The position numbers and the translations under genes were made by a program. Below the pieces are notes generated by a model. That model was given only the letters and a program-made list of their open reading frames with translations. It was not told where the DNA came from and made no database searches. From a virus (Duplodnaviria; Caudoviricetes), in the IMG/VR virus record IMGVR_UViG_3300028591_000130, positions 32,001-96,000 of that record: a stretch of DNA of 64,000 nucleotides; one strand, 5' to 3'. Each line of letters begins with the position of its first letter. Positions within the stretch are counted from its first letter, which is position 1. This document shows positions 1 through 64,000 of the stretch, in pieces.

Positions 1-2
1 TT

Positions 3-3000
3 GTAGCAGCCAAAAACGACAGTGCGTTCTTTGACATAGATACCGTTTGTAACGTTAGTCTTTATGACGCTGACACAAACACTTTGATATCAGACAATTT
101 TGTTACTAAGAAAAAGTATAGAAATAAAACAACAGAAGACATTTATCTTGATATCAACGTTTCTCAGTTTAGCGAAATTATATCTTCGTCATTACCTATT
201 AAGAAAACAGTGCAAGCAGGGAAAACTGTAAGTTACGTTACTCTTAAACCTGAGCAAGAAGTAGAGTCCGTAACTATTAACGGTATCGTTAACAGCGAAC
301 TTGGCAAGTACAGTCTTGATACTTTGCTTGATATCAACGTAACCTACAACGTTTACGTTAGTAAAGGGATCAACGGTTTTGTCGTAAGAAATCCTACTAC
401 AGGTGAAGAATGGCTTACAAGGATTGATCGTAAATCTTTCTCTGACACAGCTACTACTTTTGTTTACAACGCCTTACCTGTTGGAATTACTGGCGTTTTC
501 GTAACAGATATCGCTAACAATACAAGTATGATATCAAACTACTCTGACAAAAACTTTGACTGCACATTCTTACAAACTACAGACGATCAGATCTTCATAG
601 CACATAACGAGCTTGATATCTACAAGAATATAACGGGGATATCAGAAGATATCGAGATTATAGACAGTACGTTTTACCCTGCACTTCCTGCTAACGTATC
701 AATGGTTTATAACGTTATCATAAATCAAGGCATTGACGATGCCTTTGCGGTAACTGCCGTTTTTAAGAAAACAAGATATGATCATAATCACTACTTTTGT
801 GTTACTGCTGCTGCAAGATCGGTACTGCAAGATATCTTGTGGCTGCTTGATAACGACGGCGCATCAACAACTGTCAACGAGAAACTGTCAACGTTAGAAG
901 CCTTATCAGGTATTGTTTTGGCTAACAACACAACCTTGTTTAACAGAGTAACAGAACTGCTAACTGAAGGTTCATGGTGCCTGTGGAAACACGAAATCTG
1001 TTTCATAACCGACTTTGACTTTAAAAACAAGGAAACCATAGCTTACGATGTTAGTATGATATCACCATTGTTTAAACTGTCTAACGCAATTGAACTGCCT
1101 AAAAAAGTCGTCATTGACACAAGAGAAGAAGATATCTCTTGTTTTATGATCAAGCCGCCTTCTTACCTTGCAGTTCACTATAGTAATGAATATGACGGTG
1201 AAACAACAGATACAGGTTATGTGTCAGATGACGGTTTCACCAAACTTCATTACTCTAACATTAAAAGTATCGTGTCGATTACGATTAACGGACTTCCGAC
1301 AAACAGTTACGATATTCTGCTTGACGAAGGTGTCATTATCTGGAACTTAAACGATATGACGTCATTACAAGATACTCCAATTCAGTATCAGGTTACTTAT
1401 CTTTACAAAATTCCCGAAAGCTTACTGTATACCGATCTATCTGCCTTGTATGATATCATACCAAAAAGTTTAAGTGCGTATAACGCTGTATCGTTGAAAA
1501 GTACTATACCGACCAAGCTTGAAGACGGTGACTCTTTCGTTGTAACATTCTTTGACACCGTAGATTACGTGCCGGCACCTGTTTGCAGCAACCCTAACTT
1601 TATAGCTGTTTACGATAACGGTGTTGTAACAGTTCATAAGGTATACGACGATAACGTTATTCTCGTTAACGCAGGTTACTATTACGATGATGAGCAAGAA
1701 TATTACCTGTACAATCACGTATATAGTGATATTATAGATCGTTACAGTAACGTTACTCTGCATAACGTTAAAAGACTTGGTTCTTTGTTACAAACTATGA
1801 TATCAAGCAATAACAGGATCAGAAGATCTGACTTCAAAGGAAGAAACAATGAAGATGAACTCTGTTTAGTTAAGTTCACAGATCCTGTTATAGGATCAAA
1901 AGGTGTTTCCTTACTTAACGAGATTACAGCTGCACAAAGCTATAGCACCTGGCAAGGATATAAAATGGATATCAACTTCGTCACAGGTATCAAGGATATA
2001 GGACTGTTATTTACCGCAGAAGATTCTAATAGTTACGCCATTACTGATATTACACATTACGTTAATAACTCTATTGTGATATCAGCTTTTACCGCACGAG
2101 ATATTACCCTAGAGATTTACCGTGAGATCAAGATGTCTGACGATATCGCAAGAAAGACGGTTTTTGCAGAACCTTACGGTACTTTTGTTGTTGACGGCAA
2201 CTTTCAAGGATATCGTTTTGATGATACTGTAGACCTGTCTTATCGTTACTATCTTGTAGTCAAAGGAACAGGCATAGTAGATGATATCATAGCAAGACCG
2301 GAAATACGGCTTGACGATCAATTGCAGGTACATATTAAGAATATTGAACACTTGGGGTTTGATATTGTCGAGAAAGAAGAAAAAGGTATGACTCTTTCTT
2401 TGGCCTTTGATCCTGTAGGTTGTACTCTTGCAGATCTTGAGATTACAAACGATGGTACTGTCAGAATAGGATCTAACGTTGACTATGGCGTAACCAAGGT
2501 TTTCAGCAGTCATAACTGTTACGAGAATATCATAGCTGACGTTGTCGTAAGCAGATATAAGGAAACCTTTGTAACAGCAGAAAATAAAGGATGGATTCGG
2601 ACGCCGTTCTTTTACCTTGATAACAGTGCTAACGCTATAGATATTTACGTTAAGGTTAATAGTTTGATATCAGGACATTTAAAGAATTTTGATATCAAAC
2701 TGTACACTGCCGATAACGAACAAGGTACTGACGCCATACTTATCGGTTACGTACAAAAAACTAATCTTGCTTGTTTTGACGGTACAACTGTAAAGTCTTA
2801 CGTTAGTGCTGAGGTTAGTATGGATCCAAACAAGGTTGTAGACGTCATAGAAATGTTTGTTCGTTATGGTGAACTCGGTATTGTTCCCTTGGTAATACAA
2901 GATAACAGTAATGGTTCTGTAACAACTAAAGTTTATGATACAGTTATTACAGCAAACTATCGTTTGTTACGCCTTACAGGATCTTGTTCTGATATCACCA

Positions 3001-3203
3001 AGATTAAGTTTTTTGTCAGAGGATGTAAAAAAGACAACCTGTATCTTGTATGGACACCTTGGTATGATATCACCTTAAATAACCAACTTGTTGCAACGTC
3101 GTCACACATTTTCGATGACTACAGATTGTTTCAGTTTAAGATAAAACTTTTATCTGCTGACGTAGAGATAAAGATCAGTAACTTTGTACTGGAGGTAGTA
3201 TAG
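3..3203 (+). CDS. Large putative virion structural protein (5'-partial)
   Basis: The frame of ORF 84..3203 is open back to position 3, so the true start lies upstream of the window; beta-rich composition; heads the structural cluster. Confidence 0.6.
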   Translation, partial: VAAKNDSAFFDIDTVCNVSLYDADTNTLISDNFVTKKKYRNKTTEDIYLDINVSQFSEIISSSLPIKKTVQAGKTVSYVTLKPEQEVESVTINGIVNSELGKYSLDTLLDINVTYNVYVSKGINGFVVRNPTTGEEWLTRIDRKSFSDTATTFVYNALPVGITGVFVTDIANNTSMISNYSDKNFDCTFLQTTDDQIFIAHNELDIYKNITGISEDIEIIDSTFYPALPANVSMVYNVIINQGIDDAFAVTAVFKKTRYDHNHYFCVTAAARSVLQDILWLLDNDGASTTVNEKLSTLEALSGIVLANNTTLFNRVTELLTEGSWCLWKHEICFITDFDFKNKETIAYDVSMISPLFKLSNAIELPKKVVIDTREEDISCFMIKPPSYLAVHYSNEYDGETTDTGYVSDDGFTKLHYSNIKSIVSITINGLPTNSYDILLDEGVIIWNLNDMTSLQDTPIQYQVTYLYKIPESLLYTDLSALYDIIPKSLSAYNAVSLKSTIPTKLEDGDSFVVTFFDTVDYVPAPVCSNPNFIAVYDNGVVTVHKVYDDNVILVNAGYYYDDEQEYYLYNHVYSDIIDRYSNVTLHNVKRLGSLLQTMISSNNRIRRSDFKGRNNEDELCLVKFTDPVIGSKGVSLLNEITAAQSYSTWQGYKMDINFVTGIKDIGLLFTAEDSNSYAITDITHYVNNSIVISAFTARDITLEIYREIKMSDDIARKTVFAEPYGTFVVDGNFQGYRFDDTVDLSYRYYLVVKGTGIVDDIIARPEIRLDDQLQVHIKNIEHLGFDIVEKEEKGMTLSLAFDPVGCTLADLEITNDGTVRIGSNVDYGVTKVFSSHNCYENIIADVVVSRYKETFVTAENKGWIRTPFFYLDNSANAIDIYVKVNSLISGHLKNFDIKLYTADNEQGTDAILIGYVQKTNLACFDGTTVKSYVSAEVSMDPNKVVDVIEMFVRYGELGIVPLVIQDNSNGSVTTKVYDTVITANYRLLRLTGSCSDITKIKFFVRGCKKDNLYLVWTPWYDITLNNQLVATSSHIFDDYRLFQFKIKLLSADVEIKISNFVLEVV

Positions 3204-3204
3204 C

Positions 3205-5379
3205 GTGCAAGCCTTTTTTGACACAGCAAGAGTGCAAGCTACAGAACAAGGTTTGCACTTTTACGAACAAGATATTTTGGTATCGTCTTACCTGTTTAAT
3301 GGTGACGTCACTGTTAAAATGACAATATTATATCTGAGATCAGGTTTCGGTATCGTTATAACCGATAATGTACCGGATCAAGCTAAATACTCGTGTTTAT
3401 TCCACGTCGGCACTAACTCCTTTCAAGCTATGGAACGATATTTATCACAGCAAGAAAACTATGCTGCCGTTTCTAACACGTTAAAACCTGAAGGCGATAT
3501 TAATCTTGTCTTTAAACTTACGGGACAGAAGGGGCAGCTGTTTCTCGTTAACGGTAATAGCCTTATAAACTTAGGCACCCATATTATGTCACGAGAACTG
3601 TCAACCTATTACCTTGGTTTTTACTCTGCAGCGGGCAATACTGTCAAGGACGTTGCCTTTCTGCAAGGTGTCCCTGACTTTTGGCATTGTTCCATAGCTA
3701 ACATACACGGTGGCAGGATATCATTCTGGCCTGAAAGCTTTATGTTTGAAAACTGTACTAACGACGCTTACCTTGAACAAAAAGGTATCGAACTCCCCGC
3801 AGGTACGTTTTGGTTTAACTATGATACTGATACCATTAATGACACTTACGATATCGAAGGTTTTATCTACAAGGAAGAGATTCCGACGATAACAGTTAAT
3901 CCTGACGATTCTTTCTATGACAGTACAACAATCCACTACGACGAGGATAACTTTGAAGATATCAATAAAAGCTTTGTTCATAATCAAGGAAGTTTTACCC
4001 TTAAAGAATCTGCTACTGTTATTGTCAGCTTTAAGGGACGTAACGGCAAGGTAAGCAATGTTACCATTAAGGATACCAAGGGCGGATCTTTTGTTGTTAC
4101 TCAGGATAAACCTAAAGTTGTAGAAAGCAGCTATATTGAAATAGATTTAAGTAACGTCAAAACAGTGGTATGGGAAGGCGTTATCCACAGTGTACCGTCT
4201 TTTGATGACGCTGCTAAGATTAGCCCTTATGGTATTATAGTTACAAACCAAAACAGAATAACTCTTGACGCCTTCTTGATTAACTTTGATCAACAGTATA
4301 ACTTTACTATCGGTATGGACACTCTAACCTTGTCTGTAGATGATCCGGTTACAGGCAAGCCTTGTGGGTTAAAAAGTTTTCTGTTAACAACAGAAGATCA
4401 TAACTCTGTTAAGATTTTTTATAACGTTAGTGCTGATATCGCTAACCTGACGTTAATTATGGCTGACGGAACAAGTATCAACGCTAACATACAAGGCAGT
4501 TATACTGCTGTTGTTCCTTCCTATGTTAAGGGGCCTATCATAGTAACTAACATAAACGACGAAGCTTTTGACCTGTCAGGAAGTTACAGAGAAGTTGTTG
4601 AACCTGATAATATATTCATTGACTTGTTTACAAAGAGTTCGCTTGAACTAAAACTGTCTTATCATACTACGTCATTGTCTCGTAACCTTGAAATATTCGG
4701 TATACCAAAGGGTGCTCTTGTTGACAGAAGTCAAACTGATATCACTAAGTTTGCCAGTGTCTACAATAAATTGGACGATATCACAGTATCGGTTAAAAAT
4801 GACGTTATCACAATTCCTGACGCTGTCAGAAATGACTATGACTTCATAGCTGTCAGATATCAAAGAGCTGATAAATTTTACTATTTCTTTACTGTACAAG
4901 AGAGAGAACTGTTTAACGGTACAGAAACTGTTTTACGCTTAACTTCTGATATCAATGAGTCAGGACAAGGTATAACGGTTTACGGTGTAGAAACGGGAAC
5001 TTTTAACCCTGACTACTTTTTAAGAATAGCTGATATCAGCGCAGTGTCTTCTATTGATCTGTGTGTAGATCAAGGTGCTTACGCTGTTTTGTCTTCTGCA
5101 CTGTACGATATTAACGCAGGCGATCGTACCATAACGTTAGACAGTACTCTTGAAAATATGTATGAGTATTACATTGTTGATTACGCAAAAAAAGACTCTT
5201 ACGCTATTAACAAAGACGAAGAAAGCGGTAACTACGTTATCGATATCGTAACAGACGATACCTCAGTTAAGGTTAACTACGAGCTTAATGACACAGGCAT
5301 ATCTGATCCGGTTATCCATACTGATATCAAACCTGACGGCAATAAGTTTGTTATCCTAAAAAGAGGTGCTGCACTATGA
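3205..5379 (+). CDS. Putative virion structural protein
   Basis: 724-aa ORF, GTG start after GGAGG, coupled to neighbours; beta-rich. Confidence 0.55.
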   Translation: MQAFFDTARVQATEQGLHFYEQDILVSSYLFNGDVTVKMTILYLRSGFGIVITDNVPDQAKYSCLFHVGTNSFQAMERYLSQQENYAAVSNTLKPEGDINLVFKLTGQKGQLFLVNGNSLINLGTHIMSRELSTYYLGFYSAAGNTVKDVAFLQGVPDFWHCSIANIHGGRISFWPESFMFENCTNDAYLEQKGIELPAGTFWFNYDTDTINDTYDIEGFIYKEEIPTITVNPDDSFYDSTTIHYDEDNFEDINKSFVHNQGSFTLKESATVIVSFKGRNGKVSNVTIKDTKGGSFVVTQDKPKVVESSYIEIDLSNVKTVVWEGVIHSVPSFDDAAKISPYGIIVTNQNRITLDAFLINFDQQYNFTIGMDTLTLSVDDPVTGKPCGLKSFLLTTEDHNSVKIFYNVSADIANLTLIMADGTSINANIQGSYTAVVPSYVKGPIIVTNINDEAFDLSGSYREVVEPDNIFIDLFTKSSLELKLSYHTTSLSRNLEIFGIPKGALVDRSQTDITKFASVYNKLDDITVSVKNDVITIPDAVRNDYDFIAVRYQRADKFYYFFTVQERELFNGTETVLRLTSDINESGQGITVYGVETGTFNPDYFLRIADISAVSSIDLCVDQGAYAVLSSALYDINAGDRTITLDSTLENMYEYYIVDYAKKDSYAINKDEESGNYVIDIVTDDTSVKVNYELNDTGISDPVIHTDIKPDGNKFVILKRGAAL

Positions 5380-7181
5380 AGATCAATCTTTCAAAACATA
5401 TTGTGATATCAAGAACACCGCAAGAGTTACAAGGTGACAGCGGCCTACGCTATACAAGCTTGAAAGAAATACCCCTTGGTTACGTTAACTTTGATAACGT
5501 TGAAATGCAGCCCCATATCGATGTCAAAGAAGAATTTTTACAAGATAAGAGAGAAAAGGTTACTCCTTACAGTGTTTTTAGTAAGGCTAACGTATTTCTT
5601 TTTGACAGTAATAATAATGTTGTACAAAAGAATATGAAAAGACAAGGTGACAGTTATTACTATGAACCTACTAGCTTTGTAGAGTTTAGTCCGCTTTCTT
5701 TTAACGTTTATCTTGAAATCCAACGAACAGAACAATATTACAACAACAGAATTTATGATATCAAGGTAGGTGCAGCAAGCAGTGGCGCCAGTCTTACCTT
5801 TTCTAATAAACTTATGAGACTTTTTGGTGACAGTTACCTGCAAGGATCGTGTCCTTTTAACCTTCGCTTTAACGGAGGTAGTACTAATTACATGACACTT
5901 ATTGATAGTGCAAATAGTGACTGCGACTTTCTGTTTATCAAAAGTGCTGACGGTGTCCATTATGGTACCAGTGACGAAGAGATCGATATCGCTGATATCT
6001 TTGATAATCATACTAATGTTTGGCTGTTCTGCGATGACTATAAAGGACGTTTTAAAAACGTTACATCTTTTGACACTTCTGATATCACACTAAATATGAT
6101 AACAACTACACTGTACACAACAGAAAGTTACAGAATTACAAGAAACCAAGCTTCTGTTTTTAACCAAGATATCACCTTCTTTGATGATACCTTTTTTGAT
6201 GATCACATTTATCTTAACGAAGCTACTCTTGTTTTACACAAGAGAAACAAAGGTTTTGTGATCGTTACACCGTCATGGTTTCTTGACAATATCGATGACG
6301 TTGCACAATCAGTGTATGAAACACTTATTTACTGTTATCTTCAAAGATATGAGAAAAGCAGAACGATACCATTATGGATAACTGACGTACCTGTTAATTA
6401 CTTGGCATACAGTACAGCAAGCTTTAACAGAACCCATCCTAAGATATCATTGTCTGACTTTTTGCCCCAAGAAGATTTGTCTCTCAGTAATCTGTCCATA
6501 GTTGATATCATAGTTGACACACCTTACGTAAGATATCAAAATATTGACAGAAATAACTATGAAATTTCTTTTGTTAAGGTAAGTAACAATACAGTGCCTG
6601 ATCCGGCCCAAGACGTTAACGATATCTCTTTTTACACCAGCAAGCATACTGTAGTTTTTTATAAGCCTGAGGACATTTTTACGGTAGAGACACCCTTAAG
6701 CTATAATTTTACCAAGAGCGATAACGTGTTTTATCTTATGGTTAAACCTATGATATCAAGTTCTTATGATATTTGTACGGTGACAGATCAAATATTTAAG
6801 ATAGAAGACCTTACTATATCTTACTCTCTTTTTGTAGGACAAAGAACTTCTTCTCTCTGTAATACTTTTTATCTTTTGTCCGAAAAAGAAACGCCTTTGT
6901 CTTCTTACGTTAAAGTTGCTGATATCTACTTTACTGTACAACAAGATATCACTATTTACGATACACGCATAAACGGTGGAGGATTACCTGACGATCAACC
7001 TGATGATTATAATATGTCCGATATCGGCAATATCCTTGGGAGACCTTACCGTCTCGGATCAAGCTTGGTTATAAGGTTACCTGTCTTACTAAAACAGTAT
7101 GAAGAAAGAATACGCAAAGAACTTGATAAGCACGTAGCGGCAGGTGACACTTACGTTATAGTTTTTGAAAGCAAAAAGTAA
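5376..7181 (+). CDS. Putative virion (baseplate/tail) protein
   Basis: 601 aa, ATGA overlap; C-terminal DTRINGGGLP...DIG..GRPY...VIRLP segment resembles motifs I associate with large-phage structural proteins. Confidence 0.55.
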   Translation: MKINLSKHIVISRTPQELQGDSGLRYTSLKEIPLGYVNFDNVEMQPHIDVKEEFLQDKREKVTPYSVFSKANVFLFDSNNNVVQKNMKRQGDSYYYEPTSFVEFSPLSFNVYLEIQRTEQYYNNRIYDIKVGAASSGASLTFSNKLMRLFGDSYLQGSCPFNLRFNGGSTNYMTLIDSANSDCDFLFIKSADGVHYGTSDEEIDIADIFDNHTNVWLFCDDYKGRFKNVTSFDTSDITLNMITTTLYTTESYRITRNQASVFNQDITFFDDTFFDDHIYLNEATLVLHKRNKGFVIVTPSWFLDNIDDVAQSVYETLIYCYLQRYEKSRTIPLWITDVPVNYLAYSTASFNRTHPKISLSDFLPQEDLSLSNLSIVDIIVDTPYVRYQNIDRNNYEISFVKVSNNTVPDPAQDVNDISFYTSKHTVVFYKPEDIFTVETPLSYNFTKSDNVFYLMVKPMISSSYDICTVTDQIFKIEDLTISYSLFVGQRTSSLCNTFYLLSEKETPLSSYVKVADIYFTVQQDITIYDTRINGGGLPDDQPDDYNMSDIGNILGRPYRLGSSLVIRLPVLLKQYEERIRKELDKHVAAGDTYVIVFESKK

Positions 7182-7197
7182 GAAAGGAGGACGTGCT

Positions 7198-9591
7198 TTG
7201 GGTATACAACAACTTAACAACCTTGACTTTGCACCCGGTATTAAAGCTGCACCCATTAACGCTAACTTTAACCTTATAAATACTTGGCTTGCAAGAGAAA
7301 GATTAAGAACAGGCGGATGGGGTATCGTAGAAGGCTTTGCCTTGTCTTTTGATCAAGATACCTTGTCGGTAACAGTTAACGAAGGTGTCTTTATCAATAA
7401 AGACGGTGAAGAAGTTATCGTTGATAAGAAAGTTTTTGCTACAGGTGATATCAGCTACGACACTATTGAAAGAACTTATACAGTGGATACTGATGGCAGA
7501 GTTGTGCTGGACGATAACGTCTATGACTTTGAGAACAAGAAATATCTTGTTTATAATCCGCCTGATATCACAGTAGAAATTGACGACAGCATTCTGAGAG
7601 TGCGTGACGTTGACGGATATCCAATTTCTGTAGTAAGGCTTTTGGGAAACATTTTATGGCTTAACAGCAGCTTTGCAGGATCAAGAGTTACGGTAACCCA
7701 AACTGTAGCTTATAACAGGGTAGATACGATTATGCTAAACCTTGACGGCAGTTATGAGTATCTTTGGTCTATTGATTCACCCAGTCCAAGTCACGTAGAT
7801 CTTGCTGACTACGACACAAGTCTTTGTGTAGCTGTTCTGTTTTGGCAGATAACCGAAGAAGGTATAACCTGTGACTTCTTCACAAATCACAGGTCATATC
7901 GTACGGTCTACGTTAATAATCATAACGAACTTTACATTAACGGTGAGAGATATCAGAAACAAAAGTTCATTTACTTCGTTGAACCTCCTTTAAGAGACAG
8001 ACAAGAGAATGATCTATGGTATAACAGCAAGGATAACACCTTGTACATTTGGCGCCAAGTTGACGGTGAGTGGGGATGGACTATAGTTAATGATCACTCA
8101 GAGATCGTTATCCAAGAAAGAAAACTTTGGACACCTGATATCAACCCTGACGACTTACAAACATTTCTGTTTGATCCCGAAGAACTTAACCTGAAATACG
8201 TGCCGGGTACTAACTCGTTAACCATATTTGTCGATAACGCCGTACTAATGCACGATCAATACGACGAAATTGTTATGACTCAAGCTGATGTCAACGATCT
8301 TGTTGCACAACAAAAAGAGCTGAAAGATAAGATTACCAAAGCCAAAATAGTCTTACAAACCTTAAAAAGGAACAGAGACAGTTTGGAGCCCGGCATTAAA
8401 GCACTTAAGAAAGACCTTAGTGACTCAACCAAGCTTTATCCTGACGCTTACGATCTTGCTAACGAAGATTACACGATAAAGGATACTGACCTTGACAATC
8501 TCAGAAACCTTATGGTTATCGACAAAAGACTGGCACATTTGATATCAGACTTTATCGACCTTTTATCACAGATAGAGAATTCAGAGAAGTTGATATCGGT
8601 TTATGAACAGGAACTGACAACGATATCAGAAGTACTTGAAGCTACAAGAGTAAACAAAGGTGCCGGTTTTAAACTTAAGAAACCGTTATTGCACCCTGCT
8701 TTTGTTGCGATAACTGTAACTCACGCGGTAAGAATGAAGCCTGCGAGAGAAACATTTCAACGCGGTGCAGTCTTTGTTAAAGAAGTTAATATTGCAGCAG
8801 CAGTCACAGGATCCAACCAAGTCTTTGAGACTGCAGCAGGCTATACCGTAGGACAAGAGCAACTTGAAGTTTACGTTGACGGTATTAAATTGCCTCGCAG
8901 TATTAACGGTTTTTGCGAGATAGTCGATACTGTTAATCCTACAGTTGACTACTCTTACGTTGATGACTCTCTTGTGACCAGATATCAAGATACGATATCG
9001 CATCATTTTAAGGTTGTTAAAAATATTACTGTAGGACAGACTATTACTTGCCGTATATCAAGACAAGTTTGGAATTACGATCAGCTTGATACGTTAGTCT
9101 CTAACATAAAGGCTTACGCTAACAGTGCAATGTCTGTAGCCAACAGCGCTCTTGAACAGGTAGAAACTCTTAACACTAACTTTATTTCTAACTGGAATGA
9201 TATCAAGGATTTAACCGATACTATCCAAGAGAACATAGCTGATCTTGATAACTGTTACAAACAAGGAACAACTATAGCGCTGTCTGATATTCCTGCACAA
9301 GTGAGAACAGGTGTAATATCAAATTCCTTTGATATCATTGTTCCGATAACTTCTACTGTCCTTACTGTAAATAACGTTAATATCAACGATGTATTTTCTG
9401 TCTATTACGTTACAGCAGATAACGTCAGATTGCTTATTCAAAATGGAAGTAACAGAGATATCCAGGATATTGATTATGACATACAAAGACTAACTGATAC
9501 TCAAGTCAAGATTATCTTAAGAGATGACTTAGTTATTCCTAACACAAAGCTTTACGTTAGGGGATTCAAGAGAGGTGTAAGCAGTGGATAA
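7198..9591 (+). CDS. Putative tail/baseplate protein with coiled coil and V-x-V-[DN]-G-type modules
   Basis: TTG start 7 nt after AAGGAGG; ENDLWYNSKDNTLYIW motif; LTIFVDN and LEVYVDGIKL modules; central heptad region. Confidence 0.6.
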   Translation: MGIQQLNNLDFAPGIKAAPINANFNLINTWLARERLRTGGWGIVEGFALSFDQDTLSVTVNEGVFINKDGEEVIVDKKVFATGDISYDTIERTYTVDTDGRVVLDDNVYDFENKKYLVYNPPDITVEIDDSILRVRDVDGYPISVVRLLGNILWLNSSFAGSRVTVTQTVAYNRVDTIMLNLDGSYEYLWSIDSPSPSHVDLADYDTSLCVAVLFWQITEEGITCDFFTNHRSYRTVYVNNHNELYINGERYQKQKFIYFVEPPLRDRQENDLWYNSKDNTLYIWRQVDGEWGWTIVNDHSEIVIQERKLWTPDINPDDLQTFLFDPEELNLKYVPGTNSLTIFVDNAVLMHDQYDEIVMTQADVNDLVAQQKELKDKITKAKIVLQTLKRNRDSLEPGIKALKKDLSDSTKLYPDAYDLANEDYTIKDTDLDNLRNLMVIDKRLAHLISDFIDLLSQIENSEKLISVYEQELTTISEVLEATRVNKGAGFKLKKPLLHPAFVAITVTHAVRMKPARETFQRGAVFVKEVNIAAAVTGSNQVFETAAGYTVGQEQLEVYVDGIKLPRSINGFCEIVDTVNPTVDYSYVDDSLVTRYQDTISHHFKVVKNITVGQTITCRISRQVWNYDQLDTLVSNIKAYANSAMSVANSALEQVETLNTNFISNWNDIKDLTDTIQENIADLDNCYKQGTTIALSDIPAQVRTGVISNSFDIIVPITSTVLTVNNVNINDVFSVYYVTADNVRLLIQNGSNRDIQDIDYDIQRLTDTQVKIILRDDLVIPNTKLYVRGFKRGVSSG

Positions 9592-10033
9592 GGCACAAAT
9601 ATCTTGGTATGCAAAATGTTTATCTGACGAACGTTACTCTGTTAATAATGACTTTTACGCTGGTAAGTATACTAATGAGGACCCCATAGTAGTTGATATC
9701 CAACTTTGGAATAACAGATGGGGTACAGAAACCGTAGCAGATCTTACTAACTATGACATATGCTTCTTCTTTGATTGTGTAGAAGATTCTGTACTGCTTG
9801 ATTACTGCACTATTATTTATAATGACAGTAATATTATTCCTTTTTACGTTACCGGGCGCAAAGCTGTTCTTTCTATGGATACTAAGCCTGTCTTGTCAGG
9901 AACTAAAAACAACGGGTCAAGTGCAGACAATATCGATCACTTTCTTCAACTTAGATTAATCTTTAACGCTACAGAAGAAAAACTAAAGAATAACGACTTA
10001 AAGTCATTGTACTTTGAAGTACTTGAAAGATAA
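9584..10033 (+). CDS. Small putative structural protein
   Basis: 149 aa, GTG start after GAGG; IQLWNNRWG motif. Confidence 0.5.
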   Translation: MDKAQISWYAKCLSDERYSVNNDFYAGKYTNEDPIVVDIQLWNNRWGTETVADLTNYDICFFFDCVEDSVLLDYCTIIYNDSNIIPFYVTGRKAVLSMDTKPVLSGTKNNGSSADNIDHFLQLRLIFNATEEKLKNNDLKSLYFEVLER

Positions 10034-10095
10034 GAAATATCTTATCTGCAGTAATATGGTTTGTAAAGGAATTCTGTAAAAAGGAGGTAATCAGA

Positions 10096-12063
10096 TTGTC
10101 TACAGTTAGGTTCGTTGACAAAGATACGTTATACAGCAGCGAACGATCAACTGCTCAAGAAGTTAACTATCCTGTAGCTACTGTGGTGTACGCAGTATCT
10201 ACCGAACTTCCTGTTAAGCTGCCAAAAAATGTACTTTTATACACTACTGACACAAGAGAATTGTATATCGGTACAGGCGATAAATTGGTCAGAGTTAACA
10301 TAGGCTCAGACGGTGCTGTTGTAAGCTTGGCTGACTACCTGACAGAAGCACAGTTAGGTAATACCTACACAAAACTTGAACGTTTTAATCCCGTCAAAGA
10401 TCAAGTAGACGCACTTAATGTTCAGCTTGGTCGTCTGCAAGACTCTATTAGTACCGTCAATATCAAACTTGACAATAAAGTTGATGACGATGATATCTTT
10501 ACAGTCAGAGAGATGCAGAACACCTTTGTTAAGAATGAACAGTTTATTAACGGTCTTGACAATAAAGTTAACGTACGTGTTAATGATCAGGGCAATGAGT
10601 CATATCACGTTAACACTAAAGACGGATCTGTAATCCAGTTTATTAACGGTCAAACGAAGATAACGTCAAAAGTCAGTGTTCAAAAAGATAATGTTACGTT
10701 ACAAGCTTTAAATAACTCTAACTTGGGTAGTCGTTTGTTCGTTAAACAGACCGGTATCTTTTATACCGAAGACCAAGAGACACCAAAAGAAAAAGACAGA
10801 CTGGCCACACAAGACGATATTGACAAGTTACAAAATATGTACAGTGATCTGGTATCAAGAGTAGAAGGTATTGAGATACAGCACGGGCAGGTTAAGGCAC
10901 AAACTGACAGTTTTGAACTTAACCTTGCTCGTATGATTGCATCTTTGGAAGCAGCAAGTGCTGACGCCACCGAAATAAGAGATATTGCAACAAGAGCAGA
11001 CAACCTGGCAAGTGTTACTAACAATAACTATATTGACTTGTATAACACGGTAGGTTCTTTAAATTCTGCTGTGCAAAACATATCTTCTACAGCGCAAGCT
11101 GCCTATACCGACGCAAACTGGAGTTCTGATGCCATAGCACAATATCGTCTTGAAAATGACGCAAGGGTTACCACTCTTGAACAAAGTCTTGACAGGTATA
11201 TGGGTGCACAAGTTATTTATAGCGTCATAGATAACCCTGCAGCAAAAGTTATCACAAATATTGTGCCCGGTTATTACGTTAATAATCCTGTTAATATTCT
11301 TGAAGTTCCTTACGGCACTAAAGATATTGCCAGTAAGATAGCAGCTGTTGATGCCGATAACGTTCTTGTAGCTGCAGTTACCGAAAGTGATATGCCTTTA
11401 ACTGTACCTGCGGGTATATCTTGGGACTTCACTATGTACAATCCTACAAATTATCAAACAGCTGTAGTTTACGCAGGTAATATTAAAGAAACGGCAGATC
11501 TTAAATTGCCTGTCGGCAGTACGCTAAGACCGCAGATTGTTATCAAGGTTAAAGCACCTGACAATATCTTACCTGTTGACATAGCTGATAACGGATGGAT
11601 TGAGTACTTTGTTATGCCTATTAACTGTTATATGGTTAGAGATTTCGCATCTTCATTTATCCAAAAGAGCATAGGATCTGAAGAACTTATGGGTATAGAT
11701 CAGAACGGCGAACCTGTTATTCGTACTGTACGTCTGGATCTCGTAGGTGCACTTAACGAAAGAGACGAGACACAAGAAAATCCGGTTCTAAAGACCTATA
11801 CAGACTTAACGGATACAACTGACGTTCTTGACAGTAAGTTTATATCCAAATATCCTGAAGGTTTGGAAGTTCCTGTCAGACTCAACAATGAAGACACCTT
11901 TGATGAGTATGAAACAGAATGTTATCACGCAGGTGCGTTTATCAGCAACGGTGCATTCTGGTATAACCAAGATTCTGACTGTCTTGTGTTTGATAACAGA
12001 AGTCCTGTTAACTTGGTTTACAAGATATATACTATTAGTCCTTCTTCTGAAGGAGGTGCGTAA
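10096..12063 (+). CDS. Tail-fibre-like protein with Mtd_N/hyaluronidase-N-like domain
   Basis: LLYTTDTRELYIGTG motif near N-terminus; coiled-coil middle; TTG start with AAGGAGG. Confidence 0.65.
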   Translation: MSTVRFVDKDTLYSSERSTAQEVNYPVATVVYAVSTELPVKLPKNVLLYTTDTRELYIGTGDKLVRVNIGSDGAVVSLADYLTEAQLGNTYTKLERFNPVKDQVDALNVQLGRLQDSISTVNIKLDNKVDDDDIFTVREMQNTFVKNEQFINGLDNKVNVRVNDQGNESYHVNTKDGSVIQFINGQTKITSKVSVQKDNVTLQALNNSNLGSRLFVKQTGIFYTEDQETPKEKDRLATQDDIDKLQNMYSDLVSRVEGIEIQHGQVKAQTDSFELNLARMIASLEAASADATEIRDIATRADNLASVTNNNYIDLYNTVGSLNSAVQNISSTAQAAYTDANWSSDAIAQYRLENDARVTTLEQSLDRYMGAQVIYSVIDNPAAKVITNIVPGYYVNNPVNILEVPYGTKDIASKIAAVDADNVLVAAVTESDMPLTVPAGISWDFTMYNPTNYQTAVVYAGNIKETADLKLPVGSTLRPQIVIKVKAPDNILPVDIADNGWIEYFVMPINCYMVRDFASSFIQKSIGSEELMGIDQNGEPVIRTVRLDLVGALNERDETQENPVLKTYTDLTDTTDVLDSKFISKYPEGLEVPVRLNNEDTFDEYETECYHAGAFISNGAFWYNQDSDCLVFDNRSPVNLVYKIYTISPSSEGGA

Positions 12064-12065
12064 GA

Positions 12066-12680
12066 ATGAGTACAGTTACAAGAGCTGATATCGAAGAACT
12101 TAAAAATTACTTACAAAAAATAGTTCTTGCAGACAATCTTTCTTCTAATCCGGAACTCAGATCTCACGCATTACTTGAAAAGAATGCCAAGCTTGAAACG
12201 TCAACCAAGACTGTCATAGGCGCCATTAACGAACTTGTAAGACGTATTAACACAGAGACTAAAAGTAATCGTCAAGTTATTATGTCCTTGCTCAGACTGG
12301 TAGGAGACCCTTACCTGCACCCTAATCTTGTTGATCAGGTATTACGACAAAGTACGTCACTAACCCAAATGGTATTAGACTTAACACGTAAAGTTAACGA
12401 AGTCAAAAATGCGTCAAGGACAGTTTACTATCAAGTATTTTCTGTTACCAACAACGACTATCTCAATAACTTTACGTATAAGCTTGATCATGTGCCGGTA
12501 AAAGAGTCAGTTAAGTTTATCCTTAACGGTGTAACCTATATTAAGGGATTTATTGTTAATCCTAATGAGTGTACTGTTCAATGGACAGACACAAAGGAAG
12601 CAATGGGTGCAGCAGGTATTACACCTGAGGTTGATTCAAGCATTATGATAGAGTATGTAGGCATAGAAGTGGAGGATTAA
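12066..12680 (+). CDS. Small tail protein
   Basis: LETSTKTVIGAINEL fibre motif plus C-terminal VKFILNGVTY beta-module. Confidence 0.6.
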   Translation: MSTVTRADIEELKNYLQKIVLADNLSSNPELRSHALLEKNAKLETSTKTVIGAINELVRRINTETKSNRQVIMSLLRLVGDPYLHPNLVDQVLRQSTSLTQMVLDLTRKVNEVKNASRTVYYQVFSVTNNDYLNNFTYKLDHVPVKESVKFILNGVTYIKGFIVNPNECTVQWTDTKEAMGAAGITPEVDSSIMIEYVGIEVED

Positions 12681-12683
12681 GAT

Positions 12684-14852
12684 ATGGCTTCAACGTTAAA
12701 ATTCACAGGTAACGTTACAGGACAAATTAAGGCAAGGGGATCTTACGTTACAAAAAGTTATCCTACAAGTGCAATCCTATACACTACAAGTACAGAGTTG
12801 CCGGAAAAACTTGACGAAAATGCACTGATCTTCACAACCGATACTGCTGAACTTTTTGTAGGTACCAAGACAGGTATTCAAAAGTTAAAACTTGGCAGCG
12901 AAGCTGATCTTAATCCTGCAATTTACCTTACTATTGCTAACGCCAAAAACACCTACCAAACAAAGGAAGGTATGCAAAAGGTTAAGGACGATATCTACGA
13001 AGATATCTACACCTTACAAAATAACGTTTATACCAAGGAAGCTATTAATGACTTTATAGCTAAAGATTATGACAAAGACGGTGTTTTGGATAACCTTCAA
13101 ACTTATACAATGCAACGTATTGATGAGTTGCTTGGTGAAAAGGCAGCTTCTTCTGATATTTACTCCAAAAGAGAAACTAACGAACTCTTGTTGAACAAGG
13201 TAAACTATGATGACTTTACACCTGTTCAAAGCGCAGTTAATGCAATGTCACCCGTATTAACTCGTCTGTCTTCTGATATCACAACGAAGGCAAACAAGGA
13301 TGACGTTTACAGACAAACTGAAATTGACAATAAGTTTGTAGCTGTTAACACAAGCATTCTTGATATCCAAAATAGTGTAACGGCACTTGACGAAGCAGCA
13401 GCCAAACAAGCTGACGTCACAGATACCGTAAGAGAGATAAACAACAGGATTGACGCCCTGGATGACACAAAGACTTCGCTGGCTTACGTTAATGAGCAAG
13501 ATCTTGCTATTAAAACAACAGTTGGCAGTTTGTCTCGTGATCTTTCTGACTTTAAGACTACTGTTTACAACAAAAGTGAAATCGACTCTAAAGTTAGAGA
13601 ACTTAACAGCGCTGTCCAAGATACCAATACTGCTATTAATAACAGTGTTGCTGAAATCAATGAAACAATAGCAACGTTAAGTCACGATATCATAGATAAC
13701 AGCGCTGCAATCGGCAATAATGTTCGTGATATTACCACTAACGCAAGAGATATTGCAAGCGCAGTCATAGATATCAACACGATCAAAAGTACCTTACAAA
13801 CTAAAGCTAACAGCACTGACGTTTATACCAAAATTGAAGTTCAAAATCTTCTCGAAGGTAAAACTGATCTTACCGCCTTGTATCGTACTATAGAAGAGTA
13901 TAACGAACAAACAATCAAGGAAATGTTTGAAAGAGAAGATGCCCTTGACTTAACATTATTCTATACAAAGACTGAAGTTGACAATCTGTTAGCTAACAAA
14001 GCAAGCAGTACTAATCTTGAAACTCTTGTTGAAAGAGTCTCAACCATAGATCGTGACGTTACTCGTATTCTTGAAACAAAGTTACCGGCTATCACTAATG
14101 ATATGTCTACTATGGCAGGACAAATTGACAATGCCTTGTCTACAGTTAACGATAATACTATAGCTGTAAGGTCAGCCAATCGTAATTCTCTTGAAGCTAA
14201 AGTTAACGCTCAAAATGCCGTTGACACAGCAAACAACGCTCTTAATATTGCGAATAGTACTATCGAAAAAGGCGATAAGGCTATTGTTGACTCTGCTGCT
14301 GCACTCAGTGCTGCTACTGATGCTGCTGCTGCAGTTGAAGGTGCAGTCAGAGCTGCAAACAATATCCAAGACTTGATAGCAGGCGTTCAGCTTGAATTCG
14401 CAAACCTTAAGAATAATACAGTGAATACTGCTACCTTTACTGCCGAACTTGCAAAGAAAGCTGATATCGTTGCACTTGAAAATAAGGCAAGCAAAACAGA
14501 ACTTACTACAGGTTTGTCTCTTAAGGCAGACAAAAGTGCACTTGAAGATCTTGCTGACGTTGTAGCAATAAAGAGTACGGTAGAAAGTGCACTTGCTACT
14601 AAAGCTGACACAACAACAGTTGACTCAAAAGTTAGAGAAATAAACAATAGTATAACAAGTATTATAAATAGTGTAGAAGATCTCAATACTAAGCTTGAAG
14701 CTGCCATAAATGATACATCTTACGTTGATACTGCACTTCAAGAGAAGGCTAACATAACTGATGTTTACACAAAAGCTGAAGTTGACGAGATTATTAATGA
14801 TACTGTCAGACAGGTAATGAACACGTTAACCCTTAAGTTATTGGGACAGTAA
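12684..14852 (+). CDS. Long coiled-coil tail fibre with YTKxEVD repeats
   Basis: N-terminal IFTTDTAELFVGT domain paralogous to 10096; repeated KA..DVYTK.E[IV]D units. Confidence 0.7.
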   Translation: MASTLKFTGNVTGQIKARGSYVTKSYPTSAILYTTSTELPEKLDENALIFTTDTAELFVGTKTGIQKLKLGSEADLNPAIYLTIANAKNTYQTKEGMQKVKDDIYEDIYTLQNNVYTKEAINDFIAKDYDKDGVLDNLQTYTMQRIDELLGEKAASSDIYSKRETNELLLNKVNYDDFTPVQSAVNAMSPVLTRLSSDITTKANKDDVYRQTEIDNKFVAVNTSILDIQNSVTALDEAAAKQADVTDTVREINNRIDALDDTKTSLAYVNEQDLAIKTTVGSLSRDLSDFKTTVYNKSEIDSKVRELNSAVQDTNTAINNSVAEINETIATLSHDIIDNSAAIGNNVRDITTNARDIASAVIDINTIKSTLQTKANSTDVYTKIEVQNLLEGKTDLTALYRTIEEYNEQTIKEMFEREDALDLTLFYTKTEVDNLLANKASSTNLETLVERVSTIDRDVTRILETKLPAITNDMSTMAGQIDNALSTVNDNTIAVRSANRNSLEAKVNAQNAVDTANNALNIANSTIEKGDKAIVDSAAALSAATDAAAAVEGAVRAANNIQDLIAGVQLEFANLKNNTVNTATFTAELAKKADIVALENKASKTELTTGLSLKADKSALEDLADVVAIKSTVESALATKADTTTVDSKVREINNSITSIINSVEDLNTKLEAAINDTSYVDTALQEKANITDVYTKAEVDEIINDTVRQVMNTLTLKLLGQ

Positions 14853-14879
14853 TGTCTGAAAAATCGGAGGTATAACAAA

Positions 14880-16577
14880 ATGGCTGAATTAAAAAATCTT
14901 GAAACATTGGCTCAGAATGTTGCTAACGCTGCAGCAGCTGCTCGTACTGCTGATATCAACGCAGCTAAAGCTGACGTTATCAACACAGTAGAAACTACTG
15001 TTGTTGAACGCGTTATCAAAAACACCCTTGACGTTGATATCAATCAGCTTGCTACTAAAGCTGAAGTTACTGCTGTTGCTGACGCTGCGGCGAGCGCACT
15101 TTCTACTGCTATCAGCGGTGTCAATACCACTATCGAAACTAACCGTCAGGCAGCAAGTGATAGTCTCGACAACTATCGTAGTACTGTTAACACAACAGTT
15201 GAAGGTATTAACGCTGATATCCAGGCTAACGCTGACGCTATTGCAGCTAACGGCGCAAGCATTACTCAGCACACTAACGATATCGCACAAGCACAAGCTG
15301 ATATCAGTGCTAACGCTACGGCTATCGAAAATGCTAATGGTCAGATTGCTCTTAAAGCTAACGCAGCTGACGTTTATACCAAGGCAGAAGTTAACGCTCT
15401 TCTCGGCAACGCTGCCAACGTAGAGGAAATCGTCGGTACTTACACTAAGGATAAGATTGACGAACTTCTTGCTCGTGAAATGGACGTTGAGAACACTTAT
15501 TCTCAAGCACAGGCTGACGCAAAGTTTGCAACTATCACAAACCTTAACGCAGCTACCGATCGTGTAACCGAACTTGAGACCAAGTGTGCAACTGTTTTGA
15601 CAAGCGTTCAAGCTAACGCCACTGCAGCAGCTACTGCTAACCAGAACGCTACCGACGCCCTTACAACTGCTAATAGTGCAAAAACTCTTGCTGACGACGC
15701 ACGTACTCGTTCAACAACAGCAAAAGAAATTGCAGAAGAAGCTAAAGGTATTGCCAGCACTGCGTCAGGTAACGCAGCAACAGCTCTTGATACTGCTAAC
15801 ACTGCAGCGTCAACTGCTACTACAGCTGACGGTAAAGCTGATACTGCTGTTACTACGGCAGGTACTGCTGTTACCAAAGCAGAAGCAGCACAAGCTGACG
15901 TAAGCACTCTCTCTGAAGACTTTGAAACTTACAAGACCACGACTGACGCAGCTCTTGCTACTAAGGCAACAACGACTGCACTCTCTGACGCACAGTTTGC
16001 ACTTCAGCAATCTATTAACGCCAAACTTGACACTGCTACTTATAACACAGATATCGCAACCAAAGTTGATACCGAAACCTACGAAGCAGGTATGGCCCTT
16101 AAGCTTGACGCGGCAACATTCCGTGATCATATTGCTGATTCCTATACCAAGGATCAGCTTTACACGAAGTCTGACGTTTATAACCAGACTGAAGTAAACA
16201 ATCTCTTACAAGGGTACGTTACAACTGCTAACCTTCGTACTCTTGAAACTGAACTTTCTTCAACCTTTAATAATAAAATTGATAAGGACGATTATCAAGA
16301 AGATCAAACTGCGTTACAAAACACTATTGCTACTCTCGCTGTTGCAAATACTGTTAACGCAGCTATTGCTCTTAAGGCTGATCAGGCTACCACCTATACC
16401 AAGACTGAAGTTGACGCTGCCATTGCACCCCTTGCTACTACTGCAAATGTAACTGCAGGTCTTGCTCTTAAAGCTGACGCATCTGATACCTATACCAAGG
16501 CTGAAGTTGACGCTGCCATTAACGCGGCCATTGCTGAAGTCCTTGAGACTATCCAAGCACAGCTTGCAGGCGAGTAA
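14880..16577 (+). CDS. Ala/Thr-rich coiled-coil tail fibre with LKAD...YTKAEVD repeats
   Basis: 565 aa; repeats also visible in DNA (acctataccaagRctgaagttgacgctgccatt at about 16392 and 16488). Confidence 0.7.
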   Translation: MAELKNLETLAQNVANAAAAARTADINAAKADVINTVETTVVERVIKNTLDVDINQLATKAEVTAVADAAASALSTAISGVNTTIETNRQAASDSLDNYRSTVNTTVEGINADIQANADAIAANGASITQHTNDIAQAQADISANATAIENANGQIALKANAADVYTKAEVNALLGNAANVEEIVGTYTKDKIDELLAREMDVENTYSQAQADAKFATITNLNAATDRVTELETKCATVLTSVQANATAAATANQNATDALTTANSAKTLADDARTRSTTAKEIAEEAKGIASTASGNAATALDTANTAASTATTADGKADTAVTTAGTAVTKAEAAQADVSTLSEDFETYKTTTDAALATKATTTALSDAQFALQQSINAKLDTATYNTDIATKVDTETYEAGMALKLDAATFRDHIADSYTKDQLYTKSDVYNQTEVNNLLQGYVTTANLRTLETELSSTFNNKIDKDDYQEDQTALQNTIATLAVANTVNAAIALKADQATTYTKTEVDAAIAPLATTANVTAGLALKADASDTYTKAEVDAAINAAIAEVLETIQAQLAGE

Positions 16578-16609
16578 TCTTAATAGACTATATTATAGTT
16601 AGATAAAAT

Positions 16610-16682
16610 AACCGGAGGTAATCGGAATATAATCTGTACAAAGATAAAGTCCGGTTACCTCCTGTTTTAACAAAAGGAGGTA
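16610..16682 (+). promoter_or_regulatory. Intergenic hairpin containing an anti-Shine-Dalgarno sequence
   Basis: AACCGGAGGTAATCGGA pairs with TCCGGTTACCTCCTGTT; TACCTCCT is also complementary to the RBS AGGAGGTA. Confidence 0.55.
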
Positions 16683-16683
16683 T

Positions 16684-17346
16684 ATGGCTTTGGTTAACTT
16701 ACAAGCGTTAGCACAAAATCTTGCAACCAGCATATCGCAGTCACAAGAAACAAAAATAACGGCAGCTAACGCTGCTACTATCGCTAAAGTTAAAGACGAA
16801 GTAATATCAGATGCCATTAAGGAAAACCTTGGTGTTTCTGCTATGTCAGGATTAGCTACTGACGCTGAACTTACTGCAGCTCTTGCGTCTTACGTTAAGA
16901 CTGATGATATCTTTAAAAACGGATATTTTTATACCAAGAAAGATAACGCTGACGAATCTTACGCTTTGCTTTGGAACGAAAGTGACGGTGGCGGTTCACA
17001 GTACTATAACAAAACAGCTGATATCATTTCTTACGTGGGAACCAATGACGGTAACGCTGACGGTATAGCTGTACAAATTTACTCTAAGTATAAAGACGGT
17101 ATCGGTGACAATACCGTCAAAAACAGTGGGGTTCGTATTAACGTCAATCCTAAAGGAGCTTATTACACTAAAGGTACTGACACAACTGCAACAGGCGGAT
17201 CCGTCGATAACGAGATAGCAGTTAAGGGCGATATTACTGCGTTACTAAACAGGATATCAGATCTTGAAAGTTTGGTTACTACCCTTCAGACAGCTCTTGC
17301 TAACGCTGTTGACGGCAATGGTAACGCAGTCTACTCATTGCCGTAA
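16684..17346 (+). CDS. Short fibre protein (N-terminus paralogous to 14880, core paralogous to 10096)
   Basis: MALVNLQALAQNL vs MAELKNLETLAQNV; NESDGGGSQYYN...GVRINVNPKGAYYT vs NTKDGSVIQFIN...GSRLFVKQTGIFYT. Confidence 0.65.
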   Translation: MALVNLQALAQNLATSISQSQETKITAANAATIAKVKDEVISDAIKENLGVSAMSGLATDAELTAALASYVKTDDIFKNGYFYTKKDNADESYALLWNESDGGGSQYYNKTADIISYVGTNDGNADGIAVQIYSKYKDGIGDNTVKNSGVRINVNPKGAYYTKGTDTTATGGSVDNEIAVKGDITALLNRISDLESLVTTLQTALANAVDGNGNAVYSLP

Positions 17347-17384
17347 AATAAAAATTTCGATATCATAAAGAGGTGTAACATTCT

Positions 17385-20201
17385 ATGGCAATCTTAATTA
17401 AACGAAACCAGATTGATGGTTTGGTAGCAATGTATGATCTGTTGCATCAGATCGACGAAAGCTATCCTGCGTCTAAAGTTACTACTGAAGTCGTTAAAAC
17501 ACCCGGTGACAGCAGTAATCCTCCGGTGTTGTATAATGCTGAAGATCTTGTTGAAGAGTTAAAAACTAACGTTGATAACATAATGGGTGGCGCCAACAAT
17601 ATCAGTCTTCCTGAACTTGAACGCGCCATTGGACAACTTAACGCAGAACTCAACGGCGGCAGTTATTATACTACTGTCGGCGGAACCAGCACGTCAGTTT
17701 TAGGTTTAAAGAATAAACCCATTAAAGACGTAGTACGCCTTGAATACAGCTGGATAGGACCTTCGTCAGGAAGTACGGCTACTCTTGTAAACGGTGAGAA
17801 AACTGCTAATCTTACAAGCAGTGACTCAACTGTTGCAGATCAGAGTGACGTTCTTTATAATACACAGCTTATTCCTTATACTGTTGAAGGTGAACGTATT
17901 GTTTCTTTTGAAAATAATACAGCAGGTGATATCACCTTTAATATCCAGACAGGAACATTCAGCAGTGATCCTTATATTATCGACTTTGAAGGTACGGTAG
18001 GATCTTACGGATCTAACAGGGAAACAGGGGCCGCTGTTGAGCCTGATCAAATTGTTTATAAACGTTTCCAAGGAACCAGCAGTGATCCTGTAAGATTTAA
18101 AGTATTCCCACGTGGCAAGTGGACTATTGAAGATCTTCCTACTAACGCACTTTTAGACAATAACGAACTGCAGCTTATCGCTTATGATCAAGCCTTAAAA
18201 AAGGTCGTTATCCAACTTGCCAAAGATACCAATCTTGTTAACCGGATAATTGAAGCTGTAGGCGTTGAAGCTATTGATGAAGCTATTGCTGCTCACTCTC
18301 AAGTTATAGATAATCGTCTTGATCTTCTTGAAGGTGTAGCTACTCCTGACAATACAACCATACCTGCAAGTGAACAAATAGGCAGAGCAGCAGTCAGATA
18401 TCAGTATGTTCAAGGCGCACCTGCAAAAACTGCCACTGCTTATAACGCAACCGGTGTTGCGTCAACTGCTACAATTAACGCCAGCGCTGAGTCTGTTACA
18501 AAGACCACTGTAGTACCGACAAAGAAATATGTAGATGACGCTATCACAGAAATTAAAACTTATGCCGTAGGCAGCGTCAATGATACGCCTGCCATTAACA
18601 GTAGCGGCTACGTTACTTTAGGTACAGCATTTGCAGAAATCAACGGTATTAAAGACAAGATGTTGTACAAAGATAAACTTATCGTTGGTGTCAAAAGCTC
18701 TCTTACTGCAAGCCAGGCTGTTACAAATAATACTATTGACGAAAAATCTCTTGTTACAAAATTTGCCAGCGTTGACGCAAACCACGCATCGTTAAGAAGT
18801 GATTTTGATCACTTCGTTACAGATCCTGACACTGTTCCTAACTCAGCCAGAGATCTGTTTGTACAATTTAGCGATGACGTTATTAATACATTTACTAAGG
18901 TCACAAAAGTTAATGATACTTATACCTTTGTTGACGCTGATTCTGATCACCCTGACGTCACAGGTATTAGAATCTTTAACGAAAAAACGTCAGAACTTAT
19001 TGATACAATAAAAGAAAACGATGACTCGTCTTACAAATGGAAATATATTGTTACTGCTCCTTCGTATACCGCAGCTACTCCTGCTCTTGCTTATTCTTCT
19101 GAAGAATCACTTAGCAGCAATGGCGGTATTACAGCCAAACCACTGGAAACAGCAGCAAGTCAAAGTACAGCAGTTTTATCTGAGCAATACACACGTTATC
19201 TTATTAGAGAAGAAAAGGAACGTGCCAGCTATAACGAATTACACATCTATCAGGATGCTTACTTGTGGAACAACATTACTAACGGAACTAAGGACACTGA
19301 TAACGTGTCTGTTACTGTTCCTACGTTTAACAGTGTTACCGGTGCGGCAGGCAGTGATACGCTAAAAACGGGCATAGCAACCGCAGCAAATGACAAGACT
19401 GTTGACGAAAAAACTCAAAGCATTAACGTACCTTCTGTTAAGTGGACACAGTATCGTATTGCAGAAGCCAAGAAGATTGCAGAGCTGAGAACAGAGGGTG
19501 TTAGAGACGAACTTCTTGCTCGTATAGCTTATGAACACGTTTACGCTGCTAACGCTCTTGCTGCTGCAGTTGAAGAACTTAATACTACAATAGCAGCGCT
19601 TGACGCCAAAACTTATGACTGGTCTCATATCGTAACAGCGAGCAGTCACGCTGCAATTACCGACTCTGCAGGTGTAACTGTTCAAGCTGCCCTTAATGCT
19701 GAAACCGCTGTATCAGAAAATACGGCTACGGTATCTAAGCAGTATGTGGATCAACAACTTTTGGTACACAAGGCAGAAGCTATCGTTGAAGCACACAATA
19801 TTGCTTATAATCTTGATCGTCGTCTTGACGTTGTTGAAGCTATTACTCCTATAAGAGAAAAACTTTCAGTTAATATTGTAAAAGATAGTGTAACCGGAGA
19901 GGTAACGTCAGAGACCTTTACATTATCGCAAATTCCACTTGACCTTAACGAACTTGTTGTTTCTGTTAACGGTGTTAACTATTACTATTTCGATCAAATC
20001 TTTACAGTCGCCCGTAACGCTAAGGTTGTTACGTGGAAACTTAAGAATGTCAATGGCAGTGCAGGCTTTAATCTTAGCGAAGTTCTTGATAATCCTGCTA
20101 CAGTTGTTGCGTCATACAACTACGTTGCGACCAACAAGCTTACAAACAATAATTACGCAGACAGCGCTCTTGCAACCGTACAAGTCGGTTTTATAGAGTA
20201 A
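17385..20201 (+). CDS. Large fibre/structural protein
   Basis: 938 aa; TKKYVD and SKQYVD fibre motifs; C-terminal LVVSVNGVNY module. Confidence 0.6.
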   Translation: MAILIKRNQIDGLVAMYDLLHQIDESYPASKVTTEVVKTPGDSSNPPVLYNAEDLVEELKTNVDNIMGGANNISLPELERAIGQLNAELNGGSYYTTVGGTSTSVLGLKNKPIKDVVRLEYSWIGPSSGSTATLVNGEKTANLTSSDSTVADQSDVLYNTQLIPYTVEGERIVSFENNTAGDITFNIQTGTFSSDPYIIDFEGTVGSYGSNRETGAAVEPDQIVYKRFQGTSSDPVRFKVFPRGKWTIEDLPTNALLDNNELQLIAYDQALKKVVIQLAKDTNLVNRIIEAVGVEAIDEAIAAHSQVIDNRLDLLEGVATPDNTTIPASEQIGRAAVRYQYVQGAPAKTATAYNATGVASTATINASAESVTKTTVVPTKKYVDDAITEIKTYAVGSVNDTPAINSSGYVTLGTAFAEINGIKDKMLYKDKLIVGVKSSLTASQAVTNNTIDEKSLVTKFASVDANHASLRSDFDHFVTDPDTVPNSARDLFVQFSDDVINTFTKVTKVNDTYTFVDADSDHPDVTGIRIFNEKTSELIDTIKENDDSSYKWKYIVTAPSYTAATPALAYSSEESLSSNGGITAKPLETAASQSTAVLSEQYTRYLIREEKERASYNELHIYQDAYLWNNITNGTKDTDNVSVTVPTFNSVTGAAGSDTLKTGIATAANDKTVDEKTQSINVPSVKWTQYRIAEAKKIAELRTEGVRDELLARIAYEHVYAANALAAAVEELNTTIAALDAKTYDWSHIVTASSHAAITDSAGVTVQAALNAETAVSENTATVSKQYVDQQLLVHKAEAIVEAHNIAYNLDRRLDVVEAITPIREKLSVNIVKDSVTGEVTSETFTLSQIPLDLNELVVSVNGVNYYYFDQIFTVARNAKVVTWKLKNVNGSAGFNLSEVLDNPATVVASYNYVATNKLTNNNYADSALATVQVGFIE

Positions 20202-20240
20202 AAGAAAATAACTGACAGTAAAATAACGCTTATCCTTTGA

Positions 20241-20300
20241 TATAATCCCAAAGCAAAAGACGATCAAAAAATTTTGATCGTCTTTTGCTTTGGGATTATA
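20241..20300. repeat. Perfect 29-bp inverted repeat with 2-nt spacer
   Basis: TATAATCCCAAAGCAAAAGACGATCAAAA-AA-TTTTGATCGTCTTTTGCTTTGGGATTATA. Confidence 0.95.
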
Positions 20301-20358
20301 AAAAGGTAATACTGTTTTTAGAAACTTACAAGAGTTATAAGACAAGGAGGTTAGGGCT

Positions 20359-20712
20359 GTGGAGCAATATGCTATACAACTTTTTTCTGTCGTAATCAAC
20401 ATTATTCTTCTTTACGCTTTTAATAGATATAACGACAAACAAAAAGAAACATACAAGAAACAAATTGCTATCGAAAACGGACTGCGCAGTTTACTGAGAG
20501 ACAGGATTATTTACCAGTCATTGCACCATATCAAGGTCGGACTTGTGTCTGTTGAAGATATCGACAATATAACTTCGTTGTATAACGCATATAAAGATCT
20601 TAACGGTAATGGTGCAGTAGACAACGTTTACAATAAACTGCTTTCTTTACCTACGGTTACGTTACACTCAGAGATATCACACGGCAGTGAAACAGTAGTG
20701 CAAGAACACTGA
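20359..20712 (+). CDS. Holin-like membrane protein (Firmicutes phage family)
   Basis: One N-terminal TM helix followed by LLRDRII...LYNAYKDLNGNG...LLSLP, a family commonly annotated as holin. Confidence 0.6.
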   Translation: MEQYAIQLFSVVINIILLYAFNRYNDKQKETYKKQIAIENGLRSLLRDRIIYQSLHHIKVGLVSVEDIDNITSLYNAYKDLNGNGAVDNVYNKLLSLPTVTLHSEISHGSETVVQEH

Positions 20713-20726
20713 GAGGAGGATATACC

Positions 20727-22403
20727 TTGGCTTCAACTGATTTTAGCGGTATTATCGGGAAAGGCGTAAGAAAGGTCAGTGAGCAAACTGTTCAAGAAGG
20801 TCGCGCTCTTATCATAACAGAAGAGAACGAAAATGAGTACTCATGGGAAGATATTCCTAACGGTTCTCTTAAAGTTAACGGTTCTACAGGACTGATAATG
20901 ATAAAAATAGCAGGTCAGTCTAACTGGGTACCGTCAAACATACGCCTTGATATCGCAAGAAACGAAGAAGGACAAATTCTTGATATCAACGGTAATGTAG
21001 TAACAGATCCTACCTATCTTGAAATTGTAGAACGTGCAGTATCACAAGGCGGGCATACTCTTTCTATAGCCAAAGACGCAATTATAACAAGAGAGAATTT
21101 TACTATTGTTGAAACTGACTTGCCACACAATAAGTTTACTTACAGAGATGAAAATGATCGTCTTTATTATAGCGATCAAAATGACAGAGGATTTTGGTTC
21201 GAACTAAAGAAAGGACATTACGCACCGGGACGTAATATGATCGAAGTAACGATAGATGACGTATTGGTTCGTTCAGCAGCTACCGGAGGAATAACAGAGA
21301 TATCAGAAACAAGATTTATAATGCCTGAAAAGCTTGAACCCGGTATGGAACTCACGGTGCGTTACTATCAACTTAACAGGATAGGTAATCCATATCCGCG
21401 TATTTATCTTAGAAAAGGCAACTACTCTGTTGATCAAGAAAGTTACGAAACTCTAACTGGTACTGATGATTCTTGCACTCCTGAAAATGCAGAAATAGGT
21501 GATATCTGGTTCGACTATAACAGTAATCCTGAGAATGTTGACAGCTTTTTAGGTGATATCAGACCTGAAGACGTAATATCATATGACAGGATAGCAGGAA
21601 TGCCCGCTACTGTAGCTGATGCTGCTGCCAAAGGATTAATGGTTGACGCAGTTGCAAAAGGCCACAGACACAGTGCAGGAGAAATTATAGATCTTGACTT
21701 TCAGGTACAAAACCTGGTTAACGAAGCCTTAAAGAGAAAGACGTTACCTGCAGTACCTTACGCACAGTCAGCGGGAATGGCTACAACGTCAATGAATACG
21801 ATGTGTCTTAACGGCAACGTTGTAGGATTACAAAAAGGCAACATAGTTGCTGTAGGAGCCAACGGTTTCATTTCTGACAAGTTGATATCATATAACTGCA
21901 GATCGATATCCAAAATGGTAGACTACTCTATCCATATGAACAACGTTAAGAAGTTGATATCAAGCTTATTGCCAAGGGGTACTATCGTCGCTTGGTATGG
22001 TTCGCCAGATAATATTCCTGAAGGATGGGCTATTTGCGACGGAGAAGAACATACGGCTACTGACGGCATTACAAAGGTCTTAACACCCGATCTGCGCGGA
22101 AGATGTATTATGGGTGTTGATGACAGGAATTACGATAACAACAAGTTTAAAACTTGGGGCTCAATTCTTGAAGCGGGATTACCGAACATAGCAGGCGAGA
22201 TAGGCGGAAGCGGATCTCAAGAGAGCGGTATAGTCGGCGGTGCCTTTTACGTTAACCAAAGTACGGGTGCACCCGGTGTTAATGATACCAGCTACGGACA
22301 GAAGATAAGCTTTAGTGCTACAAGATCGGATCCAATTTACGGCAGAAGTGATACCGTACAACCTCCTGCAGTAACACTCTATTATATTATGAGAACAGAC
22401 TAA
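20727..22403 (+). CDS. Tail fibre with phage tail-collar domain
   Basis: PRGTIVAWYG...PEGWAICDG...TPDLRGR collar motif; GLPNIAG...IYGRSDTVQPPA C-terminal tip. Confidence 0.8.
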   Translation: MASTDFSGIIGKGVRKVSEQTVQEGRALIITEENENEYSWEDIPNGSLKVNGSTGLIMIKIAGQSNWVPSNIRLDIARNEEGQILDINGNVVTDPTYLEIVERAVSQGGHTLSIAKDAIITRENFTIVETDLPHNKFTYRDENDRLYYSDQNDRGFWFELKKGHYAPGRNMIEVTIDDVLVRSAATGGITEISETRFIMPEKLEPGMELTVRYYQLNRIGNPYPRIYLRKGNYSVDQESYETLTGTDDSCTPENAEIGDIWFDYNSNPENVDSFLGDIRPEDVISYDRIAGMPATVADAAAKGLMVDAVAKGHRHSAGEIIDLDFQVQNLVNEALKRKTLPAVPYAQSAGMATTSMNTMCLNGNVVGLQKGNIVAVGANGFISDKLISYNCRSISKMVDYSIHMNNVKKLISSLLPRGTIVAWYGSPDNIPEGWAICDGEEHTATDGITKVLTPDLRGRCIMGVDDRNYDNNKFKTWGSILEAGLPNIAGEIGGSGSQESGIVGGAFYVNQSTGAPGVNDTSYGQKISFSATRSDPIYGRSDTVQPPAVTLYYIMRTD

Positions 22404-22423
22404 AAGAAAGGAGGGTATAGATA

Positions 22424-23908
22424 GTGAAAAGCGTTAACAAAATTAGGGCACGTGACCTGGATTCTGACTTTTTGTTAGATATTTACGGCAGTAAAACAGC
22501 AGGGCAACTTCAAACGTTATTGTCAGGTTATCTTAAAAAAACTGATCGTGTTAACCGAAACAGTTTGCCTGAGGATTACGTTAATGATATCGATAATCAA
22601 ATTAAAGCAGTTCAAGGTGATATAGCTGATATCAAAGACGAATACCGTAAAAAAGATGTAGCCATTAACCTCAGTGACCTTGATCAAAATGTAGTTGATA
22701 TCATTAATGGACTCTCTTACTTTATCCAGAACGTCAGAACTGACAGAGGTAATACCTTAGTAGCAGAAACTTCAACAGGACAAAGAGCTATCAAGGTAAG
22801 AGATAACACAGGTGAAGAACATATAGTTATTCTTCCCGATACTTACTATGAACGTTCTGACGAAGCAGTTAGTCTTCAACTTATGGCTGACAGAGTCAGA
22901 CAACTGCAACTAAGGTTTACAGTTCTTGAAGAAACCATTAAGGCTGTTATAAAAAGACTTGACGGATTACCTGCTCCTACTATTGATACGTCATTGCCTT
23001 ATTATCCCGGGGGCGGTGACAGTATGATTCTTCCCCCTTATGATACACAAGGTACTGTTACTTCTTCTTTGAGTATTTCTTCTGATTATGAAACGTTAAT
23101 AAATGAAGTTAGTGATTTCCTTTATGGTGACGGAAGCTCTTCTCTGTCTTTTATCAACAACAAAATAGGGCGTCTTCAAACTTCTGTTACTAACCTTGAA
23201 GGCAAGGTGAGCTCAGGTATCAAACGTACCAGTCTTGAAAGCAGCGTACAAAACGATCTTAACAGGATATCGGAATTTGCAACAAGAATAGGTAATCTTG
23301 AGATTACAAAAATGACGGAACCTACTCTTGATAAAAGCGGTTATTTTTACTGTAATCGCAGTAGTGACAATAGCACTATATCCTTACGAACACCTGTCAT
23401 ACGGGCACTTTTATGTTACGACAACAGTTCTGTAACAAGTGCGATATCTACTATGGAACCTTACATTATTGACTGCACACAAGGTATAGTGTACAACTAC
23501 AACAGCACTACAAACACTTACCTTAGCAAGAGCCTGTCTGAATCAACCTTGTATGATAATCTCTTTGTAATGGACGTAACTACTAACATTATCGAATATA
23601 TTATCATAGACGGCACGCTGGCTAAACTTAATAACGGTAAAAACAGTGCAACTAACATAGGCGCAAGCAGTATCAGTACACGAACGGTTACTATAGCAAG
23701 CAATAACTCTGAACGGATAGGACGTGTTAATAACCTTAAAAAGTATCCGCCTACAGTTCTTGTTTACGATAACGACATAACAAGTCGTACTAATGGCAGT
23801 TATATTAATAATGAAGGCGTCATTACGATATCTCATAATACTGACAGCTTTGTAGTTTATAACGACAGCGATAAGACAATTGAAGTACTGATAATAATGG
23901 GGGATTAA
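22424..23908 (+). CDS. Putative tail structural protein
   Basis: 494 aa, GTG start with AGGAGG; coiled segments and beta-rich C-terminus. Confidence 0.5.
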   Translation: MKSVNKIRARDLDSDFLLDIYGSKTAGQLQTLLSGYLKKTDRVNRNSLPEDYVNDIDNQIKAVQGDIADIKDEYRKKDVAINLSDLDQNVVDIINGLSYFIQNVRTDRGNTLVAETSTGQRAIKVRDNTGEEHIVILPDTYYERSDEAVSLQLMADRVRQLQLRFTVLEETIKAVIKRLDGLPAPTIDTSLPYYPGGGDSMILPPYDTQGTVTSSLSISSDYETLINEVSDFLYGDGSSSLSFINNKIGRLQTSVTNLEGKVSSGIKRTSLESSVQNDLNRISEFATRIGNLEITKMTEPTLDKSGYFYCNRSSDNSTISLRTPVIRALLCYDNSSVTSAISTMEPYIIDCTQGIVYNYNSTTNTYLSKSLSESTLYDNLFVMDVTTNIIEYIIIDGTLAKLNNGKNSATNIGASSISTRTVTIASNNSERIGRVNNLKKYPPTVLVYDNDITSRTNGSYINNEGVITISHNTDSFVVYNDSDKTIEVLIIMGD

Positions 23909-23912
23909 CGAT

Positions 23913-26900
23913 ATGATAATAAAAGTAGCTACAGGCAAAGATGAGAATAATAACATACAATGGACGCCACTTTATGCTGCAGCTATAAGAAACAGACTCA
24001 GAAGAGATAATAACTTGTCTGACGTTACTGACATTGTTGCAGCAAGAGAGAATCTTGGTATCGACAGTAACTTTGTATCCATATTTCAATCTTTTAAAGA
24101 CGATATCACACAGTACGTTAACGAACAAATTATGAAAGAAGGGGAAGATGTGGCGACAGTACTTGCACAGATAAGCGATATCTTAACTGCACTTACTCTA
24201 AGATTGTCAAGCTGGGAAAATGCACTTACTACTAACTGGGGCGGCAGTAGCGTAGATCTTGAAAACTATTTATATTACGTAGGTGAGATGGCTAACTTTC
24301 CCGAAAGTCCTCAAGTTGGTTGGACTGTTTGTATTGACGGGATTATTTATCTCTATACCGGCAGTGCTTGGGTACAACTTAACGGAACTATTACTGCCGG
24401 TGGTGGATCCGGTACTATAGAAGGTGGCGGAGGATCTGGTATTCTTCCTTATCCTGCAGTTAAATACGATAACTATAGTATACCTAAGGTGACAGAAACA
24501 TTCCCCGTTCTCGTTGACGCTGATCAGTGCAGGTACAGACTAATATTCCCGCTTGAAGCTGCACCTACTACAGAACAAGGTCTAATGATATCAGGATATA
24601 ACACAAGAGAAGCATATACTCACTACGTCAAAGGACGTTTCGCTATGCACGGCAGCAATGCTGTTTTATATCTCCCTAAAAGTTTTGCTATCCAAAATAA
24701 CGACCGTGCTATGACACAAAGAATATTTCCTCCTGAAGGTGTGACAAGAGACCCCATAGACATATCTAATGATCTTACTTTTGAGTATGACGCGATGCCA
24801 CCAAGTTCACAATATATAGTTGTAAGACTTACAAGCAGTGTGCTGAATTCTATAAGAGACACTTGGGGGATGGCAAATATAACGGGTATGCGTTTAGTTC
24901 TTGATTACAGTTACGCACAAGGATTAGCAGTAGGCAGTGACGTTACGGTTAAAATTTATCGTTTTGTACCGGAAGGAGAAAGTCCGTTATCTAATGAAAG
25001 TACTATTTTGCCAAAAAGTGACTTATGGAAAATGTGGCTGTCTGACGATGAACTAAGATTGTCAGAACCTACTGCAAGTTATAACAGTACATTATCTTAT
25101 GTACTTAACGGACAATATCCGATTGAATGGCAAGAAGCTGTTAACGTTAGTGCACAATATGCGTCACCTCTTTCTTACAGCTATAGTCTGTTAGGTGAAC
25201 CTATGTTAAGACTAAGCGATATATCAACAACAACAGCTATTTATCGTAGTTTTAGTAACGCCGCTTATACTAACTTGGCTATAGCTTGTTGGAGTGAGAC
25301 AGAAAAAAAAGGCGAAGATGACGACATTAAACCATTACCTGTTACGACATTGCCACCTTTTCAGGAGCCTTCTACGTGGATAACAATTTGTCAAGGTATC
25401 GACGAACCTGTTGGTGACGATGAAACACTTGTCAGTCTTGAGTTTGAGATTTTCGCTCATAAACAGGTTAACAAGGTTTTTGCTGTTCAAGAAAATTTAA
25501 ATCTTTCTGTTGACCACACACGGCTTTATCAATGGGGTACTAACAAAAATAGTAATTACTTATCTCTTTATCTTCCTGCTGACTTTATGACGAAACGTGG
25601 TGCTAACCGTGATATCACATTTGAACTGTTAGACGGAGTTGATGATAGCTATATACCGAAAATTTTCTTACTGCCGTCAGAATACGGTAAGATGTATGTT
25701 AACTGGTCTCTATATAATAATACCTTCCCTGGTGTTAACGAAAGTTTAAGAGAAATACCTTATGCACAACTGTCTGACTATAAAGACGATTCAAGTTGGC
25801 AACCGTTTACTTACGTTATGAAGAAAACAAATGATGGTGAACAAGTTATTATCAGTATAGATAAAAATTTAGTAAACACTTATGTTAATGATCTACCATA
25901 CGATATCACAAATCTTGCTTTTGACTCTACGGGAAAGTATATGTATACCAGTACAGGAGGCTATGGCACGCATCAAACTAATAAAAGATTATTGTTGCAA
26001 TGGAAAGTTAAGAGACATACAACTGGACAAGCATATTACTACGAAAAGTATATGTGGCAACATAAAGATCAAGCTTTATCTAAAACAAGTGCATGTTTTG
26101 ATGTTATAGCAAAACAGGGAACAGAAACTACAAGGTACAATAAAATTGTAACACCTATAGATGCCAAAAATAAACTCGAAGATGGTAACGCAGCTTACGG
26201 ACAAATTACTATTTCCGATGGTGATGTTTCTTGGAAGTACAGTGATAGCAGCCATATTCGAGTAGTTAGCAATGGTGATACAACAAACACAACTACAAGA
26301 ATAAGAACTTTGTCATATGCACCTGTCAATAACGTAACAAACTTTTATTACGAACCTGAAAATCTTTACGTTCGTCTCATTTACAATAAATTGCTCAATC
26401 ACTTCGGTTCTGTTAGTGATCCTCCACCAAAAGAACCGGATCCGCCACCTTCACCGTCACCAGGTATTGTTCTTGGTATTGATAAAAAGTTTGACGATGG
26501 CTTCCCTGACCTTCTCGATATCTGTAAATATACTTTACCTGCGCGTAACTATAAGTTTATTTTTACCCTTGAAGATTATAGCCCGAATATATTGAAATAC
26601 GGATATAACGCTTATAGAATACAATCACACAATACAAAACATAGCAGTGTATCAGATATTACTCAATGTGATGGCACTGAGGGCGCTTACACACAACGAA
26701 AACACCAGGTTAGTGGACGTTTTATGTATAACCAACGTGTAGACAGACTAGACAATACGTCACCCCCTGCTTTAGGTGCGTCATTGTTTTTGCCTGAGAG
26801 CTTTTTCGATGAAGCTGTATACGAAGAGATGTTCATTGCAATAAGAGCACCACAAGGTATAGCTACAACTACAGTTAATCTTTATAATTCTACTACTAAA

Positions 26901-27851
26901 CCAAAAGATTTTATATGGTTACGTAACGCAGATAAAGATAATGACGAAGCTCCCAGTGACGGATCTATTGTTGTTTATAAGACAACAAGTAAACATAAAC
27001 TTACTTGGTCTTCAACTTGTACATATCAAACTTATAAGTCAACTGATAAGTTTTCAGAGAGAACACCATATCCGGGATACCGTGTTATCCATGTGCCTCA
27101 AGAAACTTTAGACAGAATAACAGGTGGATGGAATTGCAACGTATCTAAAAAGAATCTTAGTAACTTACAGTTAATGATATCATATACCTTGAAATCAAGC
27201 ATTTTTAGTGATCTTGAGTTACCTAAAGACCAAATGAATAAGATTAGGTCGCGACAAGTAGTTGTTAGGAATCTTGTTGCAGAATTTTTCAAAGATAATT
27301 ATACGAGCTTATATACTACCGAACGGAAAAGCGCCATAGATCAAGCGAATGATGCACAAACTATGAAACACTTTGTTTTTGCAGGAACTAAGGGTAATAA
27401 TAACGGTGGTTTATCTCTAGAATGGCCTGGGCAAATTAGTCTCGGTTATAGCAATCGAGGAGTTCCACGTATTATTTTGCCTTACGAGATAAATAATTAC
27501 AGTGTAATTTTGCAAAACAGATATATAGCAGGTGCTAGCGTTGTAACATGGTTGACTAATGATGCTACACGTAAAACCTTACACTTAATACCGGGCAAAA
27601 CTGATATGTCTAAAATATTGCCTGGACAATATTATGATATGTCACAATTATCTTCTGTTAACAGATTCGTATTTGACGACCAGTATGATCCTTCTTCAAA
27701 AGAGTACTATATGGATGCTTTTTATAGTCATATATGGATTATTCCTCAGTCAAGATATCCGGACGGGATAGATACTGATGCCTTCTATATGAACGAAAGT
27801 ACTGTCGGTAAGTTTCACAATACTGCTATGATAATTTATGAAGAACCTTAA
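23913..27851 (+). CDS. Large tail fibre / receptor-binding protein
   Basis: RDNNLSDV..AARENLGI fibre motif; Gly and Pro linkers; three internal L[YF]LPxxF-containing repeats. Confidence 0.65.
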   Translation: MIIKVATGKDENNNIQWTPLYAAAIRNRLRRDNNLSDVTDIVAARENLGIDSNFVSIFQSFKDDITQYVNEQIMKEGEDVATVLAQISDILTALTLRLSSWENALTTNWGGSSVDLENYLYYVGEMANFPESPQVGWTVCIDGIIYLYTGSAWVQLNGTITAGGGSGTIEGGGGSGILPYPAVKYDNYSIPKVTETFPVLVDADQCRYRLIFPLEAAPTTEQGLMISGYNTREAYTHYVKGRFAMHGSNAVLYLPKSFAIQNNDRAMTQRIFPPEGVTRDPIDISNDLTFEYDAMPPSSQYIVVRLTSSVLNSIRDTWGMANITGMRLVLDYSYAQGLAVGSDVTVKIYRFVPEGESPLSNESTILPKSDLWKMWLSDDELRLSEPTASYNSTLSYVLNGQYPIEWQEAVNVSAQYASPLSYSYSLLGEPMLRLSDISTTTAIYRSFSNAAYTNLAIACWSETEKKGEDDDIKPLPVTTLPPFQEPSTWITICQGIDEPVGDDETLVSLEFEIFAHKQVNKVFAVQENLNLSVDHTRLYQWGTNKNSNYLSLYLPADFMTKRGANRDITFELLDGVDDSYIPKIFLLPSEYGKMYVNWSLYNNTFPGVNESLREIPYAQLSDYKDDSSWQPFTYVMKKTNDGEQVIISIDKNLVNTYVNDLPYDITNLAFDSTGKYMYTSTGGYGTHQTNKRLLLQWKVKRHTTGQAYYYEKYMWQHKDQALSKTSACFDVIAKQGTETTRYNKIVTPIDAKNKLEDGNAAYGQITISDGDVSWKYSDSSHIRVVSNGDTTNTTTRIRTLSYAPVNNVTNFYYEPENLYVRLIYNKLLNHFGSVSDPPPKEPDPPPSPSPGIVLGIDKKFDDGFPDLLDICKYTLPARNYKFIFTLEDYSPNILKYGYNAYRIQSHNTKHSSVSDITQCDGTEGAYTQRKHQVSGRFMYNQRVDRLDNTSPPALGASLFLPESFFDEAVYEEMFIAIRAPQGIATTTVNLYNSTTKPKDFIWLRNADKDNDEAPSDGSIVVYKTTSKHKLTWSSTCTYQTYKSTDKFSERTPYPGYRVIHVPQETLDRITGGWNCNVSKKNLSNLQLMISYTLKSSIFSDLELPKDQMNKIRSRQVVVRNLVAEFFKDNYTSLYTTERKSAIDQANDAQTMKHFVFAGTKGNNNGGLSLEWPGQISLGYSNRGVPRIILPYEINNYSVILQNRYIAGASVVTWLTNDATRKTLHLIPGKTDMSKILPGQYYDMSQLSSVNRFVFDDQYDPSSKEYYMDAFYSHIWIIPQSRYPDGIDTDAFYMNESTVGKFHNTAMIIYEEP

Positions 27852-27869
27852 GATCGGAGTTGATATTTA

Positions 27870-29633
27870 ATGTATCTTATGTCTGATCTTTTTGACAAAA
27901 TATCGGCCCCTTCTTTGTCTATAGGTTCTATTTCTCAAAGCATAGACAATGACTGGCACGTTAGTGTAACTAAAGATACAACAACAAGCTGCAATAATGC
28001 CTTTAAACTTAACTTTCAAATTCCCTATGATCCTTCCTTAAAAGTTTTACGTGGCAATAAAGGCGAACAAGGTCCTGCTGCTACGATTCGACTGGGCACT
28101 GTAACAACAGGTATGTCAGCTGCTGTTACTAACACAGGCAATGAACACGACGCCATTTTTAACTTTGTTTTGCCAAAGGGCGATAAAGGGAACAAAGGTG
28201 ATAAAGGCGATAAAGGAAGCAAAGGCAGCAAAGGAGACAAAGGCGATCGAGGCGAACAAGGAGCTGCTGCTGTCGTTAAGGTAGGCGACGTTGACTTCTC
28301 TACAACAGGTCTTGTCAGAGTAACTAACAGAAGCATATCAGGTATTGACGGTACTGTAGAAACACTTTTGGACTTTCATTTTCCTAAAGTCATTGTTAAC
28401 TCTCTCAGCAGTTTGAGCTTCTACGGTGCAAGCAGTATTTTGTTTCCTGATAATACTACGCTTATAGAAAAATATAATGATATCAAGGCTGATATCACAA
28501 AGCTTACAACAACAATGGCAGATCAAACGATATCAATGTCGTCTGTTATTATTAATAACAATATGACGTTACAGCAGTATCTTGAACAACAAGAAAGCAG
28601 CTATGACGCAGAACAACAAGTCTTTTCCTTATCGGTAGCAGAACCTGTCTTTGAAGGTAACACAGTAACTGTGGCTAACATAGGCAGTGAGAGTAATCCT
28701 AATCTCTTGTTTACTTTTCCTGCTGATCTTGAAAATTTCTCTTTATCAAGCACTATACAGCAGCCTGCTTCTATGACCACTGCAATGTTTTCTTCTTGGC
28801 CTGTGTTCCTTGACGCACACGGCAATCTTAACCTTGAACAAACTAACATAGTTCCTGTAAGTCCTAACGAAGGAACTATAGGCACTTACTCGTTACCTTT
28901 TGCTAACGGTGCTTTTACACATCTTGTAATGGGAGAAAGACCTTTACTGCAAAGAGAAATCTTTACTATCAACGGTACCTTTCAGATACCTGAAGGTGTC
29001 AACACCTTGTTTATTACTGCAGTAGCAGGAGGAGGCGGAGGTGCCATAGGTACAGGTGGTGGTGGTGGAGAAGGCTGCGTAAAACGTGTGCTTGACGTTA
29101 AGGGGTTACGATCAATTGACGTCATAGTAGGATATGGTGGTGCAGGTAACAGGATTGTTTACGACGGTCTTAGTAACACTTTCTGTGGTACCGCTTTTAA
29201 AGGGCAAGACGGAGGCAATACTATTGTAGGATCCGTAATGTTACAAGGTGGCAAAGGTGGAAAGGTACAGTTTGATATCACACCTGTTTGGACAGTAGGA
29301 AGCAGTGGAGGCAATTACGCTTGCCACGGTGCTAACGCTACATTATTTGATATCAAACAAGATAACGTCATAACGATATCAGAAAAAGAAAACAAGACAG
29401 ATATCCTTTACATTTGGAATGGCGGATCCGGAGGATCAAGCTTACTTGGATCGGGTGGTACAGGTGGTATGATATCATATCGCAATATCATTACAAAAAT
29501 AGAAGGATCTAACGGCTGCGGTTTTGGATCTGGCGGTGGCGGCGGTGCTATTGTCAAACAAGGCAATTACTTCTTGATCAACACAGCAGGAGGAACAGGG
29601 GCACCTGGTATTGCCATTATCGAATGGGAGTGA
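27870..29633 (+). CDS. Collagen-like tail fibre with C-terminal glycine-rich domain
   Basis: GxK triplet tract; ATIRLGTVTTG...NFVLPKG modules; C-terminal AGGGGG...GGTGAPGIAIIEW Gly-rich domain. Confidence 0.8.
   Translation: MYLMSDLFDKISAPSLSIGSISQSIDNDWHVSVTKDTTTSCNNAFKLNFQIPYDPSLKVLRGNKGEQGPAATIRLGTVTTGMSAAVTNTGNEHDAIFNFVLPKGDKGNKGDKGDKGSKGSKGDKGDRGEQGAAAVVKVGDVDFSTTGLVRVTNRSISGIDGTVETLLDFHFPKVIVNSLSSLSFYGASSILFPDNTTLIEKYNDIKADITKLTTTMADQTISMSSVIINNNMTLQQYLEQQESSYDAEQQVFSLSVAEPVFEGNTVTVANIGSESNPNLLFTFPADLENFSLSSTIQQPASMTTAMFSSWPVFLDAHGNLNLEQTNIVPVSPNEGTIGTYSLPFANGAFTHLVMGERPLLQREIFTINGTFQIPEGVNTLFITAVAGGGGGAIGTGGGGGEGCVKRVLDVKGLRSIDVIVGYGGAGNRIVYDGLSNTFCGTAFKGQDGGNTIVGSVMLQGGKGGKVQFDITPVWTVGSSGGNYACHGANATLFDIKQDNVITISEKENKTDILYIWNGGSGGSSLLGSGGTGGMISYRNIITKIEGSNGCGFGSGGGGGAIVKQGNYFLINTAGGTGAPGIAIIEWE
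28179..28262 (+). repeat. Collagen (Gly-X-Y) repeat tract
   Basis: GDKGNKGDKGDKGSKGSKGDKGDRGEQG. Confidence 0.9.
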
Positions 29634-29643
29634 TACTACGATT

Positions 29644-30402
29644 ATGACCAAAAAGATATTATTTATCGGTGACGACCTGTTAGATATCAATAACGGTATT
29701 CCTACTGTAGATCAAAGCTATCTTCACTGGTTAGAACTCTTCGAAAGTCAGGTTCCATTTGCTTGTTGCTTTTTGGGACGTTGCGGTACTACAACTACGA
29801 CTGTTTTGTCAGAGATAGAAACAGCTGTTGACGAACAACAACCTAATCTTGTGGTCTTTTCCTGCGGTCTTAATGATATCATAGAAGGGGTCTTACCTGC
29901 TGTTGCTGCGGTTAACGTTAGACAAATCTTTAAAAAAATTCACAACAAAGGCAAGCTTGGTTTGATGCTGTTGCCGCCTATGGAAGGTAACGATCGTAAT
30001 ATCATAGAAAAGAACGAACAGAGATATCAGGAATTTTCTCGAGCTTGCCTTGCCCTTAACTTTGAACAAAGTTATGACTGCACAGTTAATCTTGCAGGAC
30101 TCCATCTCGGACTAACGGGCAGTCTTGATAAAACAAATTATTATGACGATCTGCTATTGACAGCCAAGGGACATAATCACGTTGCAGAAATTGTGATACG
30201 CTCTGTCACGAGAATTTTAAAAGATACAGACAATGATATCAGAAGTGATATCAAGATTAGCAGCAAGATTTACGCTGACAGGCTTAACAGGCGTCCTGTT
30301 CATATTAATCTTGGTACTGTTCAAGAACCTGTTTGGAAAGAACTATGGTTTAACGCCGAGAGTTTATCGTCAATTACTGTTAAACCTGAATGGAGGGCTT
30401 AA
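29644..30402 (+). CDS. SGNH/GDSL-fold protein, catalytically degenerate
   Basis: KILFIGDD (block I, Ser absent); PNLVVFSCGLND (block III); DDLLLTAKGH (DxxH His absent); ATG 29644 after GGAG. Confidence 0.75.
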   Translation: MTKKILFIGDDLLDINNGIPTVDQSYLHWLELFESQVPFACCFLGRCGTTTTTVLSEIETAVDEQQPNLVVFSCGLNDIIEGVLPAVAAVNVRQIFKKIHNKGKLGLMLLPPMEGNDRNIIEKNEQRYQEFSRACLALNFEQSYDCTVNLAGLHLGLTGSLDKTNYYDDLLLTAKGHNHVAEIVIRSVTRILKDTDNDIRSDIKISSKIYADRLNRRPVHINLGTVQEPVWKELWFNAESLSSITVKPEWRA

Positions 30403-30405
30403 GAT

Positions 30406-32571
30406 ATGTCATTTGCAGCAGGATTTCCTGCAATCTTTGATGACGCAACAAAAAAATGGACAGAAATCTATATCGGAACTAAAGCCTCTGAAGTGTTCTT
30501 TTCTGATGGGCAAACCCTTGAAGAAAAAATACACAGTGGGCAATTTAACGGTAAAGACGGTATTGACGGCAAGGATGGAGTAACAACGACCATAACTGTT
30601 CCGGGAACTGTTTTTTGGAAAGAGATAGATGATATCATAACAGAAGAAAATGGCGGCCTTATTTTTAGCAACAGTCTTAATAACGGTGCTACCTTTGTAA
30701 AGTTTCACTATAAAGATAAGCTTAAAAATGTGTATGACTGCTATGGTTACTGGATGAAAACTGACGAAACCGGTTACGGAGTAACGGCTTCTTGGACACC
30801 TGAACACGGCGTATGGCAAATGTTCGGTCTTGCTGACGGTACTATGACTGTAGAAAGAGTATATCCCATAGACAAAACCATATGGTTACCCGTAGGCGAT
30901 ATCAGTCTTAACACTGGCGGTTATGACATACACCAAAAGATCTTAAACGATGGCTTTTGCTGTTTCTCTGCGAGAATAGCAGGACGCAACGGTTATGGAT
31001 GGTGGCTTCGTAACGAGACAGAAGGATCTGGTTTCTTCTTTGACCTTACAAACAATATCTATCTTATCTGGAAAGACAATATTACCTTAAAAGGTAAGTT
31101 GATATCGCAGGGTACACAAAGTACTGTTATCAAGGACTTTGAAACATTCTCTTGGAAAGAAGTTAAGATATCAACTCATGACGGCGGTAAGATATTAAGA
31201 GAAAACACTGCACAAGGTTTTAACTGTGTGAAGGCAATTGTAGATAACGTTAACAGCTTTGGTTGGTGGCTTAACTATAACGCCCTTTACGGTATAGGTT
31301 TATTTCTGTCTTATTCTGTCTCTGACGTTGATATCTGGATTGGTTACTCTTTTGGTGAAGATCTTTTGCATCGCTTTTCCGTTTTTGGCGTTGATACCGG
31401 TACTATAGACACAGCGTCTCTTAACAGTATAGTCAGTAAGGCTAAAATGTCTATTATTCCCCAAAACGTTACAAGCAGTAACGAAGATAAAATGTTAAGT
31501 AATTTGTTAGACCTCAACGAAGGTGCTAACGTTATCCAAGGAAAGTTTAAGAATAAAGACAGTATGGGTTTGTGGTTTAACACGAAGCCTCAAGGAACAA
31601 AGCGACAAGGGTCAGGTTTAATCTTTTCTGATAACAGTATATCGTGGGTTAGCGGCAATAACGACAAAAAATTTATTGTACAACAATTATTTTCTCTTGC
31701 AGAAACTTCTAATGATATCAACTTAACAAGCAGCACCGGTATAACCAATCTTGGTTACGTTAACGTTAATAAAAGTAACGCTACGACAGGAAATACTGCT
31801 GCAGTGTTTGATATCTTACCTGACGGATTTAATCCCGTTAAATTCTTTCTTGTCCTTTCTGACGGTTCAGTTGAACGTTGTAACGGATTTTGGGTTAAGA
31901 CAGGAGCAACAGGTATAGGGCTGCTTATAACTAATGACGACACAAGTTCTTCTGTAGCCAAGAGTTGTTGGACTGCTGTTAAGACAGGAATGTCACTTCA
32001 GTTTACAAGAGTATGGCCTGCAGACAGCAGTAACGCTTCTTTTGTTACCTTGTTGAAAGATGTAGGTTCGATTTCAGAAATCAAAGGTAAAGATATCAAC
32101 AATTGTCTTGTTAAAAATGGCGTTCACGCGTTAAAGATTAACGTTAGTGGCAAATCCTATACAGGTATGTGGTTAAAGGCAGATGACAGTAACGGCTTTG
32201 GTTACTTTGTAGACAGCAAAGGAGAACCTTACACTTTTACTAAGACCGACGAACAACGAAAACTTTTAATTCAACCCATAAGAGCTGATACAAGCAACCT
32301 TGTAGGTTTCAAAAAAAAAGGTAGCATATTAGAGATATCAGGTGACGCAGCAAAGACCATAAACTTTACTGACGTTATGTCTAACCTTGCTGTAGGTGAG
32401 TATATCGACTTAACAGCTAAGATCTTGTACGAAGAGAAGATTCTTGACTGCGAAGGTTCATTCATAAAAATGACTGATAAGTATGGTACGGGTATCTTGT
32501 ATAACTCTATGAACAAGCTACGCTTTACACTGTCGGTCTATAACAACAAAGGTAAACTTAGTTTATCGTAA
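30406..32571 (+). CDS. Tail fibre with about seven tandem knob-like repeats
   Basis: WTEIYIGTKASEVFFSDGQTLEE fibre N-terminus; short GKD collagen tract; repeated G..W...G.G units. Confidence 0.65.
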   Translation: MSFAAGFPAIFDDATKKWTEIYIGTKASEVFFSDGQTLEEKIHSGQFNGKDGIDGKDGVTTTITVPGTVFWKEIDDIITEENGGLIFSNSLNNGATFVKFHYKDKLKNVYDCYGYWMKTDETGYGVTASWTPEHGVWQMFGLADGTMTVERVYPIDKTIWLPVGDISLNTGGYDIHQKILNDGFCCFSARIAGRNGYGWWLRNETEGSGFFFDLTNNIYLIWKDNITLKGKLISQGTQSTVIKDFETFSWKEVKISTHDGGKILRENTAQGFNCVKAIVDNVNSFGWWLNYNALYGIGLFLSYSVSDVDIWIGYSFGEDLLHRFSVFGVDTGTIDTASLNSIVSKAKMSIIPQNVTSSNEDKMLSNLLDLNEGANVIQGKFKNKDSMGLWFNTKPQGTKRQGSGLIFSDNSISWVSGNNDKKFIVQQLFSLAETSNDINLTSSTGITNLGYVNVNKSNATTGNTAAVFDILPDGFNPVKFFLVLSDGSVERCNGFWVKTGATGIGLLITNDDTSSSVAKSCWTAVKTGMSLQFTRVWPADSSNASFVTLLKDVGSISEIKGKDINNCLVKNGVHALKINVSGKSYTGMWLKADDSNGFGYFVDSKGEPYTFTKTDEQRKLLIQPIRADTSNLVGFKKKGSILEISGDAAKTINFTDVMSNLAVGEYIDLTAKILYEEKILDCEGSFIKMTDKYGTGILYNSMNKLRFTLSVYNNKGKLSLS

Positions 32572-32584
32572 AGGAGGTGTTACC

Positions 32585-33439
32585 TTGTTAAGCTTATCGT
32601 TGCTTGTTCAACAAATGCAGTTGCAGCTTGCAGAAATTCAAAGACGACTTGACGCAGGCGAAGGCACGTCAACACAAACTGGCAGTACAACCCCTTCAGC
32701 AGAAACTGTAAGCAGTTTTGACTTATCCAATATCAAGGTACGTCCTCGTATCTTCTATACGGATGAGTATCCTACAGTAGAACTGGAACAGGAAGACAAT
32801 AATATCTTTTTTAAGTTTACACTGCCAAGACCTATAGACAGTGCAGAAAGATTTGGCGTTATAGTAGCAGAAACTATGACAGAAGACAGAGTGCAAGTAG
32901 TGCCGTTAAAAACAAGTGAAATAAAAAGTATACCCCTTAACGATAAACCGGTATTCCCTGTTATAGTTTTTGTAGGCGGTTACAGTTACGTTGAAGCTTA
33001 TAAAGACAGTCCAAGATCTGCTGTAGCTCCATTTATCGTTGACAGAGAAAACAAAAAGATTTTGTGGTACAGCACTAACGCACGTCGTGCCCTTAAAAAT
33101 GACTTGGCTGAGTGCGCTTTTATCCTTTATAAAGTTGCTGTTACTACAGAAACTGTCAGACACCGTATAGATATATCAACCTTAATTACCAATAACAGCT
33201 TTACGCTGCCTTCTGTTCCTACTAACGACGAAGTTACTATCATTATTAACGGTATCTACTATCATGAAAAAACTGATATCTATCTGCCCGGTACAAGTGT
33301 AGCAAGAAGACAGTTTATGGTACAGCGTACAACTACGCCTGCAGTCATTTACTGGAATTCTGACGTTACAGGATTTTCCTTAAACAGCAACCTTACAGGT
33401 TATATCGACGTGTTGTATAAGATCCAAATTGATATCTGA
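32585..33439 (+). CDS. Tail protein with two V-x-V-N-G-type modules
   Basis: VIVFVGGYSY and VTIIINGIYY modules, similar to C-termini of 12066 and 17385. Confidence 0.55.
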   Translation: MLSLSLLVQQMQLQLAEIQRRLDAGEGTSTQTGSTTPSAETVSSFDLSNIKVRPRIFYTDEYPTVELEQEDNNIFFKFTLPRPIDSAERFGVIVAETMTEDRVQVVPLKTSEIKSIPLNDKPVFPVIVFVGGYSYVEAYKDSPRSAVAPFIVDRENKKILWYSTNARRALKNDLAECAFILYKVAVTTETVRHRIDISTLITNNSFTLPSVPTNDEVTIIINGIYYHEKTDIYLPGTSVARRQFMVQRTTTPAVIYWNSDVTGFSLNSNLTGYIDVLYKIQIDI

Positions 33440-33457
33440 ACAACGATAGTTATCAAG

Positions 33458-33483
33458 AAGAGGACTTAACAGTCCTCTTTTTT
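33458..33483 (+). terminator. Intrinsic terminator
   Basis: AAGAGGACT-TAAC-AGTCCTCTT followed by TTTT. Confidence 0.75.
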
Positions 33484-33519
33484 CTAAGGTAGTGATATCA
33501 AAGAAAGGAGGTTATATCT

Positions 33520-36500
33520 TTGGCAACACCTTACGACTTTGACTGTAACTGTGACAAAGACTTTTTCGGACGCCTTTCTTCGATGTTTCTTAATCGTGAT
33601 TTACACAATGTCTATGAGGCAGTTAAACACCTGATTGATTATCCTGATAAAGAAACTGCTACACCTGTTGCAAACCACCTTAGTTCTCTGTGGTTCGACA
33701 GACGTACTAACCAACTCTATTCATGGATAGGACAAGGTAACCAAAATGATAAGGCAAGAAATGGATGGCTGCCTGTCTTTCAAAAAAAGTTTCAGATCTT
33801 TGATACTATGACGTCTGAAGCACCTGACGCTAACCCTATCAAGGGACAGCTTTGGATCTATAACGATGTCTTGCTGTTTTTTGACGGTGCTTCATGGAAG
33901 CCGGTCAGAGCACTGGAACAATCTGAGTCACAGTTTAACACAGCTATGTTTGCTGACTTTATGATAGCCTCACCTCTTAACAGAATGGGATCTGCAGTGA
34001 TATCAGACTTTGAGCTGGAAGCTTATCTTGAATTTCAAAGAAGATATCTTGAAAATGACCTTGATATCAGAAACAATGCTGATATGTCTATAGGAAAAAG
34101 ATGGGACTGGGGCGATATCAAAAAGCATGAACATATTTCTATCGGCTTTGACGCTAAAGATATTGTCTACCAATACCTTGTTCCTAACATAAAACTTGAT
34201 CGTATCTTTGTTGACGATCGTCTAGATACTAACTACGTTACTCAAAACAACTGCACCATACAGTATAAAAGGTCATTCTTACTGGAAGAAGATCCTATCT
34301 ATGATGACGATACACCTGTAGTAGCCCACGTTAAGGTGCCGTCTCTTGTTCACGTTAATCCAAGCAAGATATCGGGAATGACAAAAAGACTGATCAAGGT
34401 AGATCGTACCAATCCAAAAATTTACTGTTCTGCACACAATACCGAGTTTTACGGTTACTACCCGGGTGATATCAAAGGACACTTTTTAAGACCTTGTAAG
34501 CCTGTAGAACAGAATATCCAAGAGAATCAACAGATCCAAGATCATATGGCTAAGAACAACGAAATTCTTGAGCAATATGCTTACGGTATGGCTGATATCA
34601 TAAAGAATACTTTGCTAAAAAGAGAAGGCGATTACGAGATATCAGATAACTGCATTATCCTTTCTGATAAGGCTTCACAACAGTACAGTTACATTCTTGC
34701 AGTAACCTTTTCTTTCTCTTGGATTAACGCTAAAGGTAACTTAAAAAAGTGTGACAGCAAAACAGGATCTTCTTCCTTTTACGTACCTGATCGTTTAGGT
34801 GCTGTTAATATTTTTATCAACGGCTTTGACTATGAAAACAGCTATTACTCTTTTGACTCTGAAAACAAAGTAGTTACCGTAGCTGAAGATATTTCTGACA
34901 AAGAAAAATATGATATCTCCGTTATGAGTGTTTTTAAACACGAGTACGGATTTATAAGGGAAGTTAATATCGCAACTGACAACAGAACTGCTTATATCTC
35001 TACGATTACAACATTTAAGCACCCGCTTGTCTTTGTTAATGGTGAAGCACTATGTCGATCTCAGTGGAGCTACTATAATAAAGAGACTTTACGAGATAAC
35101 GAACCTTCCAAGCTATGCTTTAAGATACCGGGTGTTAAGAAAGACATGTGCTGGACCATTATCGATATGTGCAATGAAACACCTGTCTATGACGAGAATG
35201 GTATTTTAACAGACACTGTTATAACTGATATCTGCATAGAAGATAACGGTTATATTCCGTTAACTCAATATGCTGTGGATAGTTTCGGCAATCCTGCGAT
35301 AAGGATACCAAGTAATATAAAGATATCTTACGTTACAAAAAATACTCTGACCGTATACAGAGAACCTAAAGTAATTCTGTTTGTTAACGGGCTTATGATT
35401 AAGAAGGAAGACGTCAAGTATGATTTCTCTCTTAACGTTATAACCTGTAACGGATTAAAACCCGGTATGCATTACGTATTACTTAACGATACCGACGACA
35501 GTCTGTATACCGAAGATATGGAAAATGGTATTATGCCTGCGTTATCTTTAGGCAAGATCGACGAAACACTTGTTTATCATAACGGATTCTTACTGAACGA
35601 AAAGGGCTCTTACGAAACTAACGCTAACAGAGAAGCGGCCAAAACTAGTGCAGTACACGGCGAAGTTAGGGAATTTACCGAAAATAATACCTGGGCAATT
35701 TTTGACGCTACTGACGCAGATCCTGGCTCCGGTATTTACGGTGTTTGGAAAGAACTGACAGACAAAGACATTGCTGATATCAAAAGTTTTAGTAACTCAT
35801 ATACTAATACCCGTACTGCCATAGCATTAGCCAAACAGATCTCTACAAGATCTGATAACCAGATTGTCGTGTTTGGATATCAGCTTGCAGGCTTAATTGA
35901 AAATCCAGTTACACCTGTTAACTACTTTTTACACCTGAACGACAACGGCAGTATATTCCTAAAAGAAGCAGGATACAGTAATGATTTTCTGCCGATAGTT
36001 CAAGCAGATAAGGCAAATGCTGTTTATTGTAACAAACTTAATCCGTCAGATCCAACGTTGATATCAGACTATAAGGAAAACAGATACTCTTACTACTATT
36101 TCTTGTTACAACAATTTAACAGATGGAAAGAACAAAGGAGTATTACAGGAAAGATATCCGATGCTGCACTTGTAGCACAATATCTCTCTGACGCACAATC
36201 TAAACCTATAACGTTATCAGGATATTTTTACGAAGAAGTCTACATGCGCAATGACGCAGACAAGGAACAATACTTGTTATTAAAAGACAAAGGTCTTGGA
36301 TCCCTGTGGGTTAACAAAATGTTCTTAGGCAAGGATTTCGATCCTAATCATGATTACGTAGCTGTATGGATTAATGGTATCAGACAATATCCTAATATCC
36401 ATTACGTTATCGAACCGGTTTACTACGAAGAACGAGGCGAAAATATCTTTAAGGGATACAACCTTGTTTTTGGATATCTTCAAGGTAATAGCGTAGTTAA

Positions 36501-37332
36501 GACGGTTAGTGTAGAAGGCTTTGTTGATACACCTGTAGGTGAAGGACACAGGCTACCCGAACGTTTTAGAGAAGAGCCATTAACCGGACTCGTGTCATAC
36601 GTTATCTATCGTGCTGACAAAGGTGACGGCAAAGTATGCCGCTACACAATTCTTGACGACAAAAATATGATATCAGGGCACCAAAATGTCTACACTACAC
36701 GTGACGTTACAAACAAGAACGTCGACAAATATTCTTTTGTAAGAGACACAAGCCAAGACTTTTCTCTTTATCCCGGTACGGTAACTGTTTACGTTGACGG
36801 TATAAGACTACCTAAGGAAGCCTATACAATCTTAGATAACTACACTTTTGTTATTCATGACTTTGTTCCTTGGGTAGGTGGTAACAGATATCCTAACGAA
36901 AAGTATCTTGATCACAACGAGACCTTACAAACGTTTAGGCACCTTCAGCCTGAAAGATTACTGGTGGAAGTCAGAGATGACCCTAAGATAACAGAAAGAA
37001 CTGTTACGGTTAATAATAACTTTACGGGTAATCTTTATATCTATGACGAGAACGTCAATCTTCCTTATAGTATTTTAGATACACAAGATACTATTATGAT
37101 TTTTGTTGACGGTATGTTTTACGGTTTATCTCAAAATGACGGCTACGTTATTAGCAAGACGTCAAGTACGATATCACTTAATGACAACAGTGTTATTTCT
37201 GCTATCAGAGAAGATAACCTTGAACAGTACAGCGCTATAGTTGATATCAGAGATATCAGAAAAGAAGAATTGAATGCTTATAAGCTAAGACGTTCCAATA
37301 AGCAACACCAAATTACTATGGAATGGAGGTAA
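33520..37332 (+). CDS. Large baseplate/tail protein with many V-F-V-[ND]-G repeats
   Basis: 1270 aa; IFINGF, VFVNGE, LFVNGL, VYHNGF, VWINGI, VYVDGI and IFVDGM modules. Confidence 0.65.
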   Translation: MATPYDFDCNCDKDFFGRLSSMFLNRDLHNVYEAVKHLIDYPDKETATPVANHLSSLWFDRRTNQLYSWIGQGNQNDKARNGWLPVFQKKFQIFDTMTSEAPDANPIKGQLWIYNDVLLFFDGASWKPVRALEQSESQFNTAMFADFMIASPLNRMGSAVISDFELEAYLEFQRRYLENDLDIRNNADMSIGKRWDWGDIKKHEHISIGFDAKDIVYQYLVPNIKLDRIFVDDRLDTNYVTQNNCTIQYKRSFLLEEDPIYDDDTPVVAHVKVPSLVHVNPSKISGMTKRLIKVDRTNPKIYCSAHNTEFYGYYPGDIKGHFLRPCKPVEQNIQENQQIQDHMAKNNEILEQYAYGMADIIKNTLLKREGDYEISDNCIILSDKASQQYSYILAVTFSFSWINAKGNLKKCDSKTGSSSFYVPDRLGAVNIFINGFDYENSYYSFDSENKVVTVAEDISDKEKYDISVMSVFKHEYGFIREVNIATDNRTAYISTITTFKHPLVFVNGEALCRSQWSYYNKETLRDNEPSKLCFKIPGVKKDMCWTIIDMCNETPVYDENGILTDTVITDICIEDNGYIPLTQYAVDSFGNPAIRIPSNIKISYVTKNTLTVYREPKVILFVNGLMIKKEDVKYDFSLNVITCNGLKPGMHYVLLNDTDDSLYTEDMENGIMPALSLGKIDETLVYHNGFLLNEKGSYETNANREAAKTSAVHGEVREFTENNTWAIFDATDADPGSGIYGVWKELTDKDIADIKSFSNSYTNTRTAIALAKQISTRSDNQIVVFGYQLAGLIENPVTPVNYFLHLNDNGSIFLKEAGYSNDFLPIVQADKANAVYCNKLNPSDPTLISDYKENRYSYYYFLLQQFNRWKEQRSITGKISDAALVAQYLSDAQSKPITLSGYFYEEVYMRNDADKEQYLLLKDKGLGSLWVNKMFLGKDFDPNHDYVAVWINGIRQYPNIHYVIEPVYYEERGENIFKGYNLVFGYLQGNSVVKTVSVEGFVDTPVGEGHRLPERFREEPLTGLVSYVIYRADKGDGKVCRYTILDDKNMISGHQNVYTTRDVTNKNVDKYSFVRDTSQDFSLYPGTVTVYVDGIRLPKEAYTILDNYTFVIHDFVPWVGGNRYPNEKYLDHNETLQTFRHLQPERLLVEVRDDPKITERTVTVNNNFTGNLYIYDENVNLPYSILDTQDTIMIFVDGMFYGLSQNDGYVISKTSSTISLNDNSVISAIREDNLEQYSAIVDIRDIRKEELNAYKLRRSNKQHQITMEWR

Positions 37333-37340
37333 AGCAGACA

Positions 37341-39572
37341 ATGTCGAGTAATCTTCAAAGAGTAGGAACAACCTTGCTTGATATGGACGGTGTAGCTACT
37401 CAACTACACATTAAAGGTGTACTTACGGGTTTAGATAACGACACAGGAGAAGAACAGTATTCACCTTTTATTACAGTTAAAGACATCACAATGGCAGGTA
37501 GTGATAAGGCACTTATCCAGTATCTTGGTGTGAACAGCGATGGCGTACCTTTACCTGTTTCTAACGTTGCAGTAGCTTACAAAGAAGCAGGTGCAAGCAC
37601 GGTAGATCGTAGTACCGTTCGTAACGCCAAGTATCTTGATAATAAAGCACCTGCATATTTCTTTCCTGCAGAAGACGGTATTAACATAGATCTTACAGCC
37701 AGAAATATGGCAGAACGTTTTAACAAAGAGATTGCTGATATCAAAGCAGAACATATACAACTTATGTCTTACATAGCAAAGAACGGTTTAACAGATAACT
37801 ACCGTCCCTTCGCAGGTTTTTACGACACTTTCAGAGAGAGCTACCCCTTACATAAAATAGAACGTTTAGGAACAGCTTTTGTTGACTCGGCAGCACAAAA
37901 TACTATCAGGGTTAAAACAGAAGAGATAGGTAACTTTTCTGAAGGTGATTTTGTCGTTATCGTTAACGGTGACGATATCACCAGCAAAAGTCACAGAACA
38001 ATCTTAAAGATTGACAAGATTAGCGGAACTACTATTACCTTTGACGGCTATACCGGCTTTGATATTAAAGCCAACAAGGTACACTTGTACAAATCTTACG
38101 GTACAAGTTACGGTAACTCTTTTGTCTTTGGTTCCTTTTTGGAACAAGCACCAGGTGACGCAATATTCTATACCGGTGTTGATGACGATAACTATCGTAC
38201 TCGCAGAAAGATTAACACCAGCCATACCGGTTTTGCTACTACGTTCAGGGTTAACCCAAGCAGGGCTAACGGCAGTGCAGCTTACTATCTTGACACTATC
38301 GAGATCTGTGCCAAAAAGATAGGTACACCCGGAGCCCTAAAATGTTATGTTATTAATGCTGCTGATATCAGTAACTTCGAAGATCCTGAACAAGCAAAAA
38401 CAAATGGAATTTTAATAGCAGAAAGTCAACCCTTAATTCTTGATGTCGCAACAGGAGAAACAATTGTTGAGTTTAAATTTGAACAAAACGGAGTATTACC
38501 ATTGTTAGACAATATCGATCAAGGTATGGATGGTGACGTAGGAAGAACACGCTTCTGTATGATAGTAGAAGCGATATCAGCAGATGCTACCAACTATTAC
38601 GAGATATTGTTCTTACAACATTACGATCAAACTACAGGTACGCTGTCTGATCTTCAAATGAACAACATAGTCTACGAATATTCTTTACAGCCAAGTTTGG
38701 ATCTTATGTCTACCGACTACTTTAGTCCCCTTGTAACAAGTAAGACTATTAACAGTGCTGACATGTACTATGGTGTATCGTTGAGGCCCGTCATAAAGAG
38801 TTCTCTTGATCCTGCAGATAAAGGCGTGTACAGTGCTGCTTTTAAGACCTACGAACCTGTTACCGTTAACAGCGCACGATTAACCTTAAGGATAGCAAGG
38901 GAAGGTTACTACACGGTAGCTGCTACAAGTGCCAACGAAAGCGATAACGTTACTGACGAAGGCACGATAAGATATCTTGAAAATAAAAGTTATCGTGTAA
39001 CTGACGAACAAACACTCGTTCAGAACGGTATGTCTATCGTGTCAGATAACTACGAAGAAGGTAATCGTAACATAGCAATAGGCAATCACATAACAGAAGT
39101 TAAGAATATTAGCGGTGATAAGATTACAATATCCAAGGGTGCAAATATTGCTGAAGGAGATCCTGTTTACCCGATAGGATATATTGCTACTCTCTTATGT
39201 TCTTGCAAGAAATGGGACGCAACCAAACAACAACTCGTTCCTGTAAGCCCTGCTATCAGAATACCCCTTAAACTTGTATCGATACAACCTGCCTTTTTTG
39301 ATCGAGAAGTTAATATGATTAGAGACAGTATCGACAACAGTACTACACTACAACCGTTACAGCGTTCAAGACTTAAAGATAAAGTTATGATATCAGACAA
39401 CATTATCTTTGAAGCTGACATAGATAACGAGAAAGAGTATAACTGCTTTGAACTGCAAATCTTCTGGCGCACAATGGCAAGCACTGTCTTAAAAAGTTTC
39501 ACGGGGCGTATTTACGATCTTTCTCTCAGTCTTAATCGCAAAGTCTTTTGGGACACTACGGTTAGTGCGTAA
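37341..39572 (+). CDS. Putative structural protein
   Basis: ATG after GGAGG; VRNAKYLDNKAPAYF fibre-like motif; beta-rich. Confidence 0.55.
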   Translation: MSSNLQRVGTTLLDMDGVATQLHIKGVLTGLDNDTGEEQYSPFITVKDITMAGSDKALIQYLGVNSDGVPLPVSNVAVAYKEAGASTVDRSTVRNAKYLDNKAPAYFFPAEDGINIDLTARNMAERFNKEIADIKAEHIQLMSYIAKNGLTDNYRPFAGFYDTFRESYPLHKIERLGTAFVDSAAQNTIRVKTEEIGNFSEGDFVVIVNGDDITSKSHRTILKIDKISGTTITFDGYTGFDIKANKVHLYKSYGTSYGNSFVFGSFLEQAPGDAIFYTGVDDDNYRTRRKINTSHTGFATTFRVNPSRANGSAAYYLDTIEICAKKIGTPGALKCYVINAADISNFEDPEQAKTNGILIAESQPLILDVATGETIVEFKFEQNGVLPLLDNIDQGMDGDVGRTRFCMIVEAISADATNYYEILFLQHYDQTTGTLSDLQMNNIVYEYSLQPSLDLMSTDYFSPLVTSKTINSADMYYGVSLRPVIKSSLDPADKGVYSAAFKTYEPVTVNSARLTLRIAREGYYTVAATSANESDNVTDEGTIRYLENKSYRVTDEQTLVQNGMSIVSDNYEEGNRNIAIGNHITEVKNISGDKITISKGANIAEGDPVYPIGYIATLLCSCKKWDATKQQLVPVSPAIRIPLKLVSIQPAFFDREVNMIRDSIDNSTTLQPLQRSRLKDKVMISDNIIFEADIDNEKEYNCFELQIFWRTMASTVLKSFTGRIYDLSLSLNRKVFWDTTVSA

Positions 39573-39583
39573 TAATAAGAACA

Positions 39584-39624
39584 AAAAAGACAGCTATGGT
39601 TATTAAAACCGTAACTGTCTTTTT
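39584..39624 (+). terminator. Intrinsic (probably bidirectional) terminator
   Basis: AAAAAGACAG...CTGTCTTTTT with a partly paired interior. Confidence 0.65.
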
Positions 39625-39666
39625 CTGTTGGTAATATACAAATAGAAAAAGAAAGGGAATGATATT

Positions 39667-40539
39667 ATGATTAATACGGCGTTAAACTTTCAAAGTGCAC
39701 TGACTTATGTTATGACCGAACCTGATCCCCTTGCCGTATCTTTTGAAGGTGATATGAAGGCAGCAGCACTTAACGCAGTATTTCAAAACATAGAAGATCA
39801 GATTAACTTCTTGTACGAGAAGACGCGATTACTTGAAGATATCAGAGACTATACCCACAGTTTTGTCAACAAAGCTATTGAAGAAAGGCGTGCCAAAATT
39901 GTTGAAAATCTCAAAATGATAGAAATGGTTTATGACGAAGTAGACGATCCTTCTTGTATCGTAGAACCGATCATTGTACAAAAAGGACAAACAGTAAAAG
40001 ACAGAGATGGTACATTGTTGCCTGTCTTTGATATCATAAACAATGTTTTGGTTATGCCGGGCAGAGTACTTGGTACTAACGATATTTTAAAGGTATCAGT
40101 TAAGGAACAGACACAGAAATTATCTGATAGTGAAACAGTTTACAAGACAGCAGGTGTTGTTGAACCGTTAGTCCAGGTATCGGTATCGACTTCTGACAAT
40201 AAACAGTTCTTTCTTGACTCTTACGCTAACAATAAACCTGCAGAAGGTACTGTTACAACAACTTACGAGATTTTGTTTGCAGGTAATAAACTTTGCAATT
40301 ATGTCAGTTTTTCTGCTGTTAACGATAATGTCATAAAGATTGTCCTTTATGATATCGACAATAATATGCACCTTGTAATGTCTGACACTGCTTATACTAA
40401 ACCTTTAAGAGTTGTTAAGGCACTTGTCACCTTACAAAGTAAAGGTTACGTCAAATATCCTGTACAGTTACCTTTTGCCAGTTCTGCTTCTGACTCTTTC
40501 TCTGATATTCAAGGAGGCAACGATAGTTATGACATTTAA
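39667..40539 (+). CDS. Putative structural protein (N-terminal helical anchor)
   Basis: LNAVFQNIEDQINFLYEK helix similar to N-termini of downstream genes. Confidence 0.55.
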   Translation: MINTALNFQSALTYVMTEPDPLAVSFEGDMKAAALNAVFQNIEDQINFLYEKTRLLEDIRDYTHSFVNKAIEERRAKIVENLKMIEMVYDEVDDPSCIVEPIIVQKGQTVKDRDGTLLPVFDIINNVLVMPGRVLGTNDILKVSVKEQTQKLSDSETVYKTAGVVEPLVQVSVSTSDNKQFFLDSYANNKPAEGTVTTTYEILFAGNKLCNYVSFSAVNDNVIKIVLYDIDNNMHLVMSDTAYTKPLRVVKALVTLQSKGYVKYPVQLPFASSASDSFSDIQGGNDSYDI

Positions 40540-41893
40540 CCTAACTGACGCAAAACGTTTGTTAGCTAAGCAGCAACGACGACGAAGCGCACATAATAAC
40601 CTTGTGATATCAGATTTGATATCAAAGAAAAATAACGAGATCAAAGATAAAACACAAAATAGCAGCGTAGCGTTAGCTGACAAGAATTTTGTTCTTAAAA
40701 ACGATAATGTTAAAAACACTATTACTGTACAGTCAGGAACACAAAAAGTGTATAACGCTATCAGAGACGTAAGCAGTCGTTACCCGACTTATAATGACAC
40801 ATTGTCTGACGTAAGACGTAGACGTAACAGTAAGATAATCTCAGACAATACCAATAACTATGACTACGTTACACTTCCTGCTACAGAACAGGACTCTGTA
40901 ATATCAAAGGTATTATCCGATCCTGACAAACCTAACACAGTACCGGATAATAGCAATGAGTCAAAACGGAGCGATATTTTTAACGTTAGAACTCTGTACG
41001 AAAGAAACACTAACGTTAATCCTTACGAGTATAACTACAGTAACAGCATTAACAATAGCAATATAAATTTGGATCGTATTGTGTCATTTTCTGATCAAGG
41101 TGTTATCACAAGCACTGCAGGTAACTACAGTATGCCGCGATATCACCTTATTCCTGCCGATCAACTTGTCCAAAAAGAACAGTACAGTTCGGTTATGACT
41201 CCTTATAGTTTTAACAATATACCTTCTGACTTTGTTGTCGATCTTGACGAAGAAGAATTTGTGCCAAACAGTCGAACTTACAAAGATTATAAATATCGTT
41301 ACTCTTACTGCCTTAATAATCCTATTATGCAGTATAAGGATATCAGCAAAGCTGCCGGATTTGTGTCACAACCCATTAGCGTCAGTTCTTGTTCTTACGT
41401 TGAGCTCAGTGCAGAGCAAACGTTAGGTGTAGAGTATTACGTTATCGACGGTAACGTTGAGGTACCTATCTTGCCGCGCGATACCAATTACGTAAAAGAA
41501 GAAAAACTATTTTTTGGTTTTATGCCGCGTTTTGCAGTAGCCGAACCTAATGATATCATTGTTAAGAAAAACGGTATTCTGACAGGCATTACTACTATGT
41601 CTGACTTGGAAACTTTTTTAATCGCAAACACTGTGAAGGGTTCAGGTGTTTCGTTTGACAATAACTATTCTTATACAATATCTTATAAACCTAACGAGAG
41701 TGCAAAACGCTACTTTCCAAAAAGTGATATCATAAAGGTTAAGGGTATACAAAGAATTATTGTTGATATCATACCTTGCAACATTAACAATATCAAGATT
41801 CTAAAGTTTGGTAATAAACGACAATGGCAGCTGTCTTCCTTTGAAAGTGATATTGACTATAATCCTGCTAACCCGGTAAACAGAAGGGGATGA
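40529..41893 (+). CDS. Putative structural protein
   Basis: ATG 40529 after AAGGAGG; low-complexity N-half, beta-rich C-half. Confidence 0.55.
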   Translation: MTFNLTDAKRLLAKQQRRRSAHNNLVISDLISKKNNEIKDKTQNSSVALADKNFVLKNDNVKNTITVQSGTQKVYNAIRDVSSRYPTYNDTLSDVRRRRNSKIISDNTNNYDYVTLPATEQDSVISKVLSDPDKPNTVPDNSNESKRSDIFNVRTLYERNTNVNPYEYNYSNSINNSNINLDRIVSFSDQGVITSTAGNYSMPRYHLIPADQLVQKEQYSSVMTPYSFNNIPSDFVVDLDEEEFVPNSRTYKDYKYRYSYCLNNPIMQYKDISKAAGFVSQPISVSSCSYVELSAEQTLGVEYYVIDGNVEVPILPRDTNYVKEEKLFFGFMPRFAVAEPNDIIVKKNGILTGITTMSDLETFLIANTVKGSGVSFDNNYSYTISYKPNESAKRYFPKSDIIKVKGIQRIIVDIIPCNINNIKILKFGNKRQWQLSSFESDIDYNPANPVNRRG

Positions 41894-41899
41894 GAGCTT

Positions 41900-43939
41900 T
41901 TGAACTACGTAGGAATTGAAAGCATAAAGAATGCTTATCGTGATCTTTTACAAGAACAGAATAGATATCAAGAAGCTTCCTCATTAGAACTCAAAGAGTT
42001 TACAGATCCTATCTTTGACGGATATCAGGTGCATCCTGAAGACACACCTTCTTTAACAGATATCAATAACGCACTACAACAGATATCAGTTGATCTTGTT
42101 GCTCTGACGTCACAGTACAGCAGTGCGGCACAACGATATAACGATCTTGCAGAAGAGATTGTCAGTAATCTTGCAGCTGTTGACGAAATAATAGAAACAG
42201 AAAAGGAACGTATTCAAGATATCAACATTATCGCAGGCAATATCTCTGCGTTTACAAGCGTTAAGACATTAAAAGCAACAGATCTTTCAGGCACTTGTTC
42301 TACAGAAGACGATTATACTTTTATGTGTGCCGCTACTGACAGAGTCAGTACAAGACTTACAGTGCAAGACGTTTTTGGCAACGGCTACGAAGGTAACGCC
42401 TATGTCTATAACGATAATATTTTCGAAGTTAGCGCCGTTAACACAAGTCAAAGAAGTAATATGATCGACTATTACTCAACAACCTGTTACGAGTACAGCA
42501 GACTGACTTCTGCTGTAAAAAATGATATGTATCCTGTTGACGTTAACTATGACGACAAAGAAGCAGAATGCAGTATAGTATTAACAAGTCCTACAAGCAC
42601 TTTTAACTTTCTTAGGATACAGTCTGATATCACTAACATATCTGTTGAGCAGATATCAACGTCAGAAGATGGCGGATTATCTTTTAAGGATTTGTTGACA
42701 AAGTCTGTAGAAATCCTTAATCCTTCCAAAAAGTATGAAGATGACACTTATATCTACGGAAGCGGTATTTTGAATTTCCCTACTACCAATGCCGTTAAGA
42801 TTAAGCTGAAGTCAAACGGTGTAACAGCAGACAATCTTGCGTTTGCCAGAACAGTGTTGGATAACGTTATTTTCCTTAAGGATATTGTCTTTGATATCAA
42901 CAGTTACGTTTCTGATTATCTGTTCCCGATATTTTTTTCTCAAAGTATCAATAACGTTTATACTGTTACAGAAGCAGACGATACTGCTGAAGCAACAACG
43001 TGCAGTTGTCCCGTTAGCTTGTTGATAGCTGTTTCTCTTCTCAGAACAAGAAACAAGCCTGCTGCCGTAGGTGCCTTTAATTTTTGGGATCTTGACTATA
43101 CTGTCTTTAAAGACATAGAAGATATTACTGTAGAAGAAGATACCAAAAAAGCAGCCTTTTATAACAGAAGAGACAGTTGTAACGCCATTCTAAAAGTCGT
43201 AGGAGCTAATGACGATATCATAGACTTGTTAAAAGAATACGATAGTCTTGCTGAGAAAACGGTAGACAGCTTGGCAACTCTTGGATATCAGATCTTGACA
43301 AAACTGACAGGAACCAGTGATATTACGACCTATGACAAACTCAAGGATATTTTGTTGACATATAGCTTAACCGACTATGACACAGCAACGCCGTCGTCTA
43401 AAACCGAAGAACAATATCAACAGTATGAAAGGTATTTTGTAAGGCTAGATCAGCAACAGGATAATTATGAACAGTCACTCAAAGATGCTACTACGATAAT
43501 GCCGCTAACCGGAGTTAAAAGACACCTTATTAGAGTTAACGAGATAACTGCGTTTAAGGGGTCGTTTACAACAACGTCATATCTTGAAACCGGAGAACTC
43601 TTACCGGGGGCCGTTGACTGTATAGCTATTTTTGCTAACGAGTATATACCGCCTACTTTTCCTGCAGATCGCTCAACCATAGGGAACCAAAAGTATTTGT
43701 CTTACTATCTTACCGTTAACGAGAAAACGTTTGAGATTGTGCCCGTTAACAGCCATAAAGCAGGTATCAAAATAATCAGGTTTTCTAACTACACGGTAGC
43801 AGAAGATTACACGAAACACATATCCGAACCGATAAAAAGTGCCAAACTTAAGGTTAAGTTTTATACACCTGATACGTCATGTACGCCTTATCTTTCTAAA
43901 CTTAAAGTATGTTTGGGAAAGGCGGTTATCCAGCCATGA
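41900..43939 (+). CDS. Putative structural protein
   Basis: 679 aa, TTG start; INNALQQISVDLVAL helix then beta-rich domains. Confidence 0.55.
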   Translation: MNYVGIESIKNAYRDLLQEQNRYQEASSLELKEFTDPIFDGYQVHPEDTPSLTDINNALQQISVDLVALTSQYSSAAQRYNDLAEEIVSNLAAVDEIIETEKERIQDINIIAGNISAFTSVKTLKATDLSGTCSTEDDYTFMCAATDRVSTRLTVQDVFGNGYEGNAYVYNDNIFEVSAVNTSQRSNMIDYYSTTCYEYSRLTSAVKNDMYPVDVNYDDKEAECSIVLTSPTSTFNFLRIQSDITNISVEQISTSEDGGLSFKDLLTKSVEILNPSKKYEDDTYIYGSGILNFPTTNAVKIKLKSNGVTADNLAFARTVLDNVIFLKDIVFDINSYVSDYLFPIFFSQSINNVYTVTEADDTAEATTCSCPVSLLIAVSLLRTRNKPAAVGAFNFWDLDYTVFKDIEDITVEEDTKKAAFYNRRDSCNAILKVVGANDDIIDLLKEYDSLAEKTVDSLATLGYQILTKLTGTSDITTYDKLKDILLTYSLTDYDTATPSSKTEEQYQQYERYFVRLDQQQDNYEQSLKDATTIMPLTGVKRHLIRVNEITAFKGSFTTTSYLETGELLPGAVDCIAIFANEYIPPTFPADRSTIGNQKYLSYYLTVNEKTFEIVPVNSHKAGIKIIRFSNYTVAEDYTKHISEPIKSAKLKVKFYTPDTSCTPYLSKLKVCLGKAVIQP

Positions 43940-45129
43940 CTTATGCCGATCAAAAGAAAAAGATAGATTACTATCGTACAAGGATTATTCAAGATCTGAC
44001 AAAGAAAGGGATCTATCCTGACGATCAAAGGATAGCTGCGATCTTATCTAATATTAATACGTCACTTGGTATTTTGCAGTATGTCAACGTAGGTAAGGGA
44101 GAAGAATTTGACACCAAAAAATTTAACGAAGATATGTTAAGAATATGGCAAGACCTTAAAATCTTGTACACCTTAGCTTACGATATCACAGTTAAAGATT
44201 ACGAAGAACTCAAAGTATGGTCTGAGGTTAAGCTTGAAGAACTCAAGAATATGACAGATAACTATCGTTATAAAACTAAGTTTGAACTTGACAGTACTTA
44301 CCTTGGTACTACTATCTTCTTCCAAAGTGTAGGTTATGACATTAAAAACGAGAACGGTGTAGTCAAGGTTAATCTTGGTACTGTGAGTGCTGAGGCCCAA
44401 GCAAAACTATTTTGTGTCTTTGACTGTGACGCCGTTAATCCGCGTAACGTTATCTTCTCGTTTAAGAACAGTAAAGGTCTTATCAGTAACTGTTCACCTT
44501 ATGTTTATAACCGTGACTTCTTTACCGTAGAAGGCACCTTAAGAAAGAATACTTATAATGTAGTACTTAACGGCGAGAAAGTCAGAACTTCTTTCATTTG
44601 TACACCTGCAAGTTTGGCAGGTAAGGTATCTCACGATAACAAGTATAAACTTTACGGAGGAAAGGGTTTCATAACCAAGGGTTACCTTGCAAAGAAGTAT
44701 GCTGCCGTTACTCTTAACGTACCCATAGAGATAGGCGGTGAAGGAGGTATAGTTACGTTCTTTATCGTTAACGGCAGCTACGCTACATTTTCTTTCTCTG
44801 AAGAACCGCAGCACAAAAACTTCAACGGTACCGATATCAAGAATATGCCTTACTGCCAGAAGATAGTCATAGAACATTATAAAGACATATCCTTTACGTT
44901 TAAAACCGACGGTACAATTTTTGCTACCTGTCACGACGGCAGTATTGTTAACGGCGAACTTTTGTATCCCGCTGCAGATCCCGTTAATGATATTATGATA
45001 GAAGAATACACCGTAGGCAGTAAACAAAGCTATGACGTCACCGTTACTGCAGGTCCTTTTAATGACGGCAGGATTCCTGATATCAAAATTATTGCTATCA
45101 AGCAAGTATCTATGTTGGAGGCGATTTAA
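43936..45129 (+). CDS. Putative structural protein
   Basis: ATGA overlap with previous gene; FNEDMLRIWQDLKILY helix. Confidence 0.55.
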   Translation: MTYADQKKKIDYYRTRIIQDLTKKGIYPDDQRIAAILSNINTSLGILQYVNVGKGEEFDTKKFNEDMLRIWQDLKILYTLAYDITVKDYEELKVWSEVKLEELKNMTDNYRYKTKFELDSTYLGTTIFFQSVGYDIKNENGVVKVNLGTVSAEAQAKLFCVFDCDAVNPRNVIFSFKNSKGLISNCSPYVYNRDFFTVEGTLRKNTYNVVLNGEKVRTSFICTPASLAGKVSHDNKYKLYGGKGFITKGYLAKKYAAVTLNVPIEIGGEGGIVTFFIVNGSYATFSFSEEPQHKNFNGTDIKNMPYCQKIVIEHYKDISFTFKTDGTIFATCHDGSIVNGELLYPAADPVNDIMIEEYTVGSKQSYDVTVTAGPFNDGRIPDIKIIAIKQVSMLEAI

Positions 45130-45350
45130 TGATCCTTTACAACTTCAGATATCGCGGTCCTTATGAGTATGACAAGTATGTTAATAACATACTGCAGTTC
45201 TACAACGAAGTCAGACTTGGAGAAAAGCTGATATCAGATAATATTGTTAATGAACAAGTTAAGGAACTTGATACTGTTATAAAAAATCTGACAGACGAAG
45301 GTTGTATCTTACAGCAACTATTTTTGATATCAGAACAGATAGGAGGTTAA
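45129..45350 (+). CDS. Small putative structural protein
   Basis: TAATG coupling; FRYRGPYEYDKY N-terminal motif. Confidence 0.55.
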   Translation: MILYNFRYRGPYEYDKYVNNILQFYNEVRLGEKLISDNIVNEQVKELDTVIKNLTDEGCILQQLFLISEQIGG

Positions 45351-45353
45351 AAA

Positions 45354-46433
45354 GTGTCTGTACATCAAGTTACGTCAAAGCAACTAATGGAAGTTCTTGG
45401 CAGTGCACAAAGTCGTTTAGAATCCTTAGTTAACAATAACGATACATTAGTTCGTAACCTTAACAAGCGTCTTACCGTCATTAGAAATATCCAAGAATAC
45501 GAACAGCAACAAATGGAACAACTTCTGTTACTTCTTGACAGCAATCAGCAAATTCAACAGTATCAAAAGATTGTCTTTGTAAGATCTAACATTGTACAAG
45601 GTATTTACGACAAGTTTGGATCAACAATATATCCTCAGTTGTTAAAGGAACCAACCCAAGTCTTTAACTTTAAAACTGCAGCAGGTTACGTCTTTAAGGA
45701 TAATGCTACAGTAACCATAACAACTAACGATACCGGTAGAACGTTGCCTGAGTACGCGTCAATACTTGCTGAAGATACGGTAACAGGAAAGGATATCTTC
45801 TTCGAAGAATATGATACCAATACTATACAGATTAGTGTCAGAGTTAATCCTGGCGAACTGTTAGGAAGTACGGCCTTTAACCTGCTGGAGATAGTGCCTT
45901 ATATTCCCGGCAGTTTTGATATCACAAGCCTTGAGATATTTTCGATGCAAGGTTATTACACGGGAGACACCCAACCTGCGTCAAGTTTCCCTAACAGAAT
46001 TAAGAAAGTAGGAATATCAAGGTTCTTGATCGATCAAACTATCAATCTTTATGAGCTAAGAATGACTGTATCTCTTAACTTCAGAAACAACAATGGTAAG
46101 TATCCGTTCGGCATAAAACACCTTTACTTCCTTAACGCGTCATTTAACAGTAATTCTTACGTGACAGTGCAAGTTGATACTAATCGTAACCTTGATATGA
46201 TATCGGAAGATGTAACCGTTGTTGATCAAAGCGGTATTGTTAACAGCACCTGTAAGGAAGAAAGAATAGGACTGTTCTCAAGTTGGAATAACGGTTTAGG
46301 CACCGACGAGATCGCTACAAGTAAGGGTTTAACTTATAATCCTGTTACAAGAAATATCAAAACATTTTTTGTACACTATCCTATCTTACGATCTGTTACG
46401 TCACTTCAGTTTAACGAAGTTGTACTGCGGTAA
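45354..46433 (+). CDS. Putative structural protein
   Basis: GTG after AGGAGG; N-terminal coiled coil, beta-rich remainder; last gene of the structural cluster. Confidence 0.55.
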   Translation: MSVHQVTSKQLMEVLGSAQSRLESLVNNNDTLVRNLNKRLTVIRNIQEYEQQQMEQLLLLLDSNQQIQQYQKIVFVRSNIVQGIYDKFGSTIYPQLLKEPTQVFNFKTAAGYVFKDNATVTITTNDTGRTLPEYASILAEDTVTGKDIFFEEYDTNTIQISVRVNPGELLGSTAFNLLEIVPYIPGSFDITSLEIFSMQGYYTGDTQPASSFPNRIKKVGISRFLIDQTINLYELRMTVSLNFRNNNGKYPFGIKHLYFLNASFNSNSYVTVQVDTNRNLDMISEDVTVVDQSGIVNSTCKEERIGLFSSWNNGLGTDEIATSKGLTYNPVTRNIKTFFVHYPILRSVTSLQFNEVVLR

Positions 46434-46473
46434 TAAGATTAACGAGAAGCCTCCTCTTAATGTTAGTAGCCTC

Positions 46474-46502
46474 TTGACAACTTAATGTCAAGGGGCTACA
46501 AT
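46474..46502 (+). promoter_or_regulatory. Sigma-A/70 promoter of the replication module, overlapped by an inverted repeat
   Basis: TTGACA(46474)-17 nt-TACAAT(46497); AGCCTCTTGACA / TGTCAAGGGGCT inverted repeat at 46468-46497. Confidence 0.75.
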
Positions 46503-46529
46503 CTTATTTGGCAAAAAAGGAGGATAATA

Positions 46530-47249
46530 ATGCTTTCAAAAGATCTTACAGATTATTTTTACAAGAATATTGTTGGACACAGTGTTTCTGACACTAACGA
46601 AGCAATCACAACACTGACTTTACAGTATCTGCTGGAAAACGATCTGACAGAAACTGAGATTAAAAGCTTGCTAATGTCTTATCAGGAAGAAGTTGTAACG
46701 CCTTATAACTTACCTGATATTTTGTGGATAGTTAATCCTAAAATAAAAGAAAACAAGAAGACCGGTGAACTCTATGAGGTTAACGACAACCTTGTTAAAC
46801 GTAACGAGTATTATTATCACCCTTGCCTTATGTTACGAAGCAAACTGCCTGTTATAAAAAATGGTAAAGAAGTTATCGAACCTTACTTTTGTGAACCAAG
46901 GTGTCGTTTCACGGTAGATCACCTGATAGATTATTTCTGTACCAAGATTGGGACTCACGCAATGTATATGGATACGCAGTACTCTGTGAACAGTATCTTT
47001 CAAAACTTCAGGGTGTATCAGAACGCTATAACAACCATAGACCCGTTAGATATCTTGCTTTACTCTATTGACTTTGCTGCAGAACAAGGGAACTACTATT
47101 TTTCGACTTTTATGCAGTTACAGCAATATCTTGGCACGGTAATAAAAGAGATACAAGAAAGGATAGCTTACGTTAGAGCTTTCGGGTATGACAAAATAGT
47201 TTGGAGGTCTGATCAATGCCTTTTGCAGAGTTCGGAACAAAACTTGTAA
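46530..47249 (+). CDS. Hypothetical protein (possibly replication-associated)
   Basis: ATG after AGGAGG; first gene of the primase-helicase operon. Confidence 0.6.
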   Translation: MLSKDLTDYFYKNIVGHSVSDTNEAITTLTLQYLLENDLTETEIKSLLMSYQEEVVTPYNLPDILWIVNPKIKENKKTGELYEVNDNLVKRNEYYYHPCLMLRSKLPVIKNGKEVIEPYFCEPRCRFTVDHLIDYFCTKIGTHAMYMDTQYSVNSIFQNFRVYQNAITTIDPLDILLYSIDFAAEQGNYYFSTFMQLQQYLGTVIKEIQERIAYVRAFGYDKIVWRSDQCLLQSSEQNL

Positions 47250-48262
47250 GATCCGGCAAGGATACTTTTGTAAGAGAAACTTACGACGTTACTGACGAGA
47301 ATGCTGTACTTACAAACAAAACTAACAAGTATAATAACGTTGACGTTTATCGCAGTATCTTTACCTATGAAAACGTTGATCTTGGTAACAGCAGAATTTT
47401 AGGTCCATTGTTCTTTGACTTTGATATGCCGCAAAACGGTGATGCCAAGTTATTACAAACTGAAGTAAGAGCAGCTGTTGCTAATCTGCAAAAGATCTTT
47501 AACATAAGCACTTCTGATATCAGAGTATTTTTTTCAGGACACAAGGGATTTCACGTTATTGTTCCTACAGAAGTCTTTGGTAATCGATTTTATGACTACA
47601 CAATTCTAACGAAAACGTATCACGCCATTGCGCAAATCCTTGTCAGTTGTTGGCACGAATTTAAACCCGGTGCTGTGTCATGTCTTGACTTACGGATTTA
47701 CGATCACAGACGTATGTTCAGACTTCCTAACTCTGTTAACAGTAAGAGTAATCTTTACAAAATTGAAATACCCGTTAGTTTTTTAAAGCGTTATTCTTTC
47801 TCTGATATCAGAGAGTTAGCAATACAGCCTTGTAAAACTTTGTCTGATATCAGCAATTACAACCAAGTTGCAAATACTGTACTGTGCAGGGCAATGCAAA
47901 CTGTTAAAAGTGACAATAAAAAGGCAGAGACAAAGATTACAAGGGAAAAGAAGAAAGAAAGAAAAATGTTGCCCTGTATAGAAAACATTCTTTCTACTTC
48001 TGTCAGCAAAGGCAAAAGAAATAACGTTGCGGTAGCCCTTGCAAGCGCCTTATTTCAACTGCAGATCTCTTCTGACGACGTCATAAACATAATGCAAGAA
48101 TGGAACGACAACAATGATCCGCCCCTTGACGAAGACGAATTGTTTAAGGTTATAATGTCTGCCAAACGTATGGATGATAAAGAAATGTACTACGGCTGTA
48201 CCGGAATTAAAGACATAGGTTTTTGTGATAACAGTTGCAGTATCGGAAAGCACAAGAGGTAA
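47216..48262 (+). CDS. Archaeo-eukaryotic-type primase (AEP) with PriCT-like C-terminus
   Basis: FFDFD, FSGHKGFH and D..IYD..RMFRLPNS motifs; GKRNN..ALA segment; C-terminal cysteines. Confidence 0.85.
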   Translation: MPFAEFGTKLVRSGKDTFVRETYDVTDENAVLTNKTNKYNNVDVYRSIFTYENVDLGNSRILGPLFFDFDMPQNGDAKLLQTEVRAAVANLQKIFNISTSDIRVFFSGHKGFHVIVPTEVFGNRFYDYTILTKTYHAIAQILVSCWHEFKPGAVSCLDLRIYDHRRMFRLPNSVNSKSNLYKIEIPVSFLKRYSFSDIRELAIQPCKTLSDISNYNQVANTVLCRAMQTVKSDNKKAETKITREKKKERKMLPCIENILSTSVSKGKRNNVAVALASALFQLQISSDDVINIMQEWNDNNDPPLDEDELFKVIMSAKRMDDKEMYYGCTGIKDIGFCDNSCSIGKHKR

Positions 48263-48267
48263 GGATT

Positions 48268-49461
48268 ATGACTAAAACTATTGCTGAACGTTTTCGTGAC
48301 GAACTGTTACAACAAGACAACAATAACGATCAACAAGAACAGCAACAATATCAAGACTACTTTGAACAAGCACAAGAAAGTTATAACAACTTTAATAAAC
48401 AGTCTTGGAAAAAAGGACAGGGTTACGTGATGCCTGAAGGACATTTTCCGATCTTTGACAACAAGATAGAAGGTCTTGAAAGCGGTTTGTTCTTATTTGC
48501 AGGAGAACCTAACTGCGGCAAAAGCGCCTTGGCAACGGAGTTAACCTTAAGATATGCCAGCAATCCTGTCAATAAACTCATAGGTCTGTACTTTTCTCTT
48601 GACGATACCAGTGACAAAATTATTCCGCGTCTCTTGGCAAGCCATGCGCAATTACTTGGACAGGAATCACCGGGCATACCTATATCGGTCTTTTCCAAAC
48701 CCGCACGATACCTTGAGAAGTTAAAGACATTAGACCTTGACAGTGACGAAGCTGCTGTGTATTATTCTTATCTGTACGACGATATCACAGCAGGAGGTAC
48801 GCTTATAGCAGATAACCTTAACGAAGATCCCGATACCTTCGAGACTAGCACAAGATATCGCGCTTACTCATGGTTAAAAGAGACGACGTCATATTTTCAC
48901 CTTGTTGACGGTACCACTATCCGTACAGGTGAAGAGTTGATCGACTTCTGTAAAAGGTTTAAAAATTATGTGCAACTTGACACAGGTGATACTGACTACA
49001 ATCTTCTTGTTTGTATTGATTCTTTTTCTGATATCTTTTGGGCAAACAGGAAATTTAGCACAGATAAAGAACTTAATGATTATACGTCGTCTCGTATGAA
49101 AATGCTTGCCGTAGAAGAACTCAAGTGTCCTATCTTTGGCACTATCCATCTCAGAAAGGTTGATCAAAACAAGAGACCTACAATAGCTGATATCAAAGAG
49201 TCAGGAAGATGGGCTTACGAAGCAAGCCTTATATGGTTGCTGTACAATGACGTATCTCGTAGAGGTGAAGCAGCTGCTATCTACTCTGTAGAAGACGACA
49301 GCGACTTCAAACTGCCTGTTATCGAGATATTGTGGGCCAAGAACAAACAGTCGTCTTTTAAGGGAAGAACATTCTGTTACTTTAAAACAGACTTTTCAAG
49401 AGTATGGGAATGTAGTCAGGAAGCAATGGATCGTTTTTCTGCATTAATCTACAATATCTAA
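48268..49461 (+). CDS. DnaB-like replicative helicase (RecA-fold domain)
   Basis: Walker A AGEPNCGKS; YFSLDD; CIDS; HLRK; RPT..DIKESG; AKNK. Confidence 0.85.
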   Translation: MTKTIAERFRDELLQQDNNNDQQEQQQYQDYFEQAQESYNNFNKQSWKKGQGYVMPEGHFPIFDNKIEGLESGLFLFAGEPNCGKSALATELTLRYASNPVNKLIGLYFSLDDTSDKIIPRLLASHAQLLGQESPGIPISVFSKPARYLEKLKTLDLDSDEAAVYYSYLYDDITAGGTLIADNLNEDPDTFETSTRYRAYSWLKETTSYFHLVDGTTIRTGEELIDFCKRFKNYVQLDTGDTDYNLLVCIDSFSDIFWANRKFSTDKELNDYTSSRMKMLAVEELKCPIFGTIHLRKVDQNKRPTIADIKESGRWAYEASLIWLLYNDVSRRGEAAAIYSVEDDSDFKLPVIEILWAKNKQSSFKGRTFCYFKTDFSRVWECSQEAMDRFSALIYNI

Positions 49462-49482
49462 AACAAGAGGAGGTTTAGCAGA

Positions 49483-49938
49483 ATGCTGACACAAGATAAA
49501 GGACTTGAAGGTTTTTCGTTGCCTATTCTCGGCACTGATTATTACGTTAGGTGCGTTAAGGCAACAGACATGCCTGACTGGTACTTCAAAGAGAACAAAG
49601 GTTACTGTGATCATACTGTTAAAACTATAACCGTAGAAGATTTGGCTACAAGAAGCAATGACTATAACGATATTCTTGGTGATCTGGAAGAGATAACGAA
49701 TCAAACTTTAAGACACGAAATTATTCACGCCTTTTTAAGAGAATCAGGATTGGGTGACGAAAGTGATATCAGTGAAGTCTTTATTGACTGGCTGGCACTT
49801 CAGGCACCCAAAATTTTTAAGACTTTCTGTCAAGCTAAAGCTTTATCTTCGGAACAGATACGAGAATGTACTGACGCTTTTAACAGACAAAACGTAAAGG
49901 AAAGTGATATCAATGGCAATACAAGGATTACAAACTAA
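49483..49938 (+). CDS. HExxH metallopeptidase-like phage protein
   Basis: GYCD...TI...TLRHEIIHAFL motif. Confidence 0.65.
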   Translation: MLTQDKGLEGFSLPILGTDYYVRCVKATDMPDWYFKENKGYCDHTVKTITVEDLATRSNDYNDILGDLEEITNQTLRHEIIHAFLRESGLGDESDISEVFIDWLALQAPKIFKTFCQAKALSSEQIRECTDAFNRQNVKESDINGNTRITN

Positions 49939-50188
49939 CAGTCAAGCATTAATATACGGTAACAGATCAAGCTGTTGTTGGTTCTGTGCAGAAGAACGTA
50001 TGCAAGCTAACAGAGAAGCAAAAAAACGTACAGGTATTAACCATGATACTGCAGCAAGAGAACTGGAAGGACAGTTTGCAACAAAACCTATGTTTAAGTT
50101 CCCTATACCCGGAGGACCTTATCTTATCTGTCTTGATCATATGAAGAAGTTCGTACACAAGATGGAAGAACTAAGCACCGTACAATAG
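49913..50188 (+). CDS. Small putative Zn-binding protein
   Basis: CWFC...CLDH; RBS-like AAGGAAAG. Confidence 0.5.
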   Translation: MAIQGLQTNSQALIYGNRSSCCWFCAEERMQANREAKKRTGINHDTAARELEGQFATKPMFKFPIPGGPYLICLDHMKKFVHKMEELSTVQ

Positions 50189-50205
50189 AAAGGGAAATCA
50201 TTACT

Positions 50206-50469
50206 ATGAAGGACATTGTTGAAGAGTACAATACAATTTGGTCATTACCGAAACAAAAATACTTAGATCTGAGAGTGGGTAGTTTCGTTAACATTAAAGT
50301 AGAAAATGCCTATATCCAAGGTACAATAACGTGTAACGGATTCCAACTTGATCAAAAGACTTGGGAAAGTCCTTGGTGATTTAACGAGCAGAGTACACAT
50401 TACCTATCAGCTGAAGTGACATTAACGTTAGACAATGTTCAAGTCAGTAAGAAAGAAGTCTTGCTATGA
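50206..50469 (+). pseudogene. Small ORF interrupted by an in-frame TGA (50377-50379)
   Basis: ATG after AAGGG; the frame continues 29 sense codons past the TGA to a stop overlapping the next ATG (ATGA at 50466). Confidence 0.45.
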
Positions 50470-50675
50470 AAACAAAATACGATACTCTAGGCTATCAACA
50501 TTCTTGTGCTAATTATGATCCGTGCCCCTTGTGCTGGGGGTGTCGTTCTTATGATCCAAGTTATAAAAAGTGTGAAATGTGCGAAGCTGACAAGAAACGT
50601 AATGTTTGTAACAGAAAAAAACATACTCCCCAGTTGTTGGCTAAAATGATTAGGAGGACTGTACTTTATGTCTGA
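50466..50675 (+). CDS. Cys-rich small protein
   Basis: HSCANYDPCPLCWGC...KCEMC...VC. Confidence 0.6.
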   Translation: MKTKYDTLGYQHSCANYDPCPLCWGCRSYDPSYKKCEMCEADKKRNVCNRKKHTPQLLAKMIRRTVLYV

Positions 50676-51123
50676 TATCAAGCAAGAAACTATAGATCGT
50701 TATCTTTCAACAATAACTACTTCTGCACTTGCTAAGTTTGCTCAAGAAGCTGTAACAAAATACGGTACAGAAGAAAAGTTGCAAGAAGCAAACAAGGTAA
50801 TCAGTGTATTAAAAGCACTATACACAAAAAAGGGTATTATTCGTCCTAACTGTGATCCTTATTTCATTGAGCTAATGGAAACCGCAGCCTTTGTTCACAA
50901 TCTATTCTATGACGGTACTTGGATCTCTTGTTTTAGGGCAAGGGAAAAACTTGCTGATCTTGCAAAACAATGTGATATCAAAGGTGAGCACGTAGAACAT
51001 ATTTTTAGTATAGTAGAAGGACAACTTGGTGTTGATATGCCTGTAGTCAGTGCACGTCCTAATCCTAATACACCGGTAGAAGATTTTGCTCTTTGCTGTT
51101 GGATAGTTAAGGTACTCTTATGA
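50668..51123 (+). CDS. HD-domain-like protein (degenerate)
   Basis: TAAFVHNL resembles AALLHD; helical; AGGAGG RBS. Confidence 0.45.
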   Translation: MSDIKQETIDRYLSTITTSALAKFAQEAVTKYGTEEKLQEANKVISVLKALYTKKGIIRPNCDPYFIELMETAAFVHNLFYDGTWISCFRAREKLADLAKQCDIKGEHVEHIFSIVEGQLGVDMPVVSARPNPNTPVEDFALCCWIVKVLL

Positions 51124-51890
51124 GCAAGGTTATAACTCTATCAGAAGATCAGATATGGTCTTACAGTAACTGTCCTGTACAGTTCGAAATGGCACAAAGA
51201 GGAGTCATACCTATAGTACCGAGAACTTTCAAAAGCTGTATCAACAAGGTTAGCAAAATGTTCTTCACTAATCTTATGGAAGGTACAGTTCTTGATATGC
51301 AAACTTTGAAGCTTGAATGGGATAAGGTCTGGGCGGCTAACTCTGACCTTATCAATCAGAGAAAAGGACTGCAAGGCTACGCAGCTCTTAACTCTTTATA
51401 CAAGTGGGCTGAAAGTGTACAACTTCGGATATTAGATATTATGATTCCTTACGCACTATTGTTTTATGGTAAGGATAACTTGGTGTTTGATATCAGAGGA
51501 CAGATACCTTGTGTATCGATTAACCAAGCTAATCAACCTGCAGTTCTTATTATGGACTATAACGATAAACACACTGATCAGGTTAGAACCGATATGAACC
51601 TAAGGTATTCCCTTGCTTGTTTTGCACTGAAACAACAAACAGGACGCAATATAGGCATTCACGTTAGGAATACAAAACATTGTACCGATACCTTTTCTTA
51701 CAGGGCAGAATCTGATTATGAAAGACTAAAAACGACTATTACAAATATAGGTTACTGTATAGCTAACAAAATCTTCTATCCAAGAGAAGGTCCTGTTTGT
51801 ACGTCATGCAGCGTTATGGGTGCCTGTCGATCTTGGACTCACGCAGTTGAAGGGAGGAATAAGCCATGGTTGAAATCAAAGAATATATAG
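51120..51890 (+). CDS. Cas4/RecB-like PD-(D/E)XK-fold protein with Fe-S cysteines, degenerate active site
   Basis: N-terminal YSNCP; C-terminal CTSC.....C; RGQIP and MDYN where GxID and IDYK are expected. Confidence 0.7.
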   Translation: MSKVITLSEDQIWSYSNCPVQFEMAQRGVIPIVPRTFKSCINKVSKMFFTNLMEGTVLDMQTLKLEWDKVWAANSDLINQRKGLQGYAALNSLYKWAESVQLRILDIMIPYALLFYGKDNLVFDIRGQIPCVSINQANQPAVLIMDYNDKHTDQVRTDMNLRYSLACFALKQQTGRNIGIHVRNTKHCTDTFSYRAESDYERLKTTITNIGYCIANKIFYPREGPVCTSCSVMGACRSWTHAVEGRNKPWLKSKNI

Positions 51891-52009
51891 GACACAAACC
51901 TGTTGAGATAAAGACAAACGTTAATAAGAAGAAAAAGAATACTGTTAAGAAAGATACCAAGAAGGAAGACAAAGACAATGGCGTACAAGAAAACGACAAA
52001 AAGCAGTAA
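51866..52009 (+). CDS. Small Lys-rich protein (47 aa, not in ORF track)
   Basis: GGAGG RBS then MVEIKEYIGHKPVEIKTNVNKKKK...; bridges the flanking genes. Confidence 0.5.
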   Translation: MVEIKEYIGHKPVEIKTNVNKKKKNTVKKDTKKEDKDNGVQENDKKQ

Positions 52010-52538
52010 GACAAGCAAAGGATACGAGATAGACGGAATAACGTACAAGTCAAAGGTTCTTGCAGAATATCACAAGGAACTGAAGAACAACAAGTATGTT
52101 AAGACCTTTCACTTACCTGAAATGTCTGAGGATAAGAAGGCGCGAAATGGTAAGTATAACTCTTACAAGGTTAGCATTAATGATATCACATTTGACTCGA
52201 TTATGGAGTCAAAATTTTATCTTCTGTTATTAACAATGCAAGCTGACAAAGAAGTTATCGGTTTTGAGAACCAAGTTACCTTCGAATTACAGCCTAAATT
52301 TAAGGACAAGAATACGGGGAAAAGTGTAAGGGCGATAACCTACATAGCTGATTTCGTAGTTACAATGTCTGACAAAAGAGTTATTGCAGTAGACGTTAAA
52401 GGAAAAGAGACAGACGTATTTAAGATTAAAAGAAAGATGTTTCAGTACAGATATCCTGATATCGAACTTGTCTGTATGAGACTTGTCAGTAAAACTAACC
52501 TATGGTTAACGGTAGAAGAGATCAAGAAAGGTAAGTAA
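51978..52538 (+). CDS. DUF1064-family PD-(D/E)XK endonuclease
   Basis: ITFDSIMESKFY, QVTFELQPKF, TYIADF, VDVKG and KRKMF motifs; N-terminal partial duplication IDGITYKSK. Confidence 0.8.
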   Translation: MAYKKTTKSSKTSKGYEIDGITYKSKVLAEYHKELKNNKYVKTFHLPEMSEDKKARNGKYNSYKVSINDITFDSIMESKFYLLLLTMQADKEVIGFENQVTFELQPKFKDKNTGKSVRAITYIADFVVTMSDKRVIAVDVKGKETDVFKIKRKMFQYRYPDIELVCMRLVSKTNLWLTVEEIKKGK

Positions 52539-52544
52539 TCAAAG

Positions 52545-53438
52545 ATGAAAAACACCGTACAAACCCCTGGTACGGTAGAAGAAAAAAAATACTATTATAA
52601 GAATATAAATGAGTGGCAAGAAGTAGAAGACCTTGTAATGCAATATCAAAAACAGTTTACGGACCCTTCAGCTAAGGAACAATCAGACCTTGCAATGATG
52701 TCACTATTAGACAAGTTTTATCCTTTGTTTAAGAAATACCTTATCCTTCTAAAAAGTGCCCAGATTAACTTCGACGACGTCGAAATGAAACGTTTCATTC
52801 TTAACTTTATCGGAGATCCAAAGTTAAAACAAGCACTAAAACGTAACCAACAAAGTGCAACAGTAAGGGCACCCATTTACTATCGTTTTAACTTTATCAG
52901 AGAAACTTATGGGTCTTTGCCTGAAGCAGAGATTATGAATGACCTGCAGTTTGCCTTTATGGTTATGGCACAAAGATATCGACAACTTGGTCGTAACTTT
53001 ACGGGATACATTTATAACGCTTACTGTTACGAGGTTGCGAGAAACATAAAGAAGTTCATTGATAATCCTGCCAATATCCATTATCGCAATATCGAGTATG
53101 AAGAGTACATGCAAAAGTACAGTTCTGAGTTTGTAACAGAGACTAATCCTTTTGAAGGCAGCTTGTGTGAAAATGAAATGGGTATTCCTGACACAAGCTG
53201 GATTATAGGATTAGGTTGTTCTCGGTTATTTGAAAGACTTACTCCCCTTGAAAGGAAGATTATTGTCAAGTATTACCTTGAAGACTGGAACGACAGACAA
53301 GTAGCAGAAAGATTTGGCTTGCACATTAACTTCGTTAACGCGAGAAGGCGTTCTGCAACGGAAACCCTGGCAGGTATTTTAGCCTTAGATAAGTCTAACA
53401 TAAAAAGGAATCGTAAAGGAAACAACAAAAAGACATAA
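52545..53438 (+). CDS. Phage RNA polymerase sigma-70-family factor
   Basis: Region-2-like DLQFAF...RY...NFTGYI; region-4 HTH LTPLERKIIVKYYLEDWNDRQVAERFGL. Confidence 0.75.
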   Translation: MKNTVQTPGTVEEKKYYYKNINEWQEVEDLVMQYQKQFTDPSAKEQSDLAMMSLLDKFYPLFKKYLILLKSAQINFDDVEMKRFILNFIGDPKLKQALKRNQQSATVRAPIYYRFNFIRETYGSLPEAEIMNDLQFAFMVMAQRYRQLGRNFTGYIYNAYCYEVARNIKKFIDNPANIHYRNIEYEEYMQKYSSEFVTETNPFEGSLCENEMGIPDTSWIIGLGCSRLFERLTPLERKIIVKYYLEDWNDRQVAERFGLHINFVNARRRSATETLAGILALDKSNIKRNRKGNNKKT

Positions 53439-53460
53439 CAAGTTTAACAAAATTGTGTCC

Positions 53461-53487
53461 CTCCTTGAAAAAGTCAAGGAGTTTTTT
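53461..53487 (+). terminator. Intrinsic terminator
   Basis: CTCCTTGA-AAAAG-TCAAGGAG followed by TTTTTT. Confidence 0.75.
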
Positions 53488-53488
53488 A

Positions 53489-53517
53489 TTGCCAAACTTG
53501 CTGTCTTATGGTATAAT
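53489..53517 (+). promoter_or_regulatory. Sigma-A promoter with extended -10
   Basis: TTGCCA-17 nt-TATAAT with TGn extension, upstream of recJ. Confidence 0.8.
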
Positions 53518-53543
53518 AAAGGCTAACAAAGGAGGACGTTGCG

Positions 53544-55223
53544 GTGAAATGGATCATAAAAGACAGAGAATACTTTAAACCTTACTTACAAATTGTACAA
53601 AACGAGTACAAGAAGATAGGCATAGGTAATGTTATGGCAAAGGTACTGTTAAACAGGGGATACAAGTACGAAGATATTAAAAGAATTATAACAGACCCTG
53701 CTAACTGTCTTGACTACCCGGACGAGATATATGGGTGCAATGAAGTATCTGCTGCCATTATTAAAGCTGTTAACGAAGGCAAGAAAGTAATTGTGTTTGC
53801 TGACTATGACGTTGACGGTTTAACAGCGGGATACATTATGTGTAACTATCTGAAAACACTTGGCACTGATGTCTCTGTTTACTATCCTGAGAGACACGAA
53901 GGCTACGGTCTCAGCTTATCGTTCTTACAGAAACTTAAAGGCGACGAAGTTATAGTAACGGTAGACAACGGCATAGGCGCCCTGCCTGCTATCAGGTATT
54001 GTAAAGATCATAACATTACCTTGATCATAACGGATCACCACCAACCTAAGGAAGAGATAAAAGACATTCCTGTCTGTGATCCCTGGTATGATCCTAACGG
54101 TAAAGGACACCACTTGTGTGGTGCTGCTGTAGCCTGGAAGGTCTGTATGAATATAGATGACATTTTAGGGAAGGAAGAAGCTTGGAAGCTTGTGCCTTAT
54201 GCTGCCATAGGTACAGTAGCTGACGTTATGCCTATGACGCTGGAGAATATGGTTATTGTAAGAACAGGCTTACAGATGATCGAACAAGGATTTGTACCCA
54301 ATATCCAAAAATTCTTTATAGCTGAAGGGATATCACAACCTACAACAGTTGACATTGCCTGGAAACTTGCGCCTAAGCTTAACGCCGCAGGACGTATGGG
54401 CAAGGTTAAACTTGCGTCAGATTTTCTGTTTTATGAAGGTGATACGGCAGGTCTTGAGAGAAGGATAATAGATATTGACAGTATTAATAGAGACAGGAAG
54501 GCGTTATCAAAGCAAGCTGAAAGTATAGCTCTGGCACAAAACTATGACTTTAATGCCTTCTGCTTATTTGACGCTACTGACTATCCTGCAGGGATATCAG
54601 GCTTGATAGCTAACAAACTTGTTGAGGTATTTAACAAACCCGCTATTGTTTACACAAGGACTAACAGTACTACTTGGCCTGCAAGTATGAGATCTAACGG
54701 GTTTGATATGCTTCCTTATCTTGAAAGACTAAAACAACAAAGTATAATCTATGACTATGGCGGGCACAAGCAAGCTTGCGGTATATCCTTATTTCCTGAT
54801 CTTGAAACATTTCAGACAAAGCTCAACGGTTATATCAGGATACCTTTGTCAGAGTTTAAACAAGAAGAACAAGTAGTTGAAGTTGACAAAGAGATATCGT
54901 TGGCTGACGTTAACAACAAGCTTATGTCTGATATCGCTATGATACCGTCAGATAATAACTTGTTTCCTGAACCGGTATTTATCGTTAAAGGGTTAACCGT
55001 TGTTGATATCGAACATTCAAAGAATAATCCTAACAATATTAAATTGCACCTTGTTGACAGAGACAAAAACCTTTACAAACTTTGGGCTTGGAACAAGGAT
55101 AAGACATACAAGGCTATAGGAAGTCCAAAGTATGTCGATATCATAGGTAAGGTTACAAGGGGCTTTGGTAACGAAGCCGGGAGTGCAGTATTTAACGTGG
55201 AGGACATAAGATGCGCGATTTAA
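53544..55223 (+). CDS. recJ: Single-stranded DNA exonuclease RecJ (DHH family)
   Basis: FADYDVDG, TVDNG, TDHH, GTVAD, APKLNAAGR and GGH motifs. Confidence 0.92.
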   Translation: MKWIIKDREYFKPYLQIVQNEYKKIGIGNVMAKVLLNRGYKYEDIKRIITDPANCLDYPDEIYGCNEVSAAIIKAVNEGKKVIVFADYDVDGLTAGYIMCNYLKTLGTDVSVYYPERHEGYGLSLSFLQKLKGDEVIVTVDNGIGALPAIRYCKDHNITLIITDHHQPKEEIKDIPVCDPWYDPNGKGHHLCGAAVAWKVCMNIDDILGKEEAWKLVPYAAIGTVADVMPMTLENMVIVRTGLQMIEQGFVPNIQKFFIAEGISQPTTVDIAWKLAPKLNAAGRMGKVKLASDFLFYEGDTAGLERRIIDIDSINRDRKALSKQAESIALAQNYDFNAFCLFDATDYPAGISGLIANKLVEVFNKPAIVYTRTNSTTWPASMRSNGFDMLPYLERLKQQSIIYDYGGHKQACGISLFPDLETFQTKLNGYIRIPLSEFKQEEQVVEVDKEISLADVNNKLMSDIAMIPSDNNLFPEPVFIVKGLTVVDIEHSKNNPNNIKLHLVDRDKNLYKLWAWNKDKTYKAIGSPKYVDIIGKVTRGFGNEAGSAVFNVEDIRCAI

Positions 55224-55504
55224 CAGAAGGTAGCAATAAGGTAAGAGAAAGACACCTTAAGAAAGGCGAACATTACGAACTTTGGTTTGCAGATAATACT
55301 TTAATACCGTTTAAAGTTAGTATGGTGAAAAACGGGATACAGCGGTATGAAAGACAAGGTAATCTTGCAGCCATTTGTAACCTTGCAGCAAAAGGTATGA
55401 ACAAGGCTTTCTTTATGCATACCGTTCAACAGTTTTTGTACGAAGGTATCGAACTTGCAGAAAACCTGTGGGATAAGAAGATTTACCTTATTGACCATAC
55501 TTAA
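55211..55504 (+). CDS. Hypothetical protein
   Basis: 97 aa, GGAGG RBS, overlaps the recJ stop. Confidence 0.55.
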   Translation: MRDLTEGSNKVRERHLKKGEHYELWFADNTLIPFKVSMVKNGIQRYERQGNLAAICNLAAKGMNKAFFMHTVQQFLYEGIELAENLWDKKIYLIDHT

Positions 55505-55520
55505 AAAGGGAGTGAGAGTT

Positions 55521-55886
55521 ATGACCGATATTGTTCTCGTAAGTAACAGAAACAAAGAAAAGACACTTGGTGATATCGACAGGTATTGCTTTACTTACGA
55601 ACTTGGCAGTGAAGGCCTTATTTTAACAGTTAAGGAAAAAGGCCTTATTTTGACAGCTAAGGAAAAGCTGTCGTGTACTATTACCGCTATAGGTAATGAC
55701 GACAAAACAATCGTTTTTAATGACGACCAAGAGACTATGATAGGCACTCTAGAATATCCGGGTGATATCAGGATCTTACATATGGGGACAGGAGTAGCGC
55801 TGTCTAACAATATATTAGAGTACAGGCTCCCGTTGACTAACAATATTTACACTATCGTAGAAGGGCCTCCAAATGAACAAGCCTAA
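55521..55886 (+). CDS. Hypothetical protein
   Basis: ATG after AAGGGAG. Confidence 0.55.
   Translation: MTDIVLVSNRNKEKTLGDIDRYCFTYELGSEGLILTVKEKGLILTAKEKLSCTITAIGNDDKTIVFNDDQETMIGTLEYPGDIRILHMGTGVALSNNILEYRLPLTNNIYTIVEGPPNEQA
55612..55665 (+). repeat. 27-bp in-frame tandem duplication
   Basis: aaggccttattttaacagttaaggaaa / aaggccttattttgacagctaaggaaa (GLILTVKEK GLILTAKEK). Confidence 0.85.
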
Positions 55887-56070
55887 CAGATGGTCAAGAC
55901 TGCAGAGAGTTCACGCTGTCTGTGATATCTGCAAGTACAAAAATAACTGTAGCGTTTGGTGCTTTGGTGATCTCTTTGAACAAAGTACAGGACAGATTGT
56001 TAAACAAAGTTTGATATCAAAAGTTATAGCTTGGATTAAGGGGGATACTAACGTTAAAGATAAAAACTGA
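55873..56070 (+). CDS. Small Cys-containing hypothetical protein
   Basis: CDICKYKNNCSVWC. Confidence 0.45.
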   Translation: MNKPNRWSRLQRVHAVCDICKYKNNCSVWCFGDLFEQSTGQIVKQSLISKVIAWIKGDTNVKDKN

Positions 56071-56183
56071 AGATAAAATAGAAACTGTAACTAATGGGTG
56101 GAAGACAGTAGAAATTACAGAAGAAGTAAAGACAGTGAAGCACTATGTAAGGCTATAACGACTGTTTGGAGGTAGACTAAAGA

Positions 56184-56831
56184 ATGGCAGGAAAACTGAT
56201 AGTGTTAGAAGGCATTGATAGGTCAGGTAAAGAGACACAAGCAAAGATTTTGTATGACAGACTTATAAAAGAAGGCTTTTGGACCAAACTGGTAAGCTTC
56301 CCTAACTATGGTTCAGAGTCTTCTCTTCTTTTACGGAAGTATCTTAATGGTGACTTTGGACAGAAACCTGAGACAGTTAGTCCTTACGCCGTAGCTATGT
56401 TTTACGCGCTTGACAGGTTTTTAAGTTTAGACAGTTGGTATTCCTTCTATCAACAAGGTGGTGTTGTTGTCTGTGATCGTTACGTCAGTTCTAACGTAGC
56501 ATATCAAGCTTCCAAGATTGTAAAGAAGACAGAGAGAAACAGTTTTCTTGATTGGGTGACGTCACTTGAGTACACAAAGCTTGGTGCACCGCAGGCGTCG
56601 CTAACCTTGTTTCTTGACGTGTCACCTTCGCTGTCTTTAAAAATGGGACAAAGAGACAGTTCTGATATTCACGAGGAGAACATTCATTATCTTGAAAAGG
56701 TCTACAACGTTTATAAAAGAATGGCAGGCAAGCGTTCTTGGGCTACTATTTACTGTACTTACGGTACCAGCATAAGACCTATTGCTGATATTAGCAATGA
56801 TATCTGGCACTTGGTAGAACCGATCTTGTAA
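56184..56831 (+). CDS. tmk: Thymidylate kinase
   Basis: LIVLEGIDRSGKETQ P-loop; SFPNY; DRY..SN.AYQ; DIHE. Confidence 0.9.
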   Translation: MAGKLIVLEGIDRSGKETQAKILYDRLIKEGFWTKLVSFPNYGSESSLLLRKYLNGDFGQKPETVSPYAVAMFYALDRFLSLDSWYSFYQQGGVVVCDRYVSSNVAYQASKIVKKTERNSFLDWVTSLEYTKLGAPQASLTLFLDVSPSLSLKMGQRDSSDIHEENIHYLEKVYNVYKRMAGKRSWATIYCTYGTSIRPIADISNDIWHLVEPIL

Positions 56832-56851
56832 AAGGATGGTGACGCGTTTTT

Positions 56852-59800
56852 ATGACAGGTTACGTTGGATTGCACCAGCATAGTACATACAGTCTTCTTG
56901 ACGGTTTTTGTAAGATACCCGATCTTGTCAGAAAGAGTAAAGAACTTGGATGGACTGCTACAGCAATAACGGATCATAATCACCTTGGAGGCATTCCTGA
57001 CTTTCAACAAGAATGTTTCAAGCAAGGAATAAAACCGATCTTAGGAATGGAAGGATATTTTACGGTGAGCACAAAAATCTTGTCTGCGCCCATCGAAGAA
57101 AGACACAAGATTGCAGAACGTGACGCTATTCTGTCAGGTAAGTGGACTGAGGCTGATATCAAAAGTTTAGACAAGCAAGATCGTAAACAACTTTGGCAAG
57201 ATTATGGTTATGACACGTCAGGTTTTCATATCTTGTTCTTGGCTAAGAATCAACAAGGGTGGAACAACCTTGTTAAGATCCAAAGCGAAAGCAGCAAAGC
57301 TTGTACCTTTAACGGCAGATATCACTGTGATATGAATATCTTGAGAAAGTATCATGACGGGGTTATCTGTACTACAGCATGTGTAGCTAACTTTGCTGCT
57401 GCAATGATTAACAACAGAAAGACGTCTCTTGCTGCTTGGTACCTTAGTCAAATGCAAAAGATCTTTAGTGACGACTTTTACCTTGAAATTCAACCGTTAA
57501 ATATTAAGAAGCAACAGACAGTCAATCTGTTCTATCATACCTGGGCACAAGATCATAGCGTTAAGGTTATTGCTACTAATGACTCTCACTGGATAAATCA
57601 AAGTGACGCTGCTGATCATGACGTACTCTTGTGCATAGGTACGGGCGCCAAGCAAGCTGATATGGCACGTATGCATTACTCGCCTGTGTTTTGGATTAGA
57701 AGCGAAGAAGAAATGATATCGGCCTTTGAAGAACAAGCCGATAGTATGGTAGAAAAGTTTTCTAAGTTTAAAGAACAAGATAGAGAAGATTATCTTAGCT
57801 TTTGTAAGCAAGCGTTAACTGCTACCCAAGAAATAGCTGATAAAGTAGATCCTGATATTAAACTTGGATCAGAGTATCACCTGTTTCCTGCTGTTAAGGT
57901 AGAAGAAGGTAAGACTGCAGAATTTGTCTTGTATGAGAAAGCTGCTACCGGACTCTTTGAATATCTTTACGACAATCCCGATCTTGACAGAGAAGTCTAC
58001 AAGACAAGACTTGTAGAAGAACTTGATATTATATGTTCTAAAGGTTTTGCGCCTTACTTCCTTGCCTTTGAGGAACTGGCTACATGGTGTGATATCAACG
58101 ACATACCTACAGGTCCCGGCAGAGGATCTGCAGCAGGAAGTTTGACACTCTTGTGTTTAGGTGTAACCAAGAAGATCGATCCTATCAAAATGAAACTTTG
58201 GTTCTCTCGTTTTATGACAAAAGACAGAACAGCTATTCCTGATATCGATTATGACGTATCTTGGGCACAACGTGACAAAGTTATCAAACACCTCAAGGAA
58301 ACTTACGGTACAAAGTTTGTCGCACACATAGGCACTTTCACTACTCTTAAGGTTAAGAGTGCTATTAAGGACGTAGCCCGTGTCCTTGGTCTTGAGTTTA
58401 CGGAAAGCCTTAAAATATCCAAGGCTATTGACGCTCTTTCAGAAGATCCTAATCTTTCTTTTAAAACGATAGACAGTTGGGCTGACGGATCTTTAGATGA
58501 CAGAGAAAGGTATAAACGTTTTCAAGAACTTGAAAGCAGTTATGAAGATATCTTTGAACTTGCAAGAAAATTTGAAGGTATACCAAGACAAATGGGTGTA
58601 CACGCAAGCGGTATTCTGGTAATGCCGAAACCTGTCAGTGATCTCTTCCCTGTCAGATATCTTGACGGTGTAGCTGTTACTCTTTGGACAGGCACACAGG
58701 TAGACGAGATGAAAGCTTGTAAGCTTGACCTGTTAGGATTAAAAACTCTTGACCTGTTAGACACAACCGTTAAAAACGTAGGACTCTCAATAAGAGACAT
58801 TTACGAAACAGTTGATATCAACGATAAAGAGTTATACAAAGCTATCAGAGAAAAGAAAACTAACGCTGTCTTCCAGCTTGAAAGTAATCTTATGAAACAG
58901 ATTATCGACACTATCCAACCTACCTGTTTTGACGACGTGATCGCAATTAACGCACTTGCAAGACCGGGACCTTTGTCTTGTAATATGCACGTTGACTATG
59001 CTGCCGTTAAGAACGGAGAGAAAGAGATACAATATCCGATCAGGGGTTGTGACGATATTCTTGATATCACTTATGGTGCTATAGTGTATCAGGAACAGGT
59101 AATGGCCATTTCTAAAAGAATAGCAGGTTTTGACGACAACCAAGCAGACAATATCTCGAGGAAGATTATCGGCAAAAAAATAGCCAAGCTTTGGCCTATG
59201 CTGGTTCGTTGTCATACCTATGGTAAGAAAAATTGCGAAGGACCTGACGGATGGGAAGATAACGACAATCTGCCTTGGTATGACCCCAAGGGCAAGTACG
59301 GTGATGAGATAGAAGGTGCTATTAACAGAGGTTACAGTGCTGACGAAGTAATATCATTCTTTAACAGTATTGAGAACTACGCAAGCTACGCTTTTAACCG
59401 TAGTCACGCTGCCTGTTATAGCCTGCTGGGAATCTATACTATGTACGTTAAGCTGCACTACCCTGTTTACTTTTGGGCGTCAGTTTTGTCGATAGCAGAA
59501 GATGCCAAGAAAGAAAAGTACTTTGTTACGATCAAGGAACAGGATATTCAGTTTGCTGTTCCTGATATCAACAAGTCTAACAAGGATTTTACAGCTGACT
59601 CTAAAGGAAAGAAAATTTTCTTTGGTCTTAATAGCGTTAAAGGGATCGGGGAAAGTACAGTAGCTGATATCTTATCTGACAGAGAGAAGAACGGATTTTA
59701 CAAGGGTGTAGAAGATATCAACAGTCGTCTTCCAAAAAAGACGTTGCGCCTTAACGTATTTCTTACCCTTGTTCTTGCAGGTGCCTTTGCCTTTGAAGAT

Positions 59801-60229
59801 GAAAATCGTTTTATTCTTTACAACAAGGTCCTTGATATCAGAAAAGATAAGAAGACAAAAAGAAAGAACGTCGATAAGTGGAACGAAGACGAGTGTAAGA
59901 AACTTGAGAAAGATCTGTTGGGTGCAAGGATAACTTACAGTAGCTGGTGGGACAGTATTAAAAATGGATCTTCCTTTAAAGATATCAAAGTTAACAGTGT
60001 AACAGCGATATCAGAACGTACAGACAAAAAAGGGCGTTTAATGTTATTCTGTAACTTAACCATAGATGCCTGTAAGATAAAAGCGATTATGTTTGCAAGT
60101 GACTACGCTAACCATAACGGACAAGCACTCAAAGACAAAAAAGGACCGTTTGTGATAGCAGGAAAAAGACAAGATGACACAATCCTGATCAAAAACGTTA
60201 AGATCGATATTGAAGAAATCTTAGAGTAA
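56852..60229 (+). CDS. dnaE: DNA polymerase III alpha subunit (family C)
   Basis: PHP HQHSTYSLLDG/TDH; GRGSAAGS; PDIDYD; HASG; KLDLLGLKTL; FQLES; RPGP; YAFNRSHA. Confidence 0.95.
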   Translation: MTGYVGLHQHSTYSLLDGFCKIPDLVRKSKELGWTATAITDHNHLGGIPDFQQECFKQGIKPILGMEGYFTVSTKILSAPIEERHKIAERDAILSGKWTEADIKSLDKQDRKQLWQDYGYDTSGFHILFLAKNQQGWNNLVKIQSESSKACTFNGRYHCDMNILRKYHDGVICTTACVANFAAAMINNRKTSLAAWYLSQMQKIFSDDFYLEIQPLNIKKQQTVNLFYHTWAQDHSVKVIATNDSHWINQSDAADHDVLLCIGTGAKQADMARMHYSPVFWIRSEEEMISAFEEQADSMVEKFSKFKEQDREDYLSFCKQALTATQEIADKVDPDIKLGSEYHLFPAVKVEEGKTAEFVLYEKAATGLFEYLYDNPDLDREVYKTRLVEELDIICSKGFAPYFLAFEELATWCDINDIPTGPGRGSAAGSLTLLCLGVTKKIDPIKMKLWFSRFMTKDRTAIPDIDYDVSWAQRDKVIKHLKETYGTKFVAHIGTFTTLKVKSAIKDVARVLGLEFTESLKISKAIDALSEDPNLSFKTIDSWADGSLDDRERYKRFQELESSYEDIFELARKFEGIPRQMGVHASGILVMPKPVSDLFPVRYLDGVAVTLWTGTQVDEMKACKLDLLGLKTLDLLDTTVKNVGLSIRDIYETVDINDKELYKAIREKKTNAVFQLESNLMKQIIDTIQPTCFDDVIAINALARPGPLSCNMHVDYAAVKNGEKEIQYPIRGCDDILDITYGAIVYQEQVMAISKRIAGFDDNQADNISRKIIGKKIAKLWPMLVRCHTYGKKNCEGPDGWEDNDNLPWYDPKGKYGDEIEGAINRGYSADEVISFFNSIENYASYAFNRSHAACYSLLGIYTMYVKLHYPVYFWASVLSIAEDAKKEKYFVTIKEQDIQFAVPDINKSNKDFTADSKGKKIFFGLNSVKGIGESTVADILSDREKNGFYKGVEDINSRLPKKTLRLNVFLTLVLAGAFAFEDENRFILYNKVLDIRKDKKTKRKNVDKWNEDECKKLEKDLLGARITYSSWWDSIKNGSSFKDIKVNSVTAISERTDKKGRLMLFCNLTIDACKIKAIMFASDYANHNGQALKDKKGPFVIAGKRQDDTILIKNVKIDIEEILE

Positions 60230-60406
60230 AAGGATAAAAATAAGACCTGTACCTTAGGTAATGAAAGTTATAAGAAATACCGGCAGAAAATCTTCGTACT
60301 TGTCTGGCGGTAAATTACAAAGGTACAGGCTTTTCTCTTTTTCTGTTAAAGATACATTGTCGATCAGAGGAGGCTTCTTGAGAATAATGTCAAGGAGCGA
60401 GACACA

Positions 60407-60796
60407 ATGTTATCAGAACATTTTAGCGAGAGCGAATTCTGGTGTCGTGGTCAAGATCAAGGCACCTGTAACTGCGGACATAGCCTTAAGGTTGATCCAC
60501 GTCTGATCGAATTGTTAGAAGAACTTAGATCTAACATTGGCGGCGTACCGCTTATAATAAACAGTGCGTACAGATGCCCTATGCATAACCAAAGCGTGGG
60601 CGGAGTACCTAACTCACAACATACTAAAGGTACCGCCGCTGACGTAGCTTGTCCAAGCGGGTTAACTATGCCAGAGTTCTTGTGGTACGTAGAACAAATG
60701 GATTGGGACGGAATCGGATACTACCCCTATTCTCAGTTTATCCATTGTGACTGTCGTGAGGGTGGGATTGGTGCACACATCTACTGGGAAGGATAA
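60407..60796 (+). CDS. Peptidase M15A (Zn D-Ala-D-Ala peptidase-like; probable endolysin)
   Basis: HFSESEF.C; SAYRC..HN..VGG..NSQH..G.AAD; FIH.D.R. Confidence 0.88.
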   Translation: MLSEHFSESEFWCRGQDQGTCNCGHSLKVDPRLIELLEELRSNIGGVPLIINSAYRCPMHNQSVGGVPNSQHTKGTAADVACPSGLTMPEFLWYVEQMDWDGIGYYPYSQFIHCDCREGGIGAHIYWEG

Positions 60797-60799
60797 GAG

Positions 60800-61216
60800 A
60801 TGAACCAAAATGAGAGAGATTCTTATTACCTTGAGATTGCCAAGACAGTTAGCAAAAGATCTACCTGTTACTACGGTAATTTGGGATGTGTTATCGTTGA
60901 CAAGGACGATAACGTGATATCAACGGGATATCTTACTGACAAAAGTGGTATTATCAACTGCAGAAAAAGCGGTTATTGCTCTTTTGCTGAAAGAGAAGGC
61001 ATTACCGATAATTATGGAACGCCTGAACAGTGTGACTATATGTTCCCTGAGGTTAGTGCTATACTGGCGGCTGACAGGTCAAGATTACAAGATTCAAGCT
61101 TATATCTTTACTGCGAAGATCTTACAGGACATATTATAGAGCCCAAGATAGAGAAAACTATAGTTAGAATTCTTCGTAGTGCAGGAGTAAAAAGGATTGT
61201 GTTACCTAAGCAATGA
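60800..61216 (+). CDS. dCMP deaminase-like protein lacking Zn ligands
   Basis: YYLEIAKTVSKRSTC...GCVIV...ISTGY...AGVKRIV framework; HAE replaced by FPE and PCxxC absent. Confidence 0.75.
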   Translation: MNQNERDSYYLEIAKTVSKRSTCYYGNLGCVIVDKDDNVISTGYLTDKSGIINCRKSGYCSFAEREGITDNYGTPEQCDYMFPEVSAILAADRSRLQDSSLYLYCEDLTGHIIEPKIEKTIVRILRSAGVKRIVLPKQ

Positions 61217-61230
61217 AAGGAGATTACTCA

Positions 61231-61503
61231 ATGCAAAAGATCAAGAGTACTGTAGGTGCAGTCTTTGGGTTGACACCTGTTGAAACAGAGGTTTTAATTC
61301 AAAGTATGATCGTAAAACTTCAGCCTGCCTTGTTAATATTAGCAAGACTATTATTTATCGTAGGTTTTGTCTGCTGTCTTATAACGTATCCTTTGCCTGC
61401 TGTCTTTATTGGTGTGCTTGGTTACTATCTTGTCGAGCTTGAAACAAGAATTGACTTGTTAGAGAGAAAAGCCAAAGAACAGGAAAAGTATTATCCAAGA
61501 TAA
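61231..61503 (+). CDS. Small membrane protein
   Basis: Long hydrophobic stretch followed by charged coiled C-terminus; AAGGAG RBS. Confidence 0.6.
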   Translation: MQKIKSTVGAVFGLTPVETEVLIQSMIVKLQPALLILARLLFIVGFVCCLITYPLPAVFIGVLGYYLVELETRIDLLERKAKEQEKYYPR

Positions 61504-61550
61504 TATCATAAGAAGGGATAACCAAAGAAGTTTTATCTGAAGTAAGGTCA

Positions 61551-61958
61551 ATGACGGCATATTGTAGAAAGAAGATACTTGTCATACTAAGGAAGATTTT
61601 GGCATTGGTTAAGATCAAGTTTACGAAGTCGTCACTATCTGTACAAGAGAAGATATCTGATATCATAAAGGAAAGTAAGCATATACTTGTAGAAAAAGGT
61701 TACGTTACCGAGGAACAAAACATTATTTTTACAGACAATATGATATCAATACCTATCTTTGATATCAGTAAAATTCCTTTCTTACTAAGGTATTCTTTTA
61801 AGACAAAGAACAAAGTTATTATACTTTGTCATGACACATTATTGGAGGCTTCTTTAGACTTATACTGCTGGACATGTCTGTTACCGGGATTGAAACACAG
61901 TACTTATCAGCAGTATGAAAAGGAGGCTATGGTGTTATGGAAATGGTTAACAAAGTAG
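61551..61958 (+). CDS. Hypothetical protein
   Basis: 135-aa ORF in the co-oriented cluster. Confidence 0.5.
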   Translation: MTAYCRKKILVILRKILALVKIKFTKSSLSVQEKISDIIKESKHILVEKGYVTEEQNIIFTDNMISIPIFDISKIPFLLRYSFKTKNKVIILCHDTLLEASLDLYCWTCLLPGLKHSTYQQYEKEAMVLWKWLTK

Positions 61959-62314
61959 GACGCATTACTGACGTCTGTTTTGGCCTCGTAAGAAAGTATG
62001 TATCAGAGATCATTATTTTAATGTTTATCGGATTGTTCTTCTTATGGTCTATAGGTTATCTGGCTAACGCGATTTACGGCTATCATTTCGACTTGTCAAG
62101 TTGCTGGGGCGGCTTTTCTGCCATAGGCGGAGCAGGTGTCTTGGCAGCTATCAAATATTGCACAGACAGCTGGAAAAACAGCCCTGAAGGTGAAATGCCT
62201 GCAGATAGTGATATCTTGAAACTGTTTGATAAAAACTGTGACGGCAAAGTTACATTTTCTGAAATAAGATCTTCACTTATGGATAAAACTAAGGATATGA
62301 TAAGCAAGGTTTAA
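61937..62314 (+). CDS. Putative holin with C-terminal EF-hand-like loop
   Basis: Two TM segments; directly upstream of the lysozyme; DKNCDGKVTFSE loop. Confidence 0.6.
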   Translation: MEMVNKVGRITDVCFGLVRKYVSEIIILMFIGLFFLWSIGYLANAIYGYHFDLSSCWGGFSAIGGAGVLAAIKYCTDSWKNSPEGEMPADSDILKLFDKNCDGKVTFSEIRSSLMDKTKDMISKV

Positions 62315-62345
62315 AAGGAAAGAAGAAGAGGAGGAAGAGAATACC

Positions 62346-62939
62346 GTGAGAGTTTTTGATATCTCTTTTTGGCAATCTGATAACATAATAGATTACCTTG
62401 TAAAGCTTAACGCTAATGGTATTATCTTACGCTTAGGTTTAACCTATAACGGTGTCCCTGAGCTTGACGAAAAATTTACGCTTTTCTTAGATAAAGCAAG
62501 ACAGGAAGACTTACCTGTAGGTATTTACTATTACTCTAAGATGAATACTTACGAACTGGCTAAAGTTGAAGCACAGTTCATTAATGACAAAGTTTACGAG
62601 TTCTGGGGCGGTTACGATGAACCTGCACTGGGTGTATGGTGGGATATGGAAGACGAGACTACTAAAGTGTCTGATATCCATGAGATAACTATGTACGCAG
62701 TTGATACCTTGCTTAACTGGGAATTCAAGAAAGTAGGTATTTACGCAAGCTACTCTTACTTCCATGACTATCTTGATATCAAGGATATTGCTACAAGACA
62801 GATACCTGTGTGGGTAGCACAGTACAGTCGTCATAATGATCTTAAACGTGAAAACCCCGAACTTAACCATTACGGGTGGCAGTTTACGGAAACATATGAC
62901 GGTAATACTCTTGACGGCAACGAATGGTATAAACTTTAA
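62346..62939 (+). CDS. GH25 lysozyme (endolysin), catalytic domain only
   Basis: DISFWQ; VGIYYYS; WDMED (DxE); GIYAS; WVAQY; WQFT. Confidence 0.9.
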   Translation: MRVFDISFWQSDNIIDYLVKLNANGIILRLGLTYNGVPELDEKFTLFLDKARQEDLPVGIYYYSKMNTYELAKVEAQFINDKVYEFWGGYDEPALGVWWDMEDETTKVSDIHEITMYAVDTLLNWEFKKVGIYASYSYFHDYLDIKDIATRQIPVWVAQYSRHNDLKRENPELNHYGWQFTETYDGNTLDGNEWYKL

Positions 62940-62993
62940 AAAAAGAGCAAGTGTTATAAGGGAAGAAAAAAAAGAAGAGGAGGATTTTCTGTT

Positions 62994-63317
62994 ATGGCAG
63001 AACCTATGCTTGTTTATAAACCTTCTACTGTTAACAGTGAAATTAACCGTAGTAACTCTGAAGAAGAAAGCACTATCGGTATTGACACGTCAGAAAATAA
63101 GGATAAACTTGGCCTTTATCAGTTGCCTAACCGTGTTAACAGTGCACACAACAGAGGCGTTGATAACGAATTAACCGATACACCCTGGCCGGTTATCAGA
63201 GAACCTGATACTTGGAACGAAGGTATTGATATCATATCAGTTTGTGGTACAAGCAACGCTACCGACATTTGTCAGGCACGGGTAGAAAAAACAACGAGGA
63301 ATATGTGGGAACTGTAA
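62994..63317 (+). CDS. Hypothetical protein
   Basis: 107 aa, GAGGAGG RBS. Confidence 0.55.
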   Translation: MAEPMLVYKPSTVNSEINRSNSEEESTIGIDTSENKDKLGLYQLPNRVNSAHNRGVDNELTDTPWPVIREPDTWNEGIDIISVCGTSNATDICQARVEKTTRNMWEL

Positions 63318-63452
63318 AGATGCGCTTAGAATGCTTGTCTTTTGTTACTCTACGCAATCGTTAGGTAGCAGACGTTAGAAAGGGCAAACTAACAGGATCC
63401 AAGCCATGCTTGTAAGACTTTACATATTTCCTAAGGGAGGATTTTTACGGCC

Positions 63453-63770
63453 GTGATAAATCCTGCTAATAACACAACTATTTGGTATTGTATAATTAAG
63501 AAGGATAAAATTAATACTGTAAGGCAAAAAGGTTTTCAGTGTTTCTCTGATCCGATATCTGACTGGGTACCATATCGCACACCATGGATAACCGTCACAA
63601 CAGAGCCAGACAGTGACGGCATAGTTTGTGAGGTTGATCTTGCGGATATCTCTGAACATGATACTCAGTGGGTCTTTTCACCAAACAGTAATCAAAAGAG
63701 ACTGCGTGTCTTTAAAGACATAGCTGCCAACAAGATAAAAATTTTAAAAGAGACAGATCTTCGTGCCTGA
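63453..63770 (+). CDS. Hypothetical protein (weak ART/Tpt1-like pattern)
   Basis: GGAGG RBS; WYCII...TVRQKGF...VCEVDL...IAANKIKI. Confidence 0.45.
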   Translation: MINPANNTTIWYCIIKKDKINTVRQKGFQCFSDPISDWVPYRTPWITVTTEPDSDGIVCEVDLADISEHDTQWVFSPNSNQKRLRVFKDIAANKIKILKETDLRA

Positions 63771-63786
63771 TCTGTCTCTTTTTTTT
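63746..63786 (+). terminator. Intrinsic terminator
   Basis: AAAAGAGACAGATC-9 nt-GATCTGTCTCTTTT followed by TTTT. Confidence 0.8.
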
Positions 63787-64000
63787 GAGAAGGATTAACG
63801 TTAACTTTGTAGCAGTATCTGTAGCAATAGGATAGCAAAAATTACCTGATGATACAAGAAGAGAAATTTACTGTTAAGGACGTTATGCTTCTTAAAAAAG
63901 AGATCATAAGTGTCGATAGCGCCTTTTAACCATATCTTCTCTCTGACGTCAGGATCTGTGGTAGAATTAACGATACTGTCATTTTGCGCAATCCGATATA

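Follow-up and report, generated by a model that had tools for sequence, protein, structure and literature searches.

The palindrome GATATC is hyper-abundant in one sub-clade of uncultivated DnaE-encoding jumbo phages

The window, a 64,000-nt stretch of phage DNA, carries four conserved structural genes, a fibre gene, an accessory gene of low site density and a replication module with dnaE (Table 1), and the commonest of all hexamers in it is GATATC (n = 243, including 101 copies of TGATATCA). It belongs to a contig of 104,760 bp that represents about 45% of the phage genome. The contig as a whole holds 371 GATATC, and the mean spacing of sites is about 263 bp in the window and about 282 bp over the contig. 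The original prediction had counted 37 GATATC in bases 1-6000, of which 19 were TGATATCA and 25 had self-complementary flanks, together with 15 in dnaE, and our recount returned exactly these numbers.

Table 1. Location of the GATATC field and of the genes and spacers discussed in the text (window coordinates)
Feature	Position	Strand	Remarks
GATATC field, 243 sites (101 = TGATATCA)	1..64000		counts, spacing
Densest stretch: four conserved structural genes, 5.1-7.8 sites/kb	1..9591	+	genome 29981-41591
Fibre gene, 1 site, 0.5/kb	10096..12063	+	no homologue in relatives
GATATC in 38-bp intergenic spacer	17359..17364		13 nt after stop, 26 nt before next start
Low-density accessory gene, 2 sites, 0.7/kb	17385..20201	+	overlaps the contig's longest site-free gap (2160 bp)
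GATATC in 80-bp intergenic spacer	33494..33499		26 nt upstream of next start
Replication module	47545..62759	+	aligned to the 98.6-99.1% identical strain L251
dnaE (DNA polymerase III alpha), 15 sites	56852..60229	+	marker for finding and ordering relatives

Site density rises with gene residence time. Core genes carried 4.10 sites/kb against 2.84 in accessory genes (p = 0.0035), and the four structural genes of the densest stretch have homologues in all five IMG/VR relatives. The intron reverse transcriptase had 1.6 sites/kb and the LAGLIDADG gene none, and the fibre gene appears to be a recent acquisition in which the word has yet to accumulate. Spacing between sites was purely Poisson (gap CV 1.0; KS test against an exponential, p = 0.84), which rules out regular or helical phasing and leaves nothing to indicate a structural or phased role. 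The word had also been claimed to occur between genes, and both of the spacer sites cited for this (Table 1) lie outside ORFs. With only 2 sites in 2.6 kb of true intergenic DNA, the contig alone is not clearly enriched and hinted that such regions lack the word; this idea was dropped, since intergenic DNA pooled over the clade held 17 sites in 6.3 kb, where composition predicts about 2, and equals coding DNA in density. The sole promoter-adjacent site seen lies at genome position 1727, beside a TTGACA box.

Compared with the 371 sites observed in the contig, 34 were expected from base composition (order 0) and 19, 59 and 135 from first-, second- and third-order Markov models, respectively. 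The excess is about 11x over chance and 11-19x across the order-0 and order-1 expectations, the first-order model predicting only 19 sites because AT dinucleotides are under-represented (0.80). For TGATATCA, 141 copies were observed in the contig and 15 expected under the third-order model. Within genes, we found 362 sites, whereas shuffles of synonymous codons that keep both protein and codon usage gave 76±7.7 and shuffles of codon order gave 35. By reading frame, 221, 40 and 101 sites were observed against 51, 13 and 12 expected (4.3x, 3.1x and 8.6x), so that all three frames are raised. The enrichment therefore persists when protein and codons are preserved and is not limited to one frame.

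We then analyzed the bases around the core. Flanks were symmetric between strands (A.A 44 vs T.T 31; C.A 30 vs T.G 29), and flank information was confined to position +/-1. TGAT followed by ATCA occurred 141 times, against 4.4 expected, and the full palindrome is the unit. Left and right flanks were statistically independent, T..A being found 141 times where the margins predict 129. This independence fits two half-sites read separately rather than base-pairing between arms, and it rules out palindrome-perfecting (template-switch) mutation. Because all three frames are enriched, the protein- and codon-preserving nulls are exceeded and the flanks are strand-symmetric, the data support the claim made at the outset that the excess acts on DNA and not on codons or peptides.

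Relatives of the window phage (W) are given here by their L and G record numbers. GATATC was enriched 4-19x over the first-order Markov expectation in W, L251, L004-6, L333, L007, L334 and L336, and was not enriched in L008, L335 and L337. In the DnaE tree, a branch with support of 100/99 separates the enriched W, L007 and L334 from L008 and L335, while L336 nests among the enriched lineages and L337 branches outside the enriched subclade. These findings show that the trait arose once, in one sub-clade of uncultivated DnaE-encoding jumbo phages that has sister lineages without it. The carriers probably infect Bacillota. The core is constant across the clade, and the flank preference varies by lineage (T..A in this phage, A..T or R..Y in others). 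GenBank phages yielded no nucleotide match, and their best DnaE hit was 34% identical (a Moorella phage); a scan of IMG/VR with a single protein returned no relatives, whereas an alignment query there did recover them.

Individual sites turn over quickly, while the density is held. The fraction of sites shared with relatives was 47% where nucleotide identity was 76% and 16% where it was 63%, and in the L004 comparison the 47% of sites shared contrasted with 25% of other hexamers. Within conserved Asp-Ile, positional memory was a weak association with L004 (p = 0.075) and absent with L007 (p = 1.0). Across the replication module, W and L251 shared 46 sites, 4 being found only in the window and 2 only in the strain; from these 6 events, a tiny number, we estimated about 4 gains (about 0.4 if neutral) and 2 losses (about 3.5 if neutral). 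Site conservation thus measured does not tell selection and biased repair apart.

The explanation that we tentatively favour, at somewhat less than even confidence, is that a HIP1-like genome-wide density of GATATC is selected for and read by a DNA protein that is sequence-specific, two-fold symmetric and probably dimeric. GATATC would then be a highly iterated palindrome on double-stranded DNA, with a hard core flanked on either side by a single soft position, and a genome-wide directional force would hold about one site per 280 bp while individual sites come and go. New sites would be favoured wherever the protein tolerates them, so that Asp-Ile would come to be written GAT-ATC and neighbouring dipeptides would drift to Asp-Ile. 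The putative reader would recognise the two half-sites (TGAT) separately. If HIP1 is a guide, it may be an orphan methylase of the EcoRV type or a protein that coats or binds the genome, encoded either by the host or in the part of the phage genome beyond the contig. We infer both a protein that reads GATATC and selection, rather than biased repair, as what keeps it.

The original prediction had envisaged a marking system, and the contig has yielded no candidate for one. Neither a D12-class nor an N6_N4 methylase was found in this ~45% of the genome, and the roughly 64 proteins scanned in the 105 kb included no DNA methylase, EcoRV-like enzyme or obvious DNA-binding candidate. L007 had only an FkbM-type methyltransferase domain. 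Gene-content profiling of genomes and loci found no gene family that was present in all enriched genomes yet absent from unenriched ones. Restricted to W, L004 and L007 were a 419-aa protein (genome 96192-97451), a 133-aa protein (95801-96202) and Tmk, none of which had an informative family or fold.

Neutral drive, in which a methylase coupled to biased mismatch repair or gene conversion turns near-sites into GATATC and the sites have no function, is the strongest rival, although we consider it unlikely. In E. coli, CCWGG, the target of Dcm, is raised above expectation by very-short-patch repair, a process that leaves specific transition neighbours depleted. This case and Elhai's model for HIP1 stand behind the proposal, and GATATC can be likened to CCWGG as a methylase target lifted by a directional process. 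The strain comparison fits it, with losses close to the neutral rate and gains some ten times above it, as do the lack of clear positional memory in conserved Asp-Ile, the Poisson spacing, the increase of density with residence time and a clade-wide intergenic density equal to that of coding DNA. In addition, among the cyanobacterial genomes examined by Elhai (2015, PMC4390886), one or more putative cognate methylases are reported for every genome in which a sequence is highly over-represented. A Vsr-like signature is nevertheless missing. Unlike those of CCWGG, the outer transition neighbours of GATATC stood at or above expectation (GATATT 1.00x, AATATC 1.57x, GGTATC 1.13x and GATACC 1.43x), and the depletion of GACATC (0.04x) matches a general, context-free loss of CATC. 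Against neutral drive also count the scarcity of intergenic sites in the contig itself and the 105 kb, in which neither a methylase nor a repair nuclease was seen.

Selection through a reader also has to be set against an imprint of the host, whose chromosome might be rich in GATATC, or whose methylase, repair or defence factor might impose the word, with the phage mirroring or exploiting it. We regard this as improbable. Being clade-wide, the trait could track a host switch, flank preferences that vary by lineage would be expected with different hosts, and TGATATCA outnumbered its reversed control in most of 401 sampled Clostridia. Its density in these genomes was, however, at most about 90 per Mb, compared with 1346 per Mb in the phage, and in 301 sampled Bacilli there were at most 8 pairs within 400 bp per genome, against 68 in the phage's 105 kb. 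As for equal presence in the host chromosome, the sample covered these two classes, and none of its 702 Bacillota genomes came within about 15-fold of the phage density. L008, a related phage from the same sequencing study, shows no excess. The intron reverse transcriptases of W and L007 are 99% identical, which suggests a common host or niche for these two phages, and yet they prefer different flanks. When GTDB genomes were scanned with DnaE, only bacterial DnaE was recovered (29-33% identity, mostly Clostridia), and no binned phage contig.

A third possibility is that codon usage, amino-acid content and the purging of words under restriction pressure produce the excess with no force on GATATC itself. 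The phage does purge words: 30 of the 64 palindromic hexamers fall below half of expectation, and strong avoidance of CATC, ACAT, CTAG and GATATA pushes Asp-Ile towards GAT-ATC. When the null was made to preserve the shortage of 156 avoided words as well, the expectation for genic sites rose from 76 to about 130, and about one fifth of the excess at the synonymous level is a by-product of avoiding other words. Composition also accounts for most of the 3-6x excess over base composition in the distant relatives G001-G003, which have C..G flanks; it reflects mainly di- and trinucleotide content, and we rejected them as carriers of the same trait. The 362 observed genic sites are still 2.8x this stricter null, the excess in frames 1 and 2 is 3x and 9x, and the scarcity of AT dinucleotides lowers the first-order expectation.

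The proteins add to the case against such a by-product. The motif had been claimed to bias them, and Asp-Ile is indeed about doubled (342 vs 177 expected), with 221 of the 342 written GATATC where 48 were expected. GAT-ATT, which contains none of the avoided words, stands at expectation (70 vs 68). In DnaE and RecJ, Asp-Ile reached 2.1-2.7x expectation in enriched lineages, compared with 1.0-1.7x in unenriched ones. Taken with the nulls, these counts make a mere by-product very improbable. That the word acts in mRNA, as GAUAUC, or in peptides, as Asp-Ile, is hardly credible: nearly every site is transcribed as GAUAUC because 58 of the 67 genes share a strand, and the long intergenic spacers of the contig are poor in sites, but the flanks are strand-symmetric, the three frames encode three different peptides, clade intergenic DNA is enriched and the reverse dipeptide Ile-Asp is not (184 vs about 177 expected).

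Chi sites, DUS/USS and KOPS-type polar words are likewise short and maintained densely across a genome for the use of a DNA-handling machine. They are asymmetric and orientation-biased, whereas GATATC is a perfect palindrome with strand-symmetric flanks, and to our knowledge phages have no DNA uptake system. The best reading of the GATATC clade is as a phage variant of the known HIP-type iterated palindromes, namely HIP1 (GCGATCGC) and the alternate highly iterated palindromes of cyanobacteria (Elhai 2015, PMC4390886; Xu, Lawrence and Durand 2018, PMC5861425). Both words are short palindromes, hyper-abundant in all frames of genes and between genes, with a hard inner core and soft outer letters that are replaced lineage by lineage. 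One-letter deviations from HIP1 fall mostly on its two end letters and are scarcest in the middle (Elhai 2015, PMC4390886), and the analogy drawn in the original prediction holds here too: deviations from TGATATCA occurred at 18.6x for positions 1/8, 2.1x for 2/7, 2.7x for 3/6 and 0.7x for 4/5, the central value being partly confounded by CATC avoidance. The two differ in that HIP1 is carried by cellular chromosomes and GATATC by a phage, GATATC is AT-rich, its core having 6 letters and its soft form 8, its excess is 11-19x against 15-300x for HIP1, and no cognate methylase was found in the ~45% of the genome examined. HIP1 sites are also reported to show clear positional conservation (Xu et al. 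2018, PMC5861425), where that of GATATC is weak. The same paper reports that HIP1 spacing is periodic over 10-90 kb; for GATATC the Poisson result covers short-range spacing within 105 kb.

A more specific form of the favoured reading, which we hold as possible but rather doubtful, is a clade-specific HIP system. Its symmetric reader, an orphan methylase or a coating, partition or anti-nuclease protein, would have an outer-base preference that shifted between lineages (T..A, A..T, R..Y), and chromosome and proteins would have been rewritten to about 800 copies of the word as a private mark of phage DNA.

Phages usually purge 6-bp palindromes, which the abundance of GATATC contradicts, though this phage itself purges about 30 of them. 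Palindromes of such abundance have puzzled the field ever since the description of HIP1, and we know of none for which a reader has been proven. The phage version offers a small genome, a fast generation, a dated single origin and sister lineages that lack the trait, and the flank letters vary naturally, so that a candidate protein could be examined for parallel variation. A reader, should there be one, would represent a new kind of phage genome mark, usable as a handle in host-free recognition of phage DNA; should repair bias be the cause instead, it would show that such bias can double a dipeptide proteome-wide. In an IMG/VR motif-pair scan for other dense carriers, the matches listed were mostly chance hits, and the best among them, G006-G008, were only 2-3x enriched, apart from one local cluster of 8 sites.

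GATATC, the top-ranking hexamer, has 243 copies in the window and 371 in the whole contig, and a recount reproduced every number of the original prediction exactly. Markov models of order 0, 1, 2 and 3 predicted 34, 19, 59 and 135 copies in the contig, and the form with T..A flanks, TGATATCA, was found 141 times against 15 expected at order 3; AT dinucleotides are under-represented (ratio 0.80). The excess persisted under the codon-preserving null proposed in the original prediction, here a synonymous-codon shuffle within each gene that preserves protein and codon usage (362 in-gene sites vs 76±7.7), and it was present in all three frames (221, 40 and 101 observed vs 51, 13 and 12). The anticipated protein bias was also recovered, with 342 Asp-Ile dipeptides vs 177 expected and 184 Ile-Asp; GAT-ATC spells 221 of the 342 (48 expected), and GAT-ATT stays at expectation (70 vs 68). 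These results show that the iteration is real and robust, that it operates at the level of DNA and that it affects the proteins. The claim that the motif also lies between genes held for six enriched sequences pooled, where 17 intergenic copies in 6.3 kb (19.8 at coding density) indicate that GATATC is not restricted to genes, but the contig alone gave thin numbers (2 in 2.6 kb of spacers of at least 50 bp, vs 0.9 from composition).

Flank information is confined to position ±1, where 59% of sites have A at +1, and the preference is strand-symmetric. The flanks on the two sides vary independently (T..A 141 vs 129 expected from the margins), which argues against a hairpin or template-switch origin and fits two half-sites, each read separately; TGAT is followed by ATCA 141 times vs 4.4 expected from half-sites. 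Relative to expectation, one-letter deviants of TGATATCA stand at 18.6x when the change falls on position 1 or 8, at about 2x for 2/7 and for 3/6, and at 0.7x for 4/5, the same positional pattern that Elhai described for HIP1, the highly iterated palindrome of cyanobacteria (PMC4390886). Within the literature searched, this is the closest counterpart of HIP1 in a phage that we could find. Spacing is exponential (CV 1.0, KS p=0.84; variance/mean 1.14 per kb).

The source contig, of which the window covers bases 32001-96000, is a linear IMG/VR viral sequence of 104,760 bp, about 45% complete (CheckV), with a coding fraction of 96% and 58 of 67 called genes on the plus strand. Pfam searches identified tail and fibre proteins, an SLT lysin, HtpG/Hsp90 and a replication module (AEP primase, DnaB, DUF1064, a sigma-region-4 protein, RecJ, thymidylate kinase and DnaE, with M15 peptidase and dCMP deaminase also listed), and, on the minus strand, an M23 peptidase, a group II intron reverse transcriptase and a LAGLIDADG gene; two giant proteins measure 3779 and 3179 aa. 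GenBank phages gave no nucleotide match to the contig, the top DnaE there being 34% identical, and DnaE relatives in a large protein collection lie on contigs of 220-345 kb, which makes the phage a member of a jumbo phage family. The closest bacterial DnaE proteins (29-33% identity) are mostly from Clostridia; we infer a Bacillota host, which would fit these, the lysins and a TTGACA/TGnTATAAT promoter.

Positions of individual features in the phage, its relatives and an unrelated contig
Feature	Sequence	Position	Remark
Hsp90/HtpG, full-length	L001 (locus of the phage contig)	1796-3766 (outside window)	Pfam E=5e-117; no homologue in five IMG/VR relatives; GATATC adjoins TTGACA box of its promoter
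Thymidylate kinase	window	56184-56831	in this phage, L004 and L007 only; missing from all unenriched relatives and from G001-G005
dCMP deaminase	window	60800-61216	downstream of thymidylate kinase
Group II intron reverse transcriptase	G000 (whole contig)	98900-100834 (outside window)	
Group II intron reverse transcriptase	L007	22243-23381	
Three consecutive radical-SAM genes	L335	1340-6107	immediately upstream of recJ
PTS HPr-like protein	L334	7441-7692	near lysin genes
PTS HPr-like protein	L336	9863-10105	near lysin genes
PTS HPr-like protein	L337	16662-16949	near lysin genes
8 GATATC inside 150 bp	G008 (L068), unrelated 42-kb viral contig of IMG/VR	800-947	resembles an array of iterons or operators

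When relatives were compared, the excess was found in some lineages and absent from others.

GATATC excess in relatives by DnaE identity to the window
Relative	DnaE identity	GATATC excess	Flank
L251/L252	99%	yes	T..A
L004-6	86%	yes	T..A
L333	66%	yes	T..A
L007	62%	51 vs 4.1 (order 1)	A..T
L334	54%	26 vs 2.0 (order 1)	R..Y
L008	52%	none	
L336	51%	23 vs 5.6 (order 1)	
L335	51%	none	
L337	49%	none	

In the DnaE tree, a branch with 100/99 support splits the enriched window phage, L007 and L334 from L008 and L335, L336 is nested among the enriched lineages and L337 lies outside their subclade, so that a single origin suffices. Three more distant IMG/VR relatives (G001-G003) with 171-267 GATATC were rejected as carriers, since their counts come mostly from di- and trinucleotide composition and their flanks are C..G; in one of them, G002, where the CpG ratio is 2.24, 211 copies compare with a second-order expectation of 180. 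This related jumbo phage (IMGVR_UViG_3300045988_172386, loci L209-L216) is extreme in dinucleotide composition (CA/TG 0.46), with 296 copies of CGCGCG (31 expected) and a single CTATAG in 144 kb. The intron reverse transcriptases of the window phage and L007 are 99% identical, with DnaE at only 62%, which indicates that the intron moved recently between these two phages and may point to a common host or niche.

L004 (76% nucleotide identity) shares 47% of the window's GATATC sites vs 25% of other hexamers, and L007 shares 16% vs 11%. Where Asp-Ile is conserved in both genomes, sites in the two are barely associated (p=0.075 for L004, 1.0 for L007). Alignment of 15.2 kb to the 99% strain (L251) shows 177 mismatches, with 46 sites common to both phages, 4 present only in the window and 2 only in the strain; when L004 and L007 are used to polarise the differences, these small counts give about 4 gains and 2 losses vs a neutral arithmetic estimate of about 0.4 and 3.5. 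Density is 4.10 per kb in core and 2.84 per kb in accessory genes (p=0.0035); it is only 0.5-0.7 in two fibre genes and 1.6 in the intron reverse transcriptase, and the LAGLIDADG gene has no site. In DnaE and RecJ orthologues, enriched lineages have Asp-Ile at 2.1-2.7x expectation, the others at 1.0-1.7x. Together, these data describe a density maintained everywhere by a directional force, not a fixed set of sites.

We tentatively favour, over all rivals, the view that selection keeps the sites dense for a symmetric protein that would read them. Profiling gene content between enriched and unenriched genomes revealed nothing exclusive to the enriched ones, and no informative family among the few clade-restricted genes. 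A 19-bp element, TGATATCA-NNN-TGATATCA, turned up repeatedly among Bacilli genomes that are not related to one another (G423, G468, G515, G529, G554) and resembles a conserved operator; a protein reading this half-site may accordingly exist in Bacillota.

A neutral repair drive linked to a methylase seems unlikely. No D12 or N6_N4 methylase was found in the contig, and no methylase domain in any scanned contig protein (Pfam), both covering about 45% of the genome; an FkbM-type methyltransferase adjoins dnaE in L007, and the unenriched L337 encodes a true N6_N4 methylase. Outer-position transition neighbours are undepleted (GATATT 1.0, AATATC 1.57, GGTATC 1.13, GATACC 1.43), and GACATC is nearly missing (2 vs 52) with CATC equally rare whatever the context, so the signature of very-short-patch repair is absent. 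Less probable still is an imprint of the host. In the host comparison proposed in the original prediction, made here with sampled Clostridia and Bacilli, no sampled genome matched the phage density: across 401 Clostridia the highest density of TGATATCA was about 90 per Mb vs 1346 per Mb in the phage, and none of 301 Bacilli genomes had more than 8 pairs within 400 bp, vs 68 in the 105-kb contig.

The contig also avoids many words, and GATATC as a by-product of this avoidance is highly improbable: a shuffle that left the protein, its codon usage and the summed count of 156 avoided 4- to 6-mers unchanged lowered in-gene GATATC from 362 to about 130, so avoidance accounts for about one fifth of the excess at the synonymous level, no more. 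The same genome that hoards GATATC shows heavy restriction avoidance, with 30 of 64 palindromic hexamers under half of expectation and no copy of GCATGC, CCTAGG or CCGCGG. On the coding strand, CATC (38 vs 241 expected; complement GATG 246 vs 432), CCTC (29 vs 124), ACAT (263 vs 545) and CTAG (33 vs 191) are low; this strong, strand-asymmetric avoidance may reflect RNA-level pressure (an ACAU-cutting endoribonuclease, anti-Shine-Dalgarno words) or non-palindromic restriction sites. For GATATC itself an RNA or peptide role is barely credible; the excess occupies all three frames and survives the protein- and codon-preserving shuffle, in line with the DNA-level action originally predicted. A second, weaker iterated palindrome, TAACGTTA, has 36 copies in the contig vs 3.6 (first-order) and 13.4 (third-order), and CTGCAG, mostly due to lower-order composition, ranks second in enrichment among hexamers of the window phage, L004, L007, L251 and L333.
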